From Candidatus Aldehydirespirator sp. (GTDB lineage Bacteria; Actinomycetota; Acidimicrobiia; Acidimicrobiales; Aldehydirespiratoraceae), in assembly GCA_965221215.1 (NCBI GenBank), contig OZ244872.1, forward strand, positions 3,030,340-3,094,339: a stretch of 64,000 nt of DNA. The letters are read 5' to 3'. A program made the position numbers and the translations under genes. The notes under the pieces are model-generated. The model was not told where the DNA came from and did not search any database. It was given only the letters and a program-made list of their open reading frames with translations. Shown here piece after piece: positions 1 to 64,000 of the stretch. Every line of letters begins with the position of its first letter. The first letter of the stretch is position 1.

Positions 1-3000
1 TGCCCGAGCTGAGCTTTGCGATGGCGTCTAACAGCGTGGGCGAGGGTGACGGCACGGTGAGTGTGACAGTGGAAGCTGACGCGGCCCCGTCGTCGGCGTT
101 GACGGTCAACCTGTCACACACGCCGGGCTCCGCGGCGGCGGGGACTGATTACACGGCACCAGCGGCGACGTTCACGTTCCCCGTCAATGCGGCCTCGCAC
201 ACGTTCACTGTGGCGATCAACAATGACAGCGTCGACGAGCCCGACGAGGACTTCACGCTGACGCTCGCCTCGGGCAGCGGCTACACCGTCGACTCCGCGA
301 AGGCCACTACCACGGTGACGATCACCGATGACGACGACCCGACAGTGAGTTTCACCCAGGCCACGTACACCGGCAGCGAGGCGACCGGCACGGGTTCGTT
401 CATGGTGACGCTGTCTCGCGAGCAGGCCAGTGCGGTGACGGTGAGCTACAGCGTCGGCGGGTCTGCGATATCGGGCACGGATTACACGGCGCTCAGCGGC
501 AGCGTCAGCATCGCCGCGGGATCCACCACGGCGAGCATTGCGGTGGCGGTCACCGACGACATGATCGACGACGACGACGAGACCATCATCTTGACGCTCA
601 CCACCGGCACCGGTTACCGGCTCCCCTCACCGGCCACAGCGACGATGACGATCATCGATGACGATGCGACGGTGGTGAGGTTGGACCGTGTCGACAGCGG
701 TTCGATCGCGGAGGGCGGTTCGGGGACGGAGGCCGACGCGGAGTTCACGGTGATGCTGGGCCGGCAGCTGGTTGCGGGTGAGGTCGTGGAGGTGCCGCTG
801 GTGTTGGCGGGTACGAACGTGGCCGCGGGCGATGTGAGCGTCGCGAAGAAGCCGGGCGGGTCGCTCAACCGCGGGGTGGGCGTCGCCTCGTCGGCCACGT
901 TGACGCCGACGGTGACCTTCACCGGGGACGGCACCAACGTGGTGCAGACCGCGACGCTGCTGTTGACTGCGGTGCCGGACTCGACGACGGAGGCCGCGGA
1001 GACGGTGACCGTGGCGCTTGGCCCCGACGGCACCGGCACCAACGGGTTCGACGCCGCGGGCAGGGCGACGAACGTCGGCGGCGGCGCCGACCCGCACTCG
1101 TCCAACAACTCGTTCACCGTGGACATCGACGCCGACCCCGTGACACCCCCGCCGGCGGTGCCCAAGCTGAGCTTCGCGCAGGCGACTGACAGCGTGGGCG
1201 AGGGTGACGGCACGGTGAGCGTGACCGTGGAAGCTGACGCGGCGCCGTCGTCGGCGTTGACGGTGAACCTCACTTCCGCCGACGGCTCCGCGACCGGCAG
1301 CGGCACCGATTACACAGCCCCGGCGTCGTTCCCGTTCACGGCGGGTCAGATGTCGCAGACGTTCAGTGTGACGATCACCGGTGACAGCGTCGACGAGCCG
1401 GACGAGGACTTCACGCTGACGCTCGCGTCGGGCAGCGGCTACACCGTCGACTCCGCGAAGGCCACTGCCACGGTGACGATCATCGATGACGATGCGACGG
1501 TGGTGAGCTTGGCGCGCACGGATTCGGGTTCGATAGCGGAGGGCGGTTCGGGGACGGAGGCCGACGCGGAGTTCACGGTGTCGCTGGTGGGCCGGCAGCT
1601 GGTTGCGGGTGAGGTCGTGGAGGTGCCGCTGGTGTTGTCGGGCACGAACGTGGCCGCGGGCGATGTGGGCGTCGCGAAGAAGCCGGGCGTGTCGCTCAAC
1701 CGCGGGGTGGGCGTCGCCTCGTCGGCCACGTTGACGCCGACGGTGACCTTCACCGGGGACGGCACCAACGTGGTGCAGACCGCGACGCTGCTGTTGACTG
1801 CGGTGCCGGACTCGACGACGGAGACCGCGGAGACGGTGACCGTGGAGCTTGGCCCCGACGGCACCGGCACCAACGGGTTCGACGCCGCGGGCAGGGCGAC
1901 GAACGTCGGCGGCGGCGCCGACCCGCACTCGTCCAACAACTCGTTCAACGTGGACATCGACGCCGACCCAGTGACACCCCCGCCGGCGGGGTTGGCGGTG
2001 TCGTTTGAGCGTGGGGCCTACAACGTGGCCGAGCGCGACGGCACGGTGAGCGTGACGGTGAACGCGAAGCCGGCGCCGACGGCGGATCTGGTGGTGTCGT
2101 TCACTCTGGGAGGCACTGCCGGCTGCGGGAGGGACTATGCATTCGGGACCTCGAACTGTCCGGCGGGGACCGGCACAGTGACAATCAAGGGGGGCCAGGA
2201 ATCGGCGACGGTGAGCTTGACGCTGGTCCAGGACGATGATGACGATGATTCTGAGCGTGCGGAGACGGTGGTGCTGACTTTGACCGACGGCGCCGATTAC
2301 GACTTGGGGTCGGTGCAGAAGGCGACGGTGACCATCGCCGGCGCTGATGGGATGCTGTTGTTGGAGTTGTCGAAGTCCGAGCCTGCGTCGCTGTCATTGT
2401 CGATATCTGAGGGTCGCCACGACCCGCATTCGGGTTTGGAGCCTGGATTTGGCAGGGAGGCGGCGTATTCGGTGAGCTTGGCGTCGAAGCCGTCTGATGT
2501 GGTGTGGGTGGACATAACGGTGCCCGCGGGGGTGGAGGTGTCAGCCGCGGGGGGCCTGTTCTTCGACTCGGACGACGCCATGCAGCCGAGGCTGTTCTTC
2601 TTGCCGACGGACTGGAACGAGCCGCAGCGGGTAGCGGTGCGGGTCGTGGAGGACGATGACACCAAGACCATCGCTTCTGCCACGTTGACACACACTGCGT
2701 CGGGCGGCGGTTACGCGTCGGTGACCGGTGAGGTGACGTTGACCGTGGACGACACGGTGTGGCCTGAGAGCTGGACCGACTTCTTGTCCCTGCTGCATTA
2801 TCGGGGCGGCCGGGTGCTGTCTGAGGGCGGCCATGGGGCGCACTTCGCAGTGACCCGGTCGCGCACCTACACCGGCGACCCGGACATGTTCGATGCTGAC
2901 GCGTGGGTGCCGATTCCCGATGCGTGGGGGTTCCAGGTGTGCTTTGAGGGAACAGCAGCGCTCGGGCGTGACTACCTGGTGCGCAACCGGTTCAACCTGC

Positions 3001-4682
3001 CGCTGCCGATGGACCCGAACCAGTCGAACTGCTCGCTGCGCAACAGCGCCGCCGCGGGCACGGGCCTGGCCGCGGGCCAAGACCGTGCCCACTTCTACAT
3101 CCGCATCATCGACGACGCCCATGAGGACTCCGGCGAGACGATCAGGGTGGTCGTCAAGGATCCCATCGGCACCAGCCGCCATCGCAGCGGCATGCACACG
3201 TTCACCTACACGATCACCAACCACGACGCGGTGGAGCTGCCCGCGGCGTCGGCGTCGGTGATCGCGCGCTCTAAGAGCGCGGTCGAGGGCGACGCGGCGG
3301 AGTTCGCGGTGGTGGTGAGCCCGCCGCCTGCCCAGGGCGAGACGCTCGATGTGGCTGTCGACGTGTCCGGCGCGGCCGGGCACCTTGCCGCCGGGCAGGC
3401 CGGCCGGCGCAGCGTGACCGTCGGTGACACCGGCATCGCCGTGCTGCGGGTCGCCACGGTCGACAACGACGCCCGCGAGCTCGACGCGGCGGCAACCGCC
3501 AGAGTGGTCGCAGGCGACGGCTACGGGCTGGGCTCGAGTAGCGGCGCGTCGGTGATGATCACCGACAACGACCCCGACGGCACGGCCCCCACCGTCAGCG
3601 TCGCCGCGGGGGCCGCCACCGTCGTCGAGGGCGACGAAGCGGTGTTCACCCTCACCGCCGACCCCGCGCCCGCGCTGCCGCTGACAGTGGCGGTCACAGT
3701 CACCACCGACGGCGACTACGGCATCGACGCCGAGCCGCGCCCGGTGACCATCCCCGCATCAGGCACATTCACCATGCGGCTGGGCACCTTCAACGACGAC
3801 AACGACGAACCCGACGGAACGGTCACCGTCACCATCGACAGCGCCTACCACTACGACGTCTCCGCCACCGCCAACACCGCGACCGTGGCGGTCCAAGACA
3901 ACGACGAGCCCATGGCTCTCGTGTCGATCAGCGATGCTGTCGCCGCGGAGACCGACGGGGTGATCCACTTCACCGTCACCTTGGACCGGGCGTTGCCCCA
4001 CAACGTGACCGTCTCCTACTTCACCTCCGAAACCAGCCCCGTCTCAGCGGAAACCAACCGCGACTACGTCTCCGCGAGCTGGTACGCCCACATCGCCGCG
4101 GGCGAAACCACCCAAGACATCCCCGTCTACATACTGCAGGACCGCCTCGACGAAGGCCCCGAAACCTTCCAAATCCGCATCAGACGCGTCACCGCAGGCC
4201 GAGCCCGACCCCACCCCACCCAGCACACCGCCACCGGCACCATCACCGACAACCGCCAGCCCGACACCGCCACCGACGGCACCAACCCCGACGATCCTGA
4301 CGACGGCGAGGATCCCCAGCCCGATACCGACACCGGCAGCGGCGAGGATCCCCAGCCCGATACCGACACCGGCATCGGCGAGAACCCCCAACCCGACACT
4401 GGCGGCAGCGCCACCGACGGCACGGGCCTGACAGCCGAACAGATCGCGGCCTGCGTCACCGACGAACTGCTAGAAACCGTGCGCGGCTACTACAAGGCCA
4501 ACCGCGACAAGCCGCCCAACTACGGGCAGAACTGGAAGCGGGTCCTGATCGCCTTCGGCGACATCCAAGATCCCGAACTCACCGCCTACACCGCCACCGA
4601 AGCCTCACAGAGTGAGCAAGTCTGGGCAGGCTGGAAACCCGTCCGTATCGCCCTCCAGTGCCTCAAAGACCTGAGACACTGA
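1..4682 (+). CDS. Giant Calx-beta repeat surface/secreted protein, 5' end outside the window
   Basis: ORF 21..4682 stays open back to nt 3. The residues PELSFA there match the start of the internal PKLSFAQ repeat, so the gene begins upstream. It has about nine modules with the Calx-beta signature (G.DY...F..G....F.V.I..D...E.DE.F.L.L), an acidic DPQPDTDTG linker and a non-repeat C-terminal ~90 aa. Confidence 0.8.
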   Translation, partial: PELSFAMASNSVGEGDGTVSVTVEADAAPSSALTVNLSHTPGSAAAGTDYTAPAATFTFPVNAASHTFTVAINNDSVDEPDEDFTLTLASGSGYTVDSAKATTTVTITDDDDPTVSFTQATYTGSEATGTGSFMVTLSREQASAVTVSYSVGGSAISGTDYTALSGSVSIAAGSTTASIAVAVTDDMIDDDDETIILTLTTGTGYRLPSPATATMTIIDDDATVVRLDRVDSGSIAEGGSGTEADAEFTVMLGRQLVAGEVVEVPLVLAGTNVAAGDVSVAKKPGGSLNRGVGVASSATLTPTVTFTGDGTNVVQTATLLLTAVPDSTTEAAETVTVALGPDGTGTNGFDAAGRATNVGGGADPHSSNNSFTVDIDADPVTPPPAVPKLSFAQATDSVGEGDGTVSVTVEADAAPSSALTVNLTSADGSATGSGTDYTAPASFPFTAGQMSQTFSVTITGDSVDEPDEDFTLTLASGSGYTVDSAKATATVTIIDDDATVVSLARTDSGSIAEGGSGTEADAEFTVSLVGRQLVAGEVVEVPLVLSGTNVAAGDVGVAKKPGVSLNRGVGVASSATLTPTVTFTGDGTNVVQTATLLLTAVPDSTTETAETVTVELGPDGTGTNGFDAAGRATNVGGGADPHSSNNSFNVDIDADPVTPPPAGLAVSFERGAYNVAERDGTVSVTVNAKPAPTADLVVSFTLGGTAGCGRDYAFGTSNCPAGTGTVTIKGGQESATVSLTLVQDDDDDDSERAETVVLTLTDGADYDLGSVQKATVTIAGADGMLLLELSKSEPASLSLSISEGRHDPHSGLEPGFGREAAYSVSLASKPSDVVWVDITVPAGVEVSAAGGLFFDSDDAMQPRLFFLPTDWNEPQRVAVRVVEDDDTKTIASATLTHTASGGGYASVTGEVTLTVDDTVWPESWTDFLSLLHYRGGRVLSEGGHGAHFAVTRSRTYTGDPDMFDADAWVPIPDAWGFQVCFEGTAALGRDYLVRNRFNLPLPMDPNQSNCSLRNSAAAGTGLAAGQDRAHFYIRIIDDAHEDSGETIRVVVKDPIGTSRHRSGMHTFTYTITNHDAVELPAASASVIARSKSAVEGDAAEFAVVVSPPPAQGETLDVAVDVSGAAGHLAAGQAGRRSVTVGDTGIAVLRVATVDNDARELDAAATARVVAGDGYGLGSSSGASVMITDNDPDGTAPTVSVAAGAATVVEGDEAVFTLTADPAPALPLTVAVTVTTDGDYGIDAEPRPVTIPASGTFTMRLGTFNDDNDEPDGTVTVTIDSAYHYDVSATANTATVAVQDNDEPMALVSISDAVAAETDGVIHFTVTLDRALPHNVTVSYFTSETSPVSAETNRDYVSASWYAHIAAGETTQDIPVYILQDRLDEGPETFQIRIRRVTAGRARPHPTQHTATGTITDNRQPDTATDGTNPDDPDDGEDPQPDTDTGSGEDPQPDTDTGIGENPQPDTGGSATDGTGLTAEQIAACVTDELLETVRGYYKANRDKPPNYGQNWKRVLIAFGDIQDPELTAYTATEASQSEQVWAGWKPVRIALQCLKDLRH
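651..1158 (+). repeat. Copy 1 of a near-identical ~510-bp intragenic direct repeat
   Basis: Read directly. The run from atcatcgatgacgatgcgacggtggtgag to gtgacacccccgccggcgg recurs 828 bp downstream with only scattered substitutions and one 3-nt indel (MLGRQ versus SLVGRQ). Confidence 0.9.
1479..1989 (+). repeat. Copy 2 of the ~510-bp intragenic direct repeat
   Basis: Partner of 651..1158. The flanking Calx-beta module (1180..1478 versus 21..335) is also duplicated, at lower identity. Confidence 0.9.
4305..4409 (+). repeat. 36-bp tandem repeat (about 2.9 units) encoding GEDPQPDTDTGS
   Basis: The unit ggcgaggatccccagcccgataccgacaccggcagc occurs at 4305 and 4341, with a diverged third unit at 4377. 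Confidence 0.85.
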
Positions 4683-4709
4683 CCGCACCTGCCTACACCT
4701 GCAACGCGC

Positions 4710-4858
4710 TTAGAGGCAGAGCACAGTCCGCAGCGTCTCGTCGATAGTGTGGCGGGCGAGCATGGTGGCCGCTGGAATGCCTGTTCGGGATCCAGAGGAT
4801 CGACGCCGAAGTCGACGAGCCACACATCGCCGCGCTGTTGCTGGCCTTCAGTGTTCAT
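4710..4858 (-). pseudogene. MazF/PemK-like toxin remnant with an internal deletion and frameshift
   Basis: The N-terminus MNTEGQQQRGDVWLVDFGVDPLDPEQAFQRP matches the MazF/PemK start (GD.W.VDF....G.EQ...RP). The conserved C-terminal-like tail ARHTIDETLRTVLCL* lies in another frame and ends at TAA 4710..4712. Only ~49 codons remain in total. The start overlaps the antitoxin stop by 11 nt. Confidence 0.55.
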
Positions 4859-5099
4859 GGAGGCCGTCGGTGCCCGCCTCGCTCAGTTTCTGGCTCTCGG
4901 CCTGATACGAGTCCGCCTCCGAGTCGCTCAGCTCGTCCAGCGCGCCGCGGGTCGCCAGCCACCAGTCGTCGCGGCCAAGCCGATGCACGGCAGCGGTCAC
5001 GACAGCCACCATCGTGGTGCCCCGGTGCTTGGCCAGCCGAGAGATCTCGTCTCTCAGTCCGACGGGGACACGCAAAGTTGTCGTCTCTGAGAGCGCCAT
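4848..5099 (-). CDS. Ribbon-helix-helix (CopG/MazE-like) antitoxin
   Basis: 83 aa. The N-terminus TTLRVPVGLRDEISRLAKHRGTTMVAVVTAAV has a beta-strand/helix/helix pattern and the tail is acidic. It sits directly upstream of, and overlaps, the toxin remnant. Confidence 0.65.
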   Translation of the reverse strand: MALSETTTLRVPVGLRDEISRLAKHRGTTMVAVVTAAVHRLGRDDWWLATRGALDELSDSEADSYQAESQKLSEAGTDGLHEH

Positions 5100-5163
5100 A
5101 ACTATAGATTAGTCCGGCGCCAGTCACGTTCGACGCTGACTGATCCATTTGGAGGCGGTGTCT

Positions 5164-5230
5164 GGGGGTCGCAGGCGTTGACAGCCGCCGGTCGGGCGGG
5201 GGCTCTGGGCGGGTGTAGCGTCTAGGCGGC
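5164..5230 (+). repeat. 66-bp intergenic repeat (R66), copy 1
   Basis: Sequence ggggtcgcaggcgttgacagccgccggtcgggcgggggctctgggcgggtgtagcgtctaggcgg. It contains the small hairpin CCGCC-ggtcg-GGCGG, a TTGACA motif and a TAGCGT (TAnnnT) motif. Confidence 0.9.
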
Positions 5231-5271
5231 GAGGCCGCTACCGTCGGTCCCCATGGACTGGACGACGGCAA

Positions 5272-5571
5272 GTGACCATGTCATCTGACCAGCTGCGTCC
5301 GGTCGCGGTCGAGGCGCGAAGCGGCTATCGGCTTTGGGTCCGTTTCGATGACGGGGTCGAGGGCGAGATCGATCTGTCGCAGCGAGCCGGCCGCGGTGTC
5401 TTCAGCATCTGGGACGACCAGGGCGTGTTCGAGTCCGCAGTCATCACGCCGCATCGGACCATCGCCTGGTCTGGAGATGCCGAACTCTGTGCTGATGCCT
5501 TGTACCTGCAGATCACTGGTCGCGCCCCTGAGGAGATCATGCCGGGCCTGCAAGCTCTGGCAGATGCCTGA
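5272..5571 (+). CDS. DUF2442 family protein
   Basis: 99 aa. The pattern Y.L.V.F.DG..G..DL....G.F....D...F....I.....I.W.....L..D.LY is typical of DUF2442. The start could be GTG 5272 or ATG 5278. Confidence 0.7.
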   Translation: MTMSSDQLRPVAVEARSGYRLWVRFDDGVEGEIDLSQRAGRGVFSIWDDQGVFESAVITPHRTIAWSGDAELCADALYLQITGRAPEEIMPGLQALADA

Positions 5572-5752
5572 ACTCTGCCGATTCGCCGGCATCGTCATCA
5601 GGATGCACATCGGCGATCACGCACCGCCGCACTTCCACACCGACGGACGGCCCGAGCGACTTCCCCGGATCTTGAGGGCTTATTCTAGTGATAAGCCATA
5701 TGCTGGAATAAGGGTTGATGTGTTGCTGATGCTATTGCTGTTCCTGGAATAG
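5564..5752 (+). pseudogene. DUF4160 family gene, degraded after ~27 codons
   Basis: MPELCRFAGIVIRMHIGDHAPPHFHT is the canonical DUF4160 N-terminus. The remainder diverges and runs into an AT-rich patch (5676..5760). The start overlaps the DUF2442 stop by 8 nt. Confidence 0.55.
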
Positions 5753-5803
5753 GCGCACCATGAGCTGCACCGATTTAGGGGGATCCCGGCGAGGGGTTTG
5801 CCC

Positions 5804-5870
5804 GGGGTCGTAGGCGTTGACAGTCGCCGGTCGGGCGGGGGCTCTGGGCGGGTGTAGCGTCTTGGCGGAC
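5804..5870 (+). repeat. 66-bp intergenic repeat (R66), copy 2
   Basis: Sequence ggggtcgtaggcgttgacagtcgccggtcgggcgggggctctgggcgggtgtagcgtcttggcgg. It differs from copy 1 at about 3 positions. Confidence 0.9.
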
Positions 5871-5876
5871 GCTGGG

Positions 5877-7196
5877 TCAGGGGCCGAGGGCGAATAGTGG
5901 TACTACTGTCACGCCGTCGGGGCGCTCGTATGAGTAGCCGTCGGCTGCGGTTATCACAATGAGCTTTGTTGCTTTGCCCATCTGGGTCGTGTCGACCTTG
6001 CTGTGGACGGCCAGCAGCGAGCGGGCAGCCTGCTCGATCTGCTCGCTGCCGCCCAGTTTGACCTCGACTGCGACCCAGCGGCCGTCTCCGGCGTCGACGA
6101 TGGCGTCGGCTTCGCTGCCGGCTGCGTCGCGGAATGCGAATACCTCAGCATCGACGGCTTGGGCGTAGATGCGCAGGTCCCGGATGACGAGCGATTCGAA
6201 CAGCAGGCCGAGCGTCTCGGGGTCGGACAGCAGACGCTCGGGCCCGGTTCGCAGAGCGGCGACGGCCAGTGACGGATCGGTGAAGTGATGCCGCGGACTC
6301 GATAGCAGCGGCGATCGGGAGCGCAGGTGGGTGGGCCACGCGGTCAGCGGTTCCAGCACATGGAGCCGTTCGAGTGCGTCGAGATAGGCGCGAACCGAAT
6401 GACGGCCGAGGGGAGCGGCTGCGCTGGCTTCGGTGGACAGTTTCTTGAGGCTTGCCGCCGTCCCGACGTTGCGGGCCAGCGAGCGCAGCAGCGCCTGCAC
6501 TCGCACCGGGTCTCGAGCGATGCCGTCGACTTGGCGGATGTCGGTGCGCGCCACATCGTCGAGGTAGCTGCGCAACGCGGCGATCACATCTCGCACCGGC
6601 ACGCTCTCGTCGAGGCCGGGCCAGCCGCCGCGGCACAGCGCATCGACCGCTTCGGGCACACCGCTTCCCGTCGGGCCCGCTTCGGCTGCTTCTCCCCGCA
6701 TGAGCCCGGCGAGCGACACCGCCTGGGTGGACAATCCACGTTCGGCGAGCGACATGGTCCGCAGTGCGAGGCGCTGGACGCGCAGCGCTCCCGAGTGCCG
6801 GGTGAGGTCATCAGACGGTGTGGCCGAGCCGGTCAGGATGAACTGACCTGCTGCGGCTCGGGCGTCGCACACGCCTCGGACGGCGCCCCACAGCGCCGGG
6901 ACTCGCTGCCACTCGTCGATCAATCTCGGTGTGGCGCCGTCCAGCGCCCGGTGGGGTTCGGCCTGGGCCAGCGCGAATGCCGCTGGATCTTGTTCCAGCA
7001 ACGCCTCGCTGCGAGCGAAGCGCTTCGCCAGCCATGTCTTGCCGCAGCCCTTGGGGCCTTCGACGAGCAGCGCCCGGGCGGTTCGTAGTATCCGTGCCGC
7101 ATTCGTCTCAGCGATGCGGACTCGGTAGCCCTCCGGTGTCAGAGTCGCTGCTGGCTCACCCGCCCCGCTGAGATCCATGAGCATGGAATCTACCAT
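5877..7196 (-). CDS. AAA-type ATPase with a DUF4143 C-terminal region (COG1373-like), paralogue 1
   Basis: Walker A GPKGCGKT, LIDEWQ (Walker B-like), FILTGSA, and C-terminal LFESLVIRDL...AVEVK. Roughly half of the residues match ORF 34103..35395. Confidence 0.75.
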   Translation of the reverse strand: MVDSMLMDLSGAGEPAATLTPEGYRVRIAETNAARILRTARALLVEGPKGCGKTWLAKRFARSEALLEQDPAAFALAQAEPHRALDGATPRLIDEWQRVPALWGAVRGVCDARAAAGQFILTGSATPSDDLTRHSGALRVQRLALRTMSLAERGLSTQAVSLAGLMRGEAAEAGPTGSGVPEAVDALCRGGWPGLDESVPVRDVIAALRSYLDDVARTDIRQVDGIARDPVRVQALLRSLARNVGTAASLKKLSTEASAAAPLGRHSVRAYLDALERLHVLEPLTAWPTHLRSRSPLLSSPRHHFTDPSLAVAALRTGPERLLSDPETLGLLFESLVIRDLRIYAQAVDAEVFAFRDAAGSEADAIVDAGDGRWVAVEVKLGGSEQIEQAARSLLAVHSKVDTTQMGKATKLIVITAADGYSYERPDGVTVVPLFALGP

Positions 7197-7255
7197 TTTC
7201 GACGAGATTGATCTACCAAAATCGAGTCCACCGATCTACCAAAATCAGATCAGTG
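7187..7255. repeat. Three 23-bp-period tandem units (core ATCTACCAWWWTC) at the ATPase-1 start
   Basis: Units start at 7187, 7210 and 7233: aatctaccattttcgacgagatt, gatctaccaaaatcgagtccacc, gatctaccaaaatcagatcagtg. Unit 1 overlaps the ATG at 7196. Confidence 0.8.
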
Positions 7256-7368
7256 CAGTGTTGAGCGCATCACGAAGGCACCGATATTCCAAGCTTTCGG
7301 CCAACTGCTGGGATAACAGCCTGAATCTGGGTTCATTGTTTCAGCGAATGGAACGGCGGCTCTCTCCC

Positions 7369-7438
7369 CGGGGTCGCAGGCGTTGACGGGTCGCCGGGCG
7401 GGCGGTGGGCTTTGGGCGGGTGTAGCGTTTTGGGCGGT
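7369..7438 (+). repeat. 66-bp intergenic repeat (R66), copy 3 (more diverged)
   Basis: Sequence ggggtcgcaggcgttgacgggtcgccgggcgggcggtgggctttgggcgggtgtagcgttttgggcgg. Confidence 0.85.
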
Positions 7439-7474
7439 CGGTGCCCATAGCTGAGCGGATCGGTTGGAGGGCTT

Positions 7475-9364
7475 GTGGATATGCAGGTAGAAGCGTCGGG
7501 CTCCACGGTTGCGCTTGACAGTCGGGTGGTGGAGCCTTCGGTTGCCAATGCCTTGCCGCACTTTGCACCGCTGTTGATCTTTCCGCTGGTGGTGTGCGCC
7601 GTTGTCTACGGCGGGTGGTGGCTGGCGGGGCCCTTCGCCCTGTTCGGGCTCACCGGCCAGTTCGACAAGCTCTCCGGCGTCGGCGAGCGCAACATGGATC
7701 CGGCCACCACCGAGGAGAGCCAGCTCTTCCTCTACAAGCTCTCGATGTGGCTGTGGGGCTTCGCATGGCCGGCGGCGCTCATATTCTCGCTTTGGCAGAT
7801 GCTGATCAGGGGACATCTGGCGCGGTGGGAGGTCGCGCTGATGGCCGTGATCCTGGCGCTGGTGGGCCAGTCGGTGTTCATCGTGGGCCACGAGCTGGTC
7901 CACCGGCGGGTCCGCTGGGAGCGCCGCCTCGGCGAGTTCCTGCTGGCCTCCTCGTCCTACCCGCACTACGCCACCGAGCACGTCTACATCCACCATCCCC
8001 ATGTGGGTACCCCCCTCGACCCCGGCTCGGCCCCCAAGGGCGTGTCGCTGTGGCGCTACCTGCCCCCCGAGCTGAAACACAACCTGCTGGGCGCCTGGGA
8101 GTTCGAGCAGCGCCGCCTGGCCCGCCGCAAGCTGCCGCCGTGGCACTACACCAACGCCTTCTGGCGCTACGGCGCGGCCATCGTCTTCTGGTACGGGCTG
8201 GTGCTGTGGCTGGGCGGCCCGTGGGCGCTGCTGATCTACGTCGCGCTGTGCAGCACGGTGATCTTGTCGATGAAGACCAGCAACTACGTGCAGCACTACG
8301 GCCTGCGACGGGTGCGCATGCCCAGCGGCCGGTTCGAGTCGGTGAAGCCACGGCACGCCTGGAGCGCCGACTACAAGTTCACCAACTGGATGTATTACAA
8401 CATGCAGCGCCACGCCGACCACCACACCTCGAGCCTGCGCTACCCGCTGCTGCAGTACTGCGACGAGTCGGCGTCGCCGCAGCTTCCCGGCAGCTACGTG
8501 CAGATGAACACTCTGGCGTTCTTCCCCAAGCAGTGGTTCGCCACCATCGATCCCCTGCTCGACCGCCAGCGGACCCAGTTCTATCCAGAGATCGACGACT
8601 GGAGCGCCTACGACAGCCGGGCCTTCGCGGCCCGCCCCGACGCCTTCGACGCCATCGCCGAGATCCATGCGGAGGACCGGTATCTGGCCGAGTGGATCAA
8701 CGCCTCGCCGGAGCTGCTCGATCGGCTGCGCGACCGGGAGTTCACCGACTTGGAACTGCCCGACGGCATCGGGCTTGACCCGGAGTCCGAGGCGATCGCC
8801 CGCCAAGGGCTGGCTCGCCTGTATTGGACACGCGAGCTGAGCCTGGCCGAGATGAGGGCCCAGCTCGACGAGATGCCGGTGCAGGACAGCCGCGAGGCGG
8901 TGGCGGCGGCGCTGGAATGGTCCAACGGCAAGGTCTTCCAGATCGCGGTGCATGTGATGCGCGGCAGCCTGTCGGCCGACGAGGCAGCTACGGCGCGATC
9001 GCGGGTGGCCGAGGCCTCCATCGCCTTCGTGCTGGCCGCGGTGCAGCAGGACCTCGCCGACCGGGGCCGCGGCCGGGGCCAGGGCCAGGTGGCGGTGGCC
9101 GTGCTGGCGCCTCCGGCCGGCGACGGGGAGATGCCGCACGAGCCGCACGAGCCGCTCAAGGTCTGGTTCGCGTGCGAGGGCGGCGCGGCGCTGTGCCGCC
9201 GTACTGGCAAGGCACTCGACGCCCTGTCGAGCGACAACCTGCTGCTCGCCCCGGCCCAGCGCGTCAGCCCGGTCGAAGGTCAGACGCCCGCCGAGTTCGC
9301 GGCACAGCTCCAAGCCCCCGGCTCGGAGCACGAGGTGGCAACGGTGGTGATAACCGAAGCCTGA
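7475..9364 (+). CDS. alkB: AlkB-family integral-membrane non-heme di-iron hydroxylase with a ~235-aa C-terminal extension
   Basis: All four signature boxes are present: HELVHRR, EHVYIHH, NYVQHYGL and QRHADHH. The canonical fold ends near aa ~395 (nt ~8657); another ~235 aa follow with no Cys pairs, so this is not a rubredoxin fusion. Confidence 0.75.
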   Translation: MDMQVEASGSTVALDSRVVEPSVANALPHFAPLLIFPLVVCAVVYGGWWLAGPFALFGLTGQFDKLSGVGERNMDPATTEESQLFLYKLSMWLWGFAWPAALIFSLWQMLIRGHLARWEVALMAVILALVGQSVFIVGHELVHRRVRWERRLGEFLLASSSYPHYATEHVYIHHPHVGTPLDPGSAPKGVSLWRYLPPELKHNLLGAWEFEQRRLARRKLPPWHYTNAFWRYGAAIVFWYGLVLWLGGPWALLIYVALCSTVILSMKTSNYVQHYGLRRVRMPSGRFESVKPRHAWSADYKFTNWMYYNMQRHADHHTSSLRYPLLQYCDESASPQLPGSYVQMNTLAFFPKQWFATIDPLLDRQRTQFYPEIDDWSAYDSRAFAARPDAFDAIAEIHAEDRYLAEWINASPELLDRLRDREFTDLELPDGIGLDPESEAIARQGLARLYWTRELSLAEMRAQLDEMPVQDSREAVAAALEWSNGKVFQIAVHVMRGSLSADEAATARSRVAEASIAFVLAAVQQDLADRGRGRGQGQVAVAVLAPPAGDGEMPHEPHEPLKVWFACEGGAALCRRTGKALDALSSDNLLLAPAQRVSPVEGQTPAEFAAQLQAPGSEHEVATVVITEA

Positions 9365-9462
9365 CCTAGCGGGGATGTCCAGGCGCCGATCTGTTACATG
9401 GCAGAGCGCCAAAGTGTTAGATGAAACGGTGCCAGATGGTCATGTGGAGCGTTTGCGCGCGC

Positions 9463-12435
9463 TCAGGCCAGCTGTCGGCTCATTAGGTTCTGGAAAGCGC
9501 CCGGCTCGGCGGACAGCGCTGCGAACGTGCCCTCCTGAACGACTCGGCCTTCTTTCATCACGTATATCCGGTCGGCTTGGCGCAGAGTGGACAGGCGGTG
9601 CGCCACCACGATCCGCGTGGAGGTCAGGCCCGACAGATTGTCGAGGATTGTGGACTGGGTCTCGGCGTCGAGCCAACTGGTGGCCTCGTCCAGCATCAGG
9701 ATGCGGGGCCGGCGGATCAGGGCGTGGGCGATCTGGATTCGCTGGCTCTCGCCGCCGGAGGTGAGGGTGGCGCCCGCGCCCACCGGCGTCAGCAATCCCA
9801 TCGGCATCGCCGCGATCTCGCGGTCGACCGCGGCCAGCTCCGCCGCCCGCCAAGCATCGGCAGCGGTGGCGCCCTCGTGGTCGCCCACGATGTTGTCCCA
9901 CAGATCCTGGGGATGCAGTCGCACCATCTGCGGCACCACACCGATCTGGCGGCGCACCTGCTTGAGGTCGAGCTGCTGCAGGTCGCGGCCGTCGAAGTAG
10001 ATCGATCCGCCCGACGGCTGCTCCAGTCCGAGGGCGAGCCGCAGCAGGGTGCTCTTGCCCGCGCCGGACTCGCCCGCGATGGCTATGAACTCGCCCTTGC
10101 CGGCCCGGATCGACACCTCGTCGAGGATCAGCGGCCCGCTGGGATCGTGGCGGAAGGAGACCTGATCGAACACGACTTCGCCCCGCAGCTCCTCCACGAA
10201 CTCCCCCTCGGCCCTGATCTCGGTGGACTCGGCCAGCAGCGGTCGGAGCTGGCTTGCCGCGGGCAACACTGCGGCCAGGGCGCCGAACGATTCGCCCAGC
10301 CGCACGACGGTCCTCTGGTAGAGCAGGAACAGCACGAAGACCACGATGAAGTCGCCAGCCGCCAGAGAGTCCGGGTCGAGCAGCGTGGTCGCCAGGACCA
10401 CCGCCGCCCCGGCCAGCGACGGCAGCGCCGTGCCGAGGGCCCGCAGGTGCGCCTCGTGGCTGCCCGCATCGAGTTCGGCGCGCTTCTGCTTGCGGTAGCC
10501 CCGGGCCCAGAGCGCGAACCCAGAGCCCTCGGCACCGGCCACCCGCAGCCGCGGAATGCCGTTGATGAGCTGGAACAGCCGGCCCGACAGGCGCCGGACC
10601 GCTTTCAGGCGGCGGTCGTGGGGGCCGATCAGCCGCAGTCCGAGCGCTGCCGTCACCAGCAGTGACGCCAGGCTGAAGCCGGCCAACAGCGCGGCGAGCC
10701 GGGCGTCGCGCCCCGCGATGAGCACGAACACGGGCGCTAGGAACAGGATCGAGAGCACCCCGTTGCCGATCACGCCGTGGGCGGCGTCGCGTGCGTTCTG
10801 GAACGCCATGCCCCGCAGAGCCAGGTCGTTGGCCGGGTAGCGCCGCAGCACCCCGGTGGGCAGCCGCAGCAGCCGGTCCCAGAAGGCGGCCTCCATGCGG
10901 GAGGCGGCCCGGCCCTCGATGCGCATCAGCGACATGCGGTGCAGCAGGTGCAGCAGGGCTCGTACCACCCCGAAGGCCACCAGCGCCAGGCTGAGCCCGT
11001 ACAGCATCCCGGTGTCGCCCGCCGGGATCGCCTCGTCGGCGGCGACGCCTAGCGCCACCGCGGGCAGCAGCATGATCAGCCCGCCCGCCAGCCCGGTCGC
11101 GGCGAAGCGGGCCAGCTCCGGGCCCAGGCCGGCTCGGGCCACGCGCCACAGATCGCGTAGGCCGGCGCCGGTGGCGGGCAGCGACGGGTAGAAGGTCCAG
11201 GCCTGCGGCTTCAGCGATCCGGCGTTGGCGTCGGTGATCCGTCGCTTGTGGCCGCGGGCGGGATCGACCTCCCGGTAGTTCCCCAGCGCGCTGGGCAGCA
11301 GCGCCACGGGCCGGTCGTCGGTGGCCCGGAACGCCAGCATGGCGCCGCTGTCGCCGACCCACCAGCGGTCTTCGGGGACCAGCCGCACCTTGCGGCCGCG
11401 CCCCCCGGAGGCGGCGAGCATTCTGGCCACGGCGGCATCGGTGGTGGCGGCATTGCTGTCGGGGGTTTCCGGCGGACGCTGGAACTCGATGCGCTCGCGC
11501 CGGCCGATCAACTCCAACACACGGTGCAGCCCCGAGGGTTCGGTCTCGTCGTCGCGGCCGCGGTCGTGGACGTCGAGCAGGCGGTGTCGGGCCTCGGATT
11601 CGACGGTGCGGCGGCTGCTGACCAGCGCCCGGGCCAGGTTCGCCTGATCGACGACGGCCAGCCGCCGGTTGAGCCGCTCAAGCGACAACGCCACCCGATT
11701 GAAGGCGCCCACCGCCTCCAACAGCAGCCCCCGCTCGGCCAGGGCGGCCGAGGAGGTCGCACCGATGTGCGTCGGCTGGGTGAGCGTGAGCCAGGTGGCG
11801 GGCGTCAGCGGCAATGCGCCGCCTTCGCCGGGGTCGGGCTGGGCCGGGTCGGTTTCGGATGGGTCGGTTTCGGACGGGTCGATCAGGTCCATGAACAGCC
11901 CCGTGGAGGCCGGCAATTCGGTGACCCACACCGTGCCGCGGCGGGCCGCGACCCGGCCGCTGCGCGCCGCCGGCGCCTCGCCGGATTTCAGGAGTGCATC
12001 CATGGGCGGATGGGCGGTGCCGCGGGCCAGCATGGCCGAGATATCCGCGATCCAGGCGTCCATCTGCTGAGCCAGCTCGGCGCGGTCGACCGCTTCCAGT
12101 TCCGAGAGCCGCATGTGCCGCAGCTTCGTGCCGGGCAGCCCCTTGGCGATCAGCTCCAGGGCCGAGGTCTCGTCGTAGTGGGGCTGGACTCCGATCAGCA
12201 GGCGACCGGTACCGGCCCTCAGCACATGCTGCGGCGCGGCCTGCTGGACTCCCTGCTGCTTCTCGACCAGGAACAGGTCGACCGCGCCGGATTCGACGAA
12301 CCACACAAATCCGGGGTCGTCCAACTCGACGGGCCGGTTGGCCGCGCTCGCCACCGCCACGCCCCGCCTGGCCGCGACCCGGCCAAGCCGCTCAGTCATC
12401 CGGCCGTCTCCGGTTGGCTCGGCCAGCTCAGTCAT
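9463..12435 (-). CDS. NHLM/NHLP-system ABC exporter, permease/ATPase with an N-terminal cNMP-binding-like domain
   Basis: 990 aa counted from the ATG in the ATGA overlap at 12432..12435. It has an N-terminal beta-barrel-like region (FVWFVESGAVDLFLV), a TM domain, Walker A GESGAGKST, signature SGGESQR and Walker B ILMLDEATS. Confidence 0.8.
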   Translation of the reverse strand: MTELAEPTGDGRMTERLGRVAARRGVAVASAANRPVELDDPGFVWFVESGAVDLFLVEKQQGVQQAAPQHVLRAGTGRLLIGVQPHYDETSALELIAKGLPGTKLRHMRLSELEAVDRAELAQQMDAWIADISAMLARGTAHPPMDALLKSGEAPAARSGRVAARRGTVWVTELPASTGLFMDLIDPSETDPSETDPAQPDPGEGGALPLTPATWLTLTQPTHIGATSSAALAERGLLLEAVGAFNRVALSLERLNRRLAVVDQANLARALVSSRRTVESEARHRLLDVHDRGRDDETEPSGLHRVLELIGRRERIEFQRPPETPDSNAATTDAAVARMLAASGGRGRKVRLVPEDRWWVGDSGAMLAFRATDDRPVALLPSALGNYREVDPARGHKRRITDANAGSLKPQAWTFYPSLPATGAGLRDLWRVARAGLGPELARFAATGLAGGLIMLLPAVALGVAADEAIPAGDTGMLYGLSLALVAFGVVRALLHLLHRMSLMRIEGRAASRMEAAFWDRLLRLPTGVLRRYPANDLALRGMAFQNARDAAHGVIGNGVLSILFLAPVFVLIAGRDARLAALLAGFSLASLLVTAALGLRLIGPHDRRLKAVRRLSGRLFQLINGIPRLRVAGAEGSGFALWARGYRKQKRAELDAGSHEAHLRALGTALPSLAGAAVVLATTLLDPDSLAAGDFIVVFVLFLLYQRTVVRLGESFGALAAVLPAASQLRPLLAESTEIRAEGEFVEELRGEVVFDQVSFRHDPSGPLILDEVSIRAGKGEFIAIAGESGAGKSTLLRLALGLEQPSGGSIYFDGRDLQQLDLKQVRRQIGVVPQMVRLHPQDLWDNIVGDHEGATAADAWRAAELAAVDREIAAMPMGLLTPVGAGATLTSGGESQRIQIAHALIRRPRILMLDEATSWLDAETQSTILDNLSGLTSTRIVVAHRLSTLRQADRIYVMKEGRVVQEGTFAALSAEPGAFQNLMSRQLA

Positions 12436-14615
12436 CCGGCCAGCTCCGTGTGAACCAGGCGGTGGTAGATGCCGTCGGTGTCGGCCATCAGCTCGTCGTG
12501 GGTGCCTCGCTGCACCGCCGTGCCCGCATCGAGCACGATGATCTGGTCGCAGTCGCGCACCGTGCTCAGCCGGTGGGCGATGATCAGGCAGCTCACGCCC
12601 CGGCGGCGCAGCGCGTCGTCGACGGAGACCTCGGTAGTGGCGTCGAGCGCGCTGGTGGCCTCGTCGAGGATCAGCACCGTCGGATTCGGAACCAGGGCCC
12701 GGGCGATCTCCAGGCGCTGGCGCTGGCCGCCGCTGAAGTTGACCCCGTCCTCGGCCACCTCGGCGCCGTAGCCGCCGGGCCGTTTGAGGATGTCGTCGTG
12801 GATGGCGGCGTCGCGGGCCGCGGCGACCAAGTCGTCGTCGAGAACGGCCGGGTTCCACAACGCCAGGTTGTCTCGCACGGTGGCCGAGAACAGGACGGTG
12901 CGCTGGTCCACCATCGACACGGAGCGGGCCAGCACCTCGTCGGGAATCTCGTCGCGGGACCGGCCGTCGAAGCGGATCTCACCCGACCAGGGGTGCAGCA
13001 GGCCCGCCACCAGGCGCGACAGCGTCGACTTTCCCGATCCGCTCGGACCCACCACCGCCACCCGCTGGCCCGGCTCGAAGGCCAGGCTGAAGCCCTTGAT
13101 CAGCGGGGGTCGGTTGCGGTTGTAGCCGAAGGTCACGTCGCGCAGGTCGACGTGGCCGGCCAGGCGCAGCCGCCCGTCGACGGTGGCGATCGACTGCGAC
13201 GGCTCGGTGCGGCGGGCCGCGCCCGGATCCACCGGCGTCTCGATGATGTCGTCGAGGCGCTGCATGTCGGTCAGCAGGGTCTGGCGCTCGTGGGCGAACT
13301 CGGCGAAGCGCCCCACCGGCTCCAGGAACATGATCGCCACGAGGTAGACGGCCACCAGCCCGCCCAGCGTCAAGTCGCTGTCGGCCACCCTGGCGGCGCC
13401 CAGCGCCAGCACCGCCGCGCTCCCCAGGAACATGAACATGTCGGGGGCGACGGCCATGAGGTTGCTCAGCTCGAAGAAGCGCTGGCGGGTCTGCAGCTCG
13501 CGGGCCTGATGGCCGCTCCAGCGGCCGAACATGTGATCCTCGGCGGCCGCCATGCGCAGGTTGTCGGCCTGGCTCAGCATGATCGTGCTGATGCCGGCCA
13601 GCAGGCCCTGCTCGCGGCGCAGGGCGGAGGCTGCGTCGGCACGGATCCTCGCCACCGGGCGCAGCAGCAGCACCCCCAACGCCGCCAGGAGCAGCACCGC
13701 CGCGGCCAGCAGGGGGTCGTAGGCCGCCATCGCCACCAGGAACACCGCGCTCATGGCGACATCGACCAGCATGCCTCCGAAGCGTTCCGACAGGCCCTGG
13801 GCAACCTTGTCGACCGACAGGATGCGGGCGGTGAGGTCGCCGACCAGCCGGTGGCTGAAGTAGTCGATCGGCAGGCGCAGCAGATGCGACACGCAGCGGT
13901 TGCCGAGGGCTATCGAGACGCGGGTCGCCAGCCGTCCCAGCAAGCGCTGCTTCAGCCAAGAGACGCCGTACACGGCCAGTCCCGCCGCGGCCAGCGCCCC
14001 GGCCAGGCCGTATCCCCACGATTCGCCCTCGGCGAGCACGCGGTCGATGAACAGGCCGGCGGCCAGGGGCGCGGCCAGGGCGATCACGGCCAGGACCAGC
14101 CCACAGACGATGGTCCACACCAGCGGGCTCCAGGCGGCGCTCAGCCAGGCGGGCAGGCGCGGCAGCAGCCCTGTGGGTGCCCCTGCGGGCTCGAACTCCG
14201 GGCTCGGCTGAAAGGTCAGAGCCACCCCGGTGAACCCCTCGTCGAACTCTTGGGGGGTGAGCCGGCGGTGTCCCGAGGCCGGGTCGTTCAGGTAGATCCA
14301 CTTGCTGTCGAATCCCTCCAGCACCACGAAGTGGTTGAACTCCCAGAAGAGGATCATCGGCAGCGCCATCTGCTTGAGTCGGTCCACCGGCGCGCTCCAG
14401 CCCGAGCCCTCGAGACCGTAGTGCCGGGCCGCCCGCATAAGTCCGCCGGCCGTGGATCCGTCCCGTCCGACCTCGCAGGTGTCGCGCAGTTCGGTCAGCG
14501 GCTCCCAGCGCCCGAAGTGGGCCAGCACGCTGCCGAGGCAGGCCGCGCCGCACTCGGTTGCGTGGGTTTGCAGGAACAGCGGAGTGACGACCCTGCTGCC
14601 CTGAGTGTTCGCCAT
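12432..14615 (-). CDS. NHLP-system ABC exporter with an N-terminal C39 peptidase domain (peptidase/permease/ATPase)
   Basis: C39 catalytic Cys context (QTHATECGAACLGSVLAHFG), TM domain, Walker A GPSGSGKST, signature FSGGQRQR, Walker B LILDEATSALD. The start is taken at MANTQGS (14615). Confidence 0.85.
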   Translation of the reverse strand: MANTQGSRVVTPLFLQTHATECGAACLGSVLAHFGRWEPLTELRDTCEVGRDGSTAGGLMRAARHYGLEGSGWSAPVDRLKQMALPMILFWEFNHFVVLEGFDSKWIYLNDPASGHRRLTPQEFDEGFTGVALTFQPSPEFEPAGAPTGLLPRLPAWLSAAWSPLVWTIVCGLVLAVIALAAPLAAGLFIDRVLAEGESWGYGLAGALAAAGLAVYGVSWLKQRLLGRLATRVSIALGNRCVSHLLRLPIDYFSHRLVGDLTARILSVDKVAQGLSERFGGMLVDVAMSAVFLVAMAAYDPLLAAAVLLLAALGVLLLRPVARIRADAASALRREQGLLAGISTIMLSQADNLRMAAAEDHMFGRWSGHQARELQTRQRFFELSNLMAVAPDMFMFLGSAAVLALGAARVADSDLTLGGLVAVYLVAIMFLEPVGRFAEFAHERQTLLTDMQRLDDIIETPVDPGAARRTEPSQSIATVDGRLRLAGHVDLRDVTFGYNRNRPPLIKGFSLAFEPGQRVAVVGPSGSGKSTLSRLVAGLLHPWSGEIRFDGRSRDEIPDEVLARSVSMVDQRTVLFSATVRDNLALWNPAVLDDDLVAAARDAAIHDDILKRPGGYGAEVAEDGVNFSGGQRQRLEIARALVPNPTVLILDEATSALDATTEVSVDDALRRRGVSCLIIAHRLSTVRDCDQIIVLDAGTAVQRGTHDELMADTDGIYHRLVHTELAG

Positions 14616-14620
14616 CGGAT

Positions 14621-14809
14621 CTATCCGAGCAGGGCGGCGGGAGAGTATTGCCCGCCGAGGGCAACCCACAGCGCGGCGCCGAGAAGAATCAGTCCAACGG
14701 CAACCAGAACAATGCGTTGATGGGCCGCGGTGACACGGAGCAGACGGTCAAGTTGTTGGCGGCTGGACCTCGCCGCGATGGCTTGCTCCCGGAACGGGTT
14801 GTTGAACAT
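14621..14809 (-). CDS. 62-aa membrane-anchored stub resembling the N-terminus of HlyD-family NHLM secretion proteins
   Basis: NPFREQAIAARSSRQQLDRLLRVTAAHQRIVLVAVGLILLGAALWVALGG matches the FR.eAl....s.eqLD.ll.v + TM start of HlyD-type adaptors. The ORF stops 5 nt before the ABC start, and no coiled-coil or beta-barrel part is present. Confidence 0.5.
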   Translation of the reverse strand: MFNNPFREQAIAARSSRQQLDRLLRVTAAHQRIVLVAVGLILLGAALWVALGGQYSPAALLG

Positions 14810-14905
14810 GGAGTGAGTCTGTTTCCGTGAGTCTGTTGCGGACGGTGGCGCAATGACGTAGCGTTGCCCCGTTCAGTGTGCCCAATTGTCCACGGAGGTA
14901 ACAAT

Positions 14906-15190
14906 ATGAACACCATGGTGCAGTCGGCGGTACAGACGGCCGACGAGATGCAGCGCCAGCTGGTTGCCCGGGCGGCAGAGGATGCTGGCTTCCGCGCTCA
15001 GCTCGTTGCCGATCCCAAGGCGACCGTCAAGCAGGAGTTCGGCATCGACGTGCCCGACTCCGTCAACATTTCGGTGCATGAGAGCAACCTGAACGATCTG
15101 CACCTTGTCCTGCCCCCCGACGGCTCGGCCATCGAGCTCGACGAGGAGCGGCTGGAAGCGATAGCCGCGGGACTCTCCTGCTGCACCTGA
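14906..15190 (+). CDS. NHLP (nitrile-hydratase-like leader peptide) RiPP precursor, 89-aa leader plus 5-aa core LSCCT
   Basis: GGAGG lies 7 nt upstream of ATG 14906. The leader (QLVARAAEDAGFRAQLVADPKATVKQEFGIDVPDSVNISVHESNLNDLHLVLPP...LDEERLEAIAAG) aligns with the NHLP consensus, including the VLPP motif and the EL..V.GG-type cleavage motif. The C-terminus is LSCCT*. Confidence 0.85.
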   Translation: MNTMVQSAVQTADEMQRQLVARAAEDAGFRAQLVADPKATVKQEFGIDVPDSVNISVHESNLNDLHLVLPPDGSAIELDEERLEAIAAGLSCCT

Positions 15191-15248
15191 GCGGTCGCCT
15201 TCGAGCTCGCGGCCAGCCCGGAGCTTGAAGCGTCCACACCATCTGAAT

Positions 15249-15274
15249 CGGTGACCGCGGGGGCGCGGCCACCG
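15249..15274. terminator. Candidate bidirectional hairpin between convergent genes
   Basis: cggtgaccgcg-gggg-cgcggccaccg forms an 11-bp stem with 1 mismatch. It lies between the precursor stop (15190) and the stop of ORF 15288..16385. Confidence 0.35.
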
Positions 15275-15287
15275 ATTCGTGCTGTTC

Positions 15288-16385
15288 TCAGGGGGTGAAT
15301 CCCCCCGACAGCCAACAGAACACGTAGGCCTTGACCGCGTCGACTCGTTCATCGGTCAGTGTTGTCTTGAAGTGGTGTATCCCCCTCACTGCGAACAGCA
15401 TTCCTCGGCGTCCGAACACCGCTTCTGTGCCCGCCCATGACTCTGCAAGGGTGGACAGTTTCTCCGGCACTACCAGTTCCGAGGCGCTCAGGCCGCTTAT
15501 GAGCCGCTCCCAGGGTTCGACGTCCTTCAGCCATTGGGCGCTCGGGGGGTAGTAGCTCACCCCCAACTCGGGCCGGATGCCGTCGGAATCGACGTCAACG
15601 TGCGCTGCCAAGTAGCCGAAGGCGTTCTGCGACTCGAGGTTTCCGACGAACGAGGCGATGCCCTCGGGTTGTCCCGGCCAGCCGGCCCGCCGTAGGAACG
15701 TTGTGAGTTCTTCGGTGTTGGCAATACCGGTCACGGCCACTCGCAAGGCCCTGGCTCGATCAGGGAAGCCGCCCACGGTGCCGACATGGGCGCTCGGCGG
15801 CTTGGCCTCGAACAGTCGCTCGGCGTGTCGCCGCTCTTGCGTGTCGGGCGCCCAACCGCAAGCGCTGACGACCGCGTCGGTGATGGCGCTGAGATCCTCG
15901 GTGGCCTGGACCTCGCCGGCCGAGTCGGCGCTGGGGTAGAGGAAGATCCCCGGGGTGGGGAAGGGTGCCTGATCGATGTCGAACTCGAGCAGCAGCTTGG
16001 CGTGGGCGATGCCATGCAGCGAGGTCCGGTCGCGTTCCATGTCGCGCAATATGCCTACGACCGCCTGTGCGTACGAGTCTTCGGGCTGTGACTGTGCCCA
16101 CTGCTTGAAGTGCGCTGCCGACAGGGTGCCATGGAACAACGCCACGCCCAGATCGGCGTTGGGCTCGGATTCGTGGAGCCGCAGCTCGAACCCGAAACCG
16201 GAGGTGGCCAGGCTGACAGGCAGTGCGTTGGCCCGCTCCACCAGCCGGTTCCATCCGGCGCCGTCGATGAGCGCTGAGGGAATCCGGTCCTTGAACTGCT
16301 CCAGCAGCTCGCCGACGGAGTCCGCCTGGGCCAGCATGTGCTCTTCGATCGCGGCTCGAGCCTGCTCGACCTCCGTCGCTGCCAT
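15288..16385 (-). CDS. Hypothetical protein (365 aa), last gene of the cyclodehydratase operon; no family recognised
   Basis: Clean ORF with ordinary amino-acid composition, 43 nt downstream of the YcaO gene stop. It shows recurring short beta-strand-like segments (GFELRL, LLLEFDI, LRVAVTG, AAHVDVD, GVSYY, VKAYVF). Confidence 0.6.
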   Translation of the reverse strand: MAATEVEQARAAIEEHMLAQADSVGELLEQFKDRIPSALIDGAGWNRLVERANALPVSLATSGFGFELRLHESEPNADLGVALFHGTLSAAHFKQWAQSQPEDSYAQAVVGILRDMERDRTSLHGIAHAKLLLEFDIDQAPFPTPGIFLYPSADSAGEVQATEDLSAITDAVVSACGWAPDTQERRHAERLFEAKPPSAHVGTVGGFPDRARALRVAVTGIANTEELTTFLRRAGWPGQPEGIASFVGNLESQNAFGYLAAHVDVDSDGIRPELGVSYYPPSAQWLKDVEPWERLISGLSASELVVPEKLSTLAESWAGTEAVFGRRGMLFAVRGIHHFKTTLTDERVDAVKAYVFCWLSGGFTP

Positions 16386-16428
16386 CGTGTCCCCCCTTTG
16401 TTCCCCCTATGCGTCCTGTAGGCGCGGC

Positions 16429-18891
16429 TCAGGCTATAACCGGCACGGGGTTGAGCTGATCCTCTGACCGCGGGCTGTCGAGCCAGCTCATATTCACCGG
16501 CACGTCGAACAGCCGTCCGGGGGCGAAGCGGGCCCAGAAGTGGCGCATGCCCGGCACCACGACCCGGGCCACCGGCAGGCCGATGTCGGGCCGGGTCTGG
16601 TCGAGCACCAGGAACTCCATGCCGCGGGCTTCGACGAGCGCTTGGCAGCGTTGCACGTCCTCGCGGGTGTCGGCGGCGTCGGGAACCGGGTAGTCCGATT
16701 GGCCCCGCGTCGCCCGGTCGCTGGCCGGCGCCAGCCACTGGTGGTCCGCCAGCCTCCCGGTTTGCCACCACCGCAGGGTGGCGGGGTCGTTGAGGGCGCC
16801 CCGCACCGGTCCGGTCACCCATTGCAGGCACTGGTTCAGCTCGCAAACCGCCCGCAGGGCTGCGATGTGGGGATCGGAGTGGGCGCCGGCCCCGTAGAGG
16901 ATGTCCTCGGTGTCTGCGCCGGTGCGGCGGGAGACGGCCACGAAGACGGGGATGCCGAAGTCGCTGGTGGCGTCGAGCACCCACATCTCGCGGTCGCGGC
17001 GGCCGTAGTGGGCGGCCGCCGCGGCCAGGTACTCGTCGTCGAAGCTCGACAGGTCCACTTCGGGCAGCCGCAGCCGGTTGTACCACCAGAGGGCGAAGGC
17101 GTCGCGCTCGACGAGTTCGAGGAACCCCTGCAGGATCGCCTCGGAGAGGGTGTTGCCGGCGGCGCAGCCGTTGGAGTCGGCCTTGAGTCCGGAGCGGTCG
17201 GCCTCGCCCGCCATGCCGTAGAGGATCGCGGTGGGCACATGGCGGTGCCTTTGCTGGGTGAGCGACCACACCGGCGACCAGTCGATTTCGGCTTCGGGAT
17301 CGAGCCGGGGCGGAACGAAGTTGTAGGGGTGGCCCTCGGCGTTGATCTGGGCGGCTTCGTCGAGTTGGCGGTCGCTGAAGAGCTGGACGTCGTTGGGGTG
17401 GATCGCTTCGGACTCGGCGGCTTTCTCGAAGTCGGCCAGGCTGCGACGGGTGCGGATCTCGTCGCCGTGGAAGGCGCCGCTGTAACGCTCGATCGCCTCG
17501 CAGAGGGCGCTCGCCTCTGACTGCTGCGGGGTGCTGCCCTTGCCCGCGCTCTTGCTTCGCAGGCTGCGCCGCAGCGTGGGTAGGTTGCGGCTGCCGAGCG
17601 CGTAGTTGTTGCCGGCCCAGTAGACGTGCAGCCACGGGTCGGCCGCGTCGGTGGTGCGGGTGAGCCAGGTCACCACGCCGGTGATCGGGCTCACCAGGTG
17701 CCGGTACTTGGCCAGCGTCGCCTCGGGTGCCACGGCGCGGCGGCCGCCGCTGTTGTGTACCGGTGTGGGGCTCGCCTGCAGCCGTACCGGCTGTGCCGGC
17801 CGGTCGGGGCGGTACAGAGCCTCGTCGCCGCAGGCCCGGCACTGCGGCCGGCGCATGGCCCGATGCTGTCGGCTCTCGAGAGTGGCCGCATCCAGTGAGA
17901 CCGCGTGGTTGTGGATGGGGGCCAACTCGTCGAGCACCAGCCACTTGGCGATCTCGGTTGCGGCCAGCCCGCACACCGCCTCCGACACGGTCGGTTCCAG
18001 GGCGCGGGGCTGCACCGCTTGGGACTCGGCTGGTCCCCGCCCTCCGGGGGCTGCCCCGCTTGCCCCACACCCCCCCCCGTCGAGGTTGCGCAGGAAGTTG
18101 TGGATCTCCTGATGGGCGCCGAGGCGATAGGCGATGCATTTCCAGCATGGGCCGCCGTCGGCCGGCCGGAACACCGGCCCGAACAGCGGCTGCATTCCCC
18201 CGGGCCGCACCAGCATCCAGGGCGTGCCCGACTCGAGATGGCGGCGGTTGACGGTGGCGTGGCGCTCGTCGAGATAGTCGGCGCACACGACCACCGATAT
18301 CGAGGGGCGGCCGGTCGGCGAGGGGCGTTCGAGCGTTTCGGGGGTTTGGGCATCGCCGCCCGCGAGGATCGCCTGCCGGTGCTCGGTCACCGTGGTGCCG
18401 ATGTCGAGCGCGCCGGAGGGTGGGGCATCGCCGCCTGCGGGGATCGCCTGCCGGTGGTCGGCTGCTGTGGAGATGCCCAGCGCTTCGAGGTGGCGTGCCA
18501 GCGGTGGGCCCTCGACGGTGGCCGTCGCCTCTCGTAGCCGCTGCTCGGCCCAGCGAGGCGAGGCACCCAGCGACGACCAGTACGCGGCCCGTCCCGACGC
18601 CATGCTGTGATCGCCCGACACCAGATAGCCCCGCGACGCCAGCGCCGTGATCGCGGCCCGGACCTCGGCCGCCGAGTGTGTTGGGGCGAGTGCGGCGGCG
18701 ATCTCTGCGCTCGTGCGGCGTCCGTCGCACAGGGGCAGCAGATCGCAGTGGATCCGGCCTCTGAGCAAAGTGTTGAAAGTCTCCGAGACGAGCAGCAGTT
18801 GCTCGTCGCCAATCGGCCGAGAGTCGAGACAGGGAGTGAGCAGCGGTAGGTCGATGTGGCCGCGGTCAGCGGGGGTGGTCCGCTTCAGCAT
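16429..18891 (-). CDS. Fused TOMM cyclodehydratase: leader-binding/E1-like (ThiF-like) domain plus YcaO domain
   Basis: 820 aa. N-terminal wHTH-like region, E1-like part with two CxxC pairs (GPCWKC, PQCRAC), YcaO core (GKGSTPQQSEASALCEAIERYSG ... SNGCAAGNTLSEAILQGFLELVERDA) and a Pro-rich C-terminus NPVPVIA. Confidence 0.85.
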   Translation of the reverse strand: MLKRTTPADRGHIDLPLLTPCLDSRPIGDEQLLLVSETFNTLLRGRIHCDLLPLCDGRRTSAEIAAALAPTHSAAEVRAAITALASRGYLVSGDHSMASGRAAYWSSLGASPRWAEQRLREATATVEGPPLARHLEALGISTAADHRQAIPAGGDAPPSGALDIGTTVTEHRQAILAGGDAQTPETLERPSPTGRPSISVVVCADYLDERHATVNRRHLESGTPWMLVRPGGMQPLFGPVFRPADGGPCWKCIAYRLGAHQEIHNFLRNLDGGGCGASGAAPGGRGPAESQAVQPRALEPTVSEAVCGLAATEIAKWLVLDELAPIHNHAVSLDAATLESRQHRAMRRPQCRACGDEALYRPDRPAQPVRLQASPTPVHNSGGRRAVAPEATLAKYRHLVSPITGVVTWLTRTTDAADPWLHVYWAGNNYALGSRNLPTLRRSLRSKSAGKGSTPQQSEASALCEAIERYSGAFHGDEIRTRRSLADFEKAAESEAIHPNDVQLFSDRQLDEAAQINAEGHPYNFVPPRLDPEAEIDWSPVWSLTQQRHRHVPTAILYGMAGEADRSGLKADSNGCAAGNTLSEAILQGFLELVERDAFALWWYNRLRLPEVDLSSFDDEYLAAAAAHYGRRDREMWVLDATSDFGIPVFVAVSRRTGADTEDILYGAGAHSDPHIAALRAVCELNQCLQWVTGPVRGALNDPATLRWWQTGRLADHQWLAPASDRATRGQSDYPVPDAADTREDVQRCQALVEARGMEFLVLDQTRPDIGLPVARVVVPGMRHFWARFAPGRLFDVPVNMSWLDSPRSEDQLNPVPVIA

Positions 18892-18954
18892 GGCGGGTCG
18901 GGCTGCGCCAAGATCACCGGTTGGGTCTGCTTCAGCATCGCCGTCCGGGCTGCA

Positions 18955-20265
18955 TCAGGTTCCGAAGGGCATGCCGGCGGGGCTGAACACGCCGTCGGGA
19001 TCGAACTGTTGCTTCCATCGGATGCCCTGTTCGAGCATCTCGCCGTAGTGCTGCTCCCACTGGGTCGGGCTGTAGTCGACTTGGCCCGACAGGTAGCTCT
19101 TGGCGCCGAGTGCGACGAGATCCCGGTCGACCTCGGAGAGTTTGTTGGCGAACTCGACGGTCTTGTCGTGCTGGAATTCGCCCAGCCTCGCCAGGATGGA
19201 GTAGTTGAGGAGCCGCTCCTGGTGCGGGCGCATGAACAGCGGCGCCTCGAGGTCGCCCCTGACGATCGGGTAGAACCCGGTGAAGCTCCAGCCGGGGTTC
19301 GGCATTGACTCCGGACTCAGTGGCGGCTCCGCCAGCAGCGTCGGCAGGGCCTCCCAGGGCAGTAGCCAGTCCCGCCACGGATGGTGGTGCAGCCAGCTGA
19401 AGGCCCACGAGGGATACATCCCGGCTCGGCCGACGCTGGCGGTGTCGCGGGTGTGCACGAGTTCGTCGTGCCCGAGCGCGGCAAGGTCGCGTTCCTCATC
19501 GGGTGCCTCGTCGTACTCGTGGCCGGCCAGCAGCACGCCCAGGTTTTGGTGGTGGCGAACCTCCCCCCGCAGGTGGTCGAAGCGACCCGTCACCACCAGC
19601 AGATCGAGGTCGCCCGCGAACCGCTCGAAGTCGCGGTAGTGGAGTTCGTACTGCCGGAACCGCGCCCCGGCCGGGCGCAACCGGATCCAGGCCTCGGTGA
19701 TGATCCCGAACTGTCCCTGACCGCTTCGGACCGCGTCGAATAGCTCGGCGTTCTCGGTGGGCGAGCACAGGACTCGCTCACCGGTGCCGGTCACCACCTC
19801 GAGCCGCTCGACATTCTCGACCTGCGTGCCGTAGCGATGCGAGGTGGTGCCGATGCCGCCCGCGGCGAGCGTTCCGCCCACGGTGGCCTCACCGATGTCC
19901 ACCAGCACCGGCGGCAGCCGCCGAGCGCCCTTCAGCGCGTCCACCACGTCGCCCCAGCCGGCCCCGCCCTGGGCCCGCACCACTTCCGGTCCGGCGGGCT
20001 GGACCCGGTTCAGGCCGGTCATGTCGAGTACCGCGCCGCGGTCGGTGAGGGTCCGCCCACTCTGGGAGTGCCCGCCGCCCCGGATCGCCAGCCGGATCCC
20101 GGCTTTGGCCGCGTCGCGCACGAGTTTGGACACTTCGGTCACGGTCTGCGGCACAGCCACCGCGTCGGGCACCCGTCGGACGATCCGGCCGAAGTCGAAG
20201 GCCCGAGCCTCGCGCGCTTGCAGGTCGCGGGTCGCGCCCGAAAGGAGCTGCTCGCCGCCGGTCAT
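18955..20265 (-). CDS. FAD-linked oxidase of the PCMH/VAO superfamily, cytokinin-dehydrogenase-like
   Basis: Contains GGGHSQSG, TVGGTLAAGGIG, HHPWRDWLLP (compare the CKX HPWLN motif) and C-terminal KQQFDPDGVFSPAGMPF. The start is taken at MTGGEQ (20265). Confidence 0.75.
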   Translation of the reverse strand: MTGGEQLLSGATRDLQAREARAFDFGRIVRRVPDAVAVPQTVTEVSKLVRDAAKAGIRLAIRGGGHSQSGRTLTDRGAVLDMTGLNRVQPAGPEVVRAQGGAGWGDVVDALKGARRLPPVLVDIGEATVGGTLAAGGIGTTSHRYGTQVENVERLEVVTGTGERVLCSPTENAELFDAVRSGQGQFGIITEAWIRLRPAGARFRQYELHYRDFERFAGDLDLLVVTGRFDHLRGEVRHHQNLGVLLAGHEYDEAPDEERDLAALGHDELVHTRDTASVGRAGMYPSWAFSWLHHHPWRDWLLPWEALPTLLAEPPLSPESMPNPGWSFTGFYPIVRGDLEAPLFMRPHQERLLNYSILARLGEFQHDKTVEFANKLSEVDRDLVALGAKSYLSGQVDYSPTQWEQHYGEMLEQGIRWKQQFDPDGVFSPAGMPFGT

Positions 20266-20438
20266 TGTCGGGAGTCGCCCACCTCGGTCGTCATAATCGC
20301 CAGCGAACACTACCCGGCCTCCCCCACCCGGTACGCCGCACCGCGCGAGCGGCCGAGCAAATTCGGACCGTCAACCGGTGTCGTCGGGACCCAGAAGCGG
20401 TGTTGCCCGTGGCGGCCCGAGCGACCCCGAGCAGACCG

Positions 20439-21218
20439 TCAACCGGTGTCGTCGGGGATCAGCCAGGAGCGGGCGTGGCCGACCAGCGCGGCGACCACGC
20501 CGTCGATGGTGTGCTCGCTTGCCTCGACGGTGACCTCCAGGCCGTGGCCGGCGGCGGTGGCCGAGGTGGCCGGACCGATGGAGGCCACCAGCGGCGGCAC
20601 CGCCTCGGCGCCGACTTCGGCCACAAGCCGGTCGACCGTCGACGACGACGTGAACACCACCCCGTCGGAGGCGGCCACCGCCCGGCGCTGGTCGTCGTTC
20701 AGCGGAGCGGCCACATTGCGGTAGGCGGCCACGTCGAGCACCTGCCATCCGGCGGCTCGCAGGCTGTCGGGCAGCACGGGCCGGGCCACCGCCGCTCGGG
20801 CCAGCACCACCAGGCTGCCTCGGCCCGGCTCGGGCGACGGGAAGGCCCGCACCAGGCCCTCGGCGATCGAGCGGTCCGGCACCAGCCGCACGGCCAACCC
20901 CGCCGCCGAGGCCCGGGCCGCGGTGCCCGGACCGATGGCGGCCACGTTGACCCCGGTCGGCAGCGGCCCCCCGGCCGCATCGGCGGCCCGCTGCGCGCCG
21001 TTGGGGCTGGTGACCACCAGCCAGTCGCCGGGGCCGAGGCGCTCCAGCGCGGTCCGCAGACCCTCCCCGCCGTCGGCAGGATCACAGATGGTGATCACCG
21101 GAGCGGCAACCACCTCAGCCCCAGCCGCAGCCAATCCGTCAACCAGCGGCTGAGCCTGCTCAGCAGGCCGACAAACCACAATCCGCAACCCCCCAAGCGG
21201 CTCAGGCTCCGCACTCAT
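20439..21218 (-). CDS. hemD: Uroporphyrinogen-III synthase
   Basis: 259 aa two-lobed HemD-like sequence (LRIVVCRP..., VTSPNGA, FTSSSTV). There is an ATGA overlap with hemC at 21215..21218. Confidence 0.75.
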   Translation of the reverse strand: MSAEPEPLGGLRIVVCRPAEQAQPLVDGLAAAGAEVVAAPVITICDPADGGEGLRTALERLGPGDWLVVTSPNGAQRAADAAGGPLPTGVNVAAIGPGTAARASAAGLAVRLVPDRSIAEGLVRAFPSPEPGRGSLVVLARAAVARPVLPDSLRAAGWQVLDVAAYRNVAAPLNDDQRRAVAASDGVVFTSSSTVDRLVAEVGAEAVPPLVASIGPATSATAAGHGLEVTVEASEHTIDGVVAALVGHARSWLIPDDTG

Positions 21219-22117
21219 GGGGCAGCGTCCAGCAGGTTGTGTCCGCCGCAGTGGTCGAGCAGGTGCCGGGCCACGGCTCGGCCCAGTGTGTCGGGATCGT
21301 GGCCCCGACGGGTGTCGCGGATCAGCGTCCGGCCGTCGGCTGACGCCAGCAGGCCGGTCAACTCCAGTTCTCCGTCGGTGCCCGCGGCGTGAGCGCCTGC
21401 GGGCAGGGTGCAGTCGCCTCCCAGCTCGGCCAGGAAGGCCCGCTCGGCGTCGACGGCCCGCCGGGTCGGCTCGTGCTCGATGGCTTGGAGCGCCTCCAGA
21501 GCGGCTCGGTCGCCGGCACGGCATTCAACCGCGATGGCGCCCTGGCCGACCTGGGGCACGAAGGCGTCCGGTTCCAGCACGTCGAGCACCTCCGGTTCGA
21601 GTTTGAGGCGCTGCAAGGCGGCGGCGGCCATCACGATGGCGTCGAAGGCGCCAGCCTTGCTCAGCCGGGTGGCGATGTTGCCCCGAAGCTCGGCGAAGGC
21701 GAGGTCGGGGCGAGTCCAGGCCAACTGCGCCTTGCGCCGCACCGAGCCGCTGGCCACCGTCGCGCCCTCCGGCAGCTCGGCCAGCCGGCAGCCCACCAGG
21801 GCGTCGCGCGGGTCGCCCCGCCGGGGCACCGCAGCCAGAACCAGGCCGTCGGGCGCAGACGAGGGCAGATCCTTGGCTGAGTGAACGGCGATGTCGGCCC
21901 GTCCGTCGAGGACCGCGGCCTGCACCTCCTTCACGAACACTCCCTTGCCCCCCATGGCATGGATCGGCTCGTCGGCCTGCCGGTCGCCGACAGTGGACAC
22001 CACCACCGGCTCGATGGCCGCGCCGCCGGCTTCGGCCAGCAGCCCGGCCACGATGTCGGTCTGCCGGCGGGCCAAAGCACTGCCACGGGTGGCCGCCCCC
22101 AGCCGCCGAGCCGCCAT
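21215..22117 (-). CDS. hemC: Hydroxymethylbilane synthase (porphobilinogen deaminase)
   Basis: RLGAATRGSALARRQT, GGKGVFVKE, HSAKDLP, RGNIATRL, QGAIAVE and the cofactor Cys context GGDCTLP. Confidence 0.9.
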   Translation of the reverse strand: MAARRLGAATRGSALARRQTDIVAGLLAEAGGAAIEPVVVSTVGDRQADEPIHAMGGKGVFVKEVQAAVLDGRADIAVHSAKDLPSSAPDGLVLAAVPRRGDPRDALVGCRLAELPEGATVASGSVRRKAQLAWTRPDLAFAELRGNIATRLSKAGAFDAIVMAAAALQRLKLEPEVLDVLEPDAFVPQVGQGAIAVECRAGDRAALEALQAIEHEPTRRAVDAERAFLAELGGDCTLPAGAHAAGTDGELELTGLLASADGRTLIRDTRRGHDPDTLGRAVARHLLDHCGGHNLLDAAP

Positions 22118-22129
22118 GGGTAGCGCCCT

Positions 22130-23389
22130 CTACAGGTCGAACAGGTCGCGCAGCGCTTCGGCGAGCCGGTCGCCACGGGCGTGGCCGGCCGCGTCCTTGA
22201 GCCTCACTGTCGGCTCGTGGAGCAGCTTGTTCACCACGCCGTGCAGCAGCGATTCCACCGCGGCGCGCTGTGCGGGCGACAGGTCGGCGAGGCGCGACGA
22301 GTGGCGCTCCATCTCGCCGGAACTCACGGTGTCGGCCCGAGCCCGCAGCGCGGCGATCAGCGGCGCCACCTCGCGGGCCGACGCCTCGGCCATGTAGCGG
22401 TTCACCTCGTCGTCGACGATGGCCCGCACCGTGTCGGCTTCCTCACCGCGGCCGGTCCGCTGGCGCTCGACGAACTCGCCGAGGTCGTCCATGTCGAGCA
22501 GCGTCACGCCGGGCAGCTCCCCCGCGGCGGGGTCGACGTCTCGTGGCACGGCCACGTCGACGATCAACAGCTCTGCCCCGCCGCGCCGGGCCATCACGTC
22601 GTCGATGTTGCTGTGCTCGACCACGATGTCGGTGGCGCCGGTGGTGGTGATGGCCACATCGGCGGCGGCGAGGGCGGCGTCGAGGTCGGCCAGGGCCACC
22701 GACCGGCCACCGCAGAGTTGCGCTGCCACCGCCACCCGCTCCGGGGTGCGGCCGGCCACCGCTATGTCGGCAGGCCCGGCATCGGCCAGCGACTTGAGCG
22801 TGCCCGCGGCCACGTCGCCGGAGCCCAGCACCAGCACCCGCCGTCCGGCCAGGCCCTCGAGCCGCTCGGCGGCCAGCGCCACCGCGGCGTGGGAGAGCGA
22901 GGCGATGCCTCGGGCGATGCCGGTGTCGGTGCGGGCCCGCTTGCCCGTCTCCACCGCCCGGCGGAACAGCGGATCGAGGGCGGCGCCGACGGTGCCCTCG
23001 GCTCGGGCGGCCTGCCATGCGTCGCGGATCTGGCCCAGCACCTCGTGCTCGCCCAGCACCACCGAGTCGAGTCCGGCGGCCACGGTGAACAGATGCCGCA
23101 CGGCGTGGTCGTCGTGGTGGGCGTACAGCTCGTCGGCCACCGTCTCGGGCGGCAGGCCGGAGTGCCGGGCCAGCAGCTCCCGGATGTCGGCGTAGCCGCC
23201 GTGGAAGCGCTCGGCGTAGGCGTATACCTCGATGCGGTTGCAGGTGGACAGCAGCACCGACTCGCTGAGATTGGCGGCCGCGTTCAGATCGTGGAGGGCC
23301 TTGGGCAGGTCGTCGGGCGCGACCGTCATCCGCTCGAGCAGGCCGAGCGGCGTGGAGCGGTGATTGCAACCGACCACCACAAGCGACAT
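22130..23389 (-). CDS. hemA: Glutamyl-tRNA reductase
   Basis: MSLVVVGCNHRSTPLGLLER, catalytic LSTCNRIEVY, NAD-binding VLVLGSGDVA. The start is taken at M42 of the ORF; the upstream extension lies in repeat DR copy A. Confidence 0.9.
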   Translation of the reverse strand: MSLVVVGCNHRSTPLGLLERMTVAPDDLPKALHDLNAAANLSESVLLSTCNRIEVYAYAERFHGGYADIRELLARHSGLPPETVADELYAHHDDHAVRHLFTVAAGLDSVVLGEHEVLGQIRDAWQAARAEGTVGAALDPLFRRAVETGKRARTDTGIARGIASLSHAAVALAAERLEGLAGRRVLVLGSGDVAAGTLKSLADAGPADIAVAGRTPERVAVAAQLCGGRSVALADLDAALAAADVAITTTGATDIVVEHSNIDDVMARRGGAELLIVDVAVPRDVDPAAGELPGVTLLDMDDLGEFVERQRTGRGEEADTVRAIVDDEVNRYMAEASAREVAPLIAALRARADTVSSGEMERHSSRLADLSPAQRAAVESLLHGVVNKLLHEPTVRLKDAAGHARGDRLAEALRDLFDL

Positions 23390-23445
23390 CGGCAGCGATG
23401 CTATCGCCCCGAACGGAAGCCGGGCCGAGTTGAAGCGAAGTGCGA

Positions 23446-23590
23446 GCGCAAATTTGGTGAGAGCCGGTCGCGTCGCAGCGGGGTCATTCCCGCTCTTGTT
23501 CGCTGTGCTCACGGGCCGCTCGGGCCACGGCCTCGCGGCGCGCGCTGCGGGAACCCCAAGGGGGACGGGTCTAGTCGCTCGGCCTCTAGG
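23446..23590 (-). repeat. Dispersed repeat family DR, copy A (full length, ~145 bp)
   Basis: Read in the element's own orientation: cctagaggccgagcg...gaggccgtggcccgagcggcccgtgagcacagcgaacaagagcgggaatgaccccgctgcgacgcgaccggctc...tttgcgc. It contains the hairpin AGCGGG-aatgac-CCCGCT. Confidence 0.85.
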
Positions 23591-23680
23591 TCAGCGGGCC
23601 AGGAAGAAGAGTTGCAGCACCCCGGCCACCACGATGATGGCGAGCAGCGCCACAATGGCGATGGTGGTTCCCGGTCTCAT
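23591..23680 (-). CDS. Candidate 29-aa single-TM micropeptide (MRPGTTIAIVALLAIIVVAGVLQLFFLAR)
   Basis: It falls below the ORF-track cutoff. Its ATG forms an ATGA overlap with the stop of the upstream DUF62 gene (23677..23680). The sequence is a uniformly hydrophobic helix flanked by Arg. Confidence 0.4.
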   Translation of the reverse strand: MRPGTTIAIVALLAIIVVAGVLQLFFLAR

Positions 23681-24693
23681 GGCTGGCCTCCTTGGTCGGC
23701 TCGGCCTCCGTGCTCCTGCGGCTCGGGTCGGGGGCTGAGCCCGACCGGTGTCACCACCGGGCTGCTCGTGGGACGGTCGTCGGCCGCTGCGGCACCGAGG
23801 CGCACCTCGGCGCCCTCGTGCAGCCCGAGTTCGTCGGCCGCGGACCGGCGGGGCAGGGCCAGCGACACCAGCCCGCTGGAGTCGGTGACGAGGCCGATTC
23901 GGCCCGCCGGCACGTCGGCATAGGCCCGAACCCGCTCAGCGGTGCGAAGGTCTTCGCCGACCGCCACCTGCAGTGATCCGCCAGCGGCGGCCTGCAGCGA
24001 TCCGCTGGCGGCGACCAGTTCGTCCACTTCGGCCGGGTCGACGTTGAGCTGACAGTTGCCGAAGCGGTCCACCCACAGCACCTCGGCCACCAGGTCGTCG
24101 CCGTCGCGCCGGCTCACCGGCAGCATGCCGGGGGTGAGGCCGGCCGGGTCGATGGCCGGACCCAGAGCATCCAGCGGCACCCCGCAGCAGAGATGAGCGG
24201 CGGCAGGGGCGAACACGTCGCGGCCGTCGAACGTTGCCCCCACCTCGGCCCCGGAGTCGAGGCGGTACTCGGCGGCGGCCAACTCCACGGCACGGCTGGC
24301 CCCGCCCACGAGGGCCACCGCCGGGGCCAACAGCCCGTTGTCGGGTCCGACCAGCACCGAAGCGCCGCCGCCGACCTCCACCGCCACCGGCCGCCGGTCG
24401 GTACCCACTCCCGGATCTACCACCGCCAGGACCACGCCCGGCAGCAGATACTGGGCCGCCCGGGCCAAGGCCAGCCCCCCGGCCCGCACATCGCAGGCAG
24501 CGATGCCATGGGTCACGTCCACCACCCGAGCCTGGGGGGCAATGGCCGCAATCACCGAATGGACCACCCCAACAAACTCGTCGTTAAGGCCATAGTCCGA
24601 CAGAAACGAGATGGTCTCGTAACCACCCCCCGCAGAGCCGCCCGGAGTCACTGGCCCCTGATCGCCTGCGCAGGTCGCCGGGACCGACGTCAC
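23677..24693 (-). CDS. SAM hydrolase / SAM-dependent halogenase family protein (DUF62)
   Basis: ISFLSDYGLNDEFVGVVHSVI, VVDPGVGTDRRPVAV and GPDNGLL motifs. The GTG start overlaps the proC stop. Confidence 0.75.
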   Translation of the reverse strand: MTSVPATCAGDQGPVTPGGSAGGGYETISFLSDYGLNDEFVGVVHSVIAAIAPQARVVDVTHGIAACDVRAGGLALARAAQYLLPGVVLAVVDPGVGTDRRPVAVEVGGGASVLVGPDNGLLAPAVALVGGASRAVELAAAEYRLDSGAEVGATFDGRDVFAPAAAHLCCGVPLDALGPAIDPAGLTPGMLPVSRRDGDDLVAEVLWVDRFGNCQLNVDPAEVDELVAASGSLQAAAGGSLQVAVGEDLRTAERVRAYADVPAGRIGLVTDSSGLVSLALPRRSAADELGLHEGAEVRLGAAAADDRPTSSPVVTPVGLSPRPEPQEHGGRADQGGQP

Positions 24694-25487
24694 TGGCCCA
24701 GCTCGTGGGAGCGGCGGGTGGCTGCGGCGACCGTCCGATCGACGAGATCCATGAGGTCGGCCTCGTCGAGCACGGCCAATCCGGCTGCGGTGGTGCCGCC
24801 GGGGGAGGTGACGTTCTCGCGCAGGCGGCCTGGATCCTCTCCCGACTCGACCAGCAGGGTGGCCGCCCCGAGCAGGGTCTGGCGCACCAGCCCGTCGGCT
24901 ACCGCCGGGTCGAGACCCTGGGCGACGCCTGCGGCCCGCAGCGCCTCAGCCAGTCGGAACACGTAGGCGGGACCGCTGCCCGACAGGCCGGTCACCGCGT
25001 CGAGGTCGGCCTCGTCCACCACCGCCACCGTCCCCACCGCCTCGAGGATGCTTCGGGCCCATGCCAGGTCGTCGCCCCCGGCCGCCGACCCGCCCGCGAT
25101 GGCGGCTGCGCCCACCCCAACCAGCGCGGGCGTATTGGGCATGGCCCGCACCACCGGAGTCTTCGCCGGCAACCCGGCCTCGATGGCCCCAGTGCGCACC
25201 CCCGCCGCGATCGAAAGCACCCGGGGCGCGGCAGCCGCCGCCAGGGCGGGCAGCACCGCGGCCACCACATCGGGCTTCACCGCGATTACCGCGTCGATCC
25301 CAAGGACCGGTTCGTCCGCGACCGACACGCCGCTGACGGTGTTGGCCAAGGCCGTCCGCCGGGCCGGGTCGGGCTCCACCACATGAAGCTCGCCGGCCGC
25401 AGCCCAGCCGCTCGACACCAGTCCCCCCAGCAGGGCCTCGCCCATTTTGCCGCCGCCGATCACCTGCAACCGGGCCATGAGCGCCAT
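24690..25487 (-). CDS. proC: Pyrroline-5-carboxylate reductase
   Basis: IGGGKMGEAL, RAMPNTPALVG, SGSGPAYVF, VTSPGGTT. The start is uncertain (25487 or 25478). Confidence 0.9.
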   Translation of the reverse strand: MALMARLQVIGGGKMGEALLGGLVSSGWAAAGELHVVEPDPARRTALANTVSGVSVADEPVLGIDAVIAVKPDVVAAVLPALAAAAAPRVLSIAAGVRTGAIEAGLPAKTPVVRAMPNTPALVGVGAAAIAGGSAAGGDDLAWARSILEAVGTVAVVDEADLDAVTGLSGSGPAYVFRLAEALRAAGVAQGLDPAVADGLVRQTLLGAATLLVESGEDPGRLRENVTSPGGTTAAGLAVLDEADLMDLVDRTVAAATRRSHELGQ

Positions 25488-25489
25488 GC

Positions 25490-25520
25490 TAAAGGGCTGA
25501 GCGAGTAGGCGAGACGCACG
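25490..25520 (+). repeat. DR family, copy G (short left-end fragment, weak)
   Basis: taaagggctgagcgagtaggcgagacgcacg, compared with the DR left end gaggccgagcgggtaggcgagcgattcc. Confidence 0.4.
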
Positions 25521-25660
25521 TCCTTGCTGAGCCACTGTCATAGGGCTGTACAAACATCCGTATAGCAGCGCCTTCGGAGTCGAGGGAGTGTGCAAGTCCG
25601 GAGAGCCGAAGGTCAACGGCGTTGGAGCCGTTCACGGCGTCCCCTCTCGGGAGTCAGAGA

Positions 25661-27325
25661 ATGCAATACTCCACCCAGATGACACTGACCGAAGTCGAGG
25701 CGTCGTTCCAGGCCCCACAGTCTGGGGATCTTGGCGACGAGCGATCCCTCGCCGCAGCCGCTTGGGCGATGGCCAAGCACGGTGCCCTGGCCACGCTCTC
25801 CCAACCCGAGTCGAGTCTGCTTGCAGTGTCAGGGCTCGTGGAGCGGCCGTCCAGGGTCGCCGGGTTGGCCGAGTTGGTTCGCGGGGGAGATGACCCTTTG
25901 GGAGAGGCTTTCGCGCGCGTGCGCCCGGCTCCGCAGCGGCGACTGCTCGGAGCGACCTACACGCCTCCTGAGATCGTGTCTGCAATGGTGGCGTGGATCG
26001 CCGCACACCATCGCCCCTCTCGTGTCGTCGACCCGGGGACCGGTTCAGCCCGGTTCTTGTTGGCGGCAGGCCGTGCCTTTCCGGACGCGGCGTTGGTGGG
26101 GGTTGAGATCGACCCGCTAGCGGCTCTCATCGCGCGAGCGAATTTGACCGCCGCCGGTCTTGACCACCGGTCGCGCATCGTCGTGGCCGACTACCGGACC
26201 GCCGACATCGGCGATTGCGGTGGCTCGACCGCCTTTGTGGGCAATCCGCCCTACGTCCGGCACCATCAGATCGGACCTGAGGGCAAGCAGTGGCTCGCCG
26301 ACGGAGCGGCGCGCCTTGGCTTGAGAGCGAACGGCCTCGCAGGTCTGCACGCACATTTTCTGGTGGCCACCGCTCTGCGTGTCCGCCGGGGCGATGTGGG
26401 ATCGTTCGTGACTTCAGCGGAGTGGCTCGACGTGAACTACGGGCAGCTGCTGCGAGAGTTGATAGCGAAACAACTCGGCGGGGTGTCGATCCACCTGGTC
26501 GCCCCCGAGGCAAACCCCTTCAGCGACGCTGCCACGACCGCGGCTGTGACCTGCTTCGAAGTCGGGACCTCGAGGTCCTCGATCCGCCTCAAGCGCGTCC
26601 CAGACACAGTCGGATTGAGAGCCCTCGACGACGGAGTGCGGCTTAGCCGCAAACGGCTCTGCAAGGAACCCCGCTGGACTCCCCTGCTCGACGGCACTCC
26701 GAAGCCTCCCGACGGCTACGTCGAGCTCGGCGAGCTGTGTCGAGTGCATCGCGGCGCGGTGACCGGCGCGAACAAGACCTGGATCACCGACCCCTCCAAT
26801 CCTGCGCTCCCCCCGGCCGTGCTGTTCCCCGCCATCACCCGTGCCCGCGAGCTGTTCGATGCGCCCAACGGAGTGCTGGGCACCGCACGCAATCTCCAGG
26901 CAGTTATCGACCTGCCCGCGGACCTCGACCTGCTCGACAAGGCCGACAGAGCCCGCATCGAGAGCTTCTTGCGGGCGGCGCGGCGCGGAGGCATCCAAAC
27001 CGGATACGTCGCCCGGCACCGCAACCCGTGGTGGCGGGTGCGGCTCAAGGAGCCAGCGCCGATCCTCGCGACCTACATGGCTCGACGCCCGCCGGCCTTC
27101 GTGCGCAACACAGCCGCGGTGCGCCATGTGAACGTGGCGCACGGCATCTACCCGCGCGAGGACATGTCCACGTCCACGCTGGATGCGCTCGCGTCTGCAT
27201 TGCGCGCTGCGGCACCCGCCGCGGTTGGGCGCACATACGCAGGCGGGCTCGTCAAGTTCGAGCCCTCGGAGATGGCGCGCATCTACGTGCCGGACCCTGA
27301 GACGCTCGAAGCAATGGCAGCGTGA
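25661..27325 (+). CDS. N6-adenine DNA methyltransferase (gamma class, Eco57I-like methylase domain)
   Basis: TYTPPEIV, motif I VVDPGTGSARFLL, motif IV FVGNPPYV. GGGAG lies 8 nt upstream of ATG 25661; the listed TTG at 25622 is less likely. Confidence 0.8.
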   Translation: MQYSTQMTLTEVEASFQAPQSGDLGDERSLAAAAWAMAKHGALATLSQPESSLLAVSGLVERPSRVAGLAELVRGGDDPLGEAFARVRPAPQRRLLGATYTPPEIVSAMVAWIAAHHRPSRVVDPGTGSARFLLAAGRAFPDAALVGVEIDPLAALIARANLTAAGLDHRSRIVVADYRTADIGDCGGSTAFVGNPPYVRHHQIGPEGKQWLADGAARLGLRANGLAGLHAHFLVATALRVRRGDVGSFVTSAEWLDVNYGQLLRELIAKQLGGVSIHLVAPEANPFSDAATTAAVTCFEVGTSRSSIRLKRVPDTVGLRALDDGVRLSRKRLCKEPRWTPLLDGTPKPPDGYVELGELCRVHRGAVTGANKTWITDPSNPALPPAVLFPAITRARELFDAPNGVLGTARNLQAVIDLPADLDLLDKADRARIESFLRAARRGGIQTGYVARHRNPWWRVRLKEPAPILATYMARRPPAFVRNTAAVRHVNVAHGIYPREDMSTSTLDALASALRAAAPAAVGRTYAGGLVKFEPSEMARIYVPDPETLEAMAA

Positions 27326-28242
27326 ACCGGCCAGAACCACCGCGTTGGAGTCTGAACGAGTTCCAGCGGGACCTAGACCGTGCGGTCGAGATCTTCCGGG
27401 CTCGCAGACTCAGGGAGCCCGTCGAGCAATACCGCGAAGACTTCGACCGTGCAGTAGGCCGCATCAAGGACCTCATGGCCAAGACCGGCAACCTTGCCGA
27501 GGCGCCGACTGGCGAGTCGCCTGAGGCACTGGAACTCTTGACAGACCCGGAGATGCGAGCCGCCCTGCGGTACCTTGCCGGCCCGCCAATCTCCGAGGAC
27601 GACCTGAAGACCCTGGCGGACATCCCATCTCTCGCGCCGAGCCGGCTGGCCAGCGACGCTACGGCGGCAACGCGGATCATGGAAGTGATTCACGAGAGTC
27701 TCGACACGAGGCGCTTCCCGTGGATGCAAGATCGGAGTTCGCCCGGCGAGAAGGAGATGTACGCCGCGGTGGTGGCGTCTGCGAGCCTCATGGCCGCGCA
27801 GCGCGTGCAGACATTCCGCCGACACGCGGACAAGGGCTACCAGGAAGGGCGCATCCAGCGATATCTGCGCCTGATTGGACTCAAGCAGGTGAACCCGCGG
27901 CCGATCCCCACGATTCGCGAAGCTCCCAATCCCGGCGAGTTCTGCGGCGAGTGCCAGCTAGGCCAAAGGAAGGCCGACATCGTGATCGGCCTCGCAGACG
28001 GTCGCATCATGCCGGTTGAGTGCAAGGTCTCCAACTCAGCGCTCAATTCGGTCAAGCGCCTCAACAACGATGCGGCCGCAAAGGCAGACCAGTGGATCGT
28101 CGCCTTCGGCAAGGACCAAGTCGTGCCCAGCGCCCTGCTCGCCGGAGTCTTCAAGCTCCACAACCTGGAGGCCGCACAGAAAGCCGGGCTAACGATCTTC
28201 TGGTCGCACAGGCTCAAGCCGCTCGGACAGTTCGTCCACTGA
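27322..28242 (+). CDS. Type II restriction endonuclease, XamI-like (PD-(D/E)XK)
   Basis: Translationally coupled to the methylase (the GTG overlaps the TGA). Candidate catalytic core KADIVIGLADGRIMPVECKVSNSALNSVKRLNN (D...ExK). The XamI-family call is from memory of the family signature and has not been searched. Confidence 0.6.
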   Translation: MNRPEPPRWSLNEFQRDLDRAVEIFRARRLREPVEQYREDFDRAVGRIKDLMAKTGNLAEAPTGESPEALELLTDPEMRAALRYLAGPPISEDDLKTLADIPSLAPSRLASDATAATRIMEVIHESLDTRRFPWMQDRSSPGEKEMYAAVVASASLMAAQRVQTFRRHADKGYQEGRIQRYLRLIGLKQVNPRPIPTIREAPNPGEFCGECQLGQRKADIVIGLADGRIMPVECKVSNSALNSVKRLNNDAAAKADQWIVAFGKDQVVPSALLAGVFKLHNLEAAQKAGLTIFWSHRLKPLGQFVH

Positions 28243-28272
28243 CGGGCCTCGCACCCGCTCGTGCTTGCTCTT

Positions 28273-28406
28273 GGAGGCCGAGCGGGTAGGCGAGCGATTC
28301 CGGCCCATACGGGTGAGGCCGTGGCTATGGGCGACCCGTGAGCGCAGCGAACAAGAGCGGGAATGACCCCGCTGCGACGCGACCGGCTCGCACCTATTTT
28401 GCGCGC
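28273..28406 (+). repeat. DR family, copy B (full length)
   Basis: ggaggccgagcgggtaggcgagcgattccggcccatacgggtgaggccgtggctatgggcgacccgtgagcgcagcgaacaagagcgggaatgaccccgctgcgacgcgaccggctcgcacctattttgcgcgc. Confidence 0.9.
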
Positions 28407-28420
28407 CCCATAACGGAGTT

Positions 28421-29311
28421 CTAACGGTGGGCGGTGGTGATTTGGACGTCGCGGCGTATCACTCCGGCCAGTGCCGCTATCACGATCACCCCGCCCGCGA
28501 CCTGCGCCACCTTGATCGGCTCGTCCAGGAAGAAGACAGCCAGAACCATGGTGATCGGGGGAGCGCCGAGCAGGGCCACCGACGAGACGGTGATCCGCAC
28601 ATGGTTGTGGGCCCAGTTCATCAGCAGGTGTCCCGTGCCCGGCACGGCGATGAGCGATGCCACCCACAGCCAAGCGGTCGTGTCGGGCAGGGCCAGGCCG
28701 CCGCCGGTGAGCACCGCGGGCGGGGTCACCACGATCAGGGCGACGATCCAGGTGACCGCTTGGAACTCCAGGGTGCCGATCTGCGGGCGGGCCTCCTTGG
28801 CGAAGGCCAGCTGCCCCGAGAACAGCAGCAGGGCCACCACGGCCAGCCCGTCGCCGCGCAGGCTCCAAGTGGGCACCGAGGCCGAGCCGAACAGCACCAG
28901 CGCGGTGCCGCCGAGGGCGGCCGCCACCAGCGCCAGCAGCTTGAGCGAGACCGGCTCCGCGAACCGGCGCATCGCCGGCCAGATCAACACCACCGGCACC
29001 AGTGACACGATCATGGCCACATTGGTGACGGTGGTGGACTTGATGGCCTCGTAGAAGGCGATGTACCATAGCCCGAGCATCAAGGCCGACGGCAGGCAGG
29101 CCCGGAACTGGGCGACCGTCACCCGGCGGCGCCGGGCCGCCACCACCGTCGTGTAGATCAGCGCGCTGAGCGCCAGCCGCCAGAAGGCCAGCTGCGCGGA
29201 GTCCAGGTCCACCTGCCGCACCAGGATGTTGCCGGTCCCCCAGCACGCCACCGCGCCGATGACCGCGGCCAGTCCCGCAAGATGCCGGTCGGCGGGAGCG
29301 GACGCGGTCAC
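28421..29311 (-). CDS. EamA/DMT-superfamily transporter
   Basis: 296 aa with ten predicted hydrophobic segments and a duplicated EamA-type architecture. Confidence 0.8.
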   Translation of the reverse strand: MTASAPADRHLAGLAAVIGAVACWGTGNILVRQVDLDSAQLAFWRLALSALIYTTVVAARRRRVTVAQFRACLPSALMLGLWYIAFYEAIKSTTVTNVAMIVSLVPVVLIWPAMRRFAEPVSLKLLALVAAALGGTALVLFGSASVPTWSLRGDGLAVVALLLFSGQLAFAKEARPQIGTLEFQAVTWIVALIVVTPPAVLTGGGLALPDTTAWLWVASLIAVPGTGHLLMNWAHNHVRITVSSVALLGAPPITMVLAVFFLDEPIKVAQVAGGVIVIAALAGVIRRDVQITTAHR

Positions 29312-29346
29312 AGGAGGTACCCTCGCCCGCTCGGGCCGGTGCTCGG

Positions 29347-29437
29347 GCTCTTGTTCGCTGCGCTCACGGGCCGCTCGGGCCGCGGCAGGGCCTCGCCCGC
29401 GTGAACCGGATTCGCTCGCCTATCCGCTCAGCTCGGC
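29347..29437 (-). repeat. DR family, copy C (left two-thirds, inverted relative to copy B)
   Basis: The reverse complement reads gagccgagctgagcggataggcgagcgaatccggttcacgcgggcgaggccctgccgcggcccgagcggcccgtgagcgcagcgaacaagagc. It abuts the stop of the GmaS-like gene. Confidence 0.8.
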
Positions 29438-30805
29438 TCAGAACAGGGTCAGGTACTGGTCGACCTCGCCTGCGGTGACCACATGGTGGTGGGCCAGGAA
29501 CTCGTCGCGCTTCACCTTCACGTAGTAGTCGCGGTAGGGGCCCTCGGCCGTGTCGCCCAGCCCGGCGCCGATCACATCGTTGGCAGCGAGCCGGTCGGCG
29601 GCGTGCAGCAGCGTGGGCGGCAGGGTCTCGATGCCCTTGGCCGCCACCTGCTCGGCCGACAGCGTGAACAGGTTGTCGGTGTTGGGCTCGCCCGGATCGA
29701 GGCCGCGGTCGAGTCCGTCGAGTCCGCAGGCCAGCATGGCCGCGAACATCAGGTACGGGTTGGCCGCGCCGTCGCCGAGGCGGACCTCGATGCGGTCCGG
29801 CTCGGGCACCCGGATCATCTGGGTGCGGTTGTTGCCGCCGTAGGCCGCGTAGGCCGGCGCCCAGGTGGCCCCCGAGGTGGGCGCGCCCACCCCCATGCGC
29901 TTGTAGGAGTTGACGATGGGGCAGGCCACCGCCACCAGCGACGAGGCGTGCTCGAGGAGGCCGCCCACGAACTTGTAGGCGGTGTCGCTGAGGCCCAGCC
30001 CCTGGGTGTCTTCGCCGCCGGGACCGCCGCCGATGAACAGCGGCTCGTCGGCGTCGCCCGACCACAGGCTGAGATGGACGTGCAGGCCGTTGCCGGTCTT
30101 GTCGGCGAACGGCTTGGGCATGAACGTGGCGTAGCGGCCGTCGCGCTGGGCCAGGGTGTGGACCATCAGCCGGAACAGGATCAGCCGGTCGGCGGTGGTG
30201 AGCGCGTCGGAGTACTGCCAGTTCTGCTCGTACTGGCCGTTGGCGTCCTCGTGGTCGTTGGCGTAATTGCCCCAGCCCATAGCGTCGAGGTTCTTGGACA
30301 CCGCGGTGAGGTGGGGCAGCATCCTGGTGAGGCCCTTGGCGTCGTAGCAGGGCAGCGCCATGGTGTCGCGGTCGTCGGCCACCGAGATGGCGCCGTCGTC
30401 GTTGCGCACCACCAGCGAGTACTCGGCCTCGACGCCGCACTTGAGCACCAGGTTGCGCTCGGCGGCGGCATCGAGGGCCCGGCGCAGGATCACCCTCGGC
30501 GCGTAGGGCCAGAGCTCGCCCTCCACGGTGGGGTCGCACTGCATGGCGGCCACGTTGGGCTGCCACGGAAGCTGCGTGTACGACGCCGGGTCGGGCAGGG
30601 CGAGGATGTCGGGGCTGGACGGGTCCTGGCCCATGGGGCCGGCCGCGAACCCGGCGAACCCGGCCCCGTCGCTCATCAGCGCCTCGAGGGCGCCGACGGG
30701 CACCAGCTTGGCGCACGGCTTGCCGTGCATCTCCACGAACATGGCGTAGATGAACTCCACGCCGTCGGCCTCCACCCGGCCCCGGATCTCATCGAGCGCG
30801 CTCAT
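29438..30805 (-). CDS. Glutamine synthetase family protein, candidate gamma-glutamylmethylamide synthetase (GmaS-like)
   Basis: 455 aa counted from ATG 30805, with GGGGGAA upstream. It has the GS beta-grasp and catalytic domains (KCGVEAEYSLV, GNGLHVHLSLW, NRTQMIRVP) and lies divergent from the three glutamate-synthase-like subunit genes. Confidence 0.7.
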   Translation of the reverse strand: MSALDEIRGRVEADGVEFIYAMFVEMHGKPCAKLVPVGALEALMSDGAGFAGFAAGPMGQDPSSPDILALPDPASYTQLPWQPNVAAMQCDPTVEGELWPYAPRVILRRALDAAAERNLVLKCGVEAEYSLVVRNDDGAISVADDRDTMALPCYDAKGLTRMLPHLTAVSKNLDAMGWGNYANDHEDANGQYEQNWQYSDALTTADRLILFRLMVHTLAQRDGRYATFMPKPFADKTGNGLHVHLSLWSGDADEPLFIGGGPGGEDTQGLGLSDTAYKFVGGLLEHASSLVAVACPIVNSYKRMGVGAPTSGATWAPAYAAYGGNNRTQMIRVPEPDRIEVRLGDGAANPYLMFAAMLACGLDGLDRGLDPGEPNTDNLFTLSAEQVAAKGIETLPPTLLHAADRLAANDVIGAGLGDTAEGPYRDYYVKVKRDEFLAHHHVVTAGEVDQYLTLF

Positions 30806-30957
30806 GGTTCCCCCTGTGTCTCGGCTGGGTCGCGGCAGCCGAGAGTAGTCAAGCATCCCCACCCATGGGAATCGAGCCGGTCTGCGGTCGGTGGTGCGCC
30901 GGGCGCTACGGTGCGGGCCGAACTTCGCCGGACAGGGGGTTTCGGGGGACAAGCGGC

Positions 30958-31857
30958 ATGTGCGGCATCGTTGGACTGTTCTGCAAGACCGAGACCCACC
31001 GCCACGAACTGGGCCGGCTGACCGCGGTGATGCTGCGGGAGATGCGCGACCGCGGCCCCGACAGCGCCGGCTTCGCGTCGTATGACCCCGGTGAGCCCGG
31101 CCGCACCCGCATCACCGTGCTGGCCGAGGGCGTCGAGGTGGACTGGGGCGCGGTGGCGGCTGCGCTGGAGGACGTGCTGGACGCGGCGTTGACGGTGCGG
31201 GCGGTGCACGACCACGCCGTGCTCTCCACTGACGGCGACGGCCGGGCCGCCCGCCAATGGATCATCGACAACGTGGTCGGGGCGACGGTGCTGAGCTACG
31301 GCGTCCAGATCGAGCTGTACAAGGCGGTGGGCGATCCCGACCTGGTGGCCGAGCGCTACGACCTAGCCTCCCGCACCGGCACCCACGCCCTGGCCCACAC
31401 CCGCATGGCCACCGAGTCGGCCGTCACCACCCGGGGATCGCATCCGTTCGCCACCGGCGCCGACACCTGTCTGGTGCACAACGGGTCGCTGTCCAACCAC
31501 AATCGGCTGCGGCGCCACCTGGAGGGCCACGGCGAGTCGTTCCAAACCGAGAACGACTCCGAGGTGGCCGCCGGGTACCTGTCGTGGCGGATCCGCTCCG
31601 GCGACTCCATCTCGCAGGCGCTGGAGGGTGCGCTGAGCGACCTCGACGGGTTCTACACCTTCGCCATCGGGGTGGCCGACGGCTTCGCCATCCTGCGCGA
31701 TCCCATTGCCTGCAAGCCGGCTGTGGTGGCCGAGACCGACGACTGGGTGGCCATGTCGTCAGAGTACCGGGCCATCGCCCGACTGCCGGGCGCCGCCGAT
31801 GCCGAGGTGTGGGAGCCCGAGCCGGCCCGCATCTACACCTGGAGCCTGGCCGCATGA
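30958..31857 (+). CDS. Class II glutamine amidotransferase subunit (GlxB/MgsA-like)
   Basis: N-terminal nucleophile MCGIVG, HTRMATES, HNGSLSNH. Confidence 0.8.
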   Translation: MCGIVGLFCKTETHRHELGRLTAVMLREMRDRGPDSAGFASYDPGEPGRTRITVLAEGVEVDWGAVAAALEDVLDAALTVRAVHDHAVLSTDGDGRAARQWIIDNVVGATVLSYGVQIELYKAVGDPDLVAERYDLASRTGTHALAHTRMATESAVTTRGSHPFATGADTCLVHNGSLSNHNRLRRHLEGHGESFQTENDSEVAAGYLSWRIRSGDSISQALEGALSDLDGFYTFAIGVADGFAILRDPIACKPAVVAETDDWVAMSSEYRAIARLPGAADAEVWEPEPARIYTWSLAA

Positions 31858-32693
31858 GCGGCGTGCGGACCTTCGATCTGTCGGTCGTCACCCGACGCGA
31901 GCTCAACGGCGCCCTGCACGCCGCTGGCGACGACGAGCGCTTCGAGGTGCTCAATCCCCGGGGCGCCCATGCGGTGGCCTGCGGCATCACCACCGACATC
32001 GAGGTGGTGGTGCGGGGCTCGGTGGGTTACTACTGCGGGGGGATGCACCAGCGGGGCCGGGTGCTGGTCGAGGGCAACGCCAGCACCGGCCTGGCCGAGA
32101 ACATCATGTCGGGGACGGTGCGCATCACCGGCAACGCCACCATGTCGGCCGCGGCTACCGGCTGCGGCGGTCTGGTGGTGGTGGGCGGCAACGCCGGCGC
32201 CCGCTGCGGCATCTCCATGAAGGGCGTCGACATCGTGGTGGGCGGCGACGCGGGCCACATGAGCGCATTCATGGCTCAGGCCGGGAACCTGGTGGTGTGC
32301 GGCGACGCGGCCGCCGATCTGGGCGACTCGATCTACGAGGCCCGCATCTTCGTGCGGGGCGACGTGGAGTCGCTCGGAGCCGACTGCGTCGAGAAGGAGA
32401 TGCGCCCCGAGCACCTCCAGACGCTGGCCCGGCTGCTGGCCGCGGCCGCTCCCACCGTCGAGGGGGCCGACCCGGCCGAGTTTCGCCGCTACGGCTCGGC
32501 TCGCCGCCTCTACAACTTCACCATCGACGATGTGGACGCCCTAGCCCGAGCGGCCCGTGAGCGCAGCGAACATGAGCGGGAAAACACGGCCCGAGCGGCC
32601 CGTGAGCGCAGCGAACATGAGCGGGAATACCCGGCCCGAGCGGCCGGTGAGCGCAGCGAAGGTGAGCGGGAAATCCACGAGGCGGCCCGCTGA
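31854..32693 (+). CDS. GXGXG-motif subunit (glutamate synthase alpha C-terminal domain-like, GlxC/MgsB-like) with a repeat-encoded tail
   Basis: ATGA overlap with the upstream gene. Beta-helix repeats (GSVGYYCGGMHQRGRVLVEGNASTGLAENIMSGTVRITGNA...). The last 45+ aa are encoded by three 45-bp DR core units. Confidence 0.8.
   Translation: MSGVRTFDLSVVTRRELNGALHAAGDDERFEVLNPRGAHAVACGITTDIEVVVRGSVGYYCGGMHQRGRVLVEGNASTGLAENIMSGTVRITGNATMSAAATGCGGLVVVGGNAGARCGISMKGVDIVVGGDAGHMSAFMAQAGNLVVCGDAAADLGDSIYEARIFVRGDVESLGADCVEKEMRPEHLQTLARLLAAAAPTVEGADPAEFRRYGSARRLYNFTIDDVDALARAARERSEHERENTARAARERSEHEREYPARAAGERSEGEREIHEAAR
32544..32678 (+). repeat. DR family, copy D: three tandem 45-bp core units inside a CDS
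   Basis: gcccgagcggcccgtgagcgcagcgaacatgagcgggaa... starts at 32544, 32589 and 32634. Each unit translates to ARAARERSEHERENT or a close variant. Confidence 0.9.
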
Positions 32694-34039
32694 TGGCCGA
32701 GCAGTCCGACGGCGGAACCTCCGGCCCCGACTTCTGGCATCTGCGGGAGTCGTACACCTTCGACCGCAACGTGATTGCCGAGATCCGCCGGGCCGCCAAC
32801 ACCGGCATCTACCGGATCCGGGGCTGGGGGGCCAAGCGCCGCCTGCCCACCCTCGACGACCTGGTGTTTTTGGGGGCGTCGATGTCGCGCTATCCGCTGG
32901 AGGGCTACCGGGAGGCCTGCGGCACCGACGTGGTGATCGGCGAGGACCGGGCCGAGCGGCCGGTGCACCTGAAGATCCCGGTCACCATCGCGGGGATGAG
33001 CTTCGGCTCGCTGTCGGCTCAGGCCAAAGAGGCGCTGGGGCGGGGCGCGTCGGCGGCGGGCACGTCCACCACCACCGGCGACGGCGGGATGACCGACGAG
33101 GAGCGCCAGCACTCGGCGACGCTGGTGTACCAGTATCTGCCGTCGCGCTACGGCATGAACCCCGACCATCTGCGGGCCGCCGACGCCATCGAGGTGGTGG
33201 TGGGCCAGGGAGCCAAGCCCGGCGGCGGCGGAATGCTGCTGGGCCAGAAGATCACCGAGCGGGTGGCCGAGATGCGCACCCTGCCCGAGGGGATCGATCA
33301 GCGCTCGGCCTGCCGCCATCCCGACTGGACCGGTCCCGACGATCTGGAGATCAAGATCGGCGAGCTGCGAGAGATCACCGACTGGCAGATTCCGGTCTAT
33401 GTGAAGGTGGGCGCGGCCCGCCCCTACTACGACACTGCGCTGGCGGTGAAGGCCGGCGCCGACGCGGTGGTGGTGGACGGCATGCAGGGCGGCACAGCCG
33501 CCACTCAGGACGTGTTCATCGAGCATGTCGGCATCCCCACGGTGGCCGCTATCGGCGAGTCGGTGCGGGCCCTGCGCGAGCTCGGGGTGCATCGCCGCGA
33601 GGTGAAGCTCATCGTGGCAGGCGGCATCCGCTCGGGCGCCGACGTGGCCAAGGCGCTGGCGCTGGGGGCCGACGCGGCCTCGATCGGCACCGCCGCGCTG
33701 ATCGCCATCGGCGACAACGACCCGGCCCACGAGTCCGAGTACCGGGCGCTGGGCGCCTCGGCCGGATTCTGGGAGGACTTCCAGGCCGGCAACGACCCGG
33801 CCGGGATCACCACCCAGGATCCCGAGCTGTCGGCCCGCCTCGACCCGGTGCTGGCCGGCCGCCGCCTGACCAACTACCTCCAGGTGCTCACCATCGAGAC
33901 CCAGATACTGGCCCGAGCCAACGGCAAGTCCCACGTCTTGAACCTGGAGCCCGAAGACCTGGCCGCGCTCACGGTGGAGGCCGCAGCCATGGCCAAAGTC
34001 CCCCTAGCAGGCACCAACTGGACCCCCGGCACCCCCTAA
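32693..34039 (+). CDS. FMN-dependent glutamate-synthase-domain subunit (GlxD/MgsC-like)
   Basis: Its start overlaps the upstream TGA. TIM-barrel GltS FMN-domain motifs are present (ISAMSFGSL-type IAGMSFGSLS, GQGAKPGGGG, VVVDGMQGGTAA, IVAGGIRSGADV). Confidence 0.8.
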   Translation: MAEQSDGGTSGPDFWHLRESYTFDRNVIAEIRRAANTGIYRIRGWGAKRRLPTLDDLVFLGASMSRYPLEGYREACGTDVVIGEDRAERPVHLKIPVTIAGMSFGSLSAQAKEALGRGASAAGTSTTTGDGGMTDEERQHSATLVYQYLPSRYGMNPDHLRAADAIEVVVGQGAKPGGGGMLLGQKITERVAEMRTLPEGIDQRSACRHPDWTGPDDLEIKIGELREITDWQIPVYVKVGAARPYYDTALAVKAGADAVVVDGMQGGTAATQDVFIEHVGIPTVAAIGESVRALRELGVHRREVKLIVAGGIRSGADVAKALALGADAASIGTAALIAIGDNDPAHESEYRALGASAGFWEDFQAGNDPAGITTQDPELSARLDPVLAGRRLTNYLQVLTIETQILARANGKSHVLNLEPEDLAALTVEAAAMAKVPLAGTNWTPGTP

Positions 34040-34102
34040 TCCCCGCAAACCCAGCCGAAAACGCCCACCGCCACAGTTCGATGTGCAGTTCGGATCCCTT
34101 CC

Positions 34103-35395
34103 TCATGGGCCCAGGGCGATGATAGGCACCACCTGAACTCCGTCGGGGCGGCGATAAGCGGCACCGGTGGAGGTGACCACCACCATCGCGGCTAGGTCGT
34201 CGACCCGAGAGGGGCGTACCTTGCTGCGGAGTCGCAGCAGCGCCCTGGCGGCGGCGTCGACAGCGTCAGGGCCGGGGCTCACCTTCACTTCAGCGGCGAT
34301 CCACGCACCATCGTCGCGCTCGATGACGGCGTCCACCTCCAGACCGGTGTCGTCGCGGTAGTGGTACACCTCCCCGCGCTCCGGCTGGCTGTAGACGCGC
34401 AGGTCGCGGACGGCCAGCGACTCGAACAGCAGGCCGAGAGTGGCAGGATCGGCCAGCAGCCGGCGGGGGGACACCCGCAGCAGATGTGCTGACAGCGACG
34501 GGTCGATGAAGTGGCGTTTGGCCGCTCGACGCAGCGTCGCCCTAGAGCGCAATTGCACCGACCAGGCCGGCTGGTCCTCGATCACGAAGACCCGCTCTAG
34601 CGCGTCGAGATAGGCGGCGACGGTGTTGCGGCCTGCTGGCCCCTCTGCGTCCGTGTCCGCGGCCAGTGTCGATGTTTTGGCCTCGGTGGCGGTGTGGCGG
34701 GCGATCGAGCGCATCAGCCTGCGGACCGCGGCAGGGTTGTGGGTGACGCCGTTGGCGGCAGGAAGTTCGAGGTGGACGATCTCGTTGAGGTAGTCGCCCG
34801 CGGCGAGGAGGGCCTGTTCGGTGTCGAGTCCCAGGCTGGCAGGCCAGCCGCCGATACAGATAGATGCCGCGATCTCGGCCAGGCCCCGCCCGGACTGTGG
34901 CATGGCCGAGAAGGCTTCGCCGTTGAAGAGGCCCTGCATCGAGACCGAGCCGTCGGAGAGACCGCTCTCGTGCAACGACATTGGCCGCATCAGAACCCGG
35001 GCGATGCGGCCCACCCCGGTGTGGCGGGTGATGTCGTCTTGCGGGGCAGCCGAGCCCGTCAGCAGGAATTGGCCCGGCACAGCGCGGTCGTCGCATTCCC
35101 GCCGCACCCGATTCCACAGTCCTGGAGCGTTCTGCCACTCGTCCAACAATCGTGGCGCGGCACCGACCATCACTGCTCCGGGGTCGGCCTCGGCGAGCAG
35201 GAGGGTGGCCTCGTCGTCGAGCCGCGCCTCGCTGCGAGCGAAGCTTCGCGCCGTCCAAGTTTTGCCGCAGCCCCGGCAGCCTTCGATCAAGACAGCCCCT
35301 CGACGCTGCAATGAGCCTTCCACGATGGCATCCACGCTCCGGGGCCGGTAACCCGGCATCACCAGCGGTCTCAGCGCTTCATGGTCACGACCCAT
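34103..35395 (-). CDS. AAA-type ATPase with DUF4143 C-terminal region, paralogue 2
   Basis: Walker A GCRGCGKT, LLDEWQ, FLLTGSA, LFESLAVRDL...AAEVK. The start is taken at MGRDHEAL (35395). Confidence 0.75.
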   Translation of the reverse strand: MGRDHEALRPLVMPGYRPRSVDAIVEGSLQRRGAVLIEGCRGCGKTWTARSFARSEARLDDEATLLLAEADPGAVMVGAAPRLLDEWQNAPGLWNRVRRECDDRAVPGQFLLTGSAAPQDDITRHTGVGRIARVLMRPMSLHESGLSDGSVSMQGLFNGEAFSAMPQSGRGLAEIAASICIGGWPASLGLDTEQALLAAGDYLNEIVHLELPAANGVTHNPAAVRRLMRSIARHTATEAKTSTLAADTDAEGPAGRNTVAAYLDALERVFVIEDQPAWSVQLRSRATLRRAAKRHFIDPSLSAHLLRVSPRRLLADPATLGLLFESLAVRDLRVYSQPERGEVYHYRDDTGLEVDAVIERDDGAWIAAEVKVSPGPDAVDAAARALLRLRSKVRPSRVDDLAAMVVVTSTGAAYRRPDGVQVVPIIALGP

Positions 35396-35451
35396 AGCAG
35401 CCTGTCCTCGTCCTACGACAGGCCAACGCGGAGTGTTCCGTGAACCCGTCA

Positions 35452-35566
35452 AAGTGCGTTCTGGGAATGCTACGCAGTGCACTTTGGGAATGAAACGCAG
35501 TGCACGTTGGGAATGCTACACAGTGCACTTTGGGAATGAAGCGCAGCGCGTTTTGGGAATGTAGCG
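35452..35566. repeat. Five exact-period 23-bp tandem repeats (consensus CAGTGCACTTTGGGAATGMWACG)
   Basis: Units start at 35452, 35475, 35498, 35521 and 35544. Each contains a GTGCAC-like palindrome and TTGGGAATG. The array lies 57 bp upstream of the ATPase-2 start and 95 bp upstream of the DMGDH-like gene. Confidence 0.9.
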
Positions 35567-35660
35567 TGGGGTTTGCTGGCGGTGGGTTGGGGACTGGCGT
35601 AGATTGGCTCCGACTTGGGGCCGGACGGGCCGGACCTGCGAATCGACGGATGGGAGTTCA

Positions 35661-38120
35661 ATGGTCCAGGCGCCGCCCGACCGAGCGCAGATCGTGGTGG
35701 TGGGCGGCGGCATCGTCGGTTGCAGCGTGGCCTACCACCTGGCCCGGCGGGGCATCAGCGACGTGGTCGTGCTGGAGCAGAACAAGCTCACCGGCGGCAC
35801 CACCTGGCACGCGGCCGGGCTGGTGTCGCAGCTCAAGTCGACCTTCAGCCTCACCAAGCTGGCCACCTACTCGGCCCAGCTCTACGAGGCCCTGGAGGAC
35901 GAGACCGGCCAGGCCACCGGCTGCCGCACCCCCGGATCGATCTCGGTGGCCGCCGACGCCGAGCGCTGGGAGGAGATCCGACGGGCCGCGGCCATGGCCG
36001 TGACCGCCGGGGTCGAGACCCGCCAGATCGACATCGACGAGCTGCGGGAGCGCTGGCCGCTGATCCGCACCGACGACATCGTGGGCGCGCTGTTCGTCCC
36101 CAAAGACGGCCACACCTCCCCGGTGGACACCACCGTGGCGCTGGCCAAGGGGGCCCGCAGCCGGGGAGTGCGCATCATCGAGGACGTCGAGGTAACCGGC
36201 CTGCGCACCCGCGGCGGTGCCGTCGCCGGGGTCGACACCGAGCAGGGCAGCATCGAGACCGAGACCGTGGTGCTGGCCACCGGCATCTGGACTCGCCAGC
36301 TCGCGGCCCAGATCGGGGTGAACGTGCCGCTGCAGGCCTGCGAGCACTTCTATGTGGTCTCCGAGCCGCTCGGGCTCGACGCCGACACCCCGGTGCTGCG
36401 CGACCCCGGCAACTACACTTACTTCAAGGAGGAGACCGGCAAGATCATGGCCGGATTCTTCGAGCCCCGGGGCAAGGTGTGGAACCTCGACGGCGTGCCC
36501 CGCGACTTCACCTTCGGCACGCTGGACGAGGACTGGGACCACATCGGGCCGATCTTCGAGCGGTCCGTGCACCGGGTTCCAGCGCTGGGCGACTGCGGCA
36601 TCCAACTGTTCCTCAACGGCCCCGAGGCCTTCACCCCCGACGGGGTGTACTACCTGGGCGAGGCCCCCGAGGTGGACGGCTGCTTCGTGGCGGCCGGGTT
36701 CAACTCGGTGGGCATCCAGTCGGCGGGAGGGGTGGGCTGGGCCCTGGCCGACTGGATCGCCGACCGGCATCCGCCCATGGATCTGTCGTCGGTGGACATC
36801 CGCCGGGCGTTCGAGTTCCAGTCCGACCCCGCCTACCTGGCCGAGCGCATCCCCGAGAGCCTGGGCCTGCTGTACGCCATGCACTGGCCCTTCTACCAGT
36901 ACGAGAGCGCCCGGGGCAGGCGGATGTCGCCCCTGCACGACCGCCTCGACACCGCCGGGGCCGTCTGGGGCGAGACCGCGGGCTGGGAGCGGCCCAACTG
37001 GTACGCCCGCGACGGCCAGGACCGCACCTACGTCTACAGCTACGGCAGACAGAACTGGTGGCCCAACACCGCCGAGGAGTGCCGGGCGGTGCGGGAGCGG
37101 GCCGCGCTGTTCGACCAGACCTCGTTCGCCAAGTTCACCGTGGACGGCCCCGACTCGCTCAAGGTGCTCGACGAGCTGAGCACGGCCCGCATCGACGTTC
37201 CCGTGGGCAAGGCGGTGTACACCCAGTGGTGCAACAGCCGGGGCGGCATCGAGGCCGACCTCACCGTGACCCGCCTCGGGCTGGACCGGTTCCTGGTGGT
37301 GACCGCGGCCGCGGCCCAGACCAGGGACTGGGCCCGACTGCGCCGGGCCGGCCGCGGCCACGACGTGGAGATCGCCGACATCACCGAGCACTGGGCCATG
37401 ATCGGGCTGATGGGCCCCAAGGCCCGCTTCGTGCTCGGCCCGCTCACCGACGCCTCGCTCACCAACACCGACTTCCCGTTCGGCACCTCGCAGCGCATCG
37501 CGGTGGCCGGCATCGACGTGCTGGCCCTGCGCATGAGCTACGTGGGCGAGCTCGGCTGGGAGCTGTACCTGCCCAACGCCCACGCCACCGAGCTCTACGA
37601 CGCGCTGATGAAGGCGGGCGAGCCCCACGGCCTGGCCCTGGCCGGCTACCACGCCATGAACACCCTGCGGCTCGAGTCGGGATACCGGCACTGGGGCCAC
37701 GACATCACCGACGAGGACACCCCGATTGAGGCCGGGTTGGGGTTCACCGTCGGCTGGGACAAGCCCAACCCCTGGAACGGCCGGGCCGCGCTGGAGCACC
37801 AGCGGGAGCGGCCCCGCAACAAGCGCCTCATCCAGTTCCGCCTCGAGCACCCCGAGCTGCTCTGCTACCACGACGACCCGATTCTGCGCAACGGCGAGCC
37901 GGTGGGCAGCACCACCTCGTCGATGTGGAGCTACACCGAGGACCGCTGCCTGGCCATGGGCTACCTGCGCCGCCCCGGCGACGAGGGCGTGGTCCAGGAC
38001 TGGCTGGACACAGGCGCCTTCGAGATCAACATCGGCGGCGAGCTAGTGGTGGCCACCCCGTCGATCCGCAGCTTCTACGATCCCCGAAACCAAAGAGTCC
38101 GCCTGGAGGACGCCCCATGA
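35661..38120 (+). CDS. FAD-dependent dimethylglycine/sarcosine dehydrogenase-like enzyme with a C-terminal GcvT folate-binding domain (paralogue 1)
   Basis: VVVGGGIVGCSVAYHL, GTTWHAAGL (the covalent-flavin His context of DMGDH/SARDH), and a C-terminal aminomethyltransferase fold (YVGELGWELY). Confidence 0.8.
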   Translation: MVQAPPDRAQIVVVGGGIVGCSVAYHLARRGISDVVVLEQNKLTGGTTWHAAGLVSQLKSTFSLTKLATYSAQLYEALEDETGQATGCRTPGSISVAADAERWEEIRRAAAMAVTAGVETRQIDIDELRERWPLIRTDDIVGALFVPKDGHTSPVDTTVALAKGARSRGVRIIEDVEVTGLRTRGGAVAGVDTEQGSIETETVVLATGIWTRQLAAQIGVNVPLQACEHFYVVSEPLGLDADTPVLRDPGNYTYFKEETGKIMAGFFEPRGKVWNLDGVPRDFTFGTLDEDWDHIGPIFERSVHRVPALGDCGIQLFLNGPEAFTPDGVYYLGEAPEVDGCFVAAGFNSVGIQSAGGVGWALADWIADRHPPMDLSSVDIRRAFEFQSDPAYLAERIPESLGLLYAMHWPFYQYESARGRRMSPLHDRLDTAGAVWGETAGWERPNWYARDGQDRTYVYSYGRQNWWPNTAEECRAVRERAALFDQTSFAKFTVDGPDSLKVLDELSTARIDVPVGKAVYTQWCNSRGGIEADLTVTRLGLDRFLVVTAAAAQTRDWARLRRAGRGHDVEIADITEHWAMIGLMGPKARFVLGPLTDASLTNTDFPFGTSQRIAVAGIDVLALRMSYVGELGWELYLPNAHATELYDALMKAGEPHGLALAGYHAMNTLRLESGYRHWGHDITDEDTPIEAGLGFTVGWDKPNPWNGRAALEHQRERPRNKRLIQFRLEHPELLCYHDDPILRNGEPVGSTTSSMWSYTEDRCLAMGYLRRPGDEGVVQDWLDTGAFEINIGGELVVATPSIRSFYDPRNQRVRLEDAP

Positions 38121-40585
38121 CAACGCAACAGGCGCGGTGTGTGATCATTGGCGGCGGGGCCATGGGGGTGGGGCTGCTGTACTACCTGGCCCATGAGGGA
38201 TGGACCGACACCATCCTGCTGGAGAAGGGCGAGCTCACCTCGGGATCGACCTGGCATGCGGCCGGGCTGATCCCCAACTTCATCGGCGACCTCAACATGG
38301 CCAAGGTCCATGAGGAGGCGGTGGCCCTCTACCCCCGCCTCGAGGAGGAGACCGGTCTGTCGGCGGGCTGGCACGGCTGCGGCGCCATCCGGCTGGCCCG
38401 CACCGACGACGAGGTCGACTGGCACCGCTACGTGCACGCCATGCTCACCCAGATCGGCGTCGAGTCGCACCTGATCGGCCCCGCCGAGATCCGCGAGCGC
38501 CATCCTCTGCTGGAGGACCTCAGCGACGTCAAGGTCGGGTTCTACACCCCCAACGACGGCTGGACCGACCCGTCGGGCTGCACCAACGCCATGGCGCGGG
38601 GCGCCCGCAACCTCGGCTGCGAGATACGCCGCCACACGCTGGTGACCGACATGAGCCGCCTGCCCGACGGGCGCTGGGAGATCACCGCCGTCCCCGGCGG
38701 CATGGGCGGCGCCGGCACCGACGACAGCTACCGGATCGTGTGCGAGCACGTCGTCAACGCGGCCGGCCACTACGCCCCCCAGCTCGGGGCCATGGTCGGG
38801 CTAGACGTGCCCATCGTCTCGGTGATCCACCAGTACCTGGTCACCGAGCCCCTGCAGGCCATGATCGACCTCGGCTTCGAGCCTCCCGTGACCCGCGACC
38901 CCCGGTCTTCGTGCTACTACCGCCGGGAGATCGACGGGCTGCTGGTCGGCCCCTACGAAATGTCGGGCTCCAGGGTTTACGGGACCGACGGCATCGACTG
39001 GGCCCACGACTTCCACCTCACCGGCGAGAACGTCGACGTGCTCGAGGAGTGTCTCGAATACACCGCCATGCGCATCGGTGCCTTCGCCACCGCCGGCATC
39101 AAGCAGATCGTGTCGGGGCCGATCACCCACACCCCCGACTCCGGCTATCTGATGGGCCCCGCGCCGGGGCTGCGCAACTACTGGCACTGCAACGGCGCCT
39201 CCATCGGCATCACCCAGGGTCCGGGCGCCGGCAAGTACCTGGCCCAGTGGATGGTCCACGGCCAGACCGAGATCAACGTGCGGGGCATGGACCCCCGCCG
39301 CTTCGGCGACCACACCGGCCCCCGCTCGAGCTTCGCCATCGCCAAGGCCTGCGACGAGTACCACGAGATGTACCAGGTGCGCCTGCCCGGCGAGTACCGG
39401 GCCGCGGGCCGGCCCCAGAAGACGACCCCCATCCACGACCGCCTCGACCGGCTGGGCGCCCAGTGGCAGGAGGTGTACGGCTGGGAGCGGCCCCAGTACT
39501 ACGCGCCCGACGGTGCCGGCGAGCGGCACTCGTTCCGCCGCTCCAACGCCTTCGACCCGGTGGCGGCCGAGGTGCAGGGGGTGCGCCGGCGGGTCGGGAT
39601 CGCCGACATCTCCGCCTTCGCCTCCTTCGAGGTGACCGGCGCCGACGCGGCCGCCTTGCTCGACCGGCTGTCGGCCAACCGGCTGCCGGCTCGAGACGGC
39701 GGCATCCGGCTGACCCACATGCTCACCGACCTCGGCGGCATCGAGTGCGAGATGACCATCGCCCGCCTGGCGGCCGACCGCTTCTATGCGACCTCGGCCA
39801 TCATGGGCCAGAGCCACGACCTCGACTGGCTGCAACAGCACATCGAGCCGGGGGCCGACGTCAAGGTGGCCGACGTGACCGACTCCACCGGCCTGCTGGC
39901 GGTGACCGGCCCCCGGGCCCGCGACGTGCTGGCGACGCTCACCGACGCCGACCTCGCCAATGAGGCCTTCAGGTGGCTGACCGCGGCCGAGATCGCCGTG
40001 GCCGGGGTGCCGTGTGTGGCGATGCGGGTGTCGTATGTGGGGGAGCTGGGCTGGGAGCTGCACTGCGACATGGACCGCCTGGCCGAGCTGTACGACGCGG
40101 TGGTCGCCGCGGGCGAGCCCCACGGGATGGTTCACTTCGGCAGCTACGCCATGAACGTGATGCGCATCGAGAAGGGCTACAAGGCCTGGGGCTCGGAGCT
40201 CACCACCGAGATCACCCCCATCGAGGCCCGCCTGGAACGCTTCATCGACCTGAGCCGGCCCTTCATCGGCCGCGACGCTGCTGTGGCCCGGCGCGACCAG
40301 CCCGAGCCGCTGTCGATGGTGCTGGTGTACTGCGAGGTGGACGCCACCGACAACGATGTGCGGGGCAACGAGCCCGCCTTCGATGCCGACGGCAACGTCA
40401 TGGGCATCGCCACCAGCGGCGCCTGGGGCCACACCGTGGGCCGCAGCCTGGCCTTCGTGTACGTGGCGCCGGCCTTCGAGGCGCCCGGCTCCACCTTCGA
40501 GCTCGACCTGCTGGGCGAGCGCAGGACCGCCACCGTGCTGGCCGAGCCGGCCTACGACCCGGCCAACACCGCCCCCCGATCATGA
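38117..40585 (+). CDS. FAD-dependent dimethylglycine/sarcosine dehydrogenase-like enzyme with GcvT domain (paralogue 2)
   Basis: ATGA overlap with the upstream gene. IIGGGAMGVGLLYYL, GSTWHAAGL, YVGELGWELH. Confidence 0.8.
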   Translation: MTTQQARCVIIGGGAMGVGLLYYLAHEGWTDTILLEKGELTSGSTWHAAGLIPNFIGDLNMAKVHEEAVALYPRLEEETGLSAGWHGCGAIRLARTDDEVDWHRYVHAMLTQIGVESHLIGPAEIRERHPLLEDLSDVKVGFYTPNDGWTDPSGCTNAMARGARNLGCEIRRHTLVTDMSRLPDGRWEITAVPGGMGGAGTDDSYRIVCEHVVNAAGHYAPQLGAMVGLDVPIVSVIHQYLVTEPLQAMIDLGFEPPVTRDPRSSCYYRREIDGLLVGPYEMSGSRVYGTDGIDWAHDFHLTGENVDVLEECLEYTAMRIGAFATAGIKQIVSGPITHTPDSGYLMGPAPGLRNYWHCNGASIGITQGPGAGKYLAQWMVHGQTEINVRGMDPRRFGDHTGPRSSFAIAKACDEYHEMYQVRLPGEYRAAGRPQKTTPIHDRLDRLGAQWQEVYGWERPQYYAPDGAGERHSFRRSNAFDPVAAEVQGVRRRVGIADISAFASFEVTGADAAALLDRLSANRLPARDGGIRLTHMLTDLGGIECEMTIARLAADRFYATSAIMGQSHDLDWLQQHIEPGADVKVADVTDSTGLLAVTGPRARDVLATLTDADLANEAFRWLTAAEIAVAGVPCVAMRVSYVGELGWELHCDMDRLAELYDAVVAAGEPHGMVHFGSYAMNVMRIEKGYKAWGSELTTEITPIEARLERFIDLSRPFIGRDAAVARRDQPEPLSMVLVYCEVDATDNDVRGNEPAFDADGNVMGIATSGAWGHTVGRSLAFVYVAPAFEAPGSTFELDLLGERRTATVLAEPAYDPANTAPRS

Positions 40586-42117
40586 CGGAGGCAGCAGGAC
40601 GGCGCCGGGGCGGGGGCAGGGCCGGACGCATCGCGGCCCGCCAGGCCCCGCTGGAGGTCGACGCTCGGCCGGTGCGGCCGGGACTGCCGGGAGGCAGGTT
40701 CTCGCCGCTGAGCGAGTCCGACCTGCAGCAGGTGTACGACACCGCGCTGGGGTTGCTCGAAGAAGTCGGCATGGGCTCGCCCATCGACGAGTTCACCGAG
40801 GTGGTCACCGCCGCGGGCGGCCATGTGGACGACGCCGGCCGGTTGCGCTACCCGCGTGGATTGGTGGAGGGCGCCATCGCCACCGCGGCCAAAGAATGGG
40901 TGTGGCACGGCTTCGACGACGACCGCTCCATCACCGTGGGCGGCGACCGGGTCCACTTCGGCACCGCCGGCGCGGCCGTGTTGATGTACGACCACGCCGC
41001 CGGGGAGTTCCGTCCCTCCACCGCAGTCGACGTCTACGACTGCGCCCGCCTGGTCGACACCCTCGACCACATCCACTTCTTCGTGCGCACCGTGGTGGCC
41101 CGCGACATGGAGGACGCCCGCGAGCTCGACATCAACACCGCCTACGCGGCCATGGCGGGCACCACCAAGCCGGTCGGCACGTCGTGGTTCGAGCGCGACC
41201 ACGTCTACGAGACGGTGGACATGTTCGACATGGCCCTCGGCGGGCGGGGCGAGTTCCGCAAGCGGCCCTTCGTGGCGGCCAACAACACGTTCGTGGTGCC
41301 GCCGCTGCGCTTCGCGGAGGAGTCGGCCAAGTGCATGGTGGCCCAGGTCGAGACGGGCATGCCCATCAACCTGCTGTCGGCGGGCCAGGCCGGGGCCACC
41401 TCCCCCGCCGCCCTGGCCGGATCGCTGGCCCAGGCCCTGGCCGAATGCCTGGCCGCGCTCACCGGGGTCAACCTGCTGAGTCCCGGCCACCCGTGCGTGA
41501 TGGGCATGTGGCCGTTCGTGTCGGACCTGCGCACCGGCGCAATGAGCGGAGGCTCCGGCGAGGAGGGCATCCTCAACGCGGCCGCGGCCCAGCTGCTCAA
41601 CTGGATCGGCCTGCCGTCGGGCGTGGCCGCGGGCATGGCCGACTCCAAGATCCCCGACAACCAGGCCGGCTACGAGAAGGGCGTCAACGTGACGCTGGCC
41701 GGACAGGCCGGAGCCAATCTGGTGTACGAGTCGGCGGGGATGGTGGCCAGCATCCTGAGCTGCTCGCTGGAGGCGCTGGTGATCGACAACGACATGCTCG
41801 GCTCGATCAACCGCACCGTGCGGGGCATCGAGGTGAACGAGGAGACGCTGTCGGCTGGACTCATCGCCGAGGTGGTGGCCGGGCCGGGCCATTTCCTGGG
41901 TTCGCCCCAGACGTTGGAGCTCATGCAGCGGGAGTACGTCTATCCCGAGATCGGCGACCGCGACACCCCCGACAACTGGATGGACGCTGGCGGCAAGGAC
42001 GCCCGGACCCGGGCCCACGAGCACGTCCAGCGGGTGCTGGCCGAGCACCGTCCGTCCCACATCAGCGCCGAAGCCGACGCCCGCATGCGGTCCTCCTTCC
42101 CCATCCGCCTGCCGTAG
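40582..42117 (+). CDS. MttB-superfamily (trimethylamine methyltransferase family) protein, non-pyrrolysine type
   Basis: ATGA overlap with the upstream gene. 511 aa, TIM-barrel MttB-like throughout, with no in-frame TAG. Confidence 0.7.
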   Translation: MTEAAGRRRGGGRAGRIAARQAPLEVDARPVRPGLPGGRFSPLSESDLQQVYDTALGLLEEVGMGSPIDEFTEVVTAAGGHVDDAGRLRYPRGLVEGAIATAAKEWVWHGFDDDRSITVGGDRVHFGTAGAAVLMYDHAAGEFRPSTAVDVYDCARLVDTLDHIHFFVRTVVARDMEDARELDINTAYAAMAGTTKPVGTSWFERDHVYETVDMFDMALGGRGEFRKRPFVAANNTFVVPPLRFAEESAKCMVAQVETGMPINLLSAGQAGATSPAALAGSLAQALAECLAALTGVNLLSPGHPCVMGMWPFVSDLRTGAMSGGSGEEGILNAAAAQLLNWIGLPSGVAAGMADSKIPDNQAGYEKGVNVTLAGQAGANLVYESAGMVASILSCSLEALVIDNDMLGSINRTVRGIEVNEETLSAGLIAEVVAGPGHFLGSPQTLELMQREYVYPEIGDRDTPDNWMDAGGKDARTRAHEHVQRVLAEHRPSHISAEADARMRSSFPIRLP

Positions 42118-42154
42118 AGTTGACCCTCGTCTCGCATACAAGGGGGAGCGTGCC

Positions 42155-42352
42155 ATGAGAGTTCGCGTCGATCAGGAGGCCTGCCAGGGTCACAACCGCT
42201 GCTACATGCTGGCGCCGGAGCTGTTCGATGTGGACGACGAGGGAACCGCCTTCGAGATCGGCGACGGCGAGGTGGCCCCCGAGCTTGAGGAGAAGGCCCG
42301 CCTGGCCTTCGACAACTGCCCCGAGTACGCAGTCGAGCTAATCGAAGACTGA
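42155..42352 (+). CDS. Small ferredoxin (single-cluster, CxxHxxC...CP type)
   Basis: 65 aa: VDQEACQGHNRCYMLAPELF...NCPEYAV. Confidence 0.8.
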   Translation: MRVRVDQEACQGHNRCYMLAPELFDVDDEGTAFEIGDGEVAPELEEKARLAFDNCPEYAVELIED

Positions 42353-42458
42353 ACCCACAGAGATCCCGCGGAGTTCCGCACTAGCCGTCGGCGGTGGGCC
42401 GGGTTAGGGTCGGCGTTCCCATGCGTGCGCAGGCCTACCAACGGGAGGGATAGTCAGC

Positions 42459-44504
42459 GTGTCGTCGCCATCCATCAGAAACGTCGTCCTCGTCGGCCAC
42501 AACGGCAACGGCAAGACCACCCTGGCCGAGGCGATGCTGTACCGGGCCGGTGTGGTGAGCCGGATGGGCCGGGTCGACGAGGGCACCGCCCACTGCGACT
42601 ACGACCCCGAGGAGCGCGCCCGCCACCAGAGCCTGACCGTGTCGCTGGCATCGTTCGACTGGCGGGGCCACCGGATCAACCTGATCGACACGCCCGGCTA
42701 CACCGACTTCGCAGGCGACGCCGTCAACGGCATGCACGCCGCCGACCTGGCCGTGTTCGTGGTGGACGCAGTGTCGGGGGTCCAGGCCCAGGACCAGGTG
42801 ATGTGGCGCCACGCCGAGCGGCTGGGCCTGCCCCGGATGGTGTTCGTCAACGGCCTCGACCGGGAGCGCTCCTCCTTCGAGCGCACCCTCGACGACCTGC
42901 AGTCGCATTTCGGCTCGCGGGTCGAGGCGGTGGAGCTGCCGCTGGGGGCGGAGGCGTCGTTCCACGGCATTGCCGATCTGGTGGGCGACGGCGCCCTCGA
43001 CTACAGCAGCGGGCAGTCGGCCGACGCGCCCGTACCCGACGATGTGGCCCCGGCCGCGTCCGACGGCCACACCCAGCTGGTGGAGGATGTGGTGGAGGGC
43101 GACGACGAGCTGCTCGAGCAGTATCTGGAGGGCGTCGAGCCGACCCAGGAGCAGCTGCAGCAGCTGATCCGCGACGCGGTCGCCCAGCGCAGCGTGTTCC
43201 CGGTGCTGTGCGGCTCGGCGGCCAAGCCCATCGGCGTGGACCATCTGCTCGACTTCATCGGCCGGGTCGGTCCCGCCCCCGGCGCCAACGGACCGGTGGC
43301 CGCAGTGCGGGGCGGCGAGTCGGTGGAGCTGGACGGCGACGAGTCCGGCTCGCCGGCCGCGCTGGTGTTCAAGACCCGCATCGACGACTTCCTCGGACAG
43401 ATCTCGTTCCTCAAAGTGCTGTCAGGGACGATCCGCTCCAACGACACCCTGGTCAACAGCCGCACCGGCGACAAGGAGCGGCTCCACAATCTCATGTCGT
43501 TCACCGGCGCCGACCACCAGGGCACAGGTCAGGCCGCAGCCGGCGACATCGTGGCCGTCACCAAGCTCGGCGACGTGCGCACCGGCGACACGCTGTCGAA
43601 CGATGCGGCCCTCTCGGTGCCGATAACGCCGCCGCCGACGCCGGTGTACGGGGTGGCGGTGCACGCCACGGCCCCGGCCCAGGAGGACAAGCTGGCCTCG
43701 GCGCTGCGCCGCTTCGCCACCGAGGATCCCAGCCTGGTGATCCGCCAGGATCCCACCACCCGCCAGACGGTGCTGTCGGGGGCGGGCGAGGCCCACATCC
43801 GGGTGGTGCGGTCGCGCCTCGAGCGCATGGGAATCGACTTCGAGGTGGAGGACATGAAGGTGGCGTACCTCGAGACGCTGGCCCGTCCCGCCGACGTGGA
43901 GGCCAAGCACAAGAAGCAGAGCGGCGGCCACGGGCAGTTCGCGGTGGCGATGGTGCGCTTCGAGCCGCTGGCCAGGGGCGGCGGCTACGAGTTCGACACC
44001 GAGGTGAGCGGCGGCGCCATCCCCCGGAACCTGATCCCCGCAGTGGGGGCGGGCATCGGCGAGGCCATGGCCAACGGCGGCCGGCACGGCTTCCCGATGG
44101 TGGACCTGCGGGCGGTGTGCTACGACGGCAAGCACCACTCGGTGGACTCGTCGGAGATGAGCTTCAAGATCGCGGGGTCGCTGGCCCTCAAGCAGGCAGT
44201 GGAGCAGGCGGGCAGCGCAGTGCTCGAACCGATCAGCGAGATCAGCGTCGAGGTGCCCGACAGCTACCAGGGCGACGTGCTGGGCGATCTGAACTCTCGC
44301 CGGGGCCAGGTGTTCGGCACCGAGCCGGGGTCCGCGGCGGGCACCAGCGTGATCCGGGCCCACGTGCCCACCTCGGAGATCCTCAGCTACGTGATCGACT
44401 TGCGGTCGATGACCGGCGGCACCGGCACCTTCAGCGCCGAGCACCACGACTACCAGCCGCTGCCCCACGCCCTGCTGTCGAAGGTCGTAGTCCAAGACGA
44501 CTGA
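42459..44504 (+). CDS. Elongation factor G paralogue (EF-G-like GTPase)
   Basis: G1 GHNGNGKTT, G3 DTPGYTDF and domains II-V are recognisable. GTG start with GGGAGGGA upstream. Confidence 0.8.
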   Translation: MSSPSIRNVVLVGHNGNGKTTLAEAMLYRAGVVSRMGRVDEGTAHCDYDPEERARHQSLTVSLASFDWRGHRINLIDTPGYTDFAGDAVNGMHAADLAVFVVDAVSGVQAQDQVMWRHAERLGLPRMVFVNGLDRERSSFERTLDDLQSHFGSRVEAVELPLGAEASFHGIADLVGDGALDYSSGQSADAPVPDDVAPAASDGHTQLVEDVVEGDDELLEQYLEGVEPTQEQLQQLIRDAVAQRSVFPVLCGSAAKPIGVDHLLDFIGRVGPAPGANGPVAAVRGGESVELDGDESGSPAALVFKTRIDDFLGQISFLKVLSGTIRSNDTLVNSRTGDKERLHNLMSFTGADHQGTGQAAAGDIVAVTKLGDVRTGDTLSNDAALSVPITPPPTPVYGVAVHATAPAQEDKLASALRRFATEDPSLVIRQDPTTRQTVLSGAGEAHIRVVRSRLERMGIDFEVEDMKVAYLETLARPADVEAKHKKQSGGHGQFAVAMVRFEPLARGGGYEFDTEVSGGAIPRNLIPAVGAGIGEAMANGGRHGFPMVDLRAVCYDGKHHSVDSSEMSFKIAGSLALKQAVEQAGSAVLEPISEISVEVPDSYQGDVLGDLNSRRGQVFGTEPGSAAGTSVIRAHVPTSEILSYVIDLRSMTGGTGTFSAEHHDYQPLPHALLSKVVVQDD

Positions 44505-44538
44505 CCACCGTCCGGCCAGGCAACCGGACTGGATTCAG

Positions 44539-44613
44539 CGCGCTCGGAGGGACTCGAACCCCCAACCTTCTGATCCGTAGTCAGATGCTCTATCCAAATT
44601 GAGCTACGAGCGC
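44539..44613 (-). tRNA. tRNA-Arg (anticodon ACG)
   Basis: Cloverleaf read by hand: GCGCTCG/CGAGCGC acceptor stem, anticodon arm TCTGA-CTACGGA-TCAGA, T-loop TTCGAGT. Confidence 0.85.
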
Positions 44614-44685
44614 TAGGGGAAGCCGCAAGTGTAGCGCCCCCCAAACCCCCACGACCCTTGATATCTCCGCCGCGACAAGAAAGGG

Positions 44686-44774
44686 CGGAGACGGTGGGAT
44701 TCGAACCCACGAACGACTTGCATCGTTACTTCCTTAGCAGGGAAGCGCCTTCAACCAGACTCGGCCACGTCTCC
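44686..44774 (-). tRNA. tRNA-Ser (anticodon GCU)
   Basis: GGAGACG/CGTCTCC acceptor stem, anticodon arm CTTCC-CTGCTAA-GGAAG, long variable arm, T-loop TTCGAAT. Confidence 0.85.
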
Positions 44775-44944
44775 GGAAGCCCTGAGCGTACAGCGTGTGA
44801 CTCTTTCGCAGCCCCGTGCCGGTCGCGTCGGCCACCCCTTGGCCCTGCAGGAGCCGGGTGAAGCAGGGGCGGACGTGTCGGGCATCTCGAGGAAGTAGCC
44901 TTACGCCCGCTTTGCTGGAGGTCAGCTGAAGCCCTATCGGTGCA

Positions 44945-47407
44945 GTGCCGGGATCGAATGTCAAGAAGGGGACTCGTGTGAGCAAGCTCTTTGGTGTGTA
45001 CGGACGCTGGGTCGGGAAGCGTCCCTGGACCGCGCTGCTGGCTGTGGCCGCGGTCACCGTGGTGGCGGTGGTCGGCTTCACCATGACCGAGGAGACGGCC
45101 GACCTGCAGGACGCGTTCCTGCCCGAGAGCAGCGAGCTGGTTGCAGCCATGGACAAGCTCACCGAGAGCTTCCCCGCCTCCGCTGAGCTAGAAGCGGTGC
45201 AGGTGGTGCTGCGCGGTGATGTGCGCAGCCCCGCGGGAGCGGCCGACTCGGTGGCGGCCACCGCGGCGGCGGCCACCCATCCCGGCCTGTCGCAGTACCT
45301 GTTCGCAGCCCGGCCGCCGGTGTCGCCCGGCGGTTTGATCGCCTCGATGGTCGCCGGGCCCGGAGGCGACCCCCGCAGCGTCGACCTGGCGTCGCTGTCG
45401 CAGGCCGACATCGACGCCGCCATCGCCGATGACGCCAACGCCGAGCTGCGGGCCGTGCTCGAGGAGCTCACCGCCCGCGACAGCACCGGCGCGGTGGTGG
45501 GCGGAATCGGCGTGGTGACGGTCAACGCCGGCGGCGACGCCGACGGCCTCGTAGAAGCCCAACTAGCCGTCGATGACGCGGTCAAGGCGGTGCCGCTCGG
45601 CGAGCTCGACTCGGCCCGCACCGCGTCGTCGGGCAAGAACGACAAGGAGTCCGACGACTCCAGCCAATCCTCGATGGCGCTGCTGATGGCCATTGCCTTC
45701 GCGGTGATCGCAGTGCTGCTGGTGCTGTTCTACCGCCAGCTCAGCGACGTGATTCTGAGCATGGGCGGCCTGGTGCTCACCATCGTGTGGGCGCTCGGAT
45801 TCCAGGGGCTGCTCGGCCCCGGCGGGGCGGGAGTCATCGGCGCGCCCAGCGTGCTGGGCCAGATGGTTCCGGTGATGCTGATCGGCCTGTGCGTGGACTA
45901 CGGCATCCAGGGCACGGCCCGCTACCGGGAGATCCGAGCTGAGGGCGACGGGGCGTCGGAGGGGATCTCGAAGTCGGTGGGCAGCGTGATGCTGCCTCTG
46001 GGCCTCGCCGGTGTCACCACCATCGTGAGCTTCCTCACCAACCTGATCGGCGACATCTCTGGGCTGGCCGACTTCGGTGTGGTGGCCGCCATCGGCGTGC
46101 TCAGCGGTCTGATCGTGTTCCTCACCGGAGTGCCCGCGGTGCGGGTGCTGCTCGACCGGCGCGCCGACGCCAAGGGCAAGCAGCCCCAGCTGCGCCCCAT
46201 CGATCAGGCCATCCCCGGTGCAGGCACCCTCGTGGGGAACATCGGCAACGCCACTGTGCGCAAGCCGTCGGTGATCCTGGTGGCCACCGGGGTGGTGACC
46301 CTCTTCTTCGGTGCCCTCACCACGCAACTCGGCACCGAGTTCAACTCGGCCGACTTCCTGCCCGACGGCACCGAGAGCAAGGAAGACGTGCTGTTCCTGA
46401 CCGACAACCTCGGCGGCAACACTGAGCCCGTGACTGTGCTGGTGGAGTCCGAGATCACCAACGACCGCACGCTGCGCAACCTGCTGGACTTCGCGGCGGC
46501 CATCGAGGATCCCTCTCAGAAGCCCGCCGCGGTGAGCAGCGACATCACCAACTCGCTGGGCATCTACTACCAGTCGCTGCCCGCCGACGTGCAGGACCAG
46601 ATCTCCGAGGAGCTCAGACTCGGCTTCGCAAGCCCGCTGCAGATCAACAGCGCCGCCATCGAGCAAGTTCTGCAAACCATGCGGAACCACGATCCGGCCA
46701 CCTTCGACTCGCTCGTGTCTTACGGCGCCGACGGCGAAGACGACCGCACCATCTTGCAGTTCAACGCGCTGACTGGCGACGCCGACGCCACCCGAGACTT
46801 GTTCGCCGATGTGGACGGCCTGTGGTTCGGCGACGACGACGACATCACCCCCATCGCCAACGAGATCACCTCGCTGGAGGTGACCGACAGCCTCACTGCC
46901 AGCCAGGCCACCTCCATCGTGTTGACCATCGTGGCCGCGCTGGTGGTGCTGGTGCTGTTCTTCTGGGTGACCGAGTTCCGGCCGATGCTGGCGGTGCTGT
47001 CGGTGCTGCCGATCCTGCTGGTGCTGGTGTGGGTGCTGGGCACGATGGTGCTGCTCGGTTACAGCTACAACGTGATCACCGCGCTGATCACCGCGCTGTC
47101 CATCGGCATCGGCGTGGACTACACCATCCACGTCACCCACCGGTTCGTGGAGGAGATCGAGCACGGCAAGAAGATCGCCGAGGCCATCAACGTCACCATG
47201 CGCACCACCGGAGGGGCACTGCTCGGATCAGCTCTCACCACTGCCCTGGGCTTCACGGTGCTGGTGTTCAGCCCCATCGCGCCGATGGGCCAGTTCGGGC
47301 TGCTGACCGCCATCACGGTCAGCTACTCGCTGATCGCGGCGGTGGTGGTGCTGCCGCCGATGCTGGTGTCTTGGGCCGCCTACCACGCCTGGAGACAGGC
47401 CAACTGA
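44945..47407 (+). CDS. MMPL/RND-superfamily membrane transporter
   Basis: 820 aa with two 6-TM bundles separated by soluble loops (MMPL architecture). GTG start; the exact start is uncertain. Confidence 0.75.
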   Translation: MPGSNVKKGTRVSKLFGVYGRWVGKRPWTALLAVAAVTVVAVVGFTMTEETADLQDAFLPESSELVAAMDKLTESFPASAELEAVQVVLRGDVRSPAGAADSVAATAAAATHPGLSQYLFAARPPVSPGGLIASMVAGPGGDPRSVDLASLSQADIDAAIADDANAELRAVLEELTARDSTGAVVGGIGVVTVNAGGDADGLVEAQLAVDDAVKAVPLGELDSARTASSGKNDKESDDSSQSSMALLMAIAFAVIAVLLVLFYRQLSDVILSMGGLVLTIVWALGFQGLLGPGGAGVIGAPSVLGQMVPVMLIGLCVDYGIQGTARYREIRAEGDGASEGISKSVGSVMLPLGLAGVTTIVSFLTNLIGDISGLADFGVVAAIGVLSGLIVFLTGVPAVRVLLDRRADAKGKQPQLRPIDQAIPGAGTLVGNIGNATVRKPSVILVATGVVTLFFGALTTQLGTEFNSADFLPDGTESKEDVLFLTDNLGGNTEPVTVLVESEITNDRTLRNLLDFAAAIEDPSQKPAAVSSDITNSLGIYYQSLPADVQDQISEELRLGFASPLQINSAAIEQVLQTMRNHDPATFDSLVSYGADGEDDRTILQFNALTGDADATRDLFADVDGLWFGDDDDITPIANEITSLEVTDSLTASQATSIVLTIVAALVVLVLFFWVTEFRPMLAVLSVLPILLVLVWVLGTMVLLGYSYNVITALITALSIGIGVDYTIHVTHRFVEEIEHGKKIAEAINVTMRTTGGALLGSALTTALGFTVLVFSPIAPMGQFGLLTAITVSYSLIAAVVVLPPMLVSWAAYHAWRQAN

Positions 47408-47514
47408 CCGCGCCCGACAACTGACCGCCGGCGGCGCTCACCCGCTGTCGGCGGGCAGGCTGGCGCGGCGGTCTGATCCACAGCCGCTCAGGGGGCGCGG
47501 GATAGCCTCCCGGA

Positions 47515-48219
47515 ATGTCCAGCCGCCCGCTCGCCGCCGCGGCTCGCGTCCTGCGGGCCGAGCGCTACGACATCATCCTGGGCATCTGCACGGCCACGGT
47601 GGTGCTCACGGTGACGGGCGTGGACGCGCTCACCGCGGTGGCGGGCCTGGTCGGGCTGGTGCTGGTGACCGGCACGCTGATCGAGACATCGGCCCGGGTA
47701 CGATACCGGCTGCGGGCCTGGATCCTGCTGGCGGCGGCGGCCGCGGCGGCCGGCATCGAGCTCGCCGTCGCGGGTCAGTCCGAGGCGCGGCTGAGTCCGG
47801 CCATCATCATGCTGCTCGGCTTCGCGGCTGCGCTGGCCGTCACCCGGCAGGTGCTGTCGCAGCCGTTCCCCAGCACCACGTCGATAGCAGCATCGGCCTG
47901 CGCCTACCTGCTCATCGGGTATTCGTTCGCGAGCCTGTACGTGCTCATCGACCGCTCCATCAGCGGCGCCTTCCTGGCCTCGGGCGAGCCTCTCACGCCC
48001 GAGTCGGCCATCTACTTCAGCTTCGTCACGCTGACAACGCTCGGCTTCGGCGACCTGGCCCCGGCCCCATCGAGCGGCCGGGTGATCGTCACGCTCGAGG
48101 CCATGGTCGGGCAGTTCTACATCGCCATTGCGGTGGCCCGCCTGGTGGCCGCGATGGCAGTGGGCGCCACCCCGCAGCCGGAGCGGAGGGAGGGGGATTC
48201 GAACCCCCGGGACCGGTGA
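47515..48219 (+). CDS. Two-TM-pore potassium channel family protein
   Basis: Pore helix and selectivity filter SAIYFSFVTLTTLGFGDLAP. The last 36 nt overlap tRNA-Ser(UGA) on the opposite strand. Confidence 0.7.
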   Translation: MSSRPLAAAARVLRAERYDIILGICTATVVLTVTGVDALTAVAGLVGLVLVTGTLIETSARVRYRLRAWILLAAAAAAAGIELAVAGQSEARLSPAIIMLLGFAAALAVTRQVLSQPFPSTTSIAASACAYLLIGYSFASLYVLIDRSISGAFLASGEPLTPESAIYFSFVTLTTLGFGDLAPAPSSGRVIVTLEAMVGQFYIAIAVARLVAAMAVGATPQPERREGDSNPRDR

Positions 48220-48270
48220 AGGCCCAACGGTTTTCAAGACCGTCGCAATCGTCCGCTCTGCCATCCCTCC
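48184..48270 (-). tRNA. tRNA-Ser (anticodon UGA)
   Basis: GGAGGGA/TCCCTCC acceptor stem, anticodon arm ACGGT-CTTGAAA-ACCGT, long variable arm, T-loop TTCGAAT. Confidence 0.85.
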
Positions 48271-48281
48271 ACCGCCAAGGA

Positions 48282-48322
48282 TAAGAGGCCGGGCGAATAG
48301 GTGAGCGAACTCGGCCCGTAGC
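48282..48322 (+). repeat. DR family, copy F (left-end fragment)
   Basis: taagaggccgggcgaataggtgagcgaactcggcccgta, compared with gaggccgagcgggtaggcgagcgattccggcccata. Confidence 0.55.
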
Positions 48323-48376
48323 CTCTCGCCGAGCCGCTAGCCTCGTGGACCCGGTCCGCCCGCGGGTCGGAGCCAC

Positions 48377-48461
<85 letters not shown>

Positions 48462-48472
48462 CTCCCCACATC

Positions 48473-49195
48473 TCAGCCTGCGAAGGCGGCGAGCCACTGC
48501 TCGCGACTGGTGGGGCGGAACACATAGTTGCGTTCGCGGGTGGCGCCCATAGTGGCCGCCGACTCCAGCGAGTAGCGGTGGCCCGGATAGAGCACCGCCT
48601 CGTCGGGCACCCGAGCCAGCCGGGTGGTGAGGCTCTCATACATCTGGGCTGGGTCGGAGCCGGGCAGGTCCATCCGACCGCATCCCTCCAGGAAGAGAGT
48701 GTCGCCGGCCACCAGCCGTCCATCCACCAGGAAGCACTGGCTGCCGGGGGTGTGGCCCGGAGTGGCGATCAGCTCGATATCGACTGCGCCCACCCGGACC
48801 ACGTCGGCCGAGGCGTGGCTGGTCAGGCAGTCGGCATCCACCCCGGTCACCTTCCTGACGTACTCGGTCTCGGCAGCCTGCACATGGATCGGAACCGACA
48901 CCCGCTCCAGCAGCCGGCTGATGCCCTCGATGCTGAGGCCCATCATCTCGCCGCCCACATGGTCGGGGTGGTAGTGGGTGGCCAGCACGCCGACGCAGGC
49001 CATGTCGTCGGCTTCCAACAGGTCGAGCAGCTCGCCGGTGTCGTAGGCCGGATCGACGAGCACGGCCTGGCCGGTCTGGCGGTCGCCGACGGCGTAAACG
49101 AAGTTCGCCATCTGGCCGGCCAGCGGATCGCCCGCCGCAAAGTCGTGCCCCGACAGCCACTGGCGAAAGTACAGCCGATCCTCCACGGCGGCCAC
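48473..49195 (-). CDS. MBL-fold metallo-hydrolase
   Basis: THYHPDHVGG metal motif, TPGHTPGS, and a downstream His/Asp ligand pattern. Confidence 0.8.
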   Translation of the reverse strand: MAAVEDRLYFRQWLSGHDFAAGDPLAGQMANFVYAVGDRQTGQAVLVDPAYDTGELLDLLEADDMACVGVLATHYHPDHVGGEMMGLSIEGISRLLERVSVPIHVQAAETEYVRKVTGVDADCLTSHASADVVRVGAVDIELIATPGHTPGSQCFLVDGRLVAGDTLFLEGCGRMDLPGSDPAQMYESLTTRLARVPDEAVLYPGHRYSLESAATMGATRERNYVFRPTSREQWLAAFAG

Positions 49196-49317
49196 CCTAG
49201 AGGTTGAGGCGCTGGACCCAGCCCGCTGCGGCAGCCGAGCCGGCCGGCCTTGTCCGGCCCAGCGCGACGACGTCGCCGCGGCGCTGATCTCGGTGGCGGG
49301 ACCGTACCCTGCCGTGG

Positions 49318-50250
49318 ATGGAGCCGTCCGAGCCGACCGTCGGATACCTGGGTCCGCCGGGGACGTTCACCGAGCAGGCGATCTACTCCCAGCGAGACCT
49401 GGCCCGCATGAACCACCGGCCCATCAACTCGATCGTCGACGTGCTGCGGGCGGTGGGCAGCGGCGAGGTCGACCTGGGCTTGGTTGCCATCGAGAACATG
49501 ATCGAGGGTTCGGTCACCGCCACCCTCGACGCGCTGGCCTTCGACACCGACCTGTTCATCCAGCGCGAGGTGATAATCGACGTCAACCTCAACCTGCTGG
49601 GCGCGCCCGGCACGGCGCTGGAAGGGGTGGAGCGGATCCGCTCCTATCCGGTGGCCCACGCCCAGTGCCGCGAGTATCTGGCCGCCAAGCTCCCCGGAGC
49701 GGTGTTCGAGGCCACCAACTCGACTGCCGATGCGGCCCGCAGCCTGGCCGAGTCGGGCGACCGCACCACCGCGGCCATCGCGCCGCTGCGCTCGGCGGAG
49801 GTGTACGGGCTCGACGTGCTGGCCGCCGACATCGCCGACCGTGCCGACAACCAGACCCGCTTCGTGCTGGTCGGCGCCGATGTGATCGCCCCGCCGACCG
49901 GCCACGACAAGACCAGCATGGTCATCTACCAGCGCTCCGACGTGCCGGGCTCGCTGATCGGCATCCTGGGCGAGTTCGCGGCCCGAGCCATCAACCTCAC
50001 CAGCCTCCAGAGCCGCCCCACCAAGGCCAGCCTGGGCCAGTACTGCTTTCTGCTCGACTGCGAGGGCCACATCGCCGACGAGGTGGTGGCCGATGCCCTG
50101 CGCAACCTGAGCATGAAGACGTCCCGGGTGAAGTTCCTCGGCTCGTACCCGTCGGCGTCGGCCGACCATCACGACCATGCGATGAACCAGGCCGAGATGA
50201 GCAAAGCGTCCGGCTGGATCGAAGACCTGAGGGCCCGGATCCTGCACTGA
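49318..50250 (+). CDS. pheA: Prephenate dehydratase
   Basis: YLGPPGTFTEQA, NQTRFVL, and an ACT domain with the ESRP-type LQSRPTK motif. Confidence 0.85.
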   Translation: MEPSEPTVGYLGPPGTFTEQAIYSQRDLARMNHRPINSIVDVLRAVGSGEVDLGLVAIENMIEGSVTATLDALAFDTDLFIQREVIIDVNLNLLGAPGTALEGVERIRSYPVAHAQCREYLAAKLPGAVFEATNSTADAARSLAESGDRTTAAIAPLRSAEVYGLDVLAADIADRADNQTRFVLVGADVIAPPTGHDKTSMVIYQRSDVPGSLIGILGEFAARAINLTSLQSRPTKASLGQYCFLLDCEGHIADEVVADALRNLSMKTSRVKFLGSYPSASADHHDHAMNQAEMSKASGWIEDLRARILH

Positions 50251-50333
50251 GGCCCGGTGGGCGGCTCTCCCGCAGGGCGGGGCTCGCTCGGCCTTTGGCT
50301 AGCCGAAATCGGGCGGCTACTAGCATCGTTGGG

Positions 50334-51119
50334 GTGCGTCTGGACTACGGGGCGGTCACCCATGTGGGGCTGCACCGCCGCGAGAATCAGGACCGCCATG
50401 TCGCCCGCAGCGACCTCTTCGCGGTGGCCGACGGACTTGGCAGCCACCGGGGCGGGGGCATCGCGGCGGGCATCGCCACCGAGATCCTCGCTGAGGTTGA
50501 GCGCGTCGAATCGGTGGAGCAGCTCATCGCTTTGGTGGGTGCGGTCAACGAGGCGATATTCGAGGCCGCCAAGGACGATCCCCGCCTGTTCGAGATGTCG
50601 ACCACGCTGTGCGTGCTGGCCGATATCGCCGGGTCTCGGCTGGCCGCCTGCAACGTCGGCGACTCGCGGCTGTACGCGCTCAACCAGGACAGCCTGACGG
50701 ACAGCCTGGCCCAGGTGACCGTCGACCACACCATCTCTGAGAATCTGCGGCGCGACGGCATCATCTCGGCCGCCGAGGCAGTCGAGCACGTCGACCGGCA
50801 CACACTCACCCGAGCAGTCGGATTCGAGCCACGGGTGTACGTGGACGGCTGGGAGTTGGCCGCGGTCGGCGGAACCCGCTTCCTGTTGTGCAGCGACGGC
50901 CTGAGCAACGAGTTGCCCGAACCCGAGATCGCCGAGATCCTGCGGTTTGCCGATGACCCCTCGGATGCCGCCAGCCGCCTGGTGCGGCGTGCGGTGCGCC
51001 CCGGCCGTGGCCGTGACAACGCAACCGCGGTCGTCGTCGAGGTCGTAGACGATCCCGAACTCGATTCCGGCCGTCCCGACCAGTTGGTGCTCGGTTTCCA
51101 CCCCGCCGTCGCGACCTGA
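50334..51119 (+). CDS. PP2C-family Ser/Thr protein phosphatase
   Basis: THVGLHRRENQD, VADGLGSH, CSDGLSN, DNATAVVV. GTG start. Confidence 0.8.
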   Translation: MRLDYGAVTHVGLHRRENQDRHVARSDLFAVADGLGSHRGGGIAAGIATEILAEVERVESVEQLIALVGAVNEAIFEAAKDDPRLFEMSTTLCVLADIAGSRLAACNVGDSRLYALNQDSLTDSLAQVTVDHTISENLRRDGIISAAEAVEHVDRHTLTRAVGFEPRVYVDGWELAAVGGTRFLLCSDGLSNELPEPEIAEILRFADDPSDAASRLVRRAVRPGRGRDNATAVVVEVVDDPELDSGRPDQLVLGFHPAVAT

Positions 51120-51197
51120 TCGCCCGAACCGGCTGGCGAAGCGGCGCGAGGACGCCTCAAACTGCCGGTTCGGGGGTGGCCGTTACAATGACTGACG

Positions 51198-53510
51198 GTG
51201 TCAGACGAGGGACTGACCGTGTTCAACGGTCGCTACGAACTGCTCCGGCGCATCGGACGGGGCGGAATGGCCGATGTCTATCTGGCCCGCGACGCGTCGC
51301 TCGACCGCCAGGTGGCGGTGAAGGTTCTGTTCCCCGAGTTCGCCAATGATCCCAGTTTCGTCGAGCGTTTCCGCCGGGAGGCCAAGGCCGCGGCCAACCT
51401 GAATCACCCCAACATCGTCGGTATCTACGACTGGGGCCAGGAGCAGGGCACCTACTACATAGTGATGGAGTACGTGGTGGGCCGCAACATGGCCGACGTG
51501 CTGCGCTCCACCGGCCGGCTCAGCCCCGACCGGGCCGCGGAGATCGCGTCGGACGTGGCCGAGGCGCTCAGCAGCGCCCACAACGCCGGCCTGGTGCACC
51601 GCGACATCAAGCTCGGCAACATCATCGTGAGCGACGACGGCCAGGTGAAGGTGGCCGACTTCGGCATAGCCACCGCGCTGGCCCGAAGGACCGGAGAAAA
51701 CCTCACCCATATCGGCTCGGTCATGGGCACGGCCACGTACTTCTCGCCCGAGCAGGCCCAGGACAAGGCTCTCGACGGCCGCAGCGACCTGTACTCGCTG
51801 GGGGTGGTGCTCTACGAGCTGATCGCGGGCCGACCCCCCTTCACCGCGGAGACTTCGACCGCGGTGGCGGTCAAGCATGTGCAGGAACGTCCGCTGCCGC
51901 CGTCGCTGCTGGGCGTGGGCATCGTGGAGTCGCTCGAGGCCATCATCTTGAAGCTGCTGGCCAAGAATCCGGCCAAGCGCTATCCCAAGGCCGACGATCT
52001 GCGCGCCGACCTCCAGCGCTACCTGGCCGGTGCGCACAGCATCGGCGCCCCTGCCCCCCGTGCCGGGACAGCCGAGCGGCCTGCCACACGATCGCCGGCT
52101 GCTCCGGGCGCGACTCCGGACCTTCGCCCGGGCTCGGTGGCGATGTCGGGGCCGCGTCCCGGACCGGCCGGCGCTTCAGACCCGCGCCCGGGCTCGGTGG
52201 CGATGTCGGGCCGGTCGCACACCGGTCCTGTAGCCGCACCGGGGCGGCCCCGCACCGGTCCGGTGGCGATGTCGGGGCGGCCCCCCACTGGCCCGGTGCC
52301 CGCCGCGCCGCGCCGCGGCGCCGGTCCCCCCACCGGTTCCACCGCCCAGGTGCCGGCCGCGCCCGGCTCGGGGCAAGGTCCTCCCCAGCAGTTCGTTCCG
52401 CCGGCCTACTACTACGAGGAGGTCCACCGCTCCGACGGCTGGAAGCGGGCCCTGCTGATGATGCTGGGCCTCGGCGCCCTGGTAGTGGTCCTGGTCTTGT
52501 TGGGAGTGACCTTCTATGAGTCGCTGGGCCTCGACGATGGCAACGGGACCGACGCGCCGGCCGCCTCCGAGGATGTTTCGCTGGTCGATGTGCCCGATGT
52601 GCTGGGGCTGAACTACGCCGACGCCGACGCCCAGCTGCGCTCGATCGGACTGGTGCCGGAGCCCAGCTACCAGGTCAACACCGGCCAGCCCGAGAACACG
52701 GTGATCGCCCAGAGTCCTCCGGCCGGGCAGCGGATCGACGAGGGCACCACGGTGGCGCTCACCGTGAGCCAGGGCGAGACCCCCACGGTGCCGCCGGTGC
52801 GGGGCCGCAACCGGGTCGATGCCACCGACATTCTTCGCAGCGCGGGCTACGAGGTGATCGTGATCGAGGGCGCCAGCCAGGCCGAGGCGGGCATTGTGGT
52901 GGGCCAGGAACCGTCGTCGAACACCGAGCTCGCGCCGGGCGAGGCGGTGACCATCACCGTCTCCACCGGGCCGGGCCAGATCTTCGTGCCCGACCTGCGG
53001 GGCCAGACCCTGAGCCAGGCCTTCCAGACCTTGATCGAACAGGGATTCCGGGTGGGGGAGCGGCGCGAACCCTCGACCACGGTGGAGGAGGGGCAGATCA
53101 TCGACACCGATCCGCCCCACGGATGGCCGGTGTCGAGCGGCTTGGAGGTGTTCGTCATCATCTCGGACGGTCCGCCGCTGGTGGCCATCCCCGACGTCCA
53201 GGGCCTGCTGTTCGACACCGGCAAGCTGGCCATCGAGCGAGCCGGTCTGCTCGTGGGCATCGTGACGTTCGAGCCGGTGGAGCCGGGATCGACCGACGTG
53301 GGCCGGATCCTGGCCCAGACGCCGCCGCCCAATCTCGAAGTGTCGGCCGAGACCCCGGTAGACGTGGTGGTGGGCGAGGTGTCGGAGACCGAGGGCGATC
53401 AAGTCGAGCCGCCCGAGGGCGAAGACACCGAGACCGGAGGCACCGACCAGACCGGCGCCGGCGAGACGGGCGCCGACCAGACCGAGGCCGACTCCGGCAA
53501 CTCTGGCTAG
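51198..53510 (+). CDS. pknB: Ser/Thr protein kinase with four extracellular PASTA domains
   Basis: GRGGMADVY, VAVK, HRDIKLGN, DFGIA, a Pro-rich linker, a TM segment and four PASTA repeats. GTG start. Confidence 0.85.
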   Translation: MSDEGLTVFNGRYELLRRIGRGGMADVYLARDASLDRQVAVKVLFPEFANDPSFVERFRREAKAAANLNHPNIVGIYDWGQEQGTYYIVMEYVVGRNMADVLRSTGRLSPDRAAEIASDVAEALSSAHNAGLVHRDIKLGNIIVSDDGQVKVADFGIATALARRTGENLTHIGSVMGTATYFSPEQAQDKALDGRSDLYSLGVVLYELIAGRPPFTAETSTAVAVKHVQERPLPPSLLGVGIVESLEAIILKLLAKNPAKRYPKADDLRADLQRYLAGAHSIGAPAPRAGTAERPATRSPAAPGATPDLRPGSVAMSGPRPGPAGASDPRPGSVAMSGRSHTGPVAAPGRPRTGPVAMSGRPPTGPVPAAPRRGAGPPTGSTAQVPAAPGSGQGPPQQFVPPAYYYEEVHRSDGWKRALLMMLGLGALVVVLVLLGVTFYESLGLDDGNGTDAPAASEDVSLVDVPDVLGLNYADADAQLRSIGLVPEPSYQVNTGQPENTVIAQSPPAGQRIDEGTTVALTVSQGETPTVPPVRGRNRVDATDILRSAGYEVIVIEGASQAEAGIVVGQEPSSNTELAPGEAVTITVSTGPGQIFVPDLRGQTLSQAFQTLIEQGFRVGERREPSTTVEEGQIIDTDPPHGWPVSSGLEVFVIISDGPPLVAIPDVQGLLFDTGKLAIERAGLLVGIVTFEPVEPGSTDVGRILAQTPPPNLEVSAETPVDVVVGEVSETEGDQVEPPEGEDTETGGTDQTGAGETGADQTEADSGNSG

Positions 53511-53538
53511 AGGCCGAGCTCGAAGGCGGGAGCGGCGC

Positions 53539-54120
53539 TCAGGGGCCGCAGCGGGTCAGGAAGTTGCCGAGCAACTCTCGGCCCGAGTGGGTGAGCACCG
53601 ACTCCGGGTGGAACTGGACGCCCTCGGTCGGGTGGCTCCGGTGCCGCAGCCCCATCACCAGGCCGTCGTCGCAGGTGGCGGTCACCTCCAGCACCGACGG
53701 GACCGAGGCGCGGTCCACGATCAGGGAGTGGTAGCGGGTGGCGGTGATCGGGTTCGCCAGACCGTCGAACACCCCCGACGAGTCGTGCTCGATGACCGAG
53801 GTTTTGCCGTGCATCACCTCTGGGGCCCGGATCACCGCCGCACCGAAGGTCTGACCGATGCACTGCATCCCCAGGCACACCCCGAAGATGGGCACCGAGC
53901 CGCTCAGCGTTGTCAGCAGGTCGTTGCTGACGCCGGCGTCCTGCGGCGTGCCCGGCCCCGGACTGATCAGGATCCCGTCGGGCGCCAGTGCCCGCACCTC
54001 GTCGGCGGTGACCGCGTCGTGGCGGTAGACCAGCGGCTCGGCCCCCAGCTCGCCCAGATACTGGACCAGGATGTACACGAAAGAGTCATAGTTGTCGACA
54101 ACCGCAATCCGAGGCCCCAC
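53539..54120 (-). CDS. trpG: Glutamine amidotransferase component II of anthranilate/aminodeoxychorismate synthase
   Basis: VVDNYDSFVY, catalytic GVCLGMQ, FHPES. The start is taken at GTG 54120; the ORF extends to TTG 54150. Confidence 0.8.
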   Translation of the reverse strand: MGPRIAVVDNYDSFVYILVQYLGELGAEPLVYRHDAVTADEVRALAPDGILISPGPGTPQDAGVSNDLLTTLSGSVPIFGVCLGMQCIGQTFGAAVIRAPEVMHGKTSVIEHDSSGVFDGLANPITATRYHSLIVDRASVPSVLEVTATCDDGLVMGLRHRSHPTEGVQFHPESVLTHSGRELLGNFLTRCGP

Positions 54121-54198
54121 CCCCAAAACGCTACCGGTCACCAACCGCAAGGCCGTCGGCCGGACGACTTCGACGACAGGATCCGTCGGCCGCGGGGC

Positions 54199-56418
54199 CT
54201 AGCGTCGAGCGCTGTTCTTTGCCGCGTCGCGAGCCTCGACCGCCTCCAAGACGTGCAGGGCGATGTCGGCGACCTGCACCGAGTCCTCCTCGGCCCCGTT
54301 GGCCCGCACTCCGTCGTCCATCATGATGTAGCAGAACGGGCAGGCGGTGGCGATGCGCGACGCGCCGGTGTCGAGCAGTTCCTGGGAGCGCTCGTCGTTC
54401 ACCTTGGTGCCGATGGTTTCCTCCATCCACATGCGGGCCCCGCCCGCGCCGCAGCACATGCCCCTATTGCCGTTGCGGGGCGCCTCCACCAGGTCGATGC
54501 CGCCGAGCGAGCCCAGCACCCGCCGCGGCGCCATGTAGACGTCGTTGTGGCGGCCCAGGTAGCAGCTGTCGTGATAGACGACACGCTCGGCCAGGGTGGC
54601 GCCCTCCAGGTCGAGGCGTCCCTCGGCCACCAGCGACTCCAGAAGCTGGCTGTGGTGGATCACCTCGTAGTGCCCGCCGAGCTGCGGGTACTCGTTGGCC
54701 AGCGTGTTGAAGCAGTGGGGGCACTGGGTGACGATCTTGCGCACCCCCATGGAGTTGAGGGTCTCTATGTTGGCCGAGGCCAGCATCTGGAACAGGTACT
54801 CGTTGCCGGAGCGTCGGGCCGAGTCACCGGTGCAGTTCTCGGCCGGGCCGAGAATGGCGAAGTCCACGCCGGCCCGCTCCATGAGCTGGGCCATGGCCCG
54901 GGCCACCTTCTTGTTCTTGTCGTCGAACGATCCCGCGCACCCGACCCAGAACAGGTACTCGGCTTCGAGCGGGTCGCCGCCAGCCACCACCCGCACCCCG
55001 TCGAGGTCTCGGGCCCAGTCGGCCCGCTCGGTCTGGCTCAGCGACCACGGGTTCGACGAGTTCTCCATGCCCCGGAAGGCCTGGCCCAGTTCGGAGGGGA
55101 AATCGCTTTCCATCAAGGTGAGGTAGCGGCGCATGTCGAGGATCTTGTCGAGGATCTCGATGTTGACCGGACAGATCTCGTCGCAAGCCCGACACGACGT
55201 GCAGGCCCACAGCTCCTCGTTGCTGACGCGCTCGAACATCCAGTTGGCCGGCACCTTCACGATCTCGCCGCCGCCGGCCTCGGTCTCGCCCCGGCCGAGG
55301 GGGGGCGACGTGGGCGGGTTGCCGGTCAGGGCCATGACCTCGCCCGTCTTGAGCACGATCTCCCGAGGATCGAGGGGCTTGCCGGTGGCGTGGGCCGGAC
55401 AGACCGAGGTGCAGCGGCCGCACATGGTGCACGCGTCGGTGTCGAGCAGCTGCTTCCACGAGAAGTCCTCCACCACCGACGCCCCGAACGTCTCCAGTTC
55501 GGTGTCGCCCTCCACCAGGTTGGGCATGGGCCGCATGGCACCCTTGGGCCGGTCGCGGTGACGCAGGTACATGTTCAGCGGCGACGTGAACATGTGGCGC
55601 AGCATGGTGGTGGGCAGGATCACCAGGAAGGCCGCGAAGGCGACGACGTGGGCTGCCCACCACGCCTGGTGCCAGCCGTGGACCGAGCCCGAGCTGTCGA
55701 CCAGGGTGGCCAGCGGGTAGCCGATGAAGCTCCAGCGCTCATGGTCGGGCAGACCGTCGGCCGCGATTCGGAAGGCCTCGGCGCCGAATCCGGTGACGCC
55801 GATGGCCAGCAGGACTGCGCCGATGACCGCGTGCTCGGGCCGGGTCTTGATGCGGATGCGGTACGGTCGCCACCACGGCGGTCCGAAGCGGCGCAGGATG
55901 GCCCACACCATCCCGACGATGAACACCGCCCCGGCCGCGTCGCCGACCGCGGCGTAGGCCCGGTACACATCGCCGTGCAGGAACTTGGCGCCGTCGGGAA
56001 GCTGGTGATCGACCTCCAGGGCCGTGGTCACGCCCAGCAGCACCAGGAAGCTGAAGTAGATGAGCGAGTGCATCACCCCGGCGCCGGGCTCCCGCAACAG
56101 CGTGCGCATATAGACGCCGGCCCGGAAGTCGGCCATGCGATGCTTGACGTTGTGACCGGTGGTGCGGCGGTTGTCGGGGCGGCCCCGCTCCCAGTTCTTC
56201 ACCCGGTTGGCGAACAGTACCGACCCGTAAACCAGCAGTATCGGGATTAACGTGTAGAAGGCGGCCTTCAGCGGGCCGGGAACGTTGCCGAAGACCTCGC
56301 GGGTGATGAGGCTGTCACTGTGGAAGCCGGTGATCCCGGCGACGATGCCGGAGAGGGCCGTGAACAGCGCGATGGCGACACCGAGGGCGACGACGACATG
56401 GTGGGGCTTGATCCGCAT
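54199..56418 (-). CDS. Membrane-anchored (Fe-S)-binding oxidoreductase (NarI/DsrM-like TM domain, 2x[4Fe-4S], two CCG domains)
   Basis: CTMCGRCTSVCP and CTSCRACDEICP ferredoxin motifs. CCG-type motifs are CPHCFNT and CPFCYIMM. The start is taken at MRIKPHH (56418). Confidence 0.75.
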   Translation of the reverse strand: MRIKPHHVVVALGVAIALFTALSGIVAGITGFHSDSLITREVFGNVPGPLKAAFYTLIPILLVYGSVLFANRVKNWERGRPDNRRTTGHNVKHRMADFRAGVYMRTLLREPGAGVMHSLIYFSFLVLLGVTTALEVDHQLPDGAKFLHGDVYRAYAAVGDAAGAVFIVGMVWAILRRFGPPWWRPYRIRIKTRPEHAVIGAVLLAIGVTGFGAEAFRIAADGLPDHERWSFIGYPLATLVDSSGSVHGWHQAWWAAHVVAFAAFLVILPTTMLRHMFTSPLNMYLRHRDRPKGAMRPMPNLVEGDTELETFGASVVEDFSWKQLLDTDACTMCGRCTSVCPAHATGKPLDPREIVLKTGEVMALTGNPPTSPPLGRGETEAGGGEIVKVPANWMFERVSNEELWACTSCRACDEICPVNIEILDKILDMRRYLTLMESDFPSELGQAFRGMENSSNPWSLSQTERADWARDLDGVRVVAGGDPLEAEYLFWVGCAGSFDDKNKKVARAMAQLMERAGVDFAILGPAENCTGDSARRSGNEYLFQMLASANIETLNSMGVRKIVTQCPHCFNTLANEYPQLGGHYEVIHHSQLLESLVAEGRLDLEGATLAERVVYHDSCYLGRHNDVYMAPRRVLGSLGGIDLVEAPRNGNRGMCCGAGGARMWMEETIGTKVNDERSQELLDTGASRIATACPFCYIMMDDGVRANGAEEDSVQVADIALHVLEAVEARDAAKNSARR

Positions 56419-56600
56419 GACGGGCGCGACACTACCCGCCGCGGCCGCCTCAGGTAGCGGAGATGGGCCGCTGACTGGAGTTGACGCCGGGCCGCACGAT
56501 CGAGACCCGCGGCCGGATATGAGCGACGGCGACCAGGTGACCAAGCTTCTCCTGTTGCTTGATTTCTCCACGGCAATAGCACGGTTAGCGTTGGCGTTTC

Positions 56601-57365
56601 GTGGCTGCTGACTACATCGAGATTCACGTTGACGAGACCGGTGACCGCGGCTTCGGTTCCAAGTCGTCGCCCTACTTCTGTCTTGCTGCCTGCGCCTTCC
56701 GGCACTCCAACGCCGGGAACGTCGTCCGAGCGATGGAGGCTCTGAACTTCGCGCTTCGTCGTCCGCCAAGACAACCGATCCACGCAGTCGACCACCTGAA
56801 GACTCACGACAAGCTCATGGAAGCCGTCGAGCACCTCTCGAGGTTGCCGGTGAGGGTGTTCTTCGTCGTATTGCCCAAGGCGAGCACGCCAGCCGACGCA
56901 GCCATGAGAAGCGACGACACCCACGTCTACAACTACCTCGCGCGGATGTTGTTGGAGCGCATGAGTTGGTTCGCCAGAGACATTGGGCTACCCGCGCACC
57001 CCGTCTTCGCTGCTGTCGCGCGGATGCCCCGCCGCAGGCTCGACGACTACATATCGACCCTCCAGCGCAAAGACACAACGATTGATTGGCCATGGCTCAA
57101 ACTGCCGGTGGAGGTCGACCAGGCCAAGAACCGGGTGGGAATGCAATGGGCCGACATCGCCGGACGGGCCATGTTGAAGGCGACCACACCCGGAACGAGC
57201 CCGCCGCACCGGATCGAGCCCGTCTACCTCGAGACTCTCGCCCCGGTGACATGGCGGCGTCGCCGCATCGAGAAATACGGGATCAAGTCGGTCCAGTCCG
57301 ACTGGCATCTGACCCAGCCATGGTGGGACCGGGTCACAGGTGCCGTGCCTGAAGGCGGGACTTGA
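56601..57365 (+). CDS. DUF3800 domain protein
   Basis: N-terminal IHVDETGDRG (the DESG-type motif) and later QWADIAGRA (the lQlAD motif). G+C is visibly lower than in the neighbours. GTG start. Confidence 0.6.
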   Translation: MAADYIEIHVDETGDRGFGSKSSPYFCLAACAFRHSNAGNVVRAMEALNFALRRPPRQPIHAVDHLKTHDKLMEAVEHLSRLPVRVFFVVLPKASTPADAAMRSDDTHVYNYLARMLLERMSWFARDIGLPAHPVFAAVARMPRRRLDDYISTLQRKDTTIDWPWLKLPVEVDQAKNRVGMQWADIAGRAMLKATTPGTSPPHRIEPVYLETLAPVTWRRRRIEKYGIKSVQSDWHLTQPWWDRVTGAVPEGGT

Positions 57366-57417
57366 CGCGAAGGGGCGGGGGGCCGGTCCGCCTGAAGTCG
57401 GCTCGCAGGCCGAGTGC

Positions 57418-57735
57418 TCAGGTTTCCCTACGCAGGCGGTGGACTCCGCGCCCCCCGTCACGGTCAATGTAACCGATGGGGTGTGACAATTCCCGACTTG
57501 CGTCACACACATGCTGGCACCCGAGGTGCTCGCAAGCGATCCTGCAGCACCGGTTACAGGTGACCCTTGGCACTTCGCGGAGCCCACCCTCATTGCTCTT
57601 GTCCCCTCGATCCGCGAGCGAGCAGATCAGATTTCCAATATGAGATTCCGTCCAGAACCGCCTGAGGCGGTAGGGTGGCGCCTCCAAGCGCTTGCAGCAC
57701 GGGCAGGTGCACATCTGCCAGAAGCAGGATGCCAA
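57418..57735 (-). CDS. Candidate Cys-rich small protein (up to 105 aa, 12 Cys)
   Basis: ORF with CTCPCC ... CNRCCRIACEHLGCQHVC clusters in a lower-G+C spacer. The start is TTG, or the internal ATG at codon 8. No family was recognised and it may be non-coding. Confidence 0.3.
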   Translation of the reverse strand: MASCFWQMCTCPCCKRLEAPPYRLRRFWTESHIGNLICSLADRGDKSNEGGLREVPRVTCNRCCRIACEHLGCQHVCDASRELSHPIGYIDRDGGRGVHRLRRET

Positions 57736-58454
57736 CGCCGCGAAAGCGAGGTCCTCAAGCCGTGGAGACAGACGCAGTGTTCACCTCAGCGCCGCCGGTG
57801 CCGCAGCCGTCGGTTCATGAGAACGTGCTGCACTATTTGCGCAAGCTGATCATCACCGGGGAGCTCCCCCCGGGCGAAAAGATCCCGCTCGACGCGGTGG
57901 CCAGAACATGCGGGGTGAGCCCGGTTCCGGTGCGTGAGGCGCTGCGCCAGCTCCAAAACGAAGGGGTCGTCATCAATGAGCCGCGTCGCGGCTATTGGGT
58001 TGCGCGCCACTCGCGTGAGGAGTTCACCGAGTTGCAGCAGATCACGTTGCTACTGGAGTGCGAGGCGATCCGCAGCGGTGCCTCCCAAATCACCGATGAC
58101 GATCTTGAGCGCATGGACGCGTACCGCGTCGAGATGGAGCAGGCGCTCTCCGCGGGCGACCTGTGGACTGCCAGTGTCGCTCACCGTGAGATGCACTTCG
58201 TGCCCTACCGGGCGTCGGGTCGCAAGATCCTCGTCCGCGAGATCGAGCGGCTGTGGGAGCACACCGACCACTACCGGGTGCTGTACCTCTACAAGGACAA
58301 GGACGTCCAGGAGGTGTCCCTTGACCAGCACCTCGGGCTGATCGACGCGTGCCGCGCTCGCGACGCCGAGATGCTGGTGAGGTTGATGACCGCGCACCGG
58401 GAGTTCGCGACAGCAACGATCACGCCGGGCCTTCTCGAGGAGGACAGCCCCTAG
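57729..58454 (+). CDS. GntR-family transcriptional regulator (FadR/FCD subfamily)
   Basis: wHTH segment LPPGEKIPLDAVARTCGVSPVPVREALRQLQNEGVV plus an all-helical FCD-like C-terminal domain. The start is ATG 57729 or GTG 57777. Confidence 0.8.
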   Translation: MPTPRKRGPQAVETDAVFTSAPPVPQPSVHENVLHYLRKLIITGELPPGEKIPLDAVARTCGVSPVPVREALRQLQNEGVVINEPRRGYWVARHSREEFTELQQITLLLECEAIRSGASQITDDDLERMDAYRVEMEQALSAGDLWTASVAHREMHFVPYRASGRKILVREIERLWEHTDHYRVLYLYKDKDVQEVSLDQHLGLIDACRARDAEMLVRLMTAHREFATATITPGLLEEDSP

Positions 58455-58500
58455 CCGGAGGTCGCGAGAGCCACGGCCGATGCCCGACGCTGGCTATGGG

Positions 58501-59487
58501 TCAGTTGTTGACCTGGGGGATAACGAGGCGTCTCAGCAGTTCGAGCTGGGCGGGGTCGTCGCTGGTAGGGCCGAGCACGATGTATTCGCAGCCCCCGTCG
58601 GCGAGGTCGCGAAGACGGGCGACAATCTCGTCTATCGACCCGAAGAAGTAGCTCCTTTCGAGATGCTCGTGGCTGCGGTGCGTGCCCATCGCCTGCTCGA
58701 AGTAGAAGTGCTGCTCAGCGCGGGCCTTCACCGGGTCGCTCGTGTCGACCACGTGGATGAAGTTGCAATGCGCGAACCGGGGACAGGTTGTGCCGCGTGC
58801 AGCCGCCGCGTCCCGTATCAACTGCCAGTCGCGATGCACCCATTGCTGTTGGCCAGAGCATCGAGAAAGCCACCAGTCGGCCCCGAGAATGCGGTCTCGC
58901 ACGGTCCTGGCCAGCACGGGGACGTCGTTGTCGAACTGACCGTCGGGAATGCGCGACCCGCCTGCGACCCACACAGGGGGCATCTTCGGTGGTCGGGGCT
59001 CGATGGTGACATCAGCGAACGAGTAGTACCGGCCCTCGAATGACGCGTTGGGAGTAGTCAACAGCAGCCTGACCGCCTCAACGATCTCGTCGGTGCGCTT
59101 TCCGCGTTCGCTGATGTGGGTGCCAGTTGCTTCGAACTCGGGGCCATACCAGCCCGGGCCGATTCCGAACTGGTAGCGGCCGCCGCTCAGGAAGTCCATG
59201 GTCGCGACCTCCTTGGCGAGAAGCACCGGATCGCGCAGCGGCAGCACCAGGATCCCGGTGCCGACCATCTCGACATCGGGTGCGACCGCGGCGGCGTGGG
59301 TTAGCACGGTCATCGGCTCGAGCCACGCCATGCCATACAGGCCGGGCGCGTGCAGGAGATGATCGATCACCCACAGGTCGATGTCGTGCTCGTTGGCTGT
59401 CTTGGAGAACGCGTCAGTACCTCGGCGGGCTCTGTCGTAGTCGAGCTGCGGGTAGGCGAACGATGGGATCCAGGCTCCGAAGCGCAT
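58501..59487 (-). CDS. LLM-class (luciferase-like) flavin/F420-dependent oxidoreductase
   Basis: 328 aa counted from ATG 59487, with AGAAGGA upstream. TIM-barrel LLM pattern (GTGILVLPLRDPVLLAKEVATMDFLSGGRYQFGIGPGW). Confidence 0.75.
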   Translation of the reverse strand: MRFGAWIPSFAYPQLDYDRARRGTDAFSKTANEHDIDLWVIDHLLHAPGLYGMAWLEPMTVLTHAAAVAPDVEMVGTGILVLPLRDPVLLAKEVATMDFLSGGRYQFGIGPGWYGPEFEATGTHISERGKRTDEIVEAVRLLLTTPNASFEGRYYSFADVTIEPRPPKMPPVWVAGGSRIPDGQFDNDVPVLARTVRDRILGADWWLSRCSGQQQWVHRDWQLIRDAAAARGTTCPRFAHCNFIHVVDTSDPVKARAEQHFYFEQAMGTHRSHEHLERSYFFGSIDEIVARLRDLADGGCEYIVLGPTSDDPAQLELLRRLVIPQVNN

Positions 59488-59537
59488 GGGCGGTCCTTCT
59501 CTTGGGCGGCCAGTGAGTCCGATGGTTTCTACACTCT

Positions 59538-59573
59538 GCAATTTGAAATCGCAAATATTTGATTTTAGATTGC
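59538..59573. promoter_or_regulatory. AT-rich imperfect inverted repeat (candidate operator) in a divergent promoter region
   Basis: GCAATTTGAAATC-n10-GATTTTAGATTGC, arms matching at 11 of 13 positions. It sits in the only AT-rich stretch between the LLM gene and the coxM-like gene. Confidence 0.4.
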
Positions 59574-59672
59574 TCCCATGGTTCACTGTTGGCTATCGGG
59601 CTGTGCGGCCCGCTGGCGCGTGTGCAACGCACCGCAGCGGTCGCCGGGTGAGGGAGGAGGGCAGCGCAGCGC

Positions 59673-60638
59673 ATGAAGCCGCCGAGATTTGCCTACCACG
59701 CCCCCAAGACGCTTCCGGAGGCGCTGGAGATCCTCGCCGAGACCGGTGACGAAGCTGTGGTGTTGGCGGGCGGGCAGAGCCTGTTGCCGATGCTCAACCT
59801 TCGCCTAGCCGCCCCCAGTGATGTGATCGATCTCGGCCGGGTTCCGGGCCTAGACCTGGTGGCCAGAGCAAACGGCGACGTCGAGGTGGGTGCGATGGTC
59901 ACTCACCGCCGCATGGAGACGGACCCGCTGGTAGCAGCGTGCATGCCGCTTGCGAAACACGCCGCGGGCTATGTCGGATATCGCGCCATCCGCAACCGAG
60001 GCACCATCGGCGGCAGCGTTGCACACGCTGACCCCGCAGCGGAATGGCCAATCGTTCTGCTGGCGCTCGACGGCGCTGTCTACCTCGTCTCCGTGCGTGG
60101 CCGGCGCAGCGTCGCGGCAGAGGACTTCTTCGAGTCGGTGTACACCACCGCCAAACGACCCGACGAGGTCGTCACGTCTTTGAGCTTCGGGTCGCGCTTC
60201 GCCCACAGTTGGGGGTTCTCGGAGTTCCAGCGTCGCGTCGGGGACTTCGCCACGGTCGCGGTGGCCGTCGCCTGCGTCATGGAGTCCGGCGAGGTTGCCG
60301 AGGCGCGCGTCGCCATCGCCGGCGTCGCGGACCGGCCGGTGCGGTGCCCCGAAGCTGAAGCCGCGCTGGTTGCCGGGTCACGCTCAGCAGCGAGCGACGC
60401 CGCCGCGGCGGCCTGCGACTCGATCGAACCGATCAGCGACATCCACGGATCGTCGTCGTTCCGCAAGAGGCTGGTCTACGCCGAGACCCAACGCGCAGCC
60501 GTTCAAGCCCTAAGAGGCCGAGCGAGCAGGCGCACCAATCAGCTGCATACGGGCGAGGCCGTGGCCCGAGCGGCCCGTAAGCGCAGCGAACAAGAGCGGG
60601 AGCCAAGGGCCAACGGCGCAGGTGCCGACGATGGCTGA
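59673..60638 (+). CDS. Molybdenum hydroxylase FAD-binding subunit (CoxM/XdhB-like) with a repeat-encoded C-terminal tail
   Basis: AGGQSLLPMLNLRL and RNRGTIGGS motifs. The last ~40 aa (LRGRASRRTNQLHTGEAVARAARKRSEQERE...) are encoded by DR copy E. Confidence 0.8.
   Translation: MKPPRFAYHAPKTLPEALEILAETGDEAVVLAGGQSLLPMLNLRLAAPSDVIDLGRVPGLDLVARANGDVEVGAMVTHRRMETDPLVAACMPLAKHAAGYVGYRAIRNRGTIGGSVAHADPAAEWPIVLLALDGAVYLVSVRGRRSVAAEDFFESVYTTAKRPDEVVTSLSFGSRFAHSWGFSEFQRRVGDFATVAVAVACVMESGEVAEARVAIAGVADRPVRCPEAEAALVAGSRSAASDAAAAACDSIEPISDIHGSSSFRKRLVYAETQRAAVQALRGRASRRTNQLHTGEAVARAARKRSEQEREPRANGAGADDG
60514..60603 (+). repeat. DR family, copy E (left end plus core, inside a CDS 3' end)
   Basis: gaggccgagcgagcaggcg...catacgggcgaggccgtggcccgagcggcccgtaagcgcagcgaacaagagcggga. 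Confidence 0.8.
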
Positions 60639-61113
60639 AGTCTCTGTGAGCGTGAACGGTGAACTCACCGCCGCACAGGTGGACCCGCGCACTCTGCTGT
60701 CGGACTACTTGCGCGACCATCTGGGGCTCACCGGCACCCATGTCGGCTGCGAGCACGGCTACTGCGGAGCCTGCACCGTGCTGGTGGATGGCGCTTCGGT
60801 GCGGTCCTGTCTCACGCTCGCCGCACAGGCTGACGGCCGCAGCGTCGACACCGTCGAGTCGCTCGCCTCCAACGGCGAACTGCATCCCATACAGCAGGCC
60901 TTCAAAGAGTGCCACGGACTGCAGTGCGGATTCTGCACACCGGGGCTGCTCATGAGTGCCGTGGAGCTCGCTGCCACGAACCCCGGTTGCGGCCGCGACG
61001 AAATCCGTGAACACCTCTCGGGAAACGTGTGCCGCTGTACCGGCTACCACCACATCGTCGACGCCGTCGAAGCGGCCCTCAACCGCGTCACGGAGCAAGC
61101 CGATGGCAGCTGA
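60631..61113 (+). CDS. Molybdenum hydroxylase [2Fe-2S] small subunit (CoxS-like)
   Basis: GCEHGYCGACTV and CGFCTPG...CRCTGY cluster motifs. ATG 60631 overlaps the coxM-like stop. Confidence 0.85.
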   Translation: MAEVSVSVNGELTAAQVDPRTLLSDYLRDHLGLTGTHVGCEHGYCGACTVLVDGASVRSCLTLAAQADGRSVDTVESLASNGELHPIQQAFKECHGLQCGFCTPGLLMSAVELAATNPGCGRDEIREHLSGNVCRCTGYHHIVDAVEAALNRVTEQADGS

Positions 61114-63481
61114 CCAGGCGCCCCGCTACTTCGGCGCGAGGGTGGCCCGCCGCCAAGACGACAGGCTGCTGCGCGGCGATGGCCGCTATGTCGCCGACAT
61201 CAGCCCTGCCGGGGTGCTCGCCGCGAAGTTCGTGCGCTCCGACGAAGCCCATGCCGTGGTTGCCGGCATCGACATCGAAGCGGCCAATGCCGCTGAGGGC
61301 GTGAAGGAGGTGTTTGTCGGAGAGGACTTCGCCGACAACGAGATCCGTTGCGTGTCGAGCTATGCCGGGTTCCAGGAGTCGGCTCAGCCGATCCTCGCTC
61401 TGGACCGGGTACGGCATGTGGGCGAGGCGCTCGCGATGGTCGTCGCCGACAACGAATACCTCGCGGAGGACGCAGCTGAGCTGGTGGTGGCCGACCTCGA
61501 ACCGCTGCCCGCAGCGGTGGACATCGACACGGCCCTCGATGTCGGCTGCGCGCCGCTGCATCCCGGTTGGCGAGAGAACGCGTTCGTACGCAGGCGGGCC
61601 ACGACCTATGGGTTCAACGAGGCCAGTTCGTCTGCTCCGCATCAGGTGTCGATCGAGTTGCACAACGGACGTCACAGCGGCGTCCCCATAGAAACGCGGG
61701 CGTGCGTCGCCGAGCACGACCCCGGCACGGGCAGGTTCCGGCTTCACACCACAACCCAGATCCCTCATCTGATCCGTGCGGGGCTGTCCTGGGCGCTGGG
61801 CGTCCCCGAGAGTCTCATCCAGGTGATCGCCCCCGACGTCGGGGGCGGCTTCGGAGTAAAGGCCCAGCTGTATCCGGAGGAGGCGGCTTGCTGCTTGGCG
61901 GCACGTCGGCTCAGCCGGCCCGTCAAATGGGTCGAAGACCGCCGTGAGCACTTCGTGGCGGCGCACCATTCCCGTGAGCACCGCCACAGCGTGACGGGCT
62001 ACTTCGACGACGACGGCACGATCCTGGCGCTAGAAGCTGACATCGCTGTCGACATGGGCGCCTATTCGGTGTTCCCGTGGACCGCGACCATGGACGGCGG
62101 GATGGCCATGGGCATCCTGCCCGGCCCCTACAGGATTCACCAATATTCCGTCTCGTCGACGTCGGTGTGCACCAACAAGACCCCCTACGGCGCCTACAGG
62201 GGAGTCGCCCGCCCCGCGGCGTGCTTCTCGATCGAGCGGCTCATGGACCAGATCGCCCGTTGTCTCGGTGTCGACCGCGTCGAGATCCGCAACCGAAACC
62301 TGCTTGCAGACGGCGACTATCCGTGGCGGTCGCCGTCGGGGCTCATCTATGACAGCGGATCGCTTGTCGAGTCACTCGACGCGGTGCTGGGCCTCGGCGA
62401 CCTCGAAGGCCTTCTAAAGCGCCAAGCCGACGCCCGAACAGCGGGACGGCTTGTGGGAGTGGGGTTGGCTGTGTTCACAGAACAAACCGCTCACACCACC
62501 CAGGAGTTCAAGCAGCGGGGAGTTCCGATCGTGTTCGGCTACGAGACCGCCAAAGTGCGCCTCGATGCATCCGGCACAGCGGTGGTGTCGGCGTCGATCC
62601 ACGACCACGGCCAGGGATTGGAGACGACCCTCGCGCAGGTCGCCGCGGACCGTCTCGGGCTGGACCTCGAACAGATCCGCGTCGAGTACGGCGACACCGA
62701 ACAGGTCGCCTACGGCGCCGGCACATTCGCCAGCCGCTCCGCCGTGCTTGCGGGCGGCGCCGTGACCAAAGCAGCTGACGCGGTCGCGGACACACTGCGA
62801 CAGGTTGCGGCGCACATGCTCGAAGCAGCCCCCGAAGACATGGTTGTCGAGACCGGGCGGGTGTCCGTGGCCGGCAGCCCCAGCCGGTTCATCGAAACCA
62901 CAGAACTGTGTCGGCTCATCTATCAGCGTCCCGAACGGCTCCCAGAAGGCATAGAGCCCCACCTCGAGGCATCGAGGACCTACGACGCGCACCCGGGAAC
63001 CGGTGCGTACACGAACGCCGCGCACCTGGCATCAGTCGAGATCGACCCGCTGACCGGCAAGACCCGAGTCCTGAGCTACGCGGTCGTAGAGGACTGCGGC
63101 CCGATGATCAACCCGACGATCGTCGAGGGCCAGATCTTCGGCGGTGTCGCCCAAGGCGTCGGATCTGCCCTGTTCGAAGAGTTCCTCTACGACGAGGCGG
63201 GCCAGCCGCTGTCAACCACCTTCGCCGATTATCTGGTGCCGGTGATGAGCGACATCCCGGACTTTCAGGTCGCTCACCTTAAAACACCCTCCCCCCACAC
63301 CATCGGCGGACTCAAGGGCATGGGCGAGGGAGGAGCGATCGCCCCCGGAGCGGTGATCGCCTCCGCGGTCGAAGACGCTCTCTCGCATCTAGGGACAGTC
63401 ACCGTCGACCGGTTACCGCTCACCCCCGAGCGGGTCCTGGGCTACATCGACGCCGCCAGCGGCAACGGAACTGGGCCATGA
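61103..63481 (+). CDS. Molybdopterin-binding large subunit of a xanthine-dehydrogenase-family hydroxylase (CoxL-like, not form I CODH)
   Basis: Active-site loop GAYRGVARP, not the VAYRCSFR of true CO dehydrogenases. GGGFG motif (DVGGGFGVK). Its start overlaps the coxS-like stop. Confidence 0.8.
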   Translation: MAADQAPRYFGARVARRQDDRLLRGDGRYVADISPAGVLAAKFVRSDEAHAVVAGIDIEAANAAEGVKEVFVGEDFADNEIRCVSSYAGFQESAQPILALDRVRHVGEALAMVVADNEYLAEDAAELVVADLEPLPAAVDIDTALDVGCAPLHPGWRENAFVRRRATTYGFNEASSSAPHQVSIELHNGRHSGVPIETRACVAEHDPGTGRFRLHTTTQIPHLIRAGLSWALGVPESLIQVIAPDVGGGFGVKAQLYPEEAACCLAARRLSRPVKWVEDRREHFVAAHHSREHRHSVTGYFDDDGTILALEADIAVDMGAYSVFPWTATMDGGMAMGILPGPYRIHQYSVSSTSVCTNKTPYGAYRGVARPAACFSIERLMDQIARCLGVDRVEIRNRNLLADGDYPWRSPSGLIYDSGSLVESLDAVLGLGDLEGLLKRQADARTAGRLVGVGLAVFTEQTAHTTQEFKQRGVPIVFGYETAKVRLDASGTAVVSASIHDHGQGLETTLAQVAADRLGLDLEQIRVEYGDTEQVAYGAGTFASRSAVLAGGAVTKAADAVADTLRQVAAHMLEAAPEDMVVETGRVSVAGSPSRFIETTELCRLIYQRPERLPEGIEPHLEASRTYDAHPGTGAYTNAAHLASVEIDPLTGKTRVLSYAVVEDCGPMINPTIVEGQIFGGVAQGVGSALFEEFLYDEAGQPLSTTFADYLVPVMSDIPDFQVAHLKTPSPHTIGGLKGMGEGGAIAPGAVIASAVEDALSHLGTVTVDRLPLTPERVLGYIDAASGNGTGP

Positions 63482-64000
63482 GGGTCTCGCTGCTGCAGAT
63501 GCCTGCCGACGCGGCCGCCGCGTCGCCGGATCCGGTCCATTTCGTACGCGGATGGGTCACAGCGGCTGCAGGCTCAGACCTGATCGTGCTGCCGGAGATT
63601 TGGCACCCCGGCTACTTCGCGTTCGACCAGTACGCACAAGCCGCCGGCGACACGCCTGCGCTGCTGGCGGCGCTGTCTGAGACAGCCACCGAGGTCGGAG
63701 CGTGCCTGCACGCGGGTTCTCTGGTCGAAGCCGACGACGGGCATCTCTACAACACGTCCGTGCTGTTCGGACCCGACGGCACCGAACTCGCCCGGTACCG
63801 CAAGATACACCTGTTCGGGTTCGACAGCCAAGAGCAACGGCTGCTGAGCCCCGGCGACGAGGTCGTGGTGGCCGACACGCCGCTGGGTCGCCTCGGGATG
63901 GCGGTCTGCTATGACCTGCGCTTCCCGGAGTTGTTCCGACGCATGACCGAACGCGGAGCGGTGGGTTTCGTCGTCGCGTCGGCCTGGCCCCATCCTCGAG
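63478..64000 (+). CDS. Carbon-nitrogen hydrolase (nitrilase superfamily), 3' end outside the window
   Basis: Absent from the ORF track because it has no stop within the window. ATGA overlap with the coxL-like stop. By hand translation the catalytic triad contexts are LPEIW (E), YRKIHLF (K) and AVCYDLRFPE (C). Confidence 0.75.
   Translation, partial: MRVSLLQMPADAAAASPDPVHFVRGWVTAAAGSDLIVLPEIWHPGYFAFDQYAQAAGDTPALLAALSETATEVGACLHAGSLVEADDGHLYNTSVLFGPDGTELARYRKIHLFGFDSQEQRLLSPGDEVVVADTPLGRLGMAVCYDLRFPELFRRMTERGAVGFVVASAWPHPR

Follow-up and report, generated by a model that had tools for sequence, protein, structure and literature searches.

The open reading frame at positions 15288 to 16385 on the minus strand of the window, i.e. 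of the whole stretch of 64,000 nucleotides analysed, probably encodes a soluble ABBA-barrel peptide prenyltransferase which, like MppC from Moorena producens, depends on the leader of its substrate. Such an enzyme would put a lipid-like prenyl group on a very small peptide rich in cysteine; lipidation is thereby suggested for a peptide family which occurs throughout sponge bacteria. The gene is part of a cluster comprising the following features:

7475 to 9364, plus strand: FA_desaturase-like membrane di-iron protein (PF00487 at 5.9e-28)
9463 to 12858, minus strand: second ABC transporter carrying a long extension at its N-terminus (PF00005, PF00664)
12432 to 14669, minus strand: C39-peptidase ABC transporter, PCAT (PF03412 at 1e-30, PF00664, PF00005)
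14621 to 14809, minus strand: stub of an HlyD-type membrane-fusion gene, 62 aa (aligned by phmmer with residues 4-56 of the protein in the related locus L006)
14906 to 15190, plus strand: NHLP (proteusin-type) precursor, 94 aa (TIGR03793 at 2.5e-20)
15245 to 15278 (about), no strand assigned: hairpin between the convergent genes (15 bp, GC-rich, CCCC loop)
15288 to 16385, minus strand: ABBA-fold, MppC-like putative peptide prenyltransferase, 365 aa (ORF, AlphaFold2, Foldseek, BLASTP)
16386 to 16428, minus strand: spacer between the YcaO and the prenyltransferase candidate gene, 43 nt, with a G-rich ribosome-binding site
16429 to 18891, minus strand: fused winged-helix/E1-like (leader-binding) and YcaO azoline-forming cyclodehydratase, SrpC-type (domain matches: PF02624 at 9.6e-97, TIGR03604 at 5.4e-81, TIGR03882 at 1.6e-38)
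18955 to 20310, minus strand: FAD_binding_4 (VAO/PCMH-type) flavoprotein oxidoreductase, heading the operon (PF01565 at 8.4e-29)

The initial annotation had taken the 365-residue ORF for a genuine gene which starts 43 nt behind the YcaO stop codon and converges on the precursor gene with a hairpin in between, all of which we find to be correct. The ORF begins with ATG, about 7 nt downstream of a purine-rich ribosome-binding site (GGGGGG), and its GC content at the three codon positions (0.68/0.48/0.80) is that of a coding sequence in a genome of about 70% GC. Since a terminator scan detects no terminator-like site within the spacer of exactly 43 nt, the YcaO gene and the 365-residue gene are co-operonic. 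On its other side the ORF is separated by 97 nt from the precursor gene, and the segment from 15185 to 15295 (111 nt) folds with a minimum free energy of -62.4 kcal/mol (z = -4.96) which is equalled by none of 200 shuffled sequences. The hairpin located there is likely a bidirectional terminator for both genes. The true start of the precursor is the ATG at 14906 with a GGAGGT ribosome-binding site upstream; its C-terminus reads LEAIAAG followed by LSCCT, so that a core of five residues succeeds the AG cleavage motif. The C39-peptidase ABC transporter is presumed to be the leader-cleaving exporter, and the FAD_binding_4 protein may carry out an azoline or other oxidation. An azoline dehydrogenase was considered for the 365-residue protein as well and dropped because of the wrong fold and the lack of a flavin-binding motif.

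The AlphaFold2 model of the protein (pLDDT 91.8, pTM 0.91) is built from five alpha-alpha-beta-beta repeats in which a helix pair precedes each strand pair, the whole being an antiparallel barrel of roughly ten strands with helices around it. According to DSSP the strands of the model pair as 64-69/77-84, 130-135/146-149, 200-206/214-221 and 258-266/269-279, and the last unit consists of a strand at 319-325 together with 328-344/347-361. All seven segments which had been guessed to be beta-strand-like are strands in this model. A Foldseek search against the PDB yields 78 matches at E ≤ 1e-3, among them FunA, AmbP3, IptA, FamD1, NphB, DMATS1, CymD, EpzP and FgaPT2. Since the best 50 of these 78 (E 3e-6 to 9e-5; TM 0.41-0.57) are all ABBA aromatic prenyltransferases, the ABBA-type barrel which the initial annotation had guessed from the strand pattern holds at the level of the fold. 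As judged from the model, the 365-residue protein has the ABBA (PT-barrel) prenyltransferase fold. It has this fold in common with the classical soluble ABBA prenyltransferases (NphB/Orf2, PF11468; DMATS/FgaPT2, PF11991), the substrates of which, however, are small aromatic molecules and not leader-bearing peptides. The sequence identity to classical ABBA enzymes amounts to 8-14%, and neither of the curated families PF11468 PTase_Orf2 and PF11991 Trp_DMAT matches the protein at the sequence level. Alignment by hhalign with a 48-sequence NphB/Orf2-family alignment, for which the NphB sequence was confirmed against 1ZB6, likewise gives no profile link (probability 0.3-0.4%, below 1%). In one of these non-significant alignments D78 is placed opposite the Mg2+-binding D62 of NphB, an observation on which we do not rely.

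In ABBA enzymes the diphosphate is bound by basic and Tyr residues which line the barrel, and an acidic residue serves for Mg2+ or as a base. Along the strands of the AlphaFold2 model, conserved residues follow an i/i+2 spacing (E67, D78, K130/E134/D136, R215, H262/D264, H338/K340, K352/Y354) and, judged solely from this spacing, would face the barrel lumen. At three positions of the barrel (150, 262 and 277) the residue varies together with the class of the core peptide, as would be expected for substrate-contacting residues. Position 277 is a glutamate in about 97% of the sequences of a distant clade as well as in the inferred MppC orthologue (see below) and a serine in the clade of the window protein. 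Extra paralogues present in loci with an RCCC core have lost E67, D78, K340 and K352/Y354, so the ABBA fold can persist without these residues.

MppC is a leader-dependent lanthipeptide geranyltransferase from Moorena producens which modifies C5 of Trp82 in MppE; the Nif11 leader is required and Mg2+ was present in the assays (Wakeel, McShan & Agarwal, JACS 2025, PMC12715784). The supplement of that study already lists nine MppC-like sequences beside NHLP genes, and in its similarity networks MppC-like and PagF-like enzymes are unconnected. By way of an MppE homologue we reached an mpp-type locus of Moorena producens (L094) in which a gene for 375 amino acids follows the MppE homologue. This gene (L094:10745-11872) was assigned as the MppC orthologue by position and exclusion and not by the published sequence. 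It is the sole ABBA-type candidate of the locus, the other two genes devoid of a Pfam match showing weak TPR matches and encoding a pentapeptide-repeat protein, respectively. As it adjoins a gene for an Amino_oxidase::SQHop_cyclase fusion, the gene set fits the published mpp cluster, which contains mppC (prenyltransferase) and mppD (terpene synthase) (PMC11791876). The residue numbers W336 and F340 published for MppC find no direct match in L094:10745-11872.

The inferred orthologue matches positions 23-353 of the broad family profile (A2), which has 358 positions, with 152 bits and the narrow profile (A1) with 68 bits; in a BLASTP alignment of 354 aa with the window protein it shows 25% identity (E 7e-18). 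By sequence, the 365-residue protein is thus a full-length homologue of the inferred MppC orthologue. The residues conserved across the family are identical in the two, namely E67, D78, E134, D136, R210 and R215 and also D264, K309, H338, K340, K352 and Y354, with E277 as the exception. MppC and the window protein are alike in their length of about 370 aa, in the (here predicted) ABBA barrel and in having no Pfam or NCBIfam model, and both genes adjoin that of a precursor whose leader (Nif11 and NHLP, respectively) is long and structured and ends in GG or AG. The substrate of MppC, however, is a LanM-cyclised lanthipeptide which receives geranyl at Trp C5, whereas the partner enzyme in the window is a YcaO protein. 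The Trp acceptor within a lanthionine-cyclised core is absent here, the core being LSCCT, and there is no LanM gene. Furthermore, E277 and K273 of the MppC type are replaced by Ser and Glu in the window protein.

The description of the protein as an orphan outside any family stands as far as Pfam, NCBIfam and PDB sequences are concerned. There is no match in Pfam at E ≤ 0.1 and none in NCBIfam, and a scan of 65 distant relatives against both collections (Pfam E ≤ 0.01) is equally blank, as is that of ten longer relatives for informative fused domains. Sequence searches of the PDB, whether the query is the protein alone or the family profile, return chance-level matches only (thioredoxin reductase, PomB, a designed helical bundle). 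As a statement about rarity the description is wrong, the family being large: the first homologue search reveals 104 close homologues, an exhaustive profile search (E ≤ 1e-3) brings the number to 1,831 cluster representatives, and the species-representative genomes contain 393 loci with a homologue. For annotation this is a gap: about 1,800 sequence clusters, to which the characterised MppC belongs via its inferred orthologue, are not covered by any Pfam or NCBIfam model.

The genomic context was surveyed in the 80 best loci from species-representative genomes, with up to 10 kb fetched on each side. Nearly all of them stem from metagenome-assembled genomes of sponge symbionts, and the synteny spans eight or more bacterial phyla or classes. 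Of the 80 loci, 76 contain an NHLP precursor whose core, following AG, is of the form x-(C/S)CC-x, 67 contain a YcaO gene and 79 at least one of the two. In 61 of the 67 YcaO-bearing loci the next gene downstream of YcaO, in the same orientation, is the homologue, both genes overlapping by 4 nt or being less than 150 nt apart. The remaining 13 loci show no YcaO match in the fetched stretch, some of them being shortened by contig ends. The C39-ABC exporter occurs in 66 loci, an FA_desaturase fusion in 52, an MMPL gene in 37, the FAD_binding_4 gene in 34 and a short-chain FPP/GGPP-synthase-like (polyprenyl synthase) gene in 16. Even distant members of 23-32% identity adjoin C39-ABC/HlyD export genes (L090, L092, L093), and one of these loci (L090), in which no YcaO is called, contains a pair of NHLP precursor genes. 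Fold, MppC-type homology and this co-occurrence support the earlier proposal of a tailoring component in a YcaO/NHLP pathway; the lack of co-occurrence which was to speak against it is not found, because linkage to NHLP or YcaO genes is near-universal in the 80 loci. A role as obligate YcaO partner was dropped, as the family is also found without a nearby YcaO gene and YcaO has its own leader-binding domain.

The window cluster is a variant of the srp clusters, for which the primary paper is reportedly that of Nguyen et al., JACS 2021. These sponge-derived RiPP proteusin clusters encode SrpE, SrpC and SrpI (PMC10858898, PMC10286304; bioRxiv 10.1101/2023.06.09.544420). According to the literature they occur widely, and few biosynthetic genes of sponge microbiomes are transcribed as strongly (PMC10858898; bioRxiv 10.1101/2023.06.09.544420). 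The SrpE core is LCCCW, all three cysteines of which SrpC is reported to cyclise (PMC10858898); by itself in E. coli, SrpC shows poor activity and gives partially modified products (PMC10286304). Both cluster types have in common an NHLP precursor whose leader motif EEQLEAI-AG precedes a Cys-rich core of 4-6 residues, a fused YcaO protein of the SrpC type and C39-ABC export genes. Unlike srp with its C-terminal Trp and the flavin-dependent brominase SrpI, the window has a core ending in Thr, no SrpI-type halogenase is found, and the operon is headed by the FAD_binding_4 oxidoreductase instead. The domain scan detects no halogenase-like protein among the cluster genes, and the sole match of a flavin amine-oxidase query, which is not halogenase-specific, in the window (35565-38117) is weak, partial and far from the cluster. 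The cores LCCCW, LCCCG and RCCC all occur in homologous loci. Those with LCCCW carry the homologue directly after YcaO (L080) and pair the prenyltransferase family with an NHLP::SQHop_cyclase-like toroid gene. Since the cluster is a variant of a published one, the pathway is not new, although the srp publications examined, which are those following the primary 2021 paper, do not describe a role for the gene and mention neither the gene itself nor prenylation.

For the favoured MppC-like peptide prenyltransferase, the analysis shows fold, homology, operon structure and co-occurrence, from which we infer activity, prenyl donor, acceptor and order of steps as follows. The convergent gene would supply the 94-residue NHLP precursor, the Cys and possibly Ser/Thr residues of whose LSCCT core the fused RRE/E1-like YcaO protein would cyclodehydrate to azolines. 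The prenyltransferase, translated from the YcaO mRNA just after YcaO itself, would dock on the structured NHLP leader, the short core being threaded into one end of the barrel. At the opposite end a prenyl diphosphate could bind with Mg2+, for which D78, E134/D136, R210/R215, H338/K340 and K352/Y354 are likely ligands, and the prenyl cation would pass to a nucleophile of the core. Finally, the C39-peptidase ABC transporter would cut after Ala-Gly and export the small prenylated azoline peptide. As LSCCT contains no Trp, the acceptor cannot be the one used by MppC and must be new. The sole core part common to all related precursors is (C/S)-C-C, and for this reason our leading guess is S-prenylation, i.e. 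modification of the thiol of a cysteine which escapes cyclisation, the main alternative being the C-terminal carboxylate. The cyclisation of all three cysteines of LCCCW by SrpC would leave no thiol and counts against S-prenylation. Also to be counted against the reading as such are the window core, which unlike that of MppC's substrate has no aromatic residue, the serine at position 277, the missing profile link to the classical families, the lack of a prenyl-diphosphate synthase gene in the window and the assignment of the MppC orthologue by position and exclusion. The FPP/GGPP-synthase-like gene in 16 of the 80 loci, in contrast, provides a link to isoprenoids and speaks for the reading.

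A catalytically dead relative of such an enzyme is not without model. PatF of the patellamide pathway is a catalytically dead ABBA-fold protein, and we see a small chance that the 365-residue protein likewise is a leader-binding scaffold or chaperone which presents the precursor to YcaO or to the exporter. The tight coupling to the YcaO gene by 4-nt overlaps or short gaps would fit this, as would the poor activity of SrpC alone in E. coli if a partner is missing (PMC10286304) and the paralogues in the RCCC loci which keep the fold despite having lost the residues named above. The primary copy, however, retains every residue shared with the inferred MppC orthologue, and conserved charged strand residues are hard to explain in a surface-binding role. 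Moreover, YcaO already possesses a winged-helix/E1-like leader-binding domain of its own, and family members occur beside NHLP genes with no YcaO called within the locus (L090) or in the 13 loci, some shortened by contig ends, with no YcaO match in the fetched stretch.

The chance is slim that the protein is an active ABBA prenyltransferase whose acceptor is a small molecule or a lipid, produced by the neighbouring genes of the FA_desaturase-like, polyprenyl-synthase and MMPL types in a hybrid or merely co-regulated cluster. While the classical ABBA enzymes including the best Foldseek matches prenylate small aromatics, the genes in question recur in the numbers given above and the window core offers no aromatic acceptor, the steadiest neighbours of the family are the NHLP precursor and the C39-ABC exporter rather than lipid genes. 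In the window the desaturase is truncated and HlyD reduced to a stub, yet the prenyltransferase candidate is intact; the characterised relative MppC acts on a peptide and needs its leader (PMC12715784), and positions 150, 262 and 277 track the sequence of the core peptide. That a housekeeping or otherwise unrelated gene lies by chance between YcaO and the precursor can scarcely be true, the absence of database annotation being the sole point in its favour. The synteny over at least eight phyla or classes and the NHLP or YcaO genes in all but one of the 80 loci, nearly all from sponge-symbiont genomes, effectively refute this idea, which we dropped; the housekeeping genes hemA, hemC and hemD begin only beyond 20439.

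The cyanobactin F-family (PagF, LynF, TruF, MusF1/2, AgeMTPT) consists of ABBA barrels acting on ribosomal peptides which frequently bear azol(in)es made by YcaO enzymes. The nearest product analogy for the window pathway is offered by muscoride and aeruginosamide, small linear peptides with azoles and with prenyl groups at the termini (PMC13290415). The cyanobactin prenyltransferases, however, act after leader removal, and the subtilisin-type proteases PatA/PatG are absent from the window cluster, which has a C39-ABC exporter instead. No similarity of the 365-residue protein to this family is seen in NCBIfam or Pfam, nor does the family appear among the best 50 Foldseek matches. NctPC, in the description accessible through PMC13290415 (Hubrich et al.), is a fusion of prenyltransferase and terpene cyclase which transfers geranylgeranyl to Trp of a RiPP, its ABBA-type part having low similarity to the cyanobactin enzymes. 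A comparable pairing with a cyclase-like gene is seen in the srp loci of the LCCCW type. Compared by this description, it differs from the window protein in being fused to a cyclase, no cyclase-like gene being present in the 64-kb window; a prenyl-diphosphate synthase gene is likewise absent there.

If the MppC-like reading is right, the range of leader-guided ABBA prenylation would grow from Trp in lanthipeptides to azoline peptides without Trp, and the acceptor atom may be a new one. Because the homologue so regularly follows YcaO (61 of 67 loci), the product to be sought in sponge extracts should have the mass and polarity of a lipidated peptide and not those of a bare brominated tri-thiazoline peptide. 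The absence of the prenyltransferase-family partner may also explain the poor behaviour of SrpC alone in E. coli. More tentatively, and with considerable doubt, the prenyltransferases following YcaO in srp-type clusters might catalyse a RiPP prenylation without precedent, S-prenyl-Cys or alkylation of a thiazoline or of the C-terminal carboxylate within a core of 4-6 residues being its most likely forms. The long-cryptic srp products of many sponge-bacterial phyla would then be small prenylated thiazoline lipopeptides, of which the Trp-ending variants would be further elaborated by a terpene-cyclase-like protein.

Several flanking genes of the window cluster deviate from their counterparts in the related loci. 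The desaturase covers residues 3-622 of the 799-residue L006 protein, i.e. it is C-terminally truncated, and it is inverted with respect to the desaturase::GlnE-like fusion of about 800 aa found in related loci. The full HlyD-type protein comprises 267-297 aa in those loci, the L006 copy containing PF13437 HlyD_3. Homologues of the second ABC transporter measure 966-977 aa and their genes overlap the PCAT gene by 4 nt; the annotated start in the window is probably too far upstream and the true one near 12435.

The 365-aa product of the ORF at 15288-16385 (-), here termed the window protein, is best described, judging from sequence comparison and a predicted structure, as a putative leader-guided peptide prenyltransferase of the ABBA fold, MppC-like and encoded in an srp-type azoline proteusin cluster. 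The initial annotation's description of the ORF (365 codons, ATG start) holds throughout. A gap of exactly 43 nt separates it from the end of the YcaO gene, and its composition is normal, with a codon-position GC of 0.68/0.48/0.80 typical for real genes in sequence of about 70% GC; a G-rich ribosome-binding site lies immediately 5' of it. The hairpin reported between this ORF and the convergent precursor gene is likewise present, the 97-nt spacer harbouring a 15-bp GC hairpin (fold z = -4.96) whose stability is reached in 0 of 200 shuffles.

Genes of the cluster and its surroundings
21-4682 (+), 1,553-aa protein with five Calx-beta domains, beyond the AAA/DUF4143 gene
5877-7196 (-), AAA/DUF4143 ATPase adjoining the rearranged cluster end
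7475-9364 (+), FA_desaturase-like gene, truncated by the last ~175 residues and inverted compared to the usual gene order
Past the precursor, besides the desaturase-like gene and the HlyD stub: C39-peptidase ABC transporter and second ABC transporter
14621-14809 (-), 62-aa N-terminal stub of what is otherwise the export module's HlyD-type membrane-fusion gene, overlapping the C39-ABC gene start
14906-15190 (+), NHLP precursor, 94 aa, ending in LEAIAAG-LSCCT (TIGR03793, 2.5e-20)
16429-18891 (-), fused winged-helix/E1-like/YcaO cyclodehydratase, 820 aa (PF02624, 9.6e-97; TIGR03604; TIGR03882)
Upstream of YcaO, FAD_binding_4 oxidoreductase
From 20439, haem-biosynthesis housekeeping genes

From these genes and the onset of the haem genes, the cluster therefore extends from about 7475 to 20310. 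The exporter may be able to do without an HlyD protein; alternatively, the cluster may be in decay. A comparably short gene (68 aa) is found in the related locus L001, the likeness being one of length and position only.

The AlphaFold2 model of the window protein (64-sequence alignment; pLDDT 91.8, pTM 0.91) consists of five helix-pair/strand-pair units, and all seven segments which had been proposed as beta-strands from pattern alone are strands therein. Foldseek returned 78 PDB matches at E<=1e-3, the best 50 of which are without exception ABBA aromatic prenyltransferases (TM-scores 0.41-0.57, identities 8-14%), which bears out the earlier guess of an ABBA barrel; the matches include FunA, AmbP3, IptA, FamD1, NphB/Orf2, DMATS1, CymD, EpzP, FgaPT2 and AnaPT. 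At the sequence level no link to the classical ABBA families was found, hhalign against a purpose-built NphB-family profile yielding probabilities <1%. The conserved charged residues show i/i+2 spacing along the predicted strands, consistent with their facing the barrel lumen of the model.

The characterised enzyme MppC, a soluble prenyltransferase of the alpha-beta-beta-alpha type, comes from a lanthipeptide cluster of Moorena producens (described in PMC11791876). It attaches geranyl to C5 of Trp82 in the precursor MppE after cyclisation, a reaction for which the long Nif11 leader is strictly required (PMC12715784). In similarity networks MppC-like sequences are unconnected to cyanobactin prenyltransferases; 87 of them adjoin Nif11 and nine NHLP genes (supplement of PMC12715784). 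A search with MppE found a precursor of 87% identity whose contig, the M. producens locus L094, matches the published mpp gene set (two arginases, LanM, precursor, Trp halogenase and an Amino_oxidase::SQHop_cyclase fusion, the latter corresponding to the mppD "terpene synthase"). Immediately after the precursor follows a 375-aa gene (L094:10745-11872) without Pfam or NCBIfam match; of the only two other genes there without recorded Pfam family, one shows weak TPR matches only and one encodes a pentapeptide-repeat protein. This gene product aligns over its full length to our profiles of the distant and close halves of the family (152 and 68 bits, respectively) and to the window protein in BLASTP (E 7e-18, 25% identity, 354 residues). 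All family-conserved residues (E67, D78, E134, D136, R210, R215, D264, K309, H338, K340, K352 and Y354) are identical in both proteins. From scores, alignment and common residues we infer that the window protein belongs to the MppC-like family. That L094:10745-11872 is the orthologue of MppC is concluded from position and exclusion, and W336 and F340 of the published MppC numbering find no direct counterpart in it.

The absence of any match of the window protein in Pfam, NCBIfam or PDB sequences agrees with its initial classification as an orphan, which nevertheless does not hold: a word-indexed search retrieved 104 homologues, none of them named; searching 1.84 billion cluster representatives exhaustively with a profile gave 1,831 at E<=1e-3 (186 at E<=1e-30); and 393 loci emerged when prokaryotes were scanned at one genome per species. 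The MppC-like family as a whole is invisible to standard annotation. The best 80 of the 393 loci stem nearly all from sponge-symbiont metagenome-assembled genomes, namely of Acidimicrobiia (closest, 82% identity), Gemmatimonadota (Ca. Palauibacter), Alpha- and Gammaproteobacteria, Nitrospirales, Bryobacterales, Binatia, Nitrospinota and others.

Genes co-occurring with the homologue (best 80 of 393 loci)
NHLP precursor, 76; YcaO, 67; either of the two, 79
C39-ABC transporter, 66; HlyD, 50; MMPL, 37
FA_desaturase membrane domain fused to a GlnE/GlnD-like nucleotidyltransferase domain (~800 aa, e.g. L006:17689-20088), 52
FAD_binding_4, 34; methyltransferase, 33
Short-chain FPP/GGPP-synthase-like gene (overlapping the end of the desaturase fusion in L006), 16
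Two or three paralogues of the window protein, 14

The co-occurrence with YcaO/NHLP genes, whose absence would have counted against a RiPP role, is hence observed, and in 61 of the 67 loci with a YcaO the homologue directly follows it in the same orientation. Even three distant members (23-32% identity) adjoin C39-ABC/HlyD export genes, and one of these loci, L090, contains two NHLP precursor genes with the cores RTWSCTCDDCNPD and GAWSCACKDPNCDPNDDD but no YcaO called within the locus; the constant partner of the family is thus a leader-bearing peptide with its exporter, not YcaO. L090 looks like a different, uncharacterised RiPP class employing the same prenyltransferase family. At L090:7882-10004, the gene of the distant member overlaps that of a 383-aa SQHop_cyclase-like protein by 4 nt (translational coupling), with a 320-aa "YDMC"-like protein nearby.

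In the related loci the precursor leaders finish with EEQLEAI(A/S)AG, after which the core is LCCCG, LSCCx, RCCC, RCCCCx, xCCCGx or LCCCW. The latter is the SrpE core of the srp (sponge-derived RiPP proteusin) clusters, in which the YcaO protein SrpC forms three thiazolines and the Trp at the end is brominated by SrpI; the end product is still cryptic (PMC10858898, PMC10286304). In sponges, srp genes are abundantly transcribed across phyla (bioRxiv 10.1101/2023.06.09.544420). The window cluster, in an Acidimicrobiia-like genome, is a variant of the srp cluster whose LSCCT core lacks Trp. No halogenase was found in the window, as covered by a flavin amine-oxidase query and by domain annotation of the cluster genes. 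The srp follow-up papers cited here mention neither a gene for the window protein nor prenylation.

By analogy with MppC, the enzyme would dock onto the structured NHLP leader, the short C-terminal core entering one end of the barrel and prenyl diphosphate with Mg2+ being held at the other. The acceptor in the window core cannot be Trp and, compared to the recently established MppC-like kind, is probably new. Since (C/S)-C-C is the sole element common to all cores, S-prenylation of an uncyclised cysteine would be favoured, speculatively. Alternatively, the C-terminal carboxylate might serve as acceptor, with the terminally prenylated azole peptides muscoride and aeruginosamide as a product analogy (cf. 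review PMC13290415).

A dead, PatF-like scaffold for YcaO is conceivable, as degenerate paralogues exist and SrpC alone works poorly (PMC10286304), yet we disfavour it because the primary copy keeps all residues common to the inferred MppC orthologue and the family also occurs without nearby YcaO. Prenylation of a lipid or small molecule supplied by the adjoining desaturase and polyprenyl-synthase genes is possible; these genes, however, are less constant than the precursor, and the desaturase-type gene is truncated in the window. A housekeeping function is excluded by synteny. The suspected role as a tailoring component gains support from the predicted fold, the similarity to the putative MppC orthologue and the co-occurrence with NHLP precursor and YcaO genes.

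Across the 80 loci, barrel positions 150, 262 and 277 of the window protein co-vary with the core class, as expected of substrate-contacting residues.

Residues at positions 150, 262 and 277 by core class
LCCCG, LSCCx, RCCC: Y, H, S
xCCCGx: R, H, S
LCCCW: R, N, T
RCCCCx: Y, H, G

Position 277 is Ser/Thr (Gly in the RCCCCx class) in primary copies after the YcaO gene and Glu in the distant clade and the inferred MppC orthologue. RCCC-core loci carry two or three paralogues (L049:11090-12373, L059:11756-12928, L062:11209-12390, L004:12465-13673), the extra ones of which lack E67, D78, K340 and K352/Y354 and, judged by these losses, may be non-catalytic or serve another role; MPAB_Lcp_cat oxygenase and amine-oxidase genes are also present there. 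Furthermore, a protein of ~430-450 aa in which an N-terminal NHLP-leader-like domain (TIGR03793, 1.4e-11) is fused to a weak SQHop_cyclase-like alpha/alpha toroid (L080:3857-5158, L066:8518-9861, L076:8257-9831) occurs in 10 of 14 LCCCW loci versus <=4 of 60 others, some being false positives, and in several loci its gene is the immediate upstream neighbour of the prenyltransferase homologue. This arrangement parallels the mppC/mppD pair of prenyltransferase and terpene synthase and, by that analogy, hints at terpene cyclisation on the peptide in LCCCW loci.

Follow-up and report, generated by a model that had tools for sequence, protein, structure and literature searches.

The window analysed here, a stretch of 64,000 nucleotides from Candidatus Aldehydirespirator sp. 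with a G+C content of 69%, carries a family of short dispersed repeats between and within its genes. A search with the 26-nt core GTGAGCGCAGCGAACAAGAGCGGGAA, allowing up to three mismatches, finds seven matches, at 23487-23512 (-), 28338-28363 (+), 29342-29367 (-), 32557, 32602 and 32647 (+), and 60577-60602 (+), against an expectation from shuffled sequence of 0.00. These matches bear out the dispersed family of the original prediction, whose coordinates, four-part consensus and AGCGGG/CCCGCT hairpin were all found as claimed. The profile check that it proposed was also run: an nhmmer model trained on full-length relatives retrieves copies A to F, and with A to E the window holds five HMM sites per 64 kb. 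The copies and related features are the following.

Copy A, 23434-23591, minus strand: full-length element (nhmmer E=3e-32, model positions 4-150) with a left terminus, an atypical inner-left arm, the core (23487-23536) and a right arm; its neighbours are a small ORF with its TGA at 23591-23593 and, on the other side, a hemA-like gene (Pfam).
Copy G, 25490-25514, plus strand: weak left-terminus remnant TAAAGGGCTGAGCGAGTAGGCGAG (HMM match at 25491-25514 with an E-value of only 1.8) in the divergent spacer between proC and a methylase gene.
Copy B, 28269-28413, plus strand: full-length element of the short type (nhmmer E=1e-32, model positions 4-147; alignment A2), starting 30 nt past the stop of a XamI-type restriction endonuclease gene that is convergent with an EamA transporter gene (Pfam).
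Copy C, 29347-29437, minus strand: left arm and core without the right arm (nhmmer 29347-29432, E=6e-18, model positions 12-93), its left end adjoining the TGA stop (29438-29440) of a glutamine-synthetase-like gene (Pfam); beyond it, a partial second core start reaches to about 29316.
Copy D, 32544-32678, plus strand: three tandem 45-nt cores (nhmmer units 32538-32677; direct repeats spaced 45 and 45).
Empty target site, 44502-44504, plus strand: TGA stop of an EF-G-like gene, filled at the orthologous place in locus L012.
Copy F, 48281-48322, plus strand: solo left arm without a core (nhmmer 48281-48320, E=5e-4, model positions 5-44) between divergent tRNA-Ser(tga) and tRNA-Leu(cag) genes.
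Terminal remnant, 53508-53521, plus strand: TAGAGGCCGAGC, an exact match to AGAGGCCGAGC that the original prediction did not list.
Copy E, 60511-60605, plus strand: left arm and core (nhmmer 60510-60605, E=3e-23).

Copies D and E are not intergenic: each falls within the 3' end of an open reading frame. Translation, a GC3 frame plot and Pfam place copy D in frame within the 3' end of a GXGXG (mgsB-like) ORF (31851-32693), where it encodes ARAARERSEHERENT three times, and the TGA of this ORF overlaps the ATG of the next gene as TGATG at 32691-32695. The coxM-like ORF at 59673-60638 reads through copy E (frame plot, translation) and thereby gains a C-terminal extension of about 43 residues that ends in RGRASRRTNQLHTGEAVARAARKRSEQEREPRANGAGADDG; its Pfam domains stop at residue 275 of 321, and its stop overlaps the coxS-like start in ATGGCTGA at 60631-60638. 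The claim that every copy sits at a gene junction is thus only partly right, because D and E extend the translated frames of the mgsB-like and coxM-like genes. As for the stop triplets said to precede several copies, copy C does abut a TGA; for D and E, the preceding triplets (TAG and TAA, respectively) are not in frame with the upstream genes and so do not serve as their stops. It is plausible that copy G is a weak left-terminus remnant, as it contains the exact motif of the terminal repeat, GAGCGRRTAGGYGAG, whose expected number of matches in the window is 0.1. In the remnant at 53508, the TAG is the stop codon of a PASTA Ser/Thr kinase gene (51198-53510; Pfam), and this remnant is so short that it may be a chance match.

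A genome scan extends the family to at least 116 loci in at least 44 species-level genomes, all of them Acidimicrobiia MAGs; most of the loci listed belong to Ca. Aldehydirespirator and Ca. Poriferisodalis, and among these 116 loci the family occurs only in Acidimicrobiia. Across the 116 loci and the window (0.96 Mb), 204 HMM matches resolve into 167 sites. The repeats are true copies of an undescribed element, probably a miniature transposable one, and its hosts are sponge-associated Acidimicrobiia.

Full copies measure 142-155 bp and encode no transposase, for which the element is too small; the frames open in them give only short low-complexity peptides without domains. The left terminus, GAGGCCGAGCGG(A/G)TAGGCGAG, is followed by a variable inner-left arm (absent, about 31 nt or about 42 nt) and the near-invariant core GCGAGGCCGTGGCCCGAGCGGCCCGTGAGCGCAGCGAACAAGAGCGGGA. 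Beyond the core lie a right arm, which is variable as well and includes a small hairpin, and a right terminus that repeats the left one imperfectly and in inverted form; the terminal inverted repeats, imperfect as they are, read GAGGCCGAGCGGATAGGCGAG. Across an alignment of 42 short-type copies, 68% of cells are paired between columns 4-25 and columns 125-146, compared with 37-46% for slid partners, and two terminal positions co-vary (GC/AU counts 17/11 and 10/23). The right terminus splits into subfamilies, and its overall conservation is poor (pairwise identity of about 61%). About half of the sites fall short of full length: left arm, core and right arm are present at 81 sites, left arm and core at 45, core and right arm at 18, and the core alone at 20. 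Core arrays of 2-6 units occupy 20 sites; their period is either 42-48 nt or 26-27 nt (ten arrays at 44 nt, four at 43 nt and two at 46 nt). Once inserted, copies decay by the loss of arms and by slippage that expands the core in the manner of a minisatellite.

The flanks of the element are marked by T-N-A triplets, found on the right of 26 and on the left of 18 of the 42 copies. Both flanks carry such a triplet in 13 copies, with identical triplets in 8 of the 13. The two flanks differ in most copies, and when all copies are pooled, identical flanks (8/42, with about 4.3 expected; p=0.06) make target duplication statistically weak. Comparison with related genomes, another check that had been proposed, found both filled and empty orthologous sites. 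Locus L079 reads TAA-element-TAA where the orthologous site in L112 has a single stop codon; L012 carries a full-length element as TAA-element-TGA where the window has a single TGA; and L020 is filled where L011 is empty. The filled and empty sites show duplication of the stop codon. In 51 of 150 cases, the gene that reads into the element has its stop codon between -6 and +8 nt from the element's edge.

We consider it probable, at roughly three in four, that the window repeats are copies and decay products of a lineage-specific non-autonomous element (MITE) of Acidimicrobiia sponge associates. The inverted termini, the T-N-A flanks, the many copies, the lack of coding capacity and the filled and empty orthologous sites uphold the MITE-like reading first offered for these repeats. 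Such a MITE would be moved in trans by a putative transposase encoded elsewhere, possibly IS5-like, which may cut and paste the element into T-N-A triplets and duplicate them; an IS5-family enzyme of the type that makes 3-bp duplications is a candidate mobiliser. In a genome of 69% G+C, T-N-A triplets are probably mostly stop codons, so the copies would come to abut or replace stop codons and pile up at gene ends. Within the 0.96 Mb around known copies, we found no inverted terminus pair at IS-like spacing, no ORF with a DDE motif and no transposase motif in the loci; the single terminus pair at 1162 bp, formed by copies B and C, encloses the EamA transporter gene. No autonomous element with matching termini turned up within this 0.96 Mb, so we infer the transposase and its family. 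Other features also count against the MITE reading, as does the weak target duplication among the pooled copies. About half of the sites are incomplete. The right terminus is poorly conserved and the most conserved part of the element is internal, the opposite of a typical MITE. In tandem gene contexts, the orientation of the element relative to transcription is biased (64 sense, 24 antisense; p=2e-5 with orthologous duplicates removed), a bias not expected of plain selfish transposition into a target that looks palindromic.

Conservation within the element is strikingly uneven. Across genomes, identity is about 97% for the core of about 50 nt and for the 12-nt left terminus, whereas the arms differ by about 20-40%. 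Pairwise identity is 0.97-0.98 for the core, within and between genomes alike, and 0.59-0.76 for the arms. Between nearest neighbours from different genomes, the arms differ at 20.8% of positions and the core columns outside the scan pattern at 4.2%. One orthologous insertion shared by three species keeps the core while its inner-left arm is unalignable, and past left termini one sees either a core that is at least 80% intact or none at all, intermediates being few. Constraint on the core and left terminus far exceeds that on the arms, and we infer that they serve either as cis sequences for mobilisation or as a functional module at the level of the host. As a tentative and less likely proposal, the core and the 12-nt left terminus, which repeats the core's GAGGCC...GAGCGG motif, might be a cis-acting DNA or RNA payload and more than a transposon relic. 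It would be bound by a host- or element-encoded factor, MITE-spread to the ends of hundreds of genes in Acidimicrobiia that live in sponges, and maintained there by purifying selection; it could also enter proteins as an in-frame, copy-number-variable tail or loop.

The window copies fold no better than shuffles (z from -1.0 to +1.9), and 40 full copies fold barely better (mean z of -1.1 on one strand and -0.9 on the other). RNAalifold returned no structure with covariation support, and Rfam gave no match for the window copies at the gathering threshold or for four copy-rich loci at E<=1. The AGCGGG/CCCGCT hairpin is paired in 74% of cells and is followed on the sense strand by GCGACG; in a terminator consensus scan of 22-34 kb, none of the copies yielded a call on the sense strand. 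A weak CUUGUUCGCU tail follows the hairpin on the antisense strand, and one site, the reverse of copy C, was called terminator-like. The element belongs neither to the REP hairpins nor to a known RNA family, and it is no intrinsic terminator of the sense strand. The other identities first suggested for these repeats (REP, mobile terminator and small-RNA module) are not supported: single copies fold like shuffles, the 40 full copies have a mean z of about -1 on both strands, RNAalifold shows no structure backed by covariation, Rfam has no match, and no U tract comes after the sense-strand hairpin.

We regard it as unlikely that the element as a whole, or its invariant core if nothing more, is chiefly a cis-acting functional module that spread and was then retained by selection, as opposed to a purely selfish MITE. 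Such a module would work at the level of the transcript or of the DNA, for example by binding a protein or RNA, by signalling 3'-end or intercistronic processing or stabilisation, or by terminating transcripts that come in from the antisense side. It would fit the contrast between core and arms in divergence (4.2% and 20.8%) and identity, the core kept in three species, its all-or-none presence past left termini, the 64:24 sense bias and the antisense-strand hairpin with its CUUGUUCGCU tail, terminator-like in the reverse of copy C. The hairpin is also intact in 22 of 45 cases when a gene reads into the right end and in 20 of 68 otherwise, but this difference is small and uncorrected for multiple looks. 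A cis requirement of transposition, or gene conversion among copies, would equally give the conservation, however, and the fold z of about -1 is the same on both strands, as for a DNA inverted repeat. A spacer-length test for polarity avoidance was negative, and the absence of a covariation-supported structure, of an Rfam family and of a U tract on the sense strand weighs against such a module as well.

The in-frame copies raise a second alternative, that of a MIRU-like or peptide-coding minisatellite whose role lies in the charged peptide ARAARERSEQERE or in translational coupling within operons, the inverted termini being incidental. In this respect D and E are not isolated: the whole element is read through in nine cases, at least seven of which end on the next ATG (ATGA or TGATG), as D and E do. 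The orthologue of copy D in L051 has one in-frame unit where the window has three, and it keeps the TGATG; copy number at the mgsB site thus shifts by 45-nt steps with the frame preserved. The sense-biased orientation also favours such a role. Read-through that ends on the start of the next gene nevertheless concerns a minority of copies. Of 96 sense cases, 77 have an upstream gene that ends at the element's edge or ahead of it, so that the element is untranslated. Most genomic copies lie outside ORFs. The core is read in two frames, as ARAARERSEQERE (f1) and as PERPVSAANKSG (f2), array periods are mostly not multiples of three, and synonymous positions are conserved too. A search of 5.8 billion proteins gave only 30 matches, nearly all of them domainless short ORFs. 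We therefore consider a peptide or coupling role very improbable. Insertions within genes are rare (2 of 167 sites): in L097, a 168-nt in-frame insertion splits a 462-bit Hydantoinase_B match into two stretches, and in L070 an element lies in frame in the XdhC interdomain linker, between XdhC_CoxI and XdhC_C. Returning to the MITE, copies between translationally coupled genes or inside genes occur as variants that keep an open frame, a pattern for which selection may be the cause; the outcome is either a C-terminal extension that runs in frame onto the next start codon, seen here in D and E, or an insertion inside the gene that keeps the frame.

Also very improbable is an element of the REP/REPIN type, in which short palindromic units move as single-stranded hairpins by means of a RAYT (Y1, IS200-like) transposase. 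The repeats are GC-rich, mostly extragenic and present in many copies, and their two inverted terminal units carry a GTAG/ATAG motif similar to the GTAG in REPs of enterobacteria. Neither terminal unit is a palindromic hairpin in itself, however, folding is weak, and T-N-A on both sides with a duplicated triplet at filled sites is not what RAYT-type movement yields. Chance similarity among GC-rich, low-complexity sequences, with nothing in its favour beyond the 69% G+C of the window, is already refuted by seven core matches where shuffles give none, HMM E-values down to 1e-32 and a 49-nt core that is near-identical in at least 44 genomes.

In the IS1031 group of IS5-family elements, recognition of a three-nucleotide insertion site is described as common (PMC2516522), and the Acidimicrobiia element shares the three-nucleotide target. 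The IS5 family also has members in Actinobacteria. The termini of the element start with GAG, presumably as do IS1031-group ends in ISfinder. Since the 0.96 Mb around known copies yielded neither a transposase gene nor a full-length IS bearing these termini, the IS5 family should be seen as a candidate mobiliser rather than a proven relative.

The small repeats known as RPE, or Rickettsia palindromic elements (Ogata et al. 2000, as cited in the review PMC3184786), lie in frame inside protein-coding genes. The Acidimicrobiia element is similar in its in-frame insertion into otherwise intact genes (Hydantoinase_B in L097, the XdhC linker in L070), but only 2 of 167 sites are intragenic here and most copies lie at stop codons or between genes. 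We know of no homology between the two.

MIRU (mycobacterial interspersed repetitive units; Supply et al. 1997), in the summary given by the same review, are units of 40-100 bp that are often tandem and lie within operons (PMC3184786). Shared with them are the occurrence in Actinobacteria, units of 40-100 bp in variable tandem number, the operon location with unit ORF ends that overlap flanking stop and start codons (D and E), units oriented with the genes (64 sense, 24 antisense here), and imperfect inverted ends with signs of insertion. MIRU occupy about 40-50 loci per genome and have tetranucleotide direct repeats, unlike the Acidimicrobiia element, which has 142-155-bp full forms and T-N-A flanks and seems much denser (five sites in 64 kb). 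The Acidimicrobiia core may resemble a MIRU; a text search for a MIRU string gave no match.

BOX of Streptococcus pneumoniae (boxA - boxB(n) - boxC), compared here by build, is likewise modular, with end modules that are partly inverse-complementary and a central module of about 45 nt in zero to several tandem copies (0-6 in the Acidimicrobiia element), and it too is thought to be moved in trans. It belongs to another phylum, however, and in the Acidimicrobiia element it is the central module that is conserved, with amplification of 26-27-nt sub-units as well. BOX RNA structures are stable, whereas those of the Acidimicrobiia element are no different from shuffles.

Close parallels exist with bacterial MITEs, whose traits and ORF fusions are reviewed together with BOX and MIRU (PMC3184786) and which include Correia in Neisseria, RUP in pneumococcus and Nezha in cyanobacteria (PMC3184786). 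Unlike these, the Acidimicrobiia element is most conserved only in its internal 50-nt core and left terminus, while its right terminus and both arms vary and form subfamilies; it is weak at folding into a long hairpin, about half of its sites are partial, and no partner IS was found in the 0.96 Mb around its copies. Like bacterial MITEs, it is about 150 bp long and lacks a transposase gene, has terminal inverted repeats and short flanking target triplets, occurs in many dispersed copies at gene ends with filled and empty orthologous sites, and at times has its frame fused to the 3' end of a host gene.

The dispersed repeat family in the window is real, as the original prediction had it. In this stretch of 69% G+C, a 26-nt core (GTGAGCGCAGCGAACAAGAGCGGGAA) occurs at seven places with at most three mismatches, and dinucleotide-preserving shuffles returned none. 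Repeat detection independently linked the five copies A to E, and the modular pattern first described for the family is visible in a multiple alignment of the copies. With a search profile made from full-length relatives of the element, the copies scored as follows.

Copy A, full: E~1e-32
Copy B, full: E~1e-32
Copy E, left arm and core: E=3e-23
Copy C, left arm and core: E=6e-18
Copy D, three units: 1e-11 to 8e-7
Copy F, left arm only: E=5e-4

Copy G is weak by profile (E=1.8); it does hold an exact copy of the terminal motif GAGCGRRTAGGYGAG, against a chance expectation of 0.1. An additional short remnant (TAGAGGCCGAGC), absent from the original list, sits on a stop codon at 53508.

A full copy of the element measures 142-155 bp. 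Its left terminus reads GAGGCCGAGCGG(A/G)TAGGCGAG; from there, an inner-left arm of three size classes leads to the core, GCGAGGCCGTGGCCCGAGCGGCCCGTGAGCGCAGCGAACAAGAGCGGGA, and a variable right arm and a right terminus follow on its 3' side. The right terminus, when reverse-complemented, resembles the left one, and across 42 aligned short-type copies 68% of cells are paired between the ends, versus 37-46% with slid partners; two positions co-vary between the paired ends of these copies. As read from the alignment, the right terminus has several variants that are common to different genomes. Within 0.96 Mb, the profile gave 204 hits at 167 sites, including these forms.

Left arm, core, and right arm: 81 sites
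Left arm and core: 45 sites
Core and right arm: 18 sites
Core only: 20 sites

The element is short, non-coding, and multi-copy, with inverted termini, and the partial forms are its decay products. Apart from a known partner IS, it has everything that the working definition of a MITE names, in agreement with the MITE-like reading suggested at the outset.

Species-representative genomes were scanned once for a degenerate 22-nt pattern of the core, which matched at least 116 loci from at least 44 genomes. Complete chromosomes with the family include OZ244832.1, OZ244866.1, OZ242033.1, and OY759762.1. Every locus among the matches listed belongs to an Acidimicrobiia MAG, and the taxa among them are Ca. 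Aldehydirespirator, Ca. Aldehydirespiratoraceae, Ca. Poriferisodalis, and sponge-derived Acidimicrobiaceae bins. The closest of the matches listed are two Ca. Aldehydirespirator loci, which share 87-92% identity with the window over syntenic genes, indicating that the window comes from a related species. Aldehydirespirator is mentioned in one paper, on the comparative genomics of sponge-associated Actinobacteriota. An exact-protein search with one gene of the window gave no match. No similar sequence was found in plasmids or in viral contigs, the element has no Rfam match, and its core sequence is absent from the text of the papers searched. To our knowledge, the element family has not been described.

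The flanks of full copies carry the triplet T-N-A, a candidate target site, at 26 of 42 right ends and 18 of 42 left ends. Both flanks are T-N-A in 13 copies and identical in 8 of these 13; over all copies, identical flanks number 8 of 42 versus ≈4.3 expected (p=0.06). Comparisons of orthologous places give clearer evidence of mobility than the pooled flanks. At one locus (L079), the element lies between a stop-codon TAA and a second TAA, and the orthologous place in L112 has a single stop codon with the same spacer after it. At another (L012), the order is TAA, element, TGA, and the window has only the single TGA stop of an EF-G-like gene (44502-44504). A third place is filled in L020 and empty in L011. 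Such filled and empty orthologous pairs are insertion differences between related genomes. The stop codon of a gene reading into the element falls within -6 to +8 nt of the element edge in 51 of 150 cases. Head-to-tail full-length elements with one common T-N-A triplet between them occur at L050 4299-4580, L114 1830-2150, and L094 2323-2500, which suggests insertion beside, or into the ends of, existing copies.

We propose that a transposase acting in trans would move the element and duplicate 3 bp, and that the element would land on stop codons because GC-rich DNA probably has these as its most frequent T-N-A triplets. A three-nucleotide insertion site is described as common in the IS1031 group, which belongs to the IS5 family (PMC2516522), and an enzyme of this kind is a candidate for the mobilizing enzyme. 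In the 0.96 Mb around the copies, we found no inverted terminus pair at IS size, and a regular expression for the DDE motif returned nothing. Copies B and C are not the two ends of an IS, since the intervening 1162 bp encodes an EamA transporter and no transposase.

Where copies lie in coding contexts, they show an open-frame pattern. Copy D places three 45-nt units in frame at the 3' end of a GXGXG (mgsB-like) gene whose stop overlaps the next ATG; its orthologue in L051 has one unit, also in frame, with an identical stop/start overlap. Copy E is read through by a coxM-like gene, giving a tail of ≈43 residues that ends on the coxS-like start, and the predicted element-encoded tails on MgsB and CoxM are ...ARAARERSEQERE-type peptides. 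Across all loci, read-through of the whole element ends in ATGA or TGATG in at least seven of nine cases. Open-frame variants at such coupled gene junctions may have been retained by selection. Fusions of the element to proteins are the exception; they include an in-frame copy within an otherwise intact Hydantoinase_B gene (L097) and a copy in the linker of an XdhC protein (L070). A peptide-coding domain was considered and rejected: element translations searched against 5.8 billion proteins gave 30 hits, nearly all of them domainless short ORFs.

The family also forms core arrays, with two to six tandem units per site at 20 sites and periods of 42-48 nt or 26-27 nt; a multiple-of-three constraint on these periods does not hold in general. 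The extreme arrays are six 44-nt cores at L090 4937-5200, five 27-nt sub-units at L049 ~7100-7250, and three 21-nt plus three 27-nt sub-units at L020 4493-4733. Between co-directional genes, 65 copies lie sense and 26 antisense relative to transcription (64 versus 24 after merging orthologous sites, p=2e-5). The idea that antisense copies are shunned as polar in operons was rejected: a comparison of spacer lengths between sense and antisense copies gave no sign that the latter avoid tight operon junctions, and the hairpin is commoner in antisense copies.

This AGCGGG/CCCGCT hairpin, noted in the original prediction, exists in 74% of cells and has an invariant 5' arm. On the antisense strand, it is followed by CUUGUUCGCU, and one such site was called terminator-like; the hairpin is somewhat oftener intact where a gene reads into the antisense-entry side, a weak signal. 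The mobile terminator first envisaged fails on the sense strand, where the hairpin is followed by GCGACG with no U tract and a terminator scan of 22-34 kb called no site in any copy. A REP hairpin or stable RNA was rejected on three lines of evidence: neither strand of the window copies shows better folding than its shuffles, the mean fold z of 40 full copies against dinucleotide shuffles is -1.1 sense and -0.9 antisense, and RNAalifold gave no structure backed by compensatory changes. Values near -1 on both strands are as expected from an imperfect DNA inverted repeat. A left-arm hairpin of GGCCGAGC with GCGAGGCC was rejected as well, two-sided compensatory changes being absent; in one subfamily, tandem G-A mismatches of its stem are replaced by C-G pairs.

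Of the element's features, only the strongly constrained internal core goes unexplained by ordinary MITE biology. Pairwise identity is 0.97-0.98 in the core and 0.92-0.97 in the left terminus, versus 0.69-0.76 in the inner-left arm and ≈0.6-0.7 in the right arm and right terminus, and the core/arm pattern is alike within and between genomes. In nearest-neighbor comparisons across genomes, divergence is 20.8% of sites for the arms and 4.2% for the core, the latter figure covering only core columns outside the scan pattern. One insertion common to three species has kept its core while its inner-left arm is unalignable and its flanks are 93-95% identical. On the 3' side of a left terminus, either 80% or more of the core is intact or the core is missing. 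A cis requirement for movement, homogenization by gene conversion, or a host-level function could account for the constraint on the core and left terminus; with modest probability, the core would be more than a part of a MITE.

The window has several other features. A match to Rfam PYLIS_3 (the mttB pyrrolysine insertion sequence) lies at 41635-41734 (+) with 52 bits against a gathering score of 38, and another at L012 2091-2190. The window match falls inside the uninterrupted reading frame of an MttB-family gene (40612-42117; Pfam MTTB, 347 bits), which indicates a non-pyrrolysine MttB homologue and a match that reflects coding-sequence homology; tRNA-Pyl is absent among the four tRNAs of the window. 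The remaining features are as follows.

29438-44504: region resembling a methylated-amine and betaine catabolism island, with a glutamine-synthetase-like (gmaS-type) gene, a GATase/GXGXG/FMN glutamate-synthase-like trio (mgsABC-type), two paralogous DAO-GCV_T (dimethylglycine-oxidase-like) genes, MttB, and an EF-G paralogue
35430-35567: six tandem 23-nt units (AGTGCACTTTGGGAATGAAACGC) directly before the first DAO-GCV_T gene, whose start is at 35604; the units look like a putative operator or binding-site array unrelated to the element
6160-7063 and 34386-35286: segments 79-81% identical and ≈28.2 kb apart, likely paralogous regulator genes, the second adjoining the island
25490-28413: type II restriction-modification pair (N6_Mtase/Eco57I-like methylase, 25622-27325; XamI-type endonuclease, 27322-28242), bracketed by the weak remnant G upstream and full copy B downstream in equal orientation
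5152-5229 and 5791-5868: a 78-nt repeat pair with 88% identity and a spacing of 639 nt, containing TTGACA...TAGCGT and resembling a duplicated promoter region
1-4682: very large ORF, cut off by the left end of the window and at least 1553 aa long, containing long repeats (98% identity over 300 nt, period 831 nt; 112-158 nt, period 1158 nt) and 36-nt repeats at 4244-4411
52122-52313: 33-nt-period repeats, which probably code for a repetitive linker, inside a PASTA Ser/Thr kinase gene (51198-53510)

The element supplies a name and a model for a dense repeat in sponge-symbiont Acidimicrobiia genomes, which without a model confuses annotation through spurious short ORFs, artificial C-terminal tails, and broken assemblies. 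Should most T-N-A triplets of a GC-rich genome prove to be stop codons, the family would show clearly how a target preference can direct a transposon to stops. The outcomes observed are in-frame C-terminal extensions that keep the stop/start overlap, copy-number-variable peptide tails on the metabolic enzymes MgsB and CoxM, and rare in-frame enzyme insertions. Arrays and insertion differences could also mark strains of uncultivated symbionts. The core sequence may resemble that of MIRU; a text search of papers for a MIRU string found none. By the descriptions in PMC3184786, the element is similar in build to pneumococcal BOX, in its in-operon, in-frame tandem copies to mycobacterial MIRU, and in its rare intragenic copies to Rickettsia RPE.

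Follow-up and report, generated by a model that had tools for sequence, protein, structure and literature searches.

The methylated-amine locus described here was probably formed when two separate catabolic modules came to lie side by side in one lineage, rather than by a replacement of MgdABCD, with the Mgd step left to a distant operon. Taken together, it combines known pathway modules, rearranged in this lineage, with an uncharacterised MttB subfamily. The locus lies within a 64-kb stretch of DNA, referred to as the window, and every gene of the layout given in a preliminary description was found in its place:

28421-29311, minus strand: EamA/DMT-family transporter gene (PF00892 in two stretches; weak match to TIGR00950, 'carboxylate/amino acid/amine transporter'), with an ORF start possible as far upstream as 29419
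29438-30805, minus strand: gmaS, gamma-glutamylmethylamide synthetase (Gln-synt_C, 277 bits; TIGR03105, 558.5 bits against a cutoff of 469.6)
30806-30957, no strand: divergent gmaS/mgsA intergenic region of 152 bp, presumed from sequence to hold promoters
30958-31857, plus strand: mgsA, class-II glutamine amidotransferase-like subunit of N-methylglutamate synthase (GATase_6, GATase_7; N-terminal MCGIVG)
31854-32693, plus strand: mgsB, GXGXG subunit (PF01493, 36.4 bits, over the cutoff)
32693-34039, plus strand: mgsC, FMN (glutamate-synthase domain) subunit (PF01645, 294.6 bits)
34103-35395, minus strand: AAA_14/DUF4143 ATPase (Pfam), a lineage-specific insertion parting mgsC from DH1
35661-38120, plus strand: DH1, single-chain FAD/folate N-methyl-amine dehydrogenase/oxidase of the DMGDH/DMGO family (DAO, FAO_M, GCV_T, GCV_T_C)
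38117-40585, plus strand: DH2, second DMGDH-family paralogue (DAO, FAO_M, GCV_T, GCV_T_C)
40582-42117, plus strand: MttB-superfamily methyltransferase, non-pyrrolysine, of a distinct subfamily (PF06253, 349 bits)
42155-42352, plus strand: 65-aa single-cluster ferredoxin (Fer4_15 and Fer4_13)
7475-9364, plus strand: fatty-acid desaturase, a synteny anchor for the mgdABCD site of relatives (match to locus L086)

ATGA overlaps at 31854-31857, 38117-38120 and 40582-40585, and a TGATG overlap between mgsB and mgsC at 32691-32695, were read directly from the sequence.

The glutamine-synthetase-like protein was confirmed as GmaS and not an ordinary glutamine synthetase, as scores against solved structures and functional residues agreed. 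Its best solved relatives were RhGmaS (7cql, 384 bits) and a 'glutamate--methylamine ligase' (9qur, 377 bits), whereas true glutamine synthetase structures scored no more than 206 bits. The window protein kept 16 of 17 functional residues of RhGmaS, among them D177, E186, R312 and the GmaS-specific W300 and A48', the sole change being Q175 to Ala. The mgsABC assignment likewise fitted the evidence; in a comparison set of 80 MgsC-centred loci, mgsA was accompanied by mgsB, mgsC and gmaS in every one, and the mgsC product was 77-99% identical to its homologues. These genes cover the first steps of the N-methylglutamate pathway: GmaS would ligate monomethylamine and glutamate with ATP, and MgsABC would convert the resulting gamma-glutamylmethylamide to N-methylglutamate. 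The C-terminal tail of the mgsB product (45 aa) arose from three in-frame copies of a dispersed repeat of ca. 45 nt (32550-32672). In L085, mgsB encoded 236 aa without the tail and the repeats were intergenic; in relatives the repeat sat in a 142-nt mgsB-mgsC spacer, and the mgsB/mgsC overlap was not conserved. The gmaS/mgsA spacer carried inserts of 1.7-6.7 kb in L003, L024, L026 and L052, and scanning of three of these (all but L026) found ORFs of the Schlafen/AlbA_2 (L003, L024) and Fic (L052) types.

Judged from sequence comparison, DH1-DH2-MttB is an autonomous trio, older than its adjacency to gmaS/mgs and widespread in marine and sponge Acidimicrobiia. In four related loci (L081, L082, L088 and L089) the trio occurred with no gmaS/mgsABC beside it. 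The order in L081 (Poriferisodalis) was FMN_dh, DH1, DH2, MttB; L088 and L089 showed DH1 separated from DH2-MttB, with a minus-strand IclR gene divergent from DH2; and L082 had the flanks of the window, from a minus-strand EamA gene through DH1-DH2-MttB to EF-G, minus gmaS-mgsABC. Identity of the L081 and L082 proteins to those of the window was 71-75% (DH1), 78-81% (DH2) and 72-80% (MttB), and DH2 was directly upstream of MttB in every trio seen (the four loci above and L085). The EamA homologue of L082 (48% identity) was directly divergent from DH1, which makes EamA the former edge of the DH1-DH2-MttB module; in the window clade, EamA adjoins gmaS.

The two modules were joined in a single lineage. 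DH1 followed mgsC in 20 of the 80 MgsC-centred loci, all from one clade, and additionally in L085, and only that clade had the divergent gmaS and mgsABC genes between EamA and DH1. The adjacency arose once, and the 20 loci therefore represent one event. In the Aldehydirespirator (UBA11606) sponge-symbiont clade, a 4.6-kb gmaS-mgsABC block would have moved between EamA and DH1. Most clade members had a gap of ca. 50 nt between mgsC and DH1, so the two genes are probably co-transcribed there. In the window, the DUF4143 ATPase gene would later have split mgsC from DH1 again; this insertion was found in the window and L001 only, a paralogue of ca. 50% identity lay at 5877-7196 on the minus strand of the window, and a Fic gene occupied the same insertion site in L012.

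No SoxB/D/A/G-type genes were detected anywhere in the 64-kb window by tblastn with the MgdABCD proteins of L028 and L034, the only matches being DH1 and DH2 at 24-29% identity. In relatives, genes of these families lay directly after mgsC (L028), convergent on it (L034) or 5 kb away (L030). The chromosomes that carry the window-type loci L052 and L026 (record lengths 3,054,164 and 3,445,870) also encoded orthologues of the L034 MgdA (83-85% identity). All four subunits were present there, 48.1 kb upstream of mgsC in L052/L083 and 37.5 kb upstream in L026/L084, in an operon orthologous to the mgsC-adjacent one of sister lineages. A contig size of 4,740,831 bp was common to MgdA P0154 and a DH1 from the cluster with 87% identity to the window's, and the GenBank accessions of MgdA and DH1 in two sponge MAGs were 33 and 20 apart (MYB88164/MYB88197 and MYH92714/MYH92734). 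In L086 (scaffold_107), from a closer relative, the longest contig carrying MgdA measured 178,958 bp, as did the longest one carrying an MttB with 90% identity to that of the window, so both are probably on that scaffold. Its gene order was a minus-strand LysR gene divergent from mgdABCD, a 271-aa ORF, PGI, HNH and a desaturase, with mgdA 9.3 kb upstream of the desaturase. The window desaturase was orthologous (79% aa and 78% nt identity), and a DUF4143 ATPase and a giant Calx-beta gene stood at the mgdABCD-PGI-HNH spot. As other genes fill this spot, mgdABCD may have been lost or relocated in the window strain; extrapolating from the closest relatives, it is most likely encoded tens of kb upstream, past the left edge of the window. 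The last step, from N-methylglutamate to glutamate and methylene-tetrahydrofolate, would then most likely be performed by a conventional four-subunit SoxB/D/A/G-type MgdABCD. The SoxB-type subunit of Acidimicrobiia scored 360 bits to true sarcosine oxidase beta subunits and was 42-44% identical to proteobacterial gmaS-linked MgdA, which places it about equally distant from both; the enzyme is a putative N-methylglutamate dehydrogenase, assigned from gene neighbourhood only.

The preliminary description had also proposed an MttB-led module that strips methyl groups to C1-tetrahydrofolate, and the evidence is consistent with this. The MttB-family enzyme would take the first methyl group off a trimethylammonium compound; DH2, translationally coupled to MttB and the more DMGDH-like paralogue, would oxidatively remove the second and DH1 the third, each handing its C1 unit to tetrahydrofolate by way of the GcvT domain. 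DH1 matched human DMGDH with 488 bits and A. globiformis DMGO with 380 bits, with His50 aligned to the covalent-FAD histidine and His229/Tyr254 to the DMGO dyad His225/Tyr259. DH2 scored 581 bits to human DMGDH, kept His47, His238 and Tyr267, and was 36.6% identical to DH1. Both look catalytically competent, as each retains the covalent-FAD histidine and the His/Tyr dyad; no NCBIfam equivalog model matched either at its cutoff. The ferredoxin would probably supply or accept electrons, for example for corrinoid re-reduction or for a Rieske oxygenase of relatives, which is the least secure of these steps. It was conserved after MttB in the window clade (77-100% identity) and absent in L081 and L082; in L089, a Fer4_15 ferredoxin and a ferredoxin reductase were encoded 1.4 kb past the MttB gene on its downstream side.

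The most serious alternative, possible but distinctly less likely than the juxtaposition proposed above, is that the trio carries out classical glycine betaine degradation and is unrelated to the methylamine module next to it, the MttB homologue forming dimethylglycine from glycine betaine, DH2 forming sarcosine and DH1 forming glycine. Three methyl groups would match three enzymes, and mammalian dimethylglycine dehydrogenase was the closest relative of DH2. In the PDB set, the only biochemically defined relatives of the window MttB that lack pyrrolysine include the glycine betaine methyltransferase MtgB (201 bits, compared with 191 bits to M. barkeri MttB). In several relatives, DH1 and DH2 flanked a Rieske oxygenase, for which GbcA was the top NCBIfam model but a weak one (122 bits; cutoff, 670). 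However, the glycine-betaine-binding residues Y97, R312, H348 and F356 of MtgB were all replaced, by G130, G347, E383 and I391 in the window, and these replacements (Ile or Leu at the last position) were conserved across 110 homologues, in which the pocket signature G/G/M/E/L was invariant or near-invariant. R312 has been reported to be conserved in all characterised members acting on acidic quaternary amines. In addition, the locus had no betaine transporter gene, and no corrinoid-protein gene lay near the trio in the loci examined (L081, L082, L085, L088 and L089). MtgB-like binding is unlikely, since the pocket lacks the carboxylate-binding Arg/His and has a conserved Glu; the substrate is probably a trimethylammonium compound bound unlike glycine betaine in MtgB. 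The window MttB scored 353 bits against TIGR02369, under the cutoff of 525, and had Met352 at the pyrrolysine position with no in-frame UAG.

It is improbable that one DMGDH-like enzyme is the N-methylglutamate dehydrogenase, replacing MgdABCD or making it redundant, as had been suggested earlier. DH1 would be the most plausible candidate because it comes directly after mgsC; in 20 species-level loci it lay on the same strand in the slot that mgdABCD occupies in L028, the window held no Mgd-type gene and had other genes at the L086 mgdABCD site, other N-methyl amino acids are among the substrates of the DMGDH family, and '4-methylaminobutanoate oxidase' is the JGI name of DH1 orthologues. The autonomy of the trio and the SoxB/D/A/G-type operon retained in relatives argue against this reading. 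DH1 orthologues (71-75% identity) accompanied DH2-MttB and not gmaS/mgs in L081, L082, L088 and L089, the adjacency had a single origin, and mgdABCD was found elsewhere in genomes with the gene order of the window, complete and 37-48 kb away, a result of the kind that the preliminary description had named as counting against replacement, here seen in relatives. Moreover, the L034/L082 genome had both an mgsC-adjacent mgdABCD and a separate trio, and in the window the ATPase insertion had uncoupled mgsC from DH1, with the DH1 frame still intact.

Still less probable is a single pathway in which the trio degrades a tertiary or quaternary methylamine (e.g., trimethylamine-type) to methylamine for GmaS/MgsABC: the probable co-transcription of mgsC and DH1 in the window clade and an MttB pocket that is devoid of carboxylate-binding residues and shares Gly with the trimethylamine enzyme at the Y97 position agree with it, but the window MttB lacks pyrrolysine, the trio is far from gmaS/mgs in most lineages and DMGDH-family enzymes are known to act on N-methyl amino acids and not on free di- or monomethylamine.

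Juxtaposition of two modules remains the preferred reading. The window MttB shared with MtgB of Desulfitobacterium hafniense (PDB 2QNE/9YCE) an MttB-superfamily TIM-barrel without pyrrolysine, aligned over its full length, but kept none of its four glycine-betaine-binding residues, with a conserved Glu for H348; adjacent genes for a corrinoid protein, an MtgA-type methyltransferase and a RamA-type activase were lacking, and the window host is a probably aerobic symbiont. Methanosarcina barkeri MttB (PDB 7XCL), a pyrrolysine-dependent trimethylamine methyltransferase, likewise has Gly at the position of MtgB Y97, and the homologous coding stretch of the window MttB even matched the Rfam model 'PYLIS mttB'. 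The window, however, has Met for pyrrolysine and no MttC gene, and it does not come from a methanogen. DH1 and DH2 had the four-domain single-chain architecture of human DMGDH (5L46), rat DMGDH (4PAA) and A. globiformis DMGO (1PJ5), including the covalent-FAD histidine, the His/Tyr dyad and a complete folate-binding GcvT domain, and differed in being two paralogues in tandem with an MttB homologue.

The synthetase kept all MMA-pocket residues of RhGmaS from Rhodovulum sp. 12E13 (PDB 7CQL), but has Ala for Q175 and comes from an actinobacterium, its activity being predicted. With the N-methylglutamate pathway of Methylocella silvestris, Paracoccus aminophilus and Ruegeria pomeroyi, the locus shared a GmaS-type synthetase with its catalytic residues, three glutamate-synthase-like subunits (amidotransferase, GXGXG, FMN) encoded together and, in relatives of the window, a four-subunit SoxB/D/A/G-type dehydrogenase. 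It differed in that gmaS was divergent from mgsABC rather than downstream, that a DMGDH-family gene came after mgsC, and that the dehydrogenase operon lay 37-48 kb away in relatives and was not found inside the 64-kb window. A split pathway has a precedent in P. aminophilus, where further genes separate an mgsABC-gmaS operon from an mgdABCD operon.

The gene map of the locus, which lies in a window of ~70% G+C, was based on codon-position G+C and ORF analysis, and families were assigned with Pfam and NCBIfam. Every gene family named in the preliminary description of this DNA was present, and the ATGA and TGATG overlaps it reported could be read in the sequence. The genes were arranged as follows.

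28421-29311, minus strand, EamA transporter
29438-30805, minus strand, GS-like gene (gmaS)
30806-30957, divergent spacer of 152 bp
30958-31857, plus strand, class-II amidotransferase gene
31854-32693, plus strand, GXGXG gene
32693-34039, plus strand, FMN glutamate-synthase-domain gene
34103-35395, minus strand, AAA_14/DUF4143 ATPase
35661-38120, plus strand, DH1, about 820 aa, DAO+FAO_M+GCV_T+GCV_T_C
38117-40585, plus strand, DH2, about 820 aa, DAO+FAO_M+GCV_T+GCV_T_C
40582-42117, plus strand, MttB-family gene
42155-42352, plus strand, ferredoxin, 65 aa

No related catabolic genes were found among the ORFs scanned in the rest of the 64-kb window, which held a type II restriction-modification pair, proC, hemA, hemC, a YcaO/ABC-transporter cluster, a desaturase, a second DUF4143 ATPase, a giant Calx-beta protein, EF-G-like, MMPL, pheA, pknB and pabA-like genes, a GntR regulator, and a molybdo-flavoprotein dehydrogenase.

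The GS-like synthetase scored 558.5 bits against TIGR03105 ('type III' GS-like; cutoff 469.6) and 264 bits against the GlnA model, under the cutoff of 429. Its nearest solved proteins were Rhodovulum GmaS (7cql, 384 bits) and a 'glutamate--methylamine ligase' (9qur, 377 bits), and its scores against glutamine synthetases were at most 206 bits, about half its GmaS scores. The functional residues reported for the Rhodovulum enzyme (RhGmaS) include catalytic Asp177, Glu186, and Arg312 and the set lining the monomethylamine (MMA) pocket; GmaS is discriminated from GS by Trp300 in place of the Glu-flap Glu and by Ala48' in place of the ammonium-site Asp50'. When these residues were transferred to the window protein through a phmmer alignment, 16/17 functional residues were kept, the sole change being Q175 to Ala. 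Window residues D184, E193, R327, A51, and W315 corresponded to Asp177, Glu186, Arg312, Ala48', and Trp300, respectively, and the MMA-pocket residues were conserved. Because the TIGR03105 cutoff was passed, the highest scores were to GmaS, and the residues were kept, the synthetase is assigned by sequence to the GmaS family, with ATP-dependent ligation of monomethylamine to glutamate as its predicted activity. The GmaS call made in the preliminary description was borne out by these scores and residues, and the clustering with ordinary GlnA that it had named beforehand as a disproof was not seen.

The three adjoining subunits matched Pfam GATase_6/7, GXGXG, and Glu_synthase, and their reading frames overlap. 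Genes for an amidotransferase, a GXGXG protein, and an FMN protein together with gmaS form the canonical gmaS/mgsABC set, and by family assignment the window genes are this known set; the earlier mgsABC assignment stands, with three subunit families encoded together beside gmaS. A scan for MgsC using one genome per species yielded 80 loci, most of which carried the four-gene gmaS+mgsABC set, and all window proteins were compared with these loci by tblastn. The top MgsC matches (93-99% identity) were from sponge-associated Acidimicrobiia MAGs, with Ca. Aldehydirespirator (UBA11606) first and Ca. Poriferisodalis next, both lineages described as sponge symbionts.

The usual partner of GmaS and MgsABC, the four-subunit N-methylglutamate dehydrogenase MgdABCD, was not encoded in the window: Pfam scans and tblastn of the 64 kb detected no soxB, soxD, soxA, or soxG family genes, and tblastn with the MgdABCD proteins of relatives returned weak similarity to DH1 and DH2 only. 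In sister Acidimicrobiales, soxB (481 bits), soxD, soxA (796 bits), and soxG followed mgsC directly at locus L028, were convergent on mgsC at L034, and lay 5 kb away at L030, which is the canonical arrangement. Thermoleophilia loci also carried a SoxB-type subunit beside gmaS/mgs (58-59% identity). The Acidimicrobiia SoxB-type subunit scored 360 bits against the SoxB of solved sarcosine oxidase and was 42-44% identical to proteobacterial gmaS-linked homologues, making these about as distant as true SoxB. The SoxB/D/A/G operon is therefore regarded as a putative N-methylglutamate dehydrogenase on the basis of its gene neighborhood in L028, L030, L034, and the Thermoleophilia loci. In other Actinomycetota, monomeric SoxB/MTOX-like DAO proteins were also observed directly after mgsC in L049 (11343-12527, 394 aa) and near a DH1-DH2-MttB trio in L088 (1-408, 438 aa), and these are additional candidates for N-methyl amino acid oxidation.

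The absence of mgdABCD from the window had led to the proposal that a single-chain DMGDH-like paralogue replaces it. The SoxB-type subunit beside mgsC in L034 was used to query a large protein collection, and the result pointed the other way. By record length, homologues P0160 (85% identical) and P0208 (83% identical) were assigned to the chromosomes of L052 (3,054,164 bp) and L026 (3,445,870 bp), which share the gmaS...mgsABC-DH1-DH2-MttB-Fdx order of the window. Complete four-gene mgd operons were present in both genomes (L083 and L084, respectively), and by record coordinates they lay 48.1 kb (L052) and 37.5 kb (L026) upstream of mgsC. Further genomes gave a similar picture. The MgdA protein P0154 and a DH1 from a cluster 87% identical to the window's were each on a 4,740,831-bp contig. 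In two sponge MAGs, the GenBank accessions of MgdA and of DH1 (89%-identity cluster) were 33 and 20 numbers apart, and because accessions follow gene order, the genes would be about 33 and 20 positions apart. Scaffold_107 (L086), which carries an mgd locus, is 178,958 bp long, and the longest contig bearing an MttB with 90% identity to that of the window has this length too; both genes probably lie on this scaffold, and the distances are compatible with it.

The trio itself was found apart from the methylamine genes. DH1 had many orthologues at 70-75% identity, and DH2 was immediately upstream of MttB in every trio examined. A Poriferisodalis locus (L081) carried the trio (71% identity to the window for DH1, 78% for DH2, and 72% for MttB) without gmaS/mgs nearby. 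At L082, the order EamA(-)|DH1-DH2-MttB...EF-G reproduced the flanks of the window without gmaS-mgsABC and without the ferredoxin, and L088 and L089 had the order DH1...IclR(-)|DH2-MttB. Since the trio occurs apart from gmaS/mgs at L081, L082, L088, and L089, it is an autonomous, older unit in which DH1 and DH2 belong with MttB rather than with gmaS/mgs. Protein P0125, 99% identical to the L034 SoxB-type subunit, is on the 3,284,086-bp contig of L082, and this genome therefore holds mgdABCD beside mgsC as well as a separate trio.

DH1 directly followed mgsC at 20/80 loci (L001-L014, L024, L026, L027, L050, L052, and L055), all in the clade of the window, with a spacing of about 50 nt in window-clade loci. 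A 4.6-kb gmaS|mgsABC block was inserted between EamA and DH1 in this one clade; as the insertion occurred once, the 20 loci represent one event and therefore say little on functional coupling. An Amidohydro_2 + F420H2_quin_red pair was observed beside EamA|DH1 in L082 (6255-8957) and beside mgdABCD in window-type genomes (L083 8237-9957; L086 7222-8977), and its placement suggests a single rearrangement that swapped the partners of the three modules. The replacement of MgdABCD by a single-chain enzyme was not upheld, as the trio is autonomous elsewhere and window-type relatives retain the four-subunit operon. The apparent absence of MgdABCD is best explained, from this comparison of gene orders, as a clade-specific rearrangement that placed gmaS|mgsABC beside a demethylation trio unrelated to it, with the operon staying behind at a distance of about 40 kb.

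An mgdABCD operon elsewhere in the genome had been set beforehand as a disproof of the replacement, and this was found in relatives sharing the gene order of the window; for the window strain itself, the operon either lies further left behind an insertion, or was relocated, or was lost. On scaffold_107, the order is LysR(-)|mgdABCD, a 271-aa ORF, PGI, HNH, and a desaturase orthologous to window 7475-9364 (79% aa identity) and syntenic with it. The place of HNH, PGI, and mgd in L086 is taken in the window, upstream of the desaturase, by a DUF4143 ATPase and a giant Calx-beta gene, and no PGI, HNH, or mgd remnant was detected in window 1-7450. Displacement of the operon is likelier than loss in our analysis because the housekeeping gene pgi is also missing from this spot. 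The Calx-beta protein (window 3-4682, plus strand, cut by the window start) has >1550 aa and at least four Calx-beta domains, and it showed no homology to the large proteins that precede mgdA in L083/L084. A 1766-aa Calx-beta/fn3/CWB2 protein was observed just downstream of mgsC in Poriferisodalis (L018), and surface proteins of the Calx-beta type seem to change position around these loci.

DH1 and DH2, each with its domains in one chain, are 36.6% identical to each other, and DH2 is the more DMGDH-like of the two (581 bits against human DMGDH vs 488 bits for DH1). The covalent-FAD His and the DMGO dyad (His225/Tyr259) have equivalents in both (His50, His229, and Tyr254 in DH1; His47, His238, and Tyr267 in DH2), and the folate-binding domains are full-length. 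No NCBIfam equivalog matched DH1 or DH2 at cutoff, and docking in hDMGDH did not separate even dimethylglycine from sarcosine.

Most MttB-superfamily proteins are found in bacteria other than anaerobic methylotrophs, and to our knowledge most of these have no known function. The window MttB matched PF06253 (349 bits) over profile positions 1-489 of 500 and TIGR02369 with 353 bits, under the cutoff of 525, and was about equidistant from MtgB (201 bits) and the pyrrolysine enzyme (191 bits). Its ORF is uninterrupted, with no pyrrolysine or in-frame UAG in the gene, Met352 at the Pyl position, and TAG as its stop codon. An Rfam match to RF02510 ('PYLIS_3, pyrrolysine insertion sequence mttB') at 41635-41734 (plus strand, 52.1 bits; gathering score 38) starts exactly at the Met352 codon, aligned with the pyrrolysine of M. 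barkeri MttB. As there is no UAG and the match opens at the Pyl-homologous codon, it appears to reflect coding homology and was rejected as a functional recoding element.

In MtgB, glycine betaine is gripped by Y97, R312, H348, and F356, as established by mutagenesis and a ligand-bound structure, and R312 is reportedly conserved in every characterized member using an acidic quaternary amine. In contrast, the window MttB has G130, G347, E383, and I391 at these positions, keeping 0/4, and 110 homologues (>=69% identity) have G in 110, G in 106, E in 110, and L/I in 110. No gene for a B12-binding-domain (corrinoid) protein was detected among the scanned gene-like ORFs of the window or within 10 kb in L081, L082, L085, L088, and L089.

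A small ferredoxin lies 3' of MttB in the window clade. In the genome of a free-living member of the Acidimicrobiales (L089, 12956-14346), the genes next to DH2-MttB on its downstream side were, in order, a short-chain dehydrogenase, a 107-aa ORF, a Fer4_15 ferredoxin, and a ferredoxin reductase. The ferredoxin and reductase (Pyr_redox_2 + Reductase_C) are 1.4 kb downstream of MttB, which is a second, independent MttB-ferredoxin link. After DH1, DH2-MttB-Fdx followed immediately in some loci and was interrupted in others. A PaaX-like regulator (minus strand), a Rieske/Ring_hydroxyl_A oxygenase, and a 90-aa ORF were inserted between DH1 and DH2 in a subset of relatives (L004 13851-16239; L010 13836-15961; L085 5008-7415). 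The best NCBIfam match of the oxygenase was GbcA, at only 122 bits vs a cutoff of 670. All three genes are absent from the window, and the ferredoxin is retained there though its candidate client, the Rieske oxygenase, is absent.

From these enzyme families, a trimethylammonium compound could lose one methyl by an MttB-type transfer and the other two by flavin/THF demethylation, and we infer such a role for the trio. Glycine betaine is the default guess for the substrate; the predicted pocket argues for another substrate or binding mode. The MttB-led funnel of the preliminary description is plausible. We advance a fuller reading tentatively, judging it somewhat more apt to fail than to hold: the trio would be an undescribed, probably oxygen-tolerant, complete N-demethylation pathway for a non-glycine-betaine trimethylammonium compound abundant in sponges and seawater. 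Its first step would fall to a new MttB subfamily, marked by the G/G/M/E/L pocket, that works without a dedicated corrinoid protein and is perhaps ferredoxin-maintained; in the Aldehydirespirator clade, the trio and the methylamine (N-methylglutamate) genes would be fused transcriptionally.

Operon junctions were insertion hot spots that differed among relatives (L003 6296-8005, L024 5936-7627, L052 1287-2687, L012 11757-13070, L014 8507-9601, L005 14295-20064; window 25622-28242). Schlafen/AlbA_2 + HATPase_c_4 genes were observed at the gmaS-mgsA junction, and Fic genes were among the junction inserts, including one at the mgsC-DH1 site of L012. The mgsB-mgsC junction held a DDE_3 transposase, and a Type ISP restriction enzyme lay downstream of DH1. 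At its proC-EamA junction, the window carries an N6-methylase + XamI endonuclease pair that L004 lacks. The DUF4143 ATPase between mgsC and DH1 was confined to the window and L001. The two window paralogues (34103-35395 and 5877-7196, both minus strand) are ~50% identical, each a lone insert amid conserved genes, and a third lies near the mgd-pgi block in L083 (18878-20002, minus strand); in their placement, these ATPases resemble mobile or defence-type cargo.

Intergenic spacers of this lineage contain a dispersed repeat whose core, GCCCGAGCGGCCCGTGAGCGCAGCGAACAAGAGCGGGA, is ~45 nt and whose longer copies reach ~125 nt. Its window copies were the following.

23446-23534, dispersed repeat
28274-28396, dispersed repeat
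29347-29432, dispersed repeat
32550-32672, dispersed repeat, three tandem copies
60514-60601, dispersed repeat

Many copies were present in L001-L014, L055 (four copies at 102-nt spacing), L085, and L086. The three in-frame copies give the window MgsB a 45-aa ARAARERSEHERE-type tail; the corresponding repeats of L085 separate mgsB from mgsC. Folded as RNA, the repeat gave no significant structure (z = -1.4, -1.0, +1.1). A putative RiPP-type cluster was also observed at 9463-20370 (minus strand), with two ABC transporters among its genes.

12432-14747, minus strand, ABC transporter with C39 peptidase domain
15288-16406, minus strand, ORF of about 370 aa, without family match
16429-18954, minus strand, YcaO protein, about 840 aa
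18955-20370, minus strand, FAD_binding_4 oxidoreductase

Replacement of the four-subunit N-methylglutamate dehydrogenase, if true, would have meant revising a methylotrophy pathway found in textbooks; by the evidence, the claim is an artefact of gene order in a single clade and should not be propagated. The searchable literature on MttB and DMGDH gene association, actinobacterial N-methylglutamate dehydrogenase, and the symbiont genera described neither the locus nor the pairing of this MttB subfamily with the two dehydrogenases. An MttB subfamily tied to two DMGDH-like enzymes across many marine and sponge-associated Actinomycetota, with a pocket that speaks against betaine binding in the MtgB manner, offers a testable three-enzyme hypothesis, in which abundant sponge symbionts could obtain both C1 units and nitrogen from quaternary amines of the host. 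Separate operons for gmaS/mgsABC and mgdABCD are already known in Paracoccus aminophilus, and what remains new is the uncharacterized MttB subfamily, conserved as the partner of two DMGDH paralogues.
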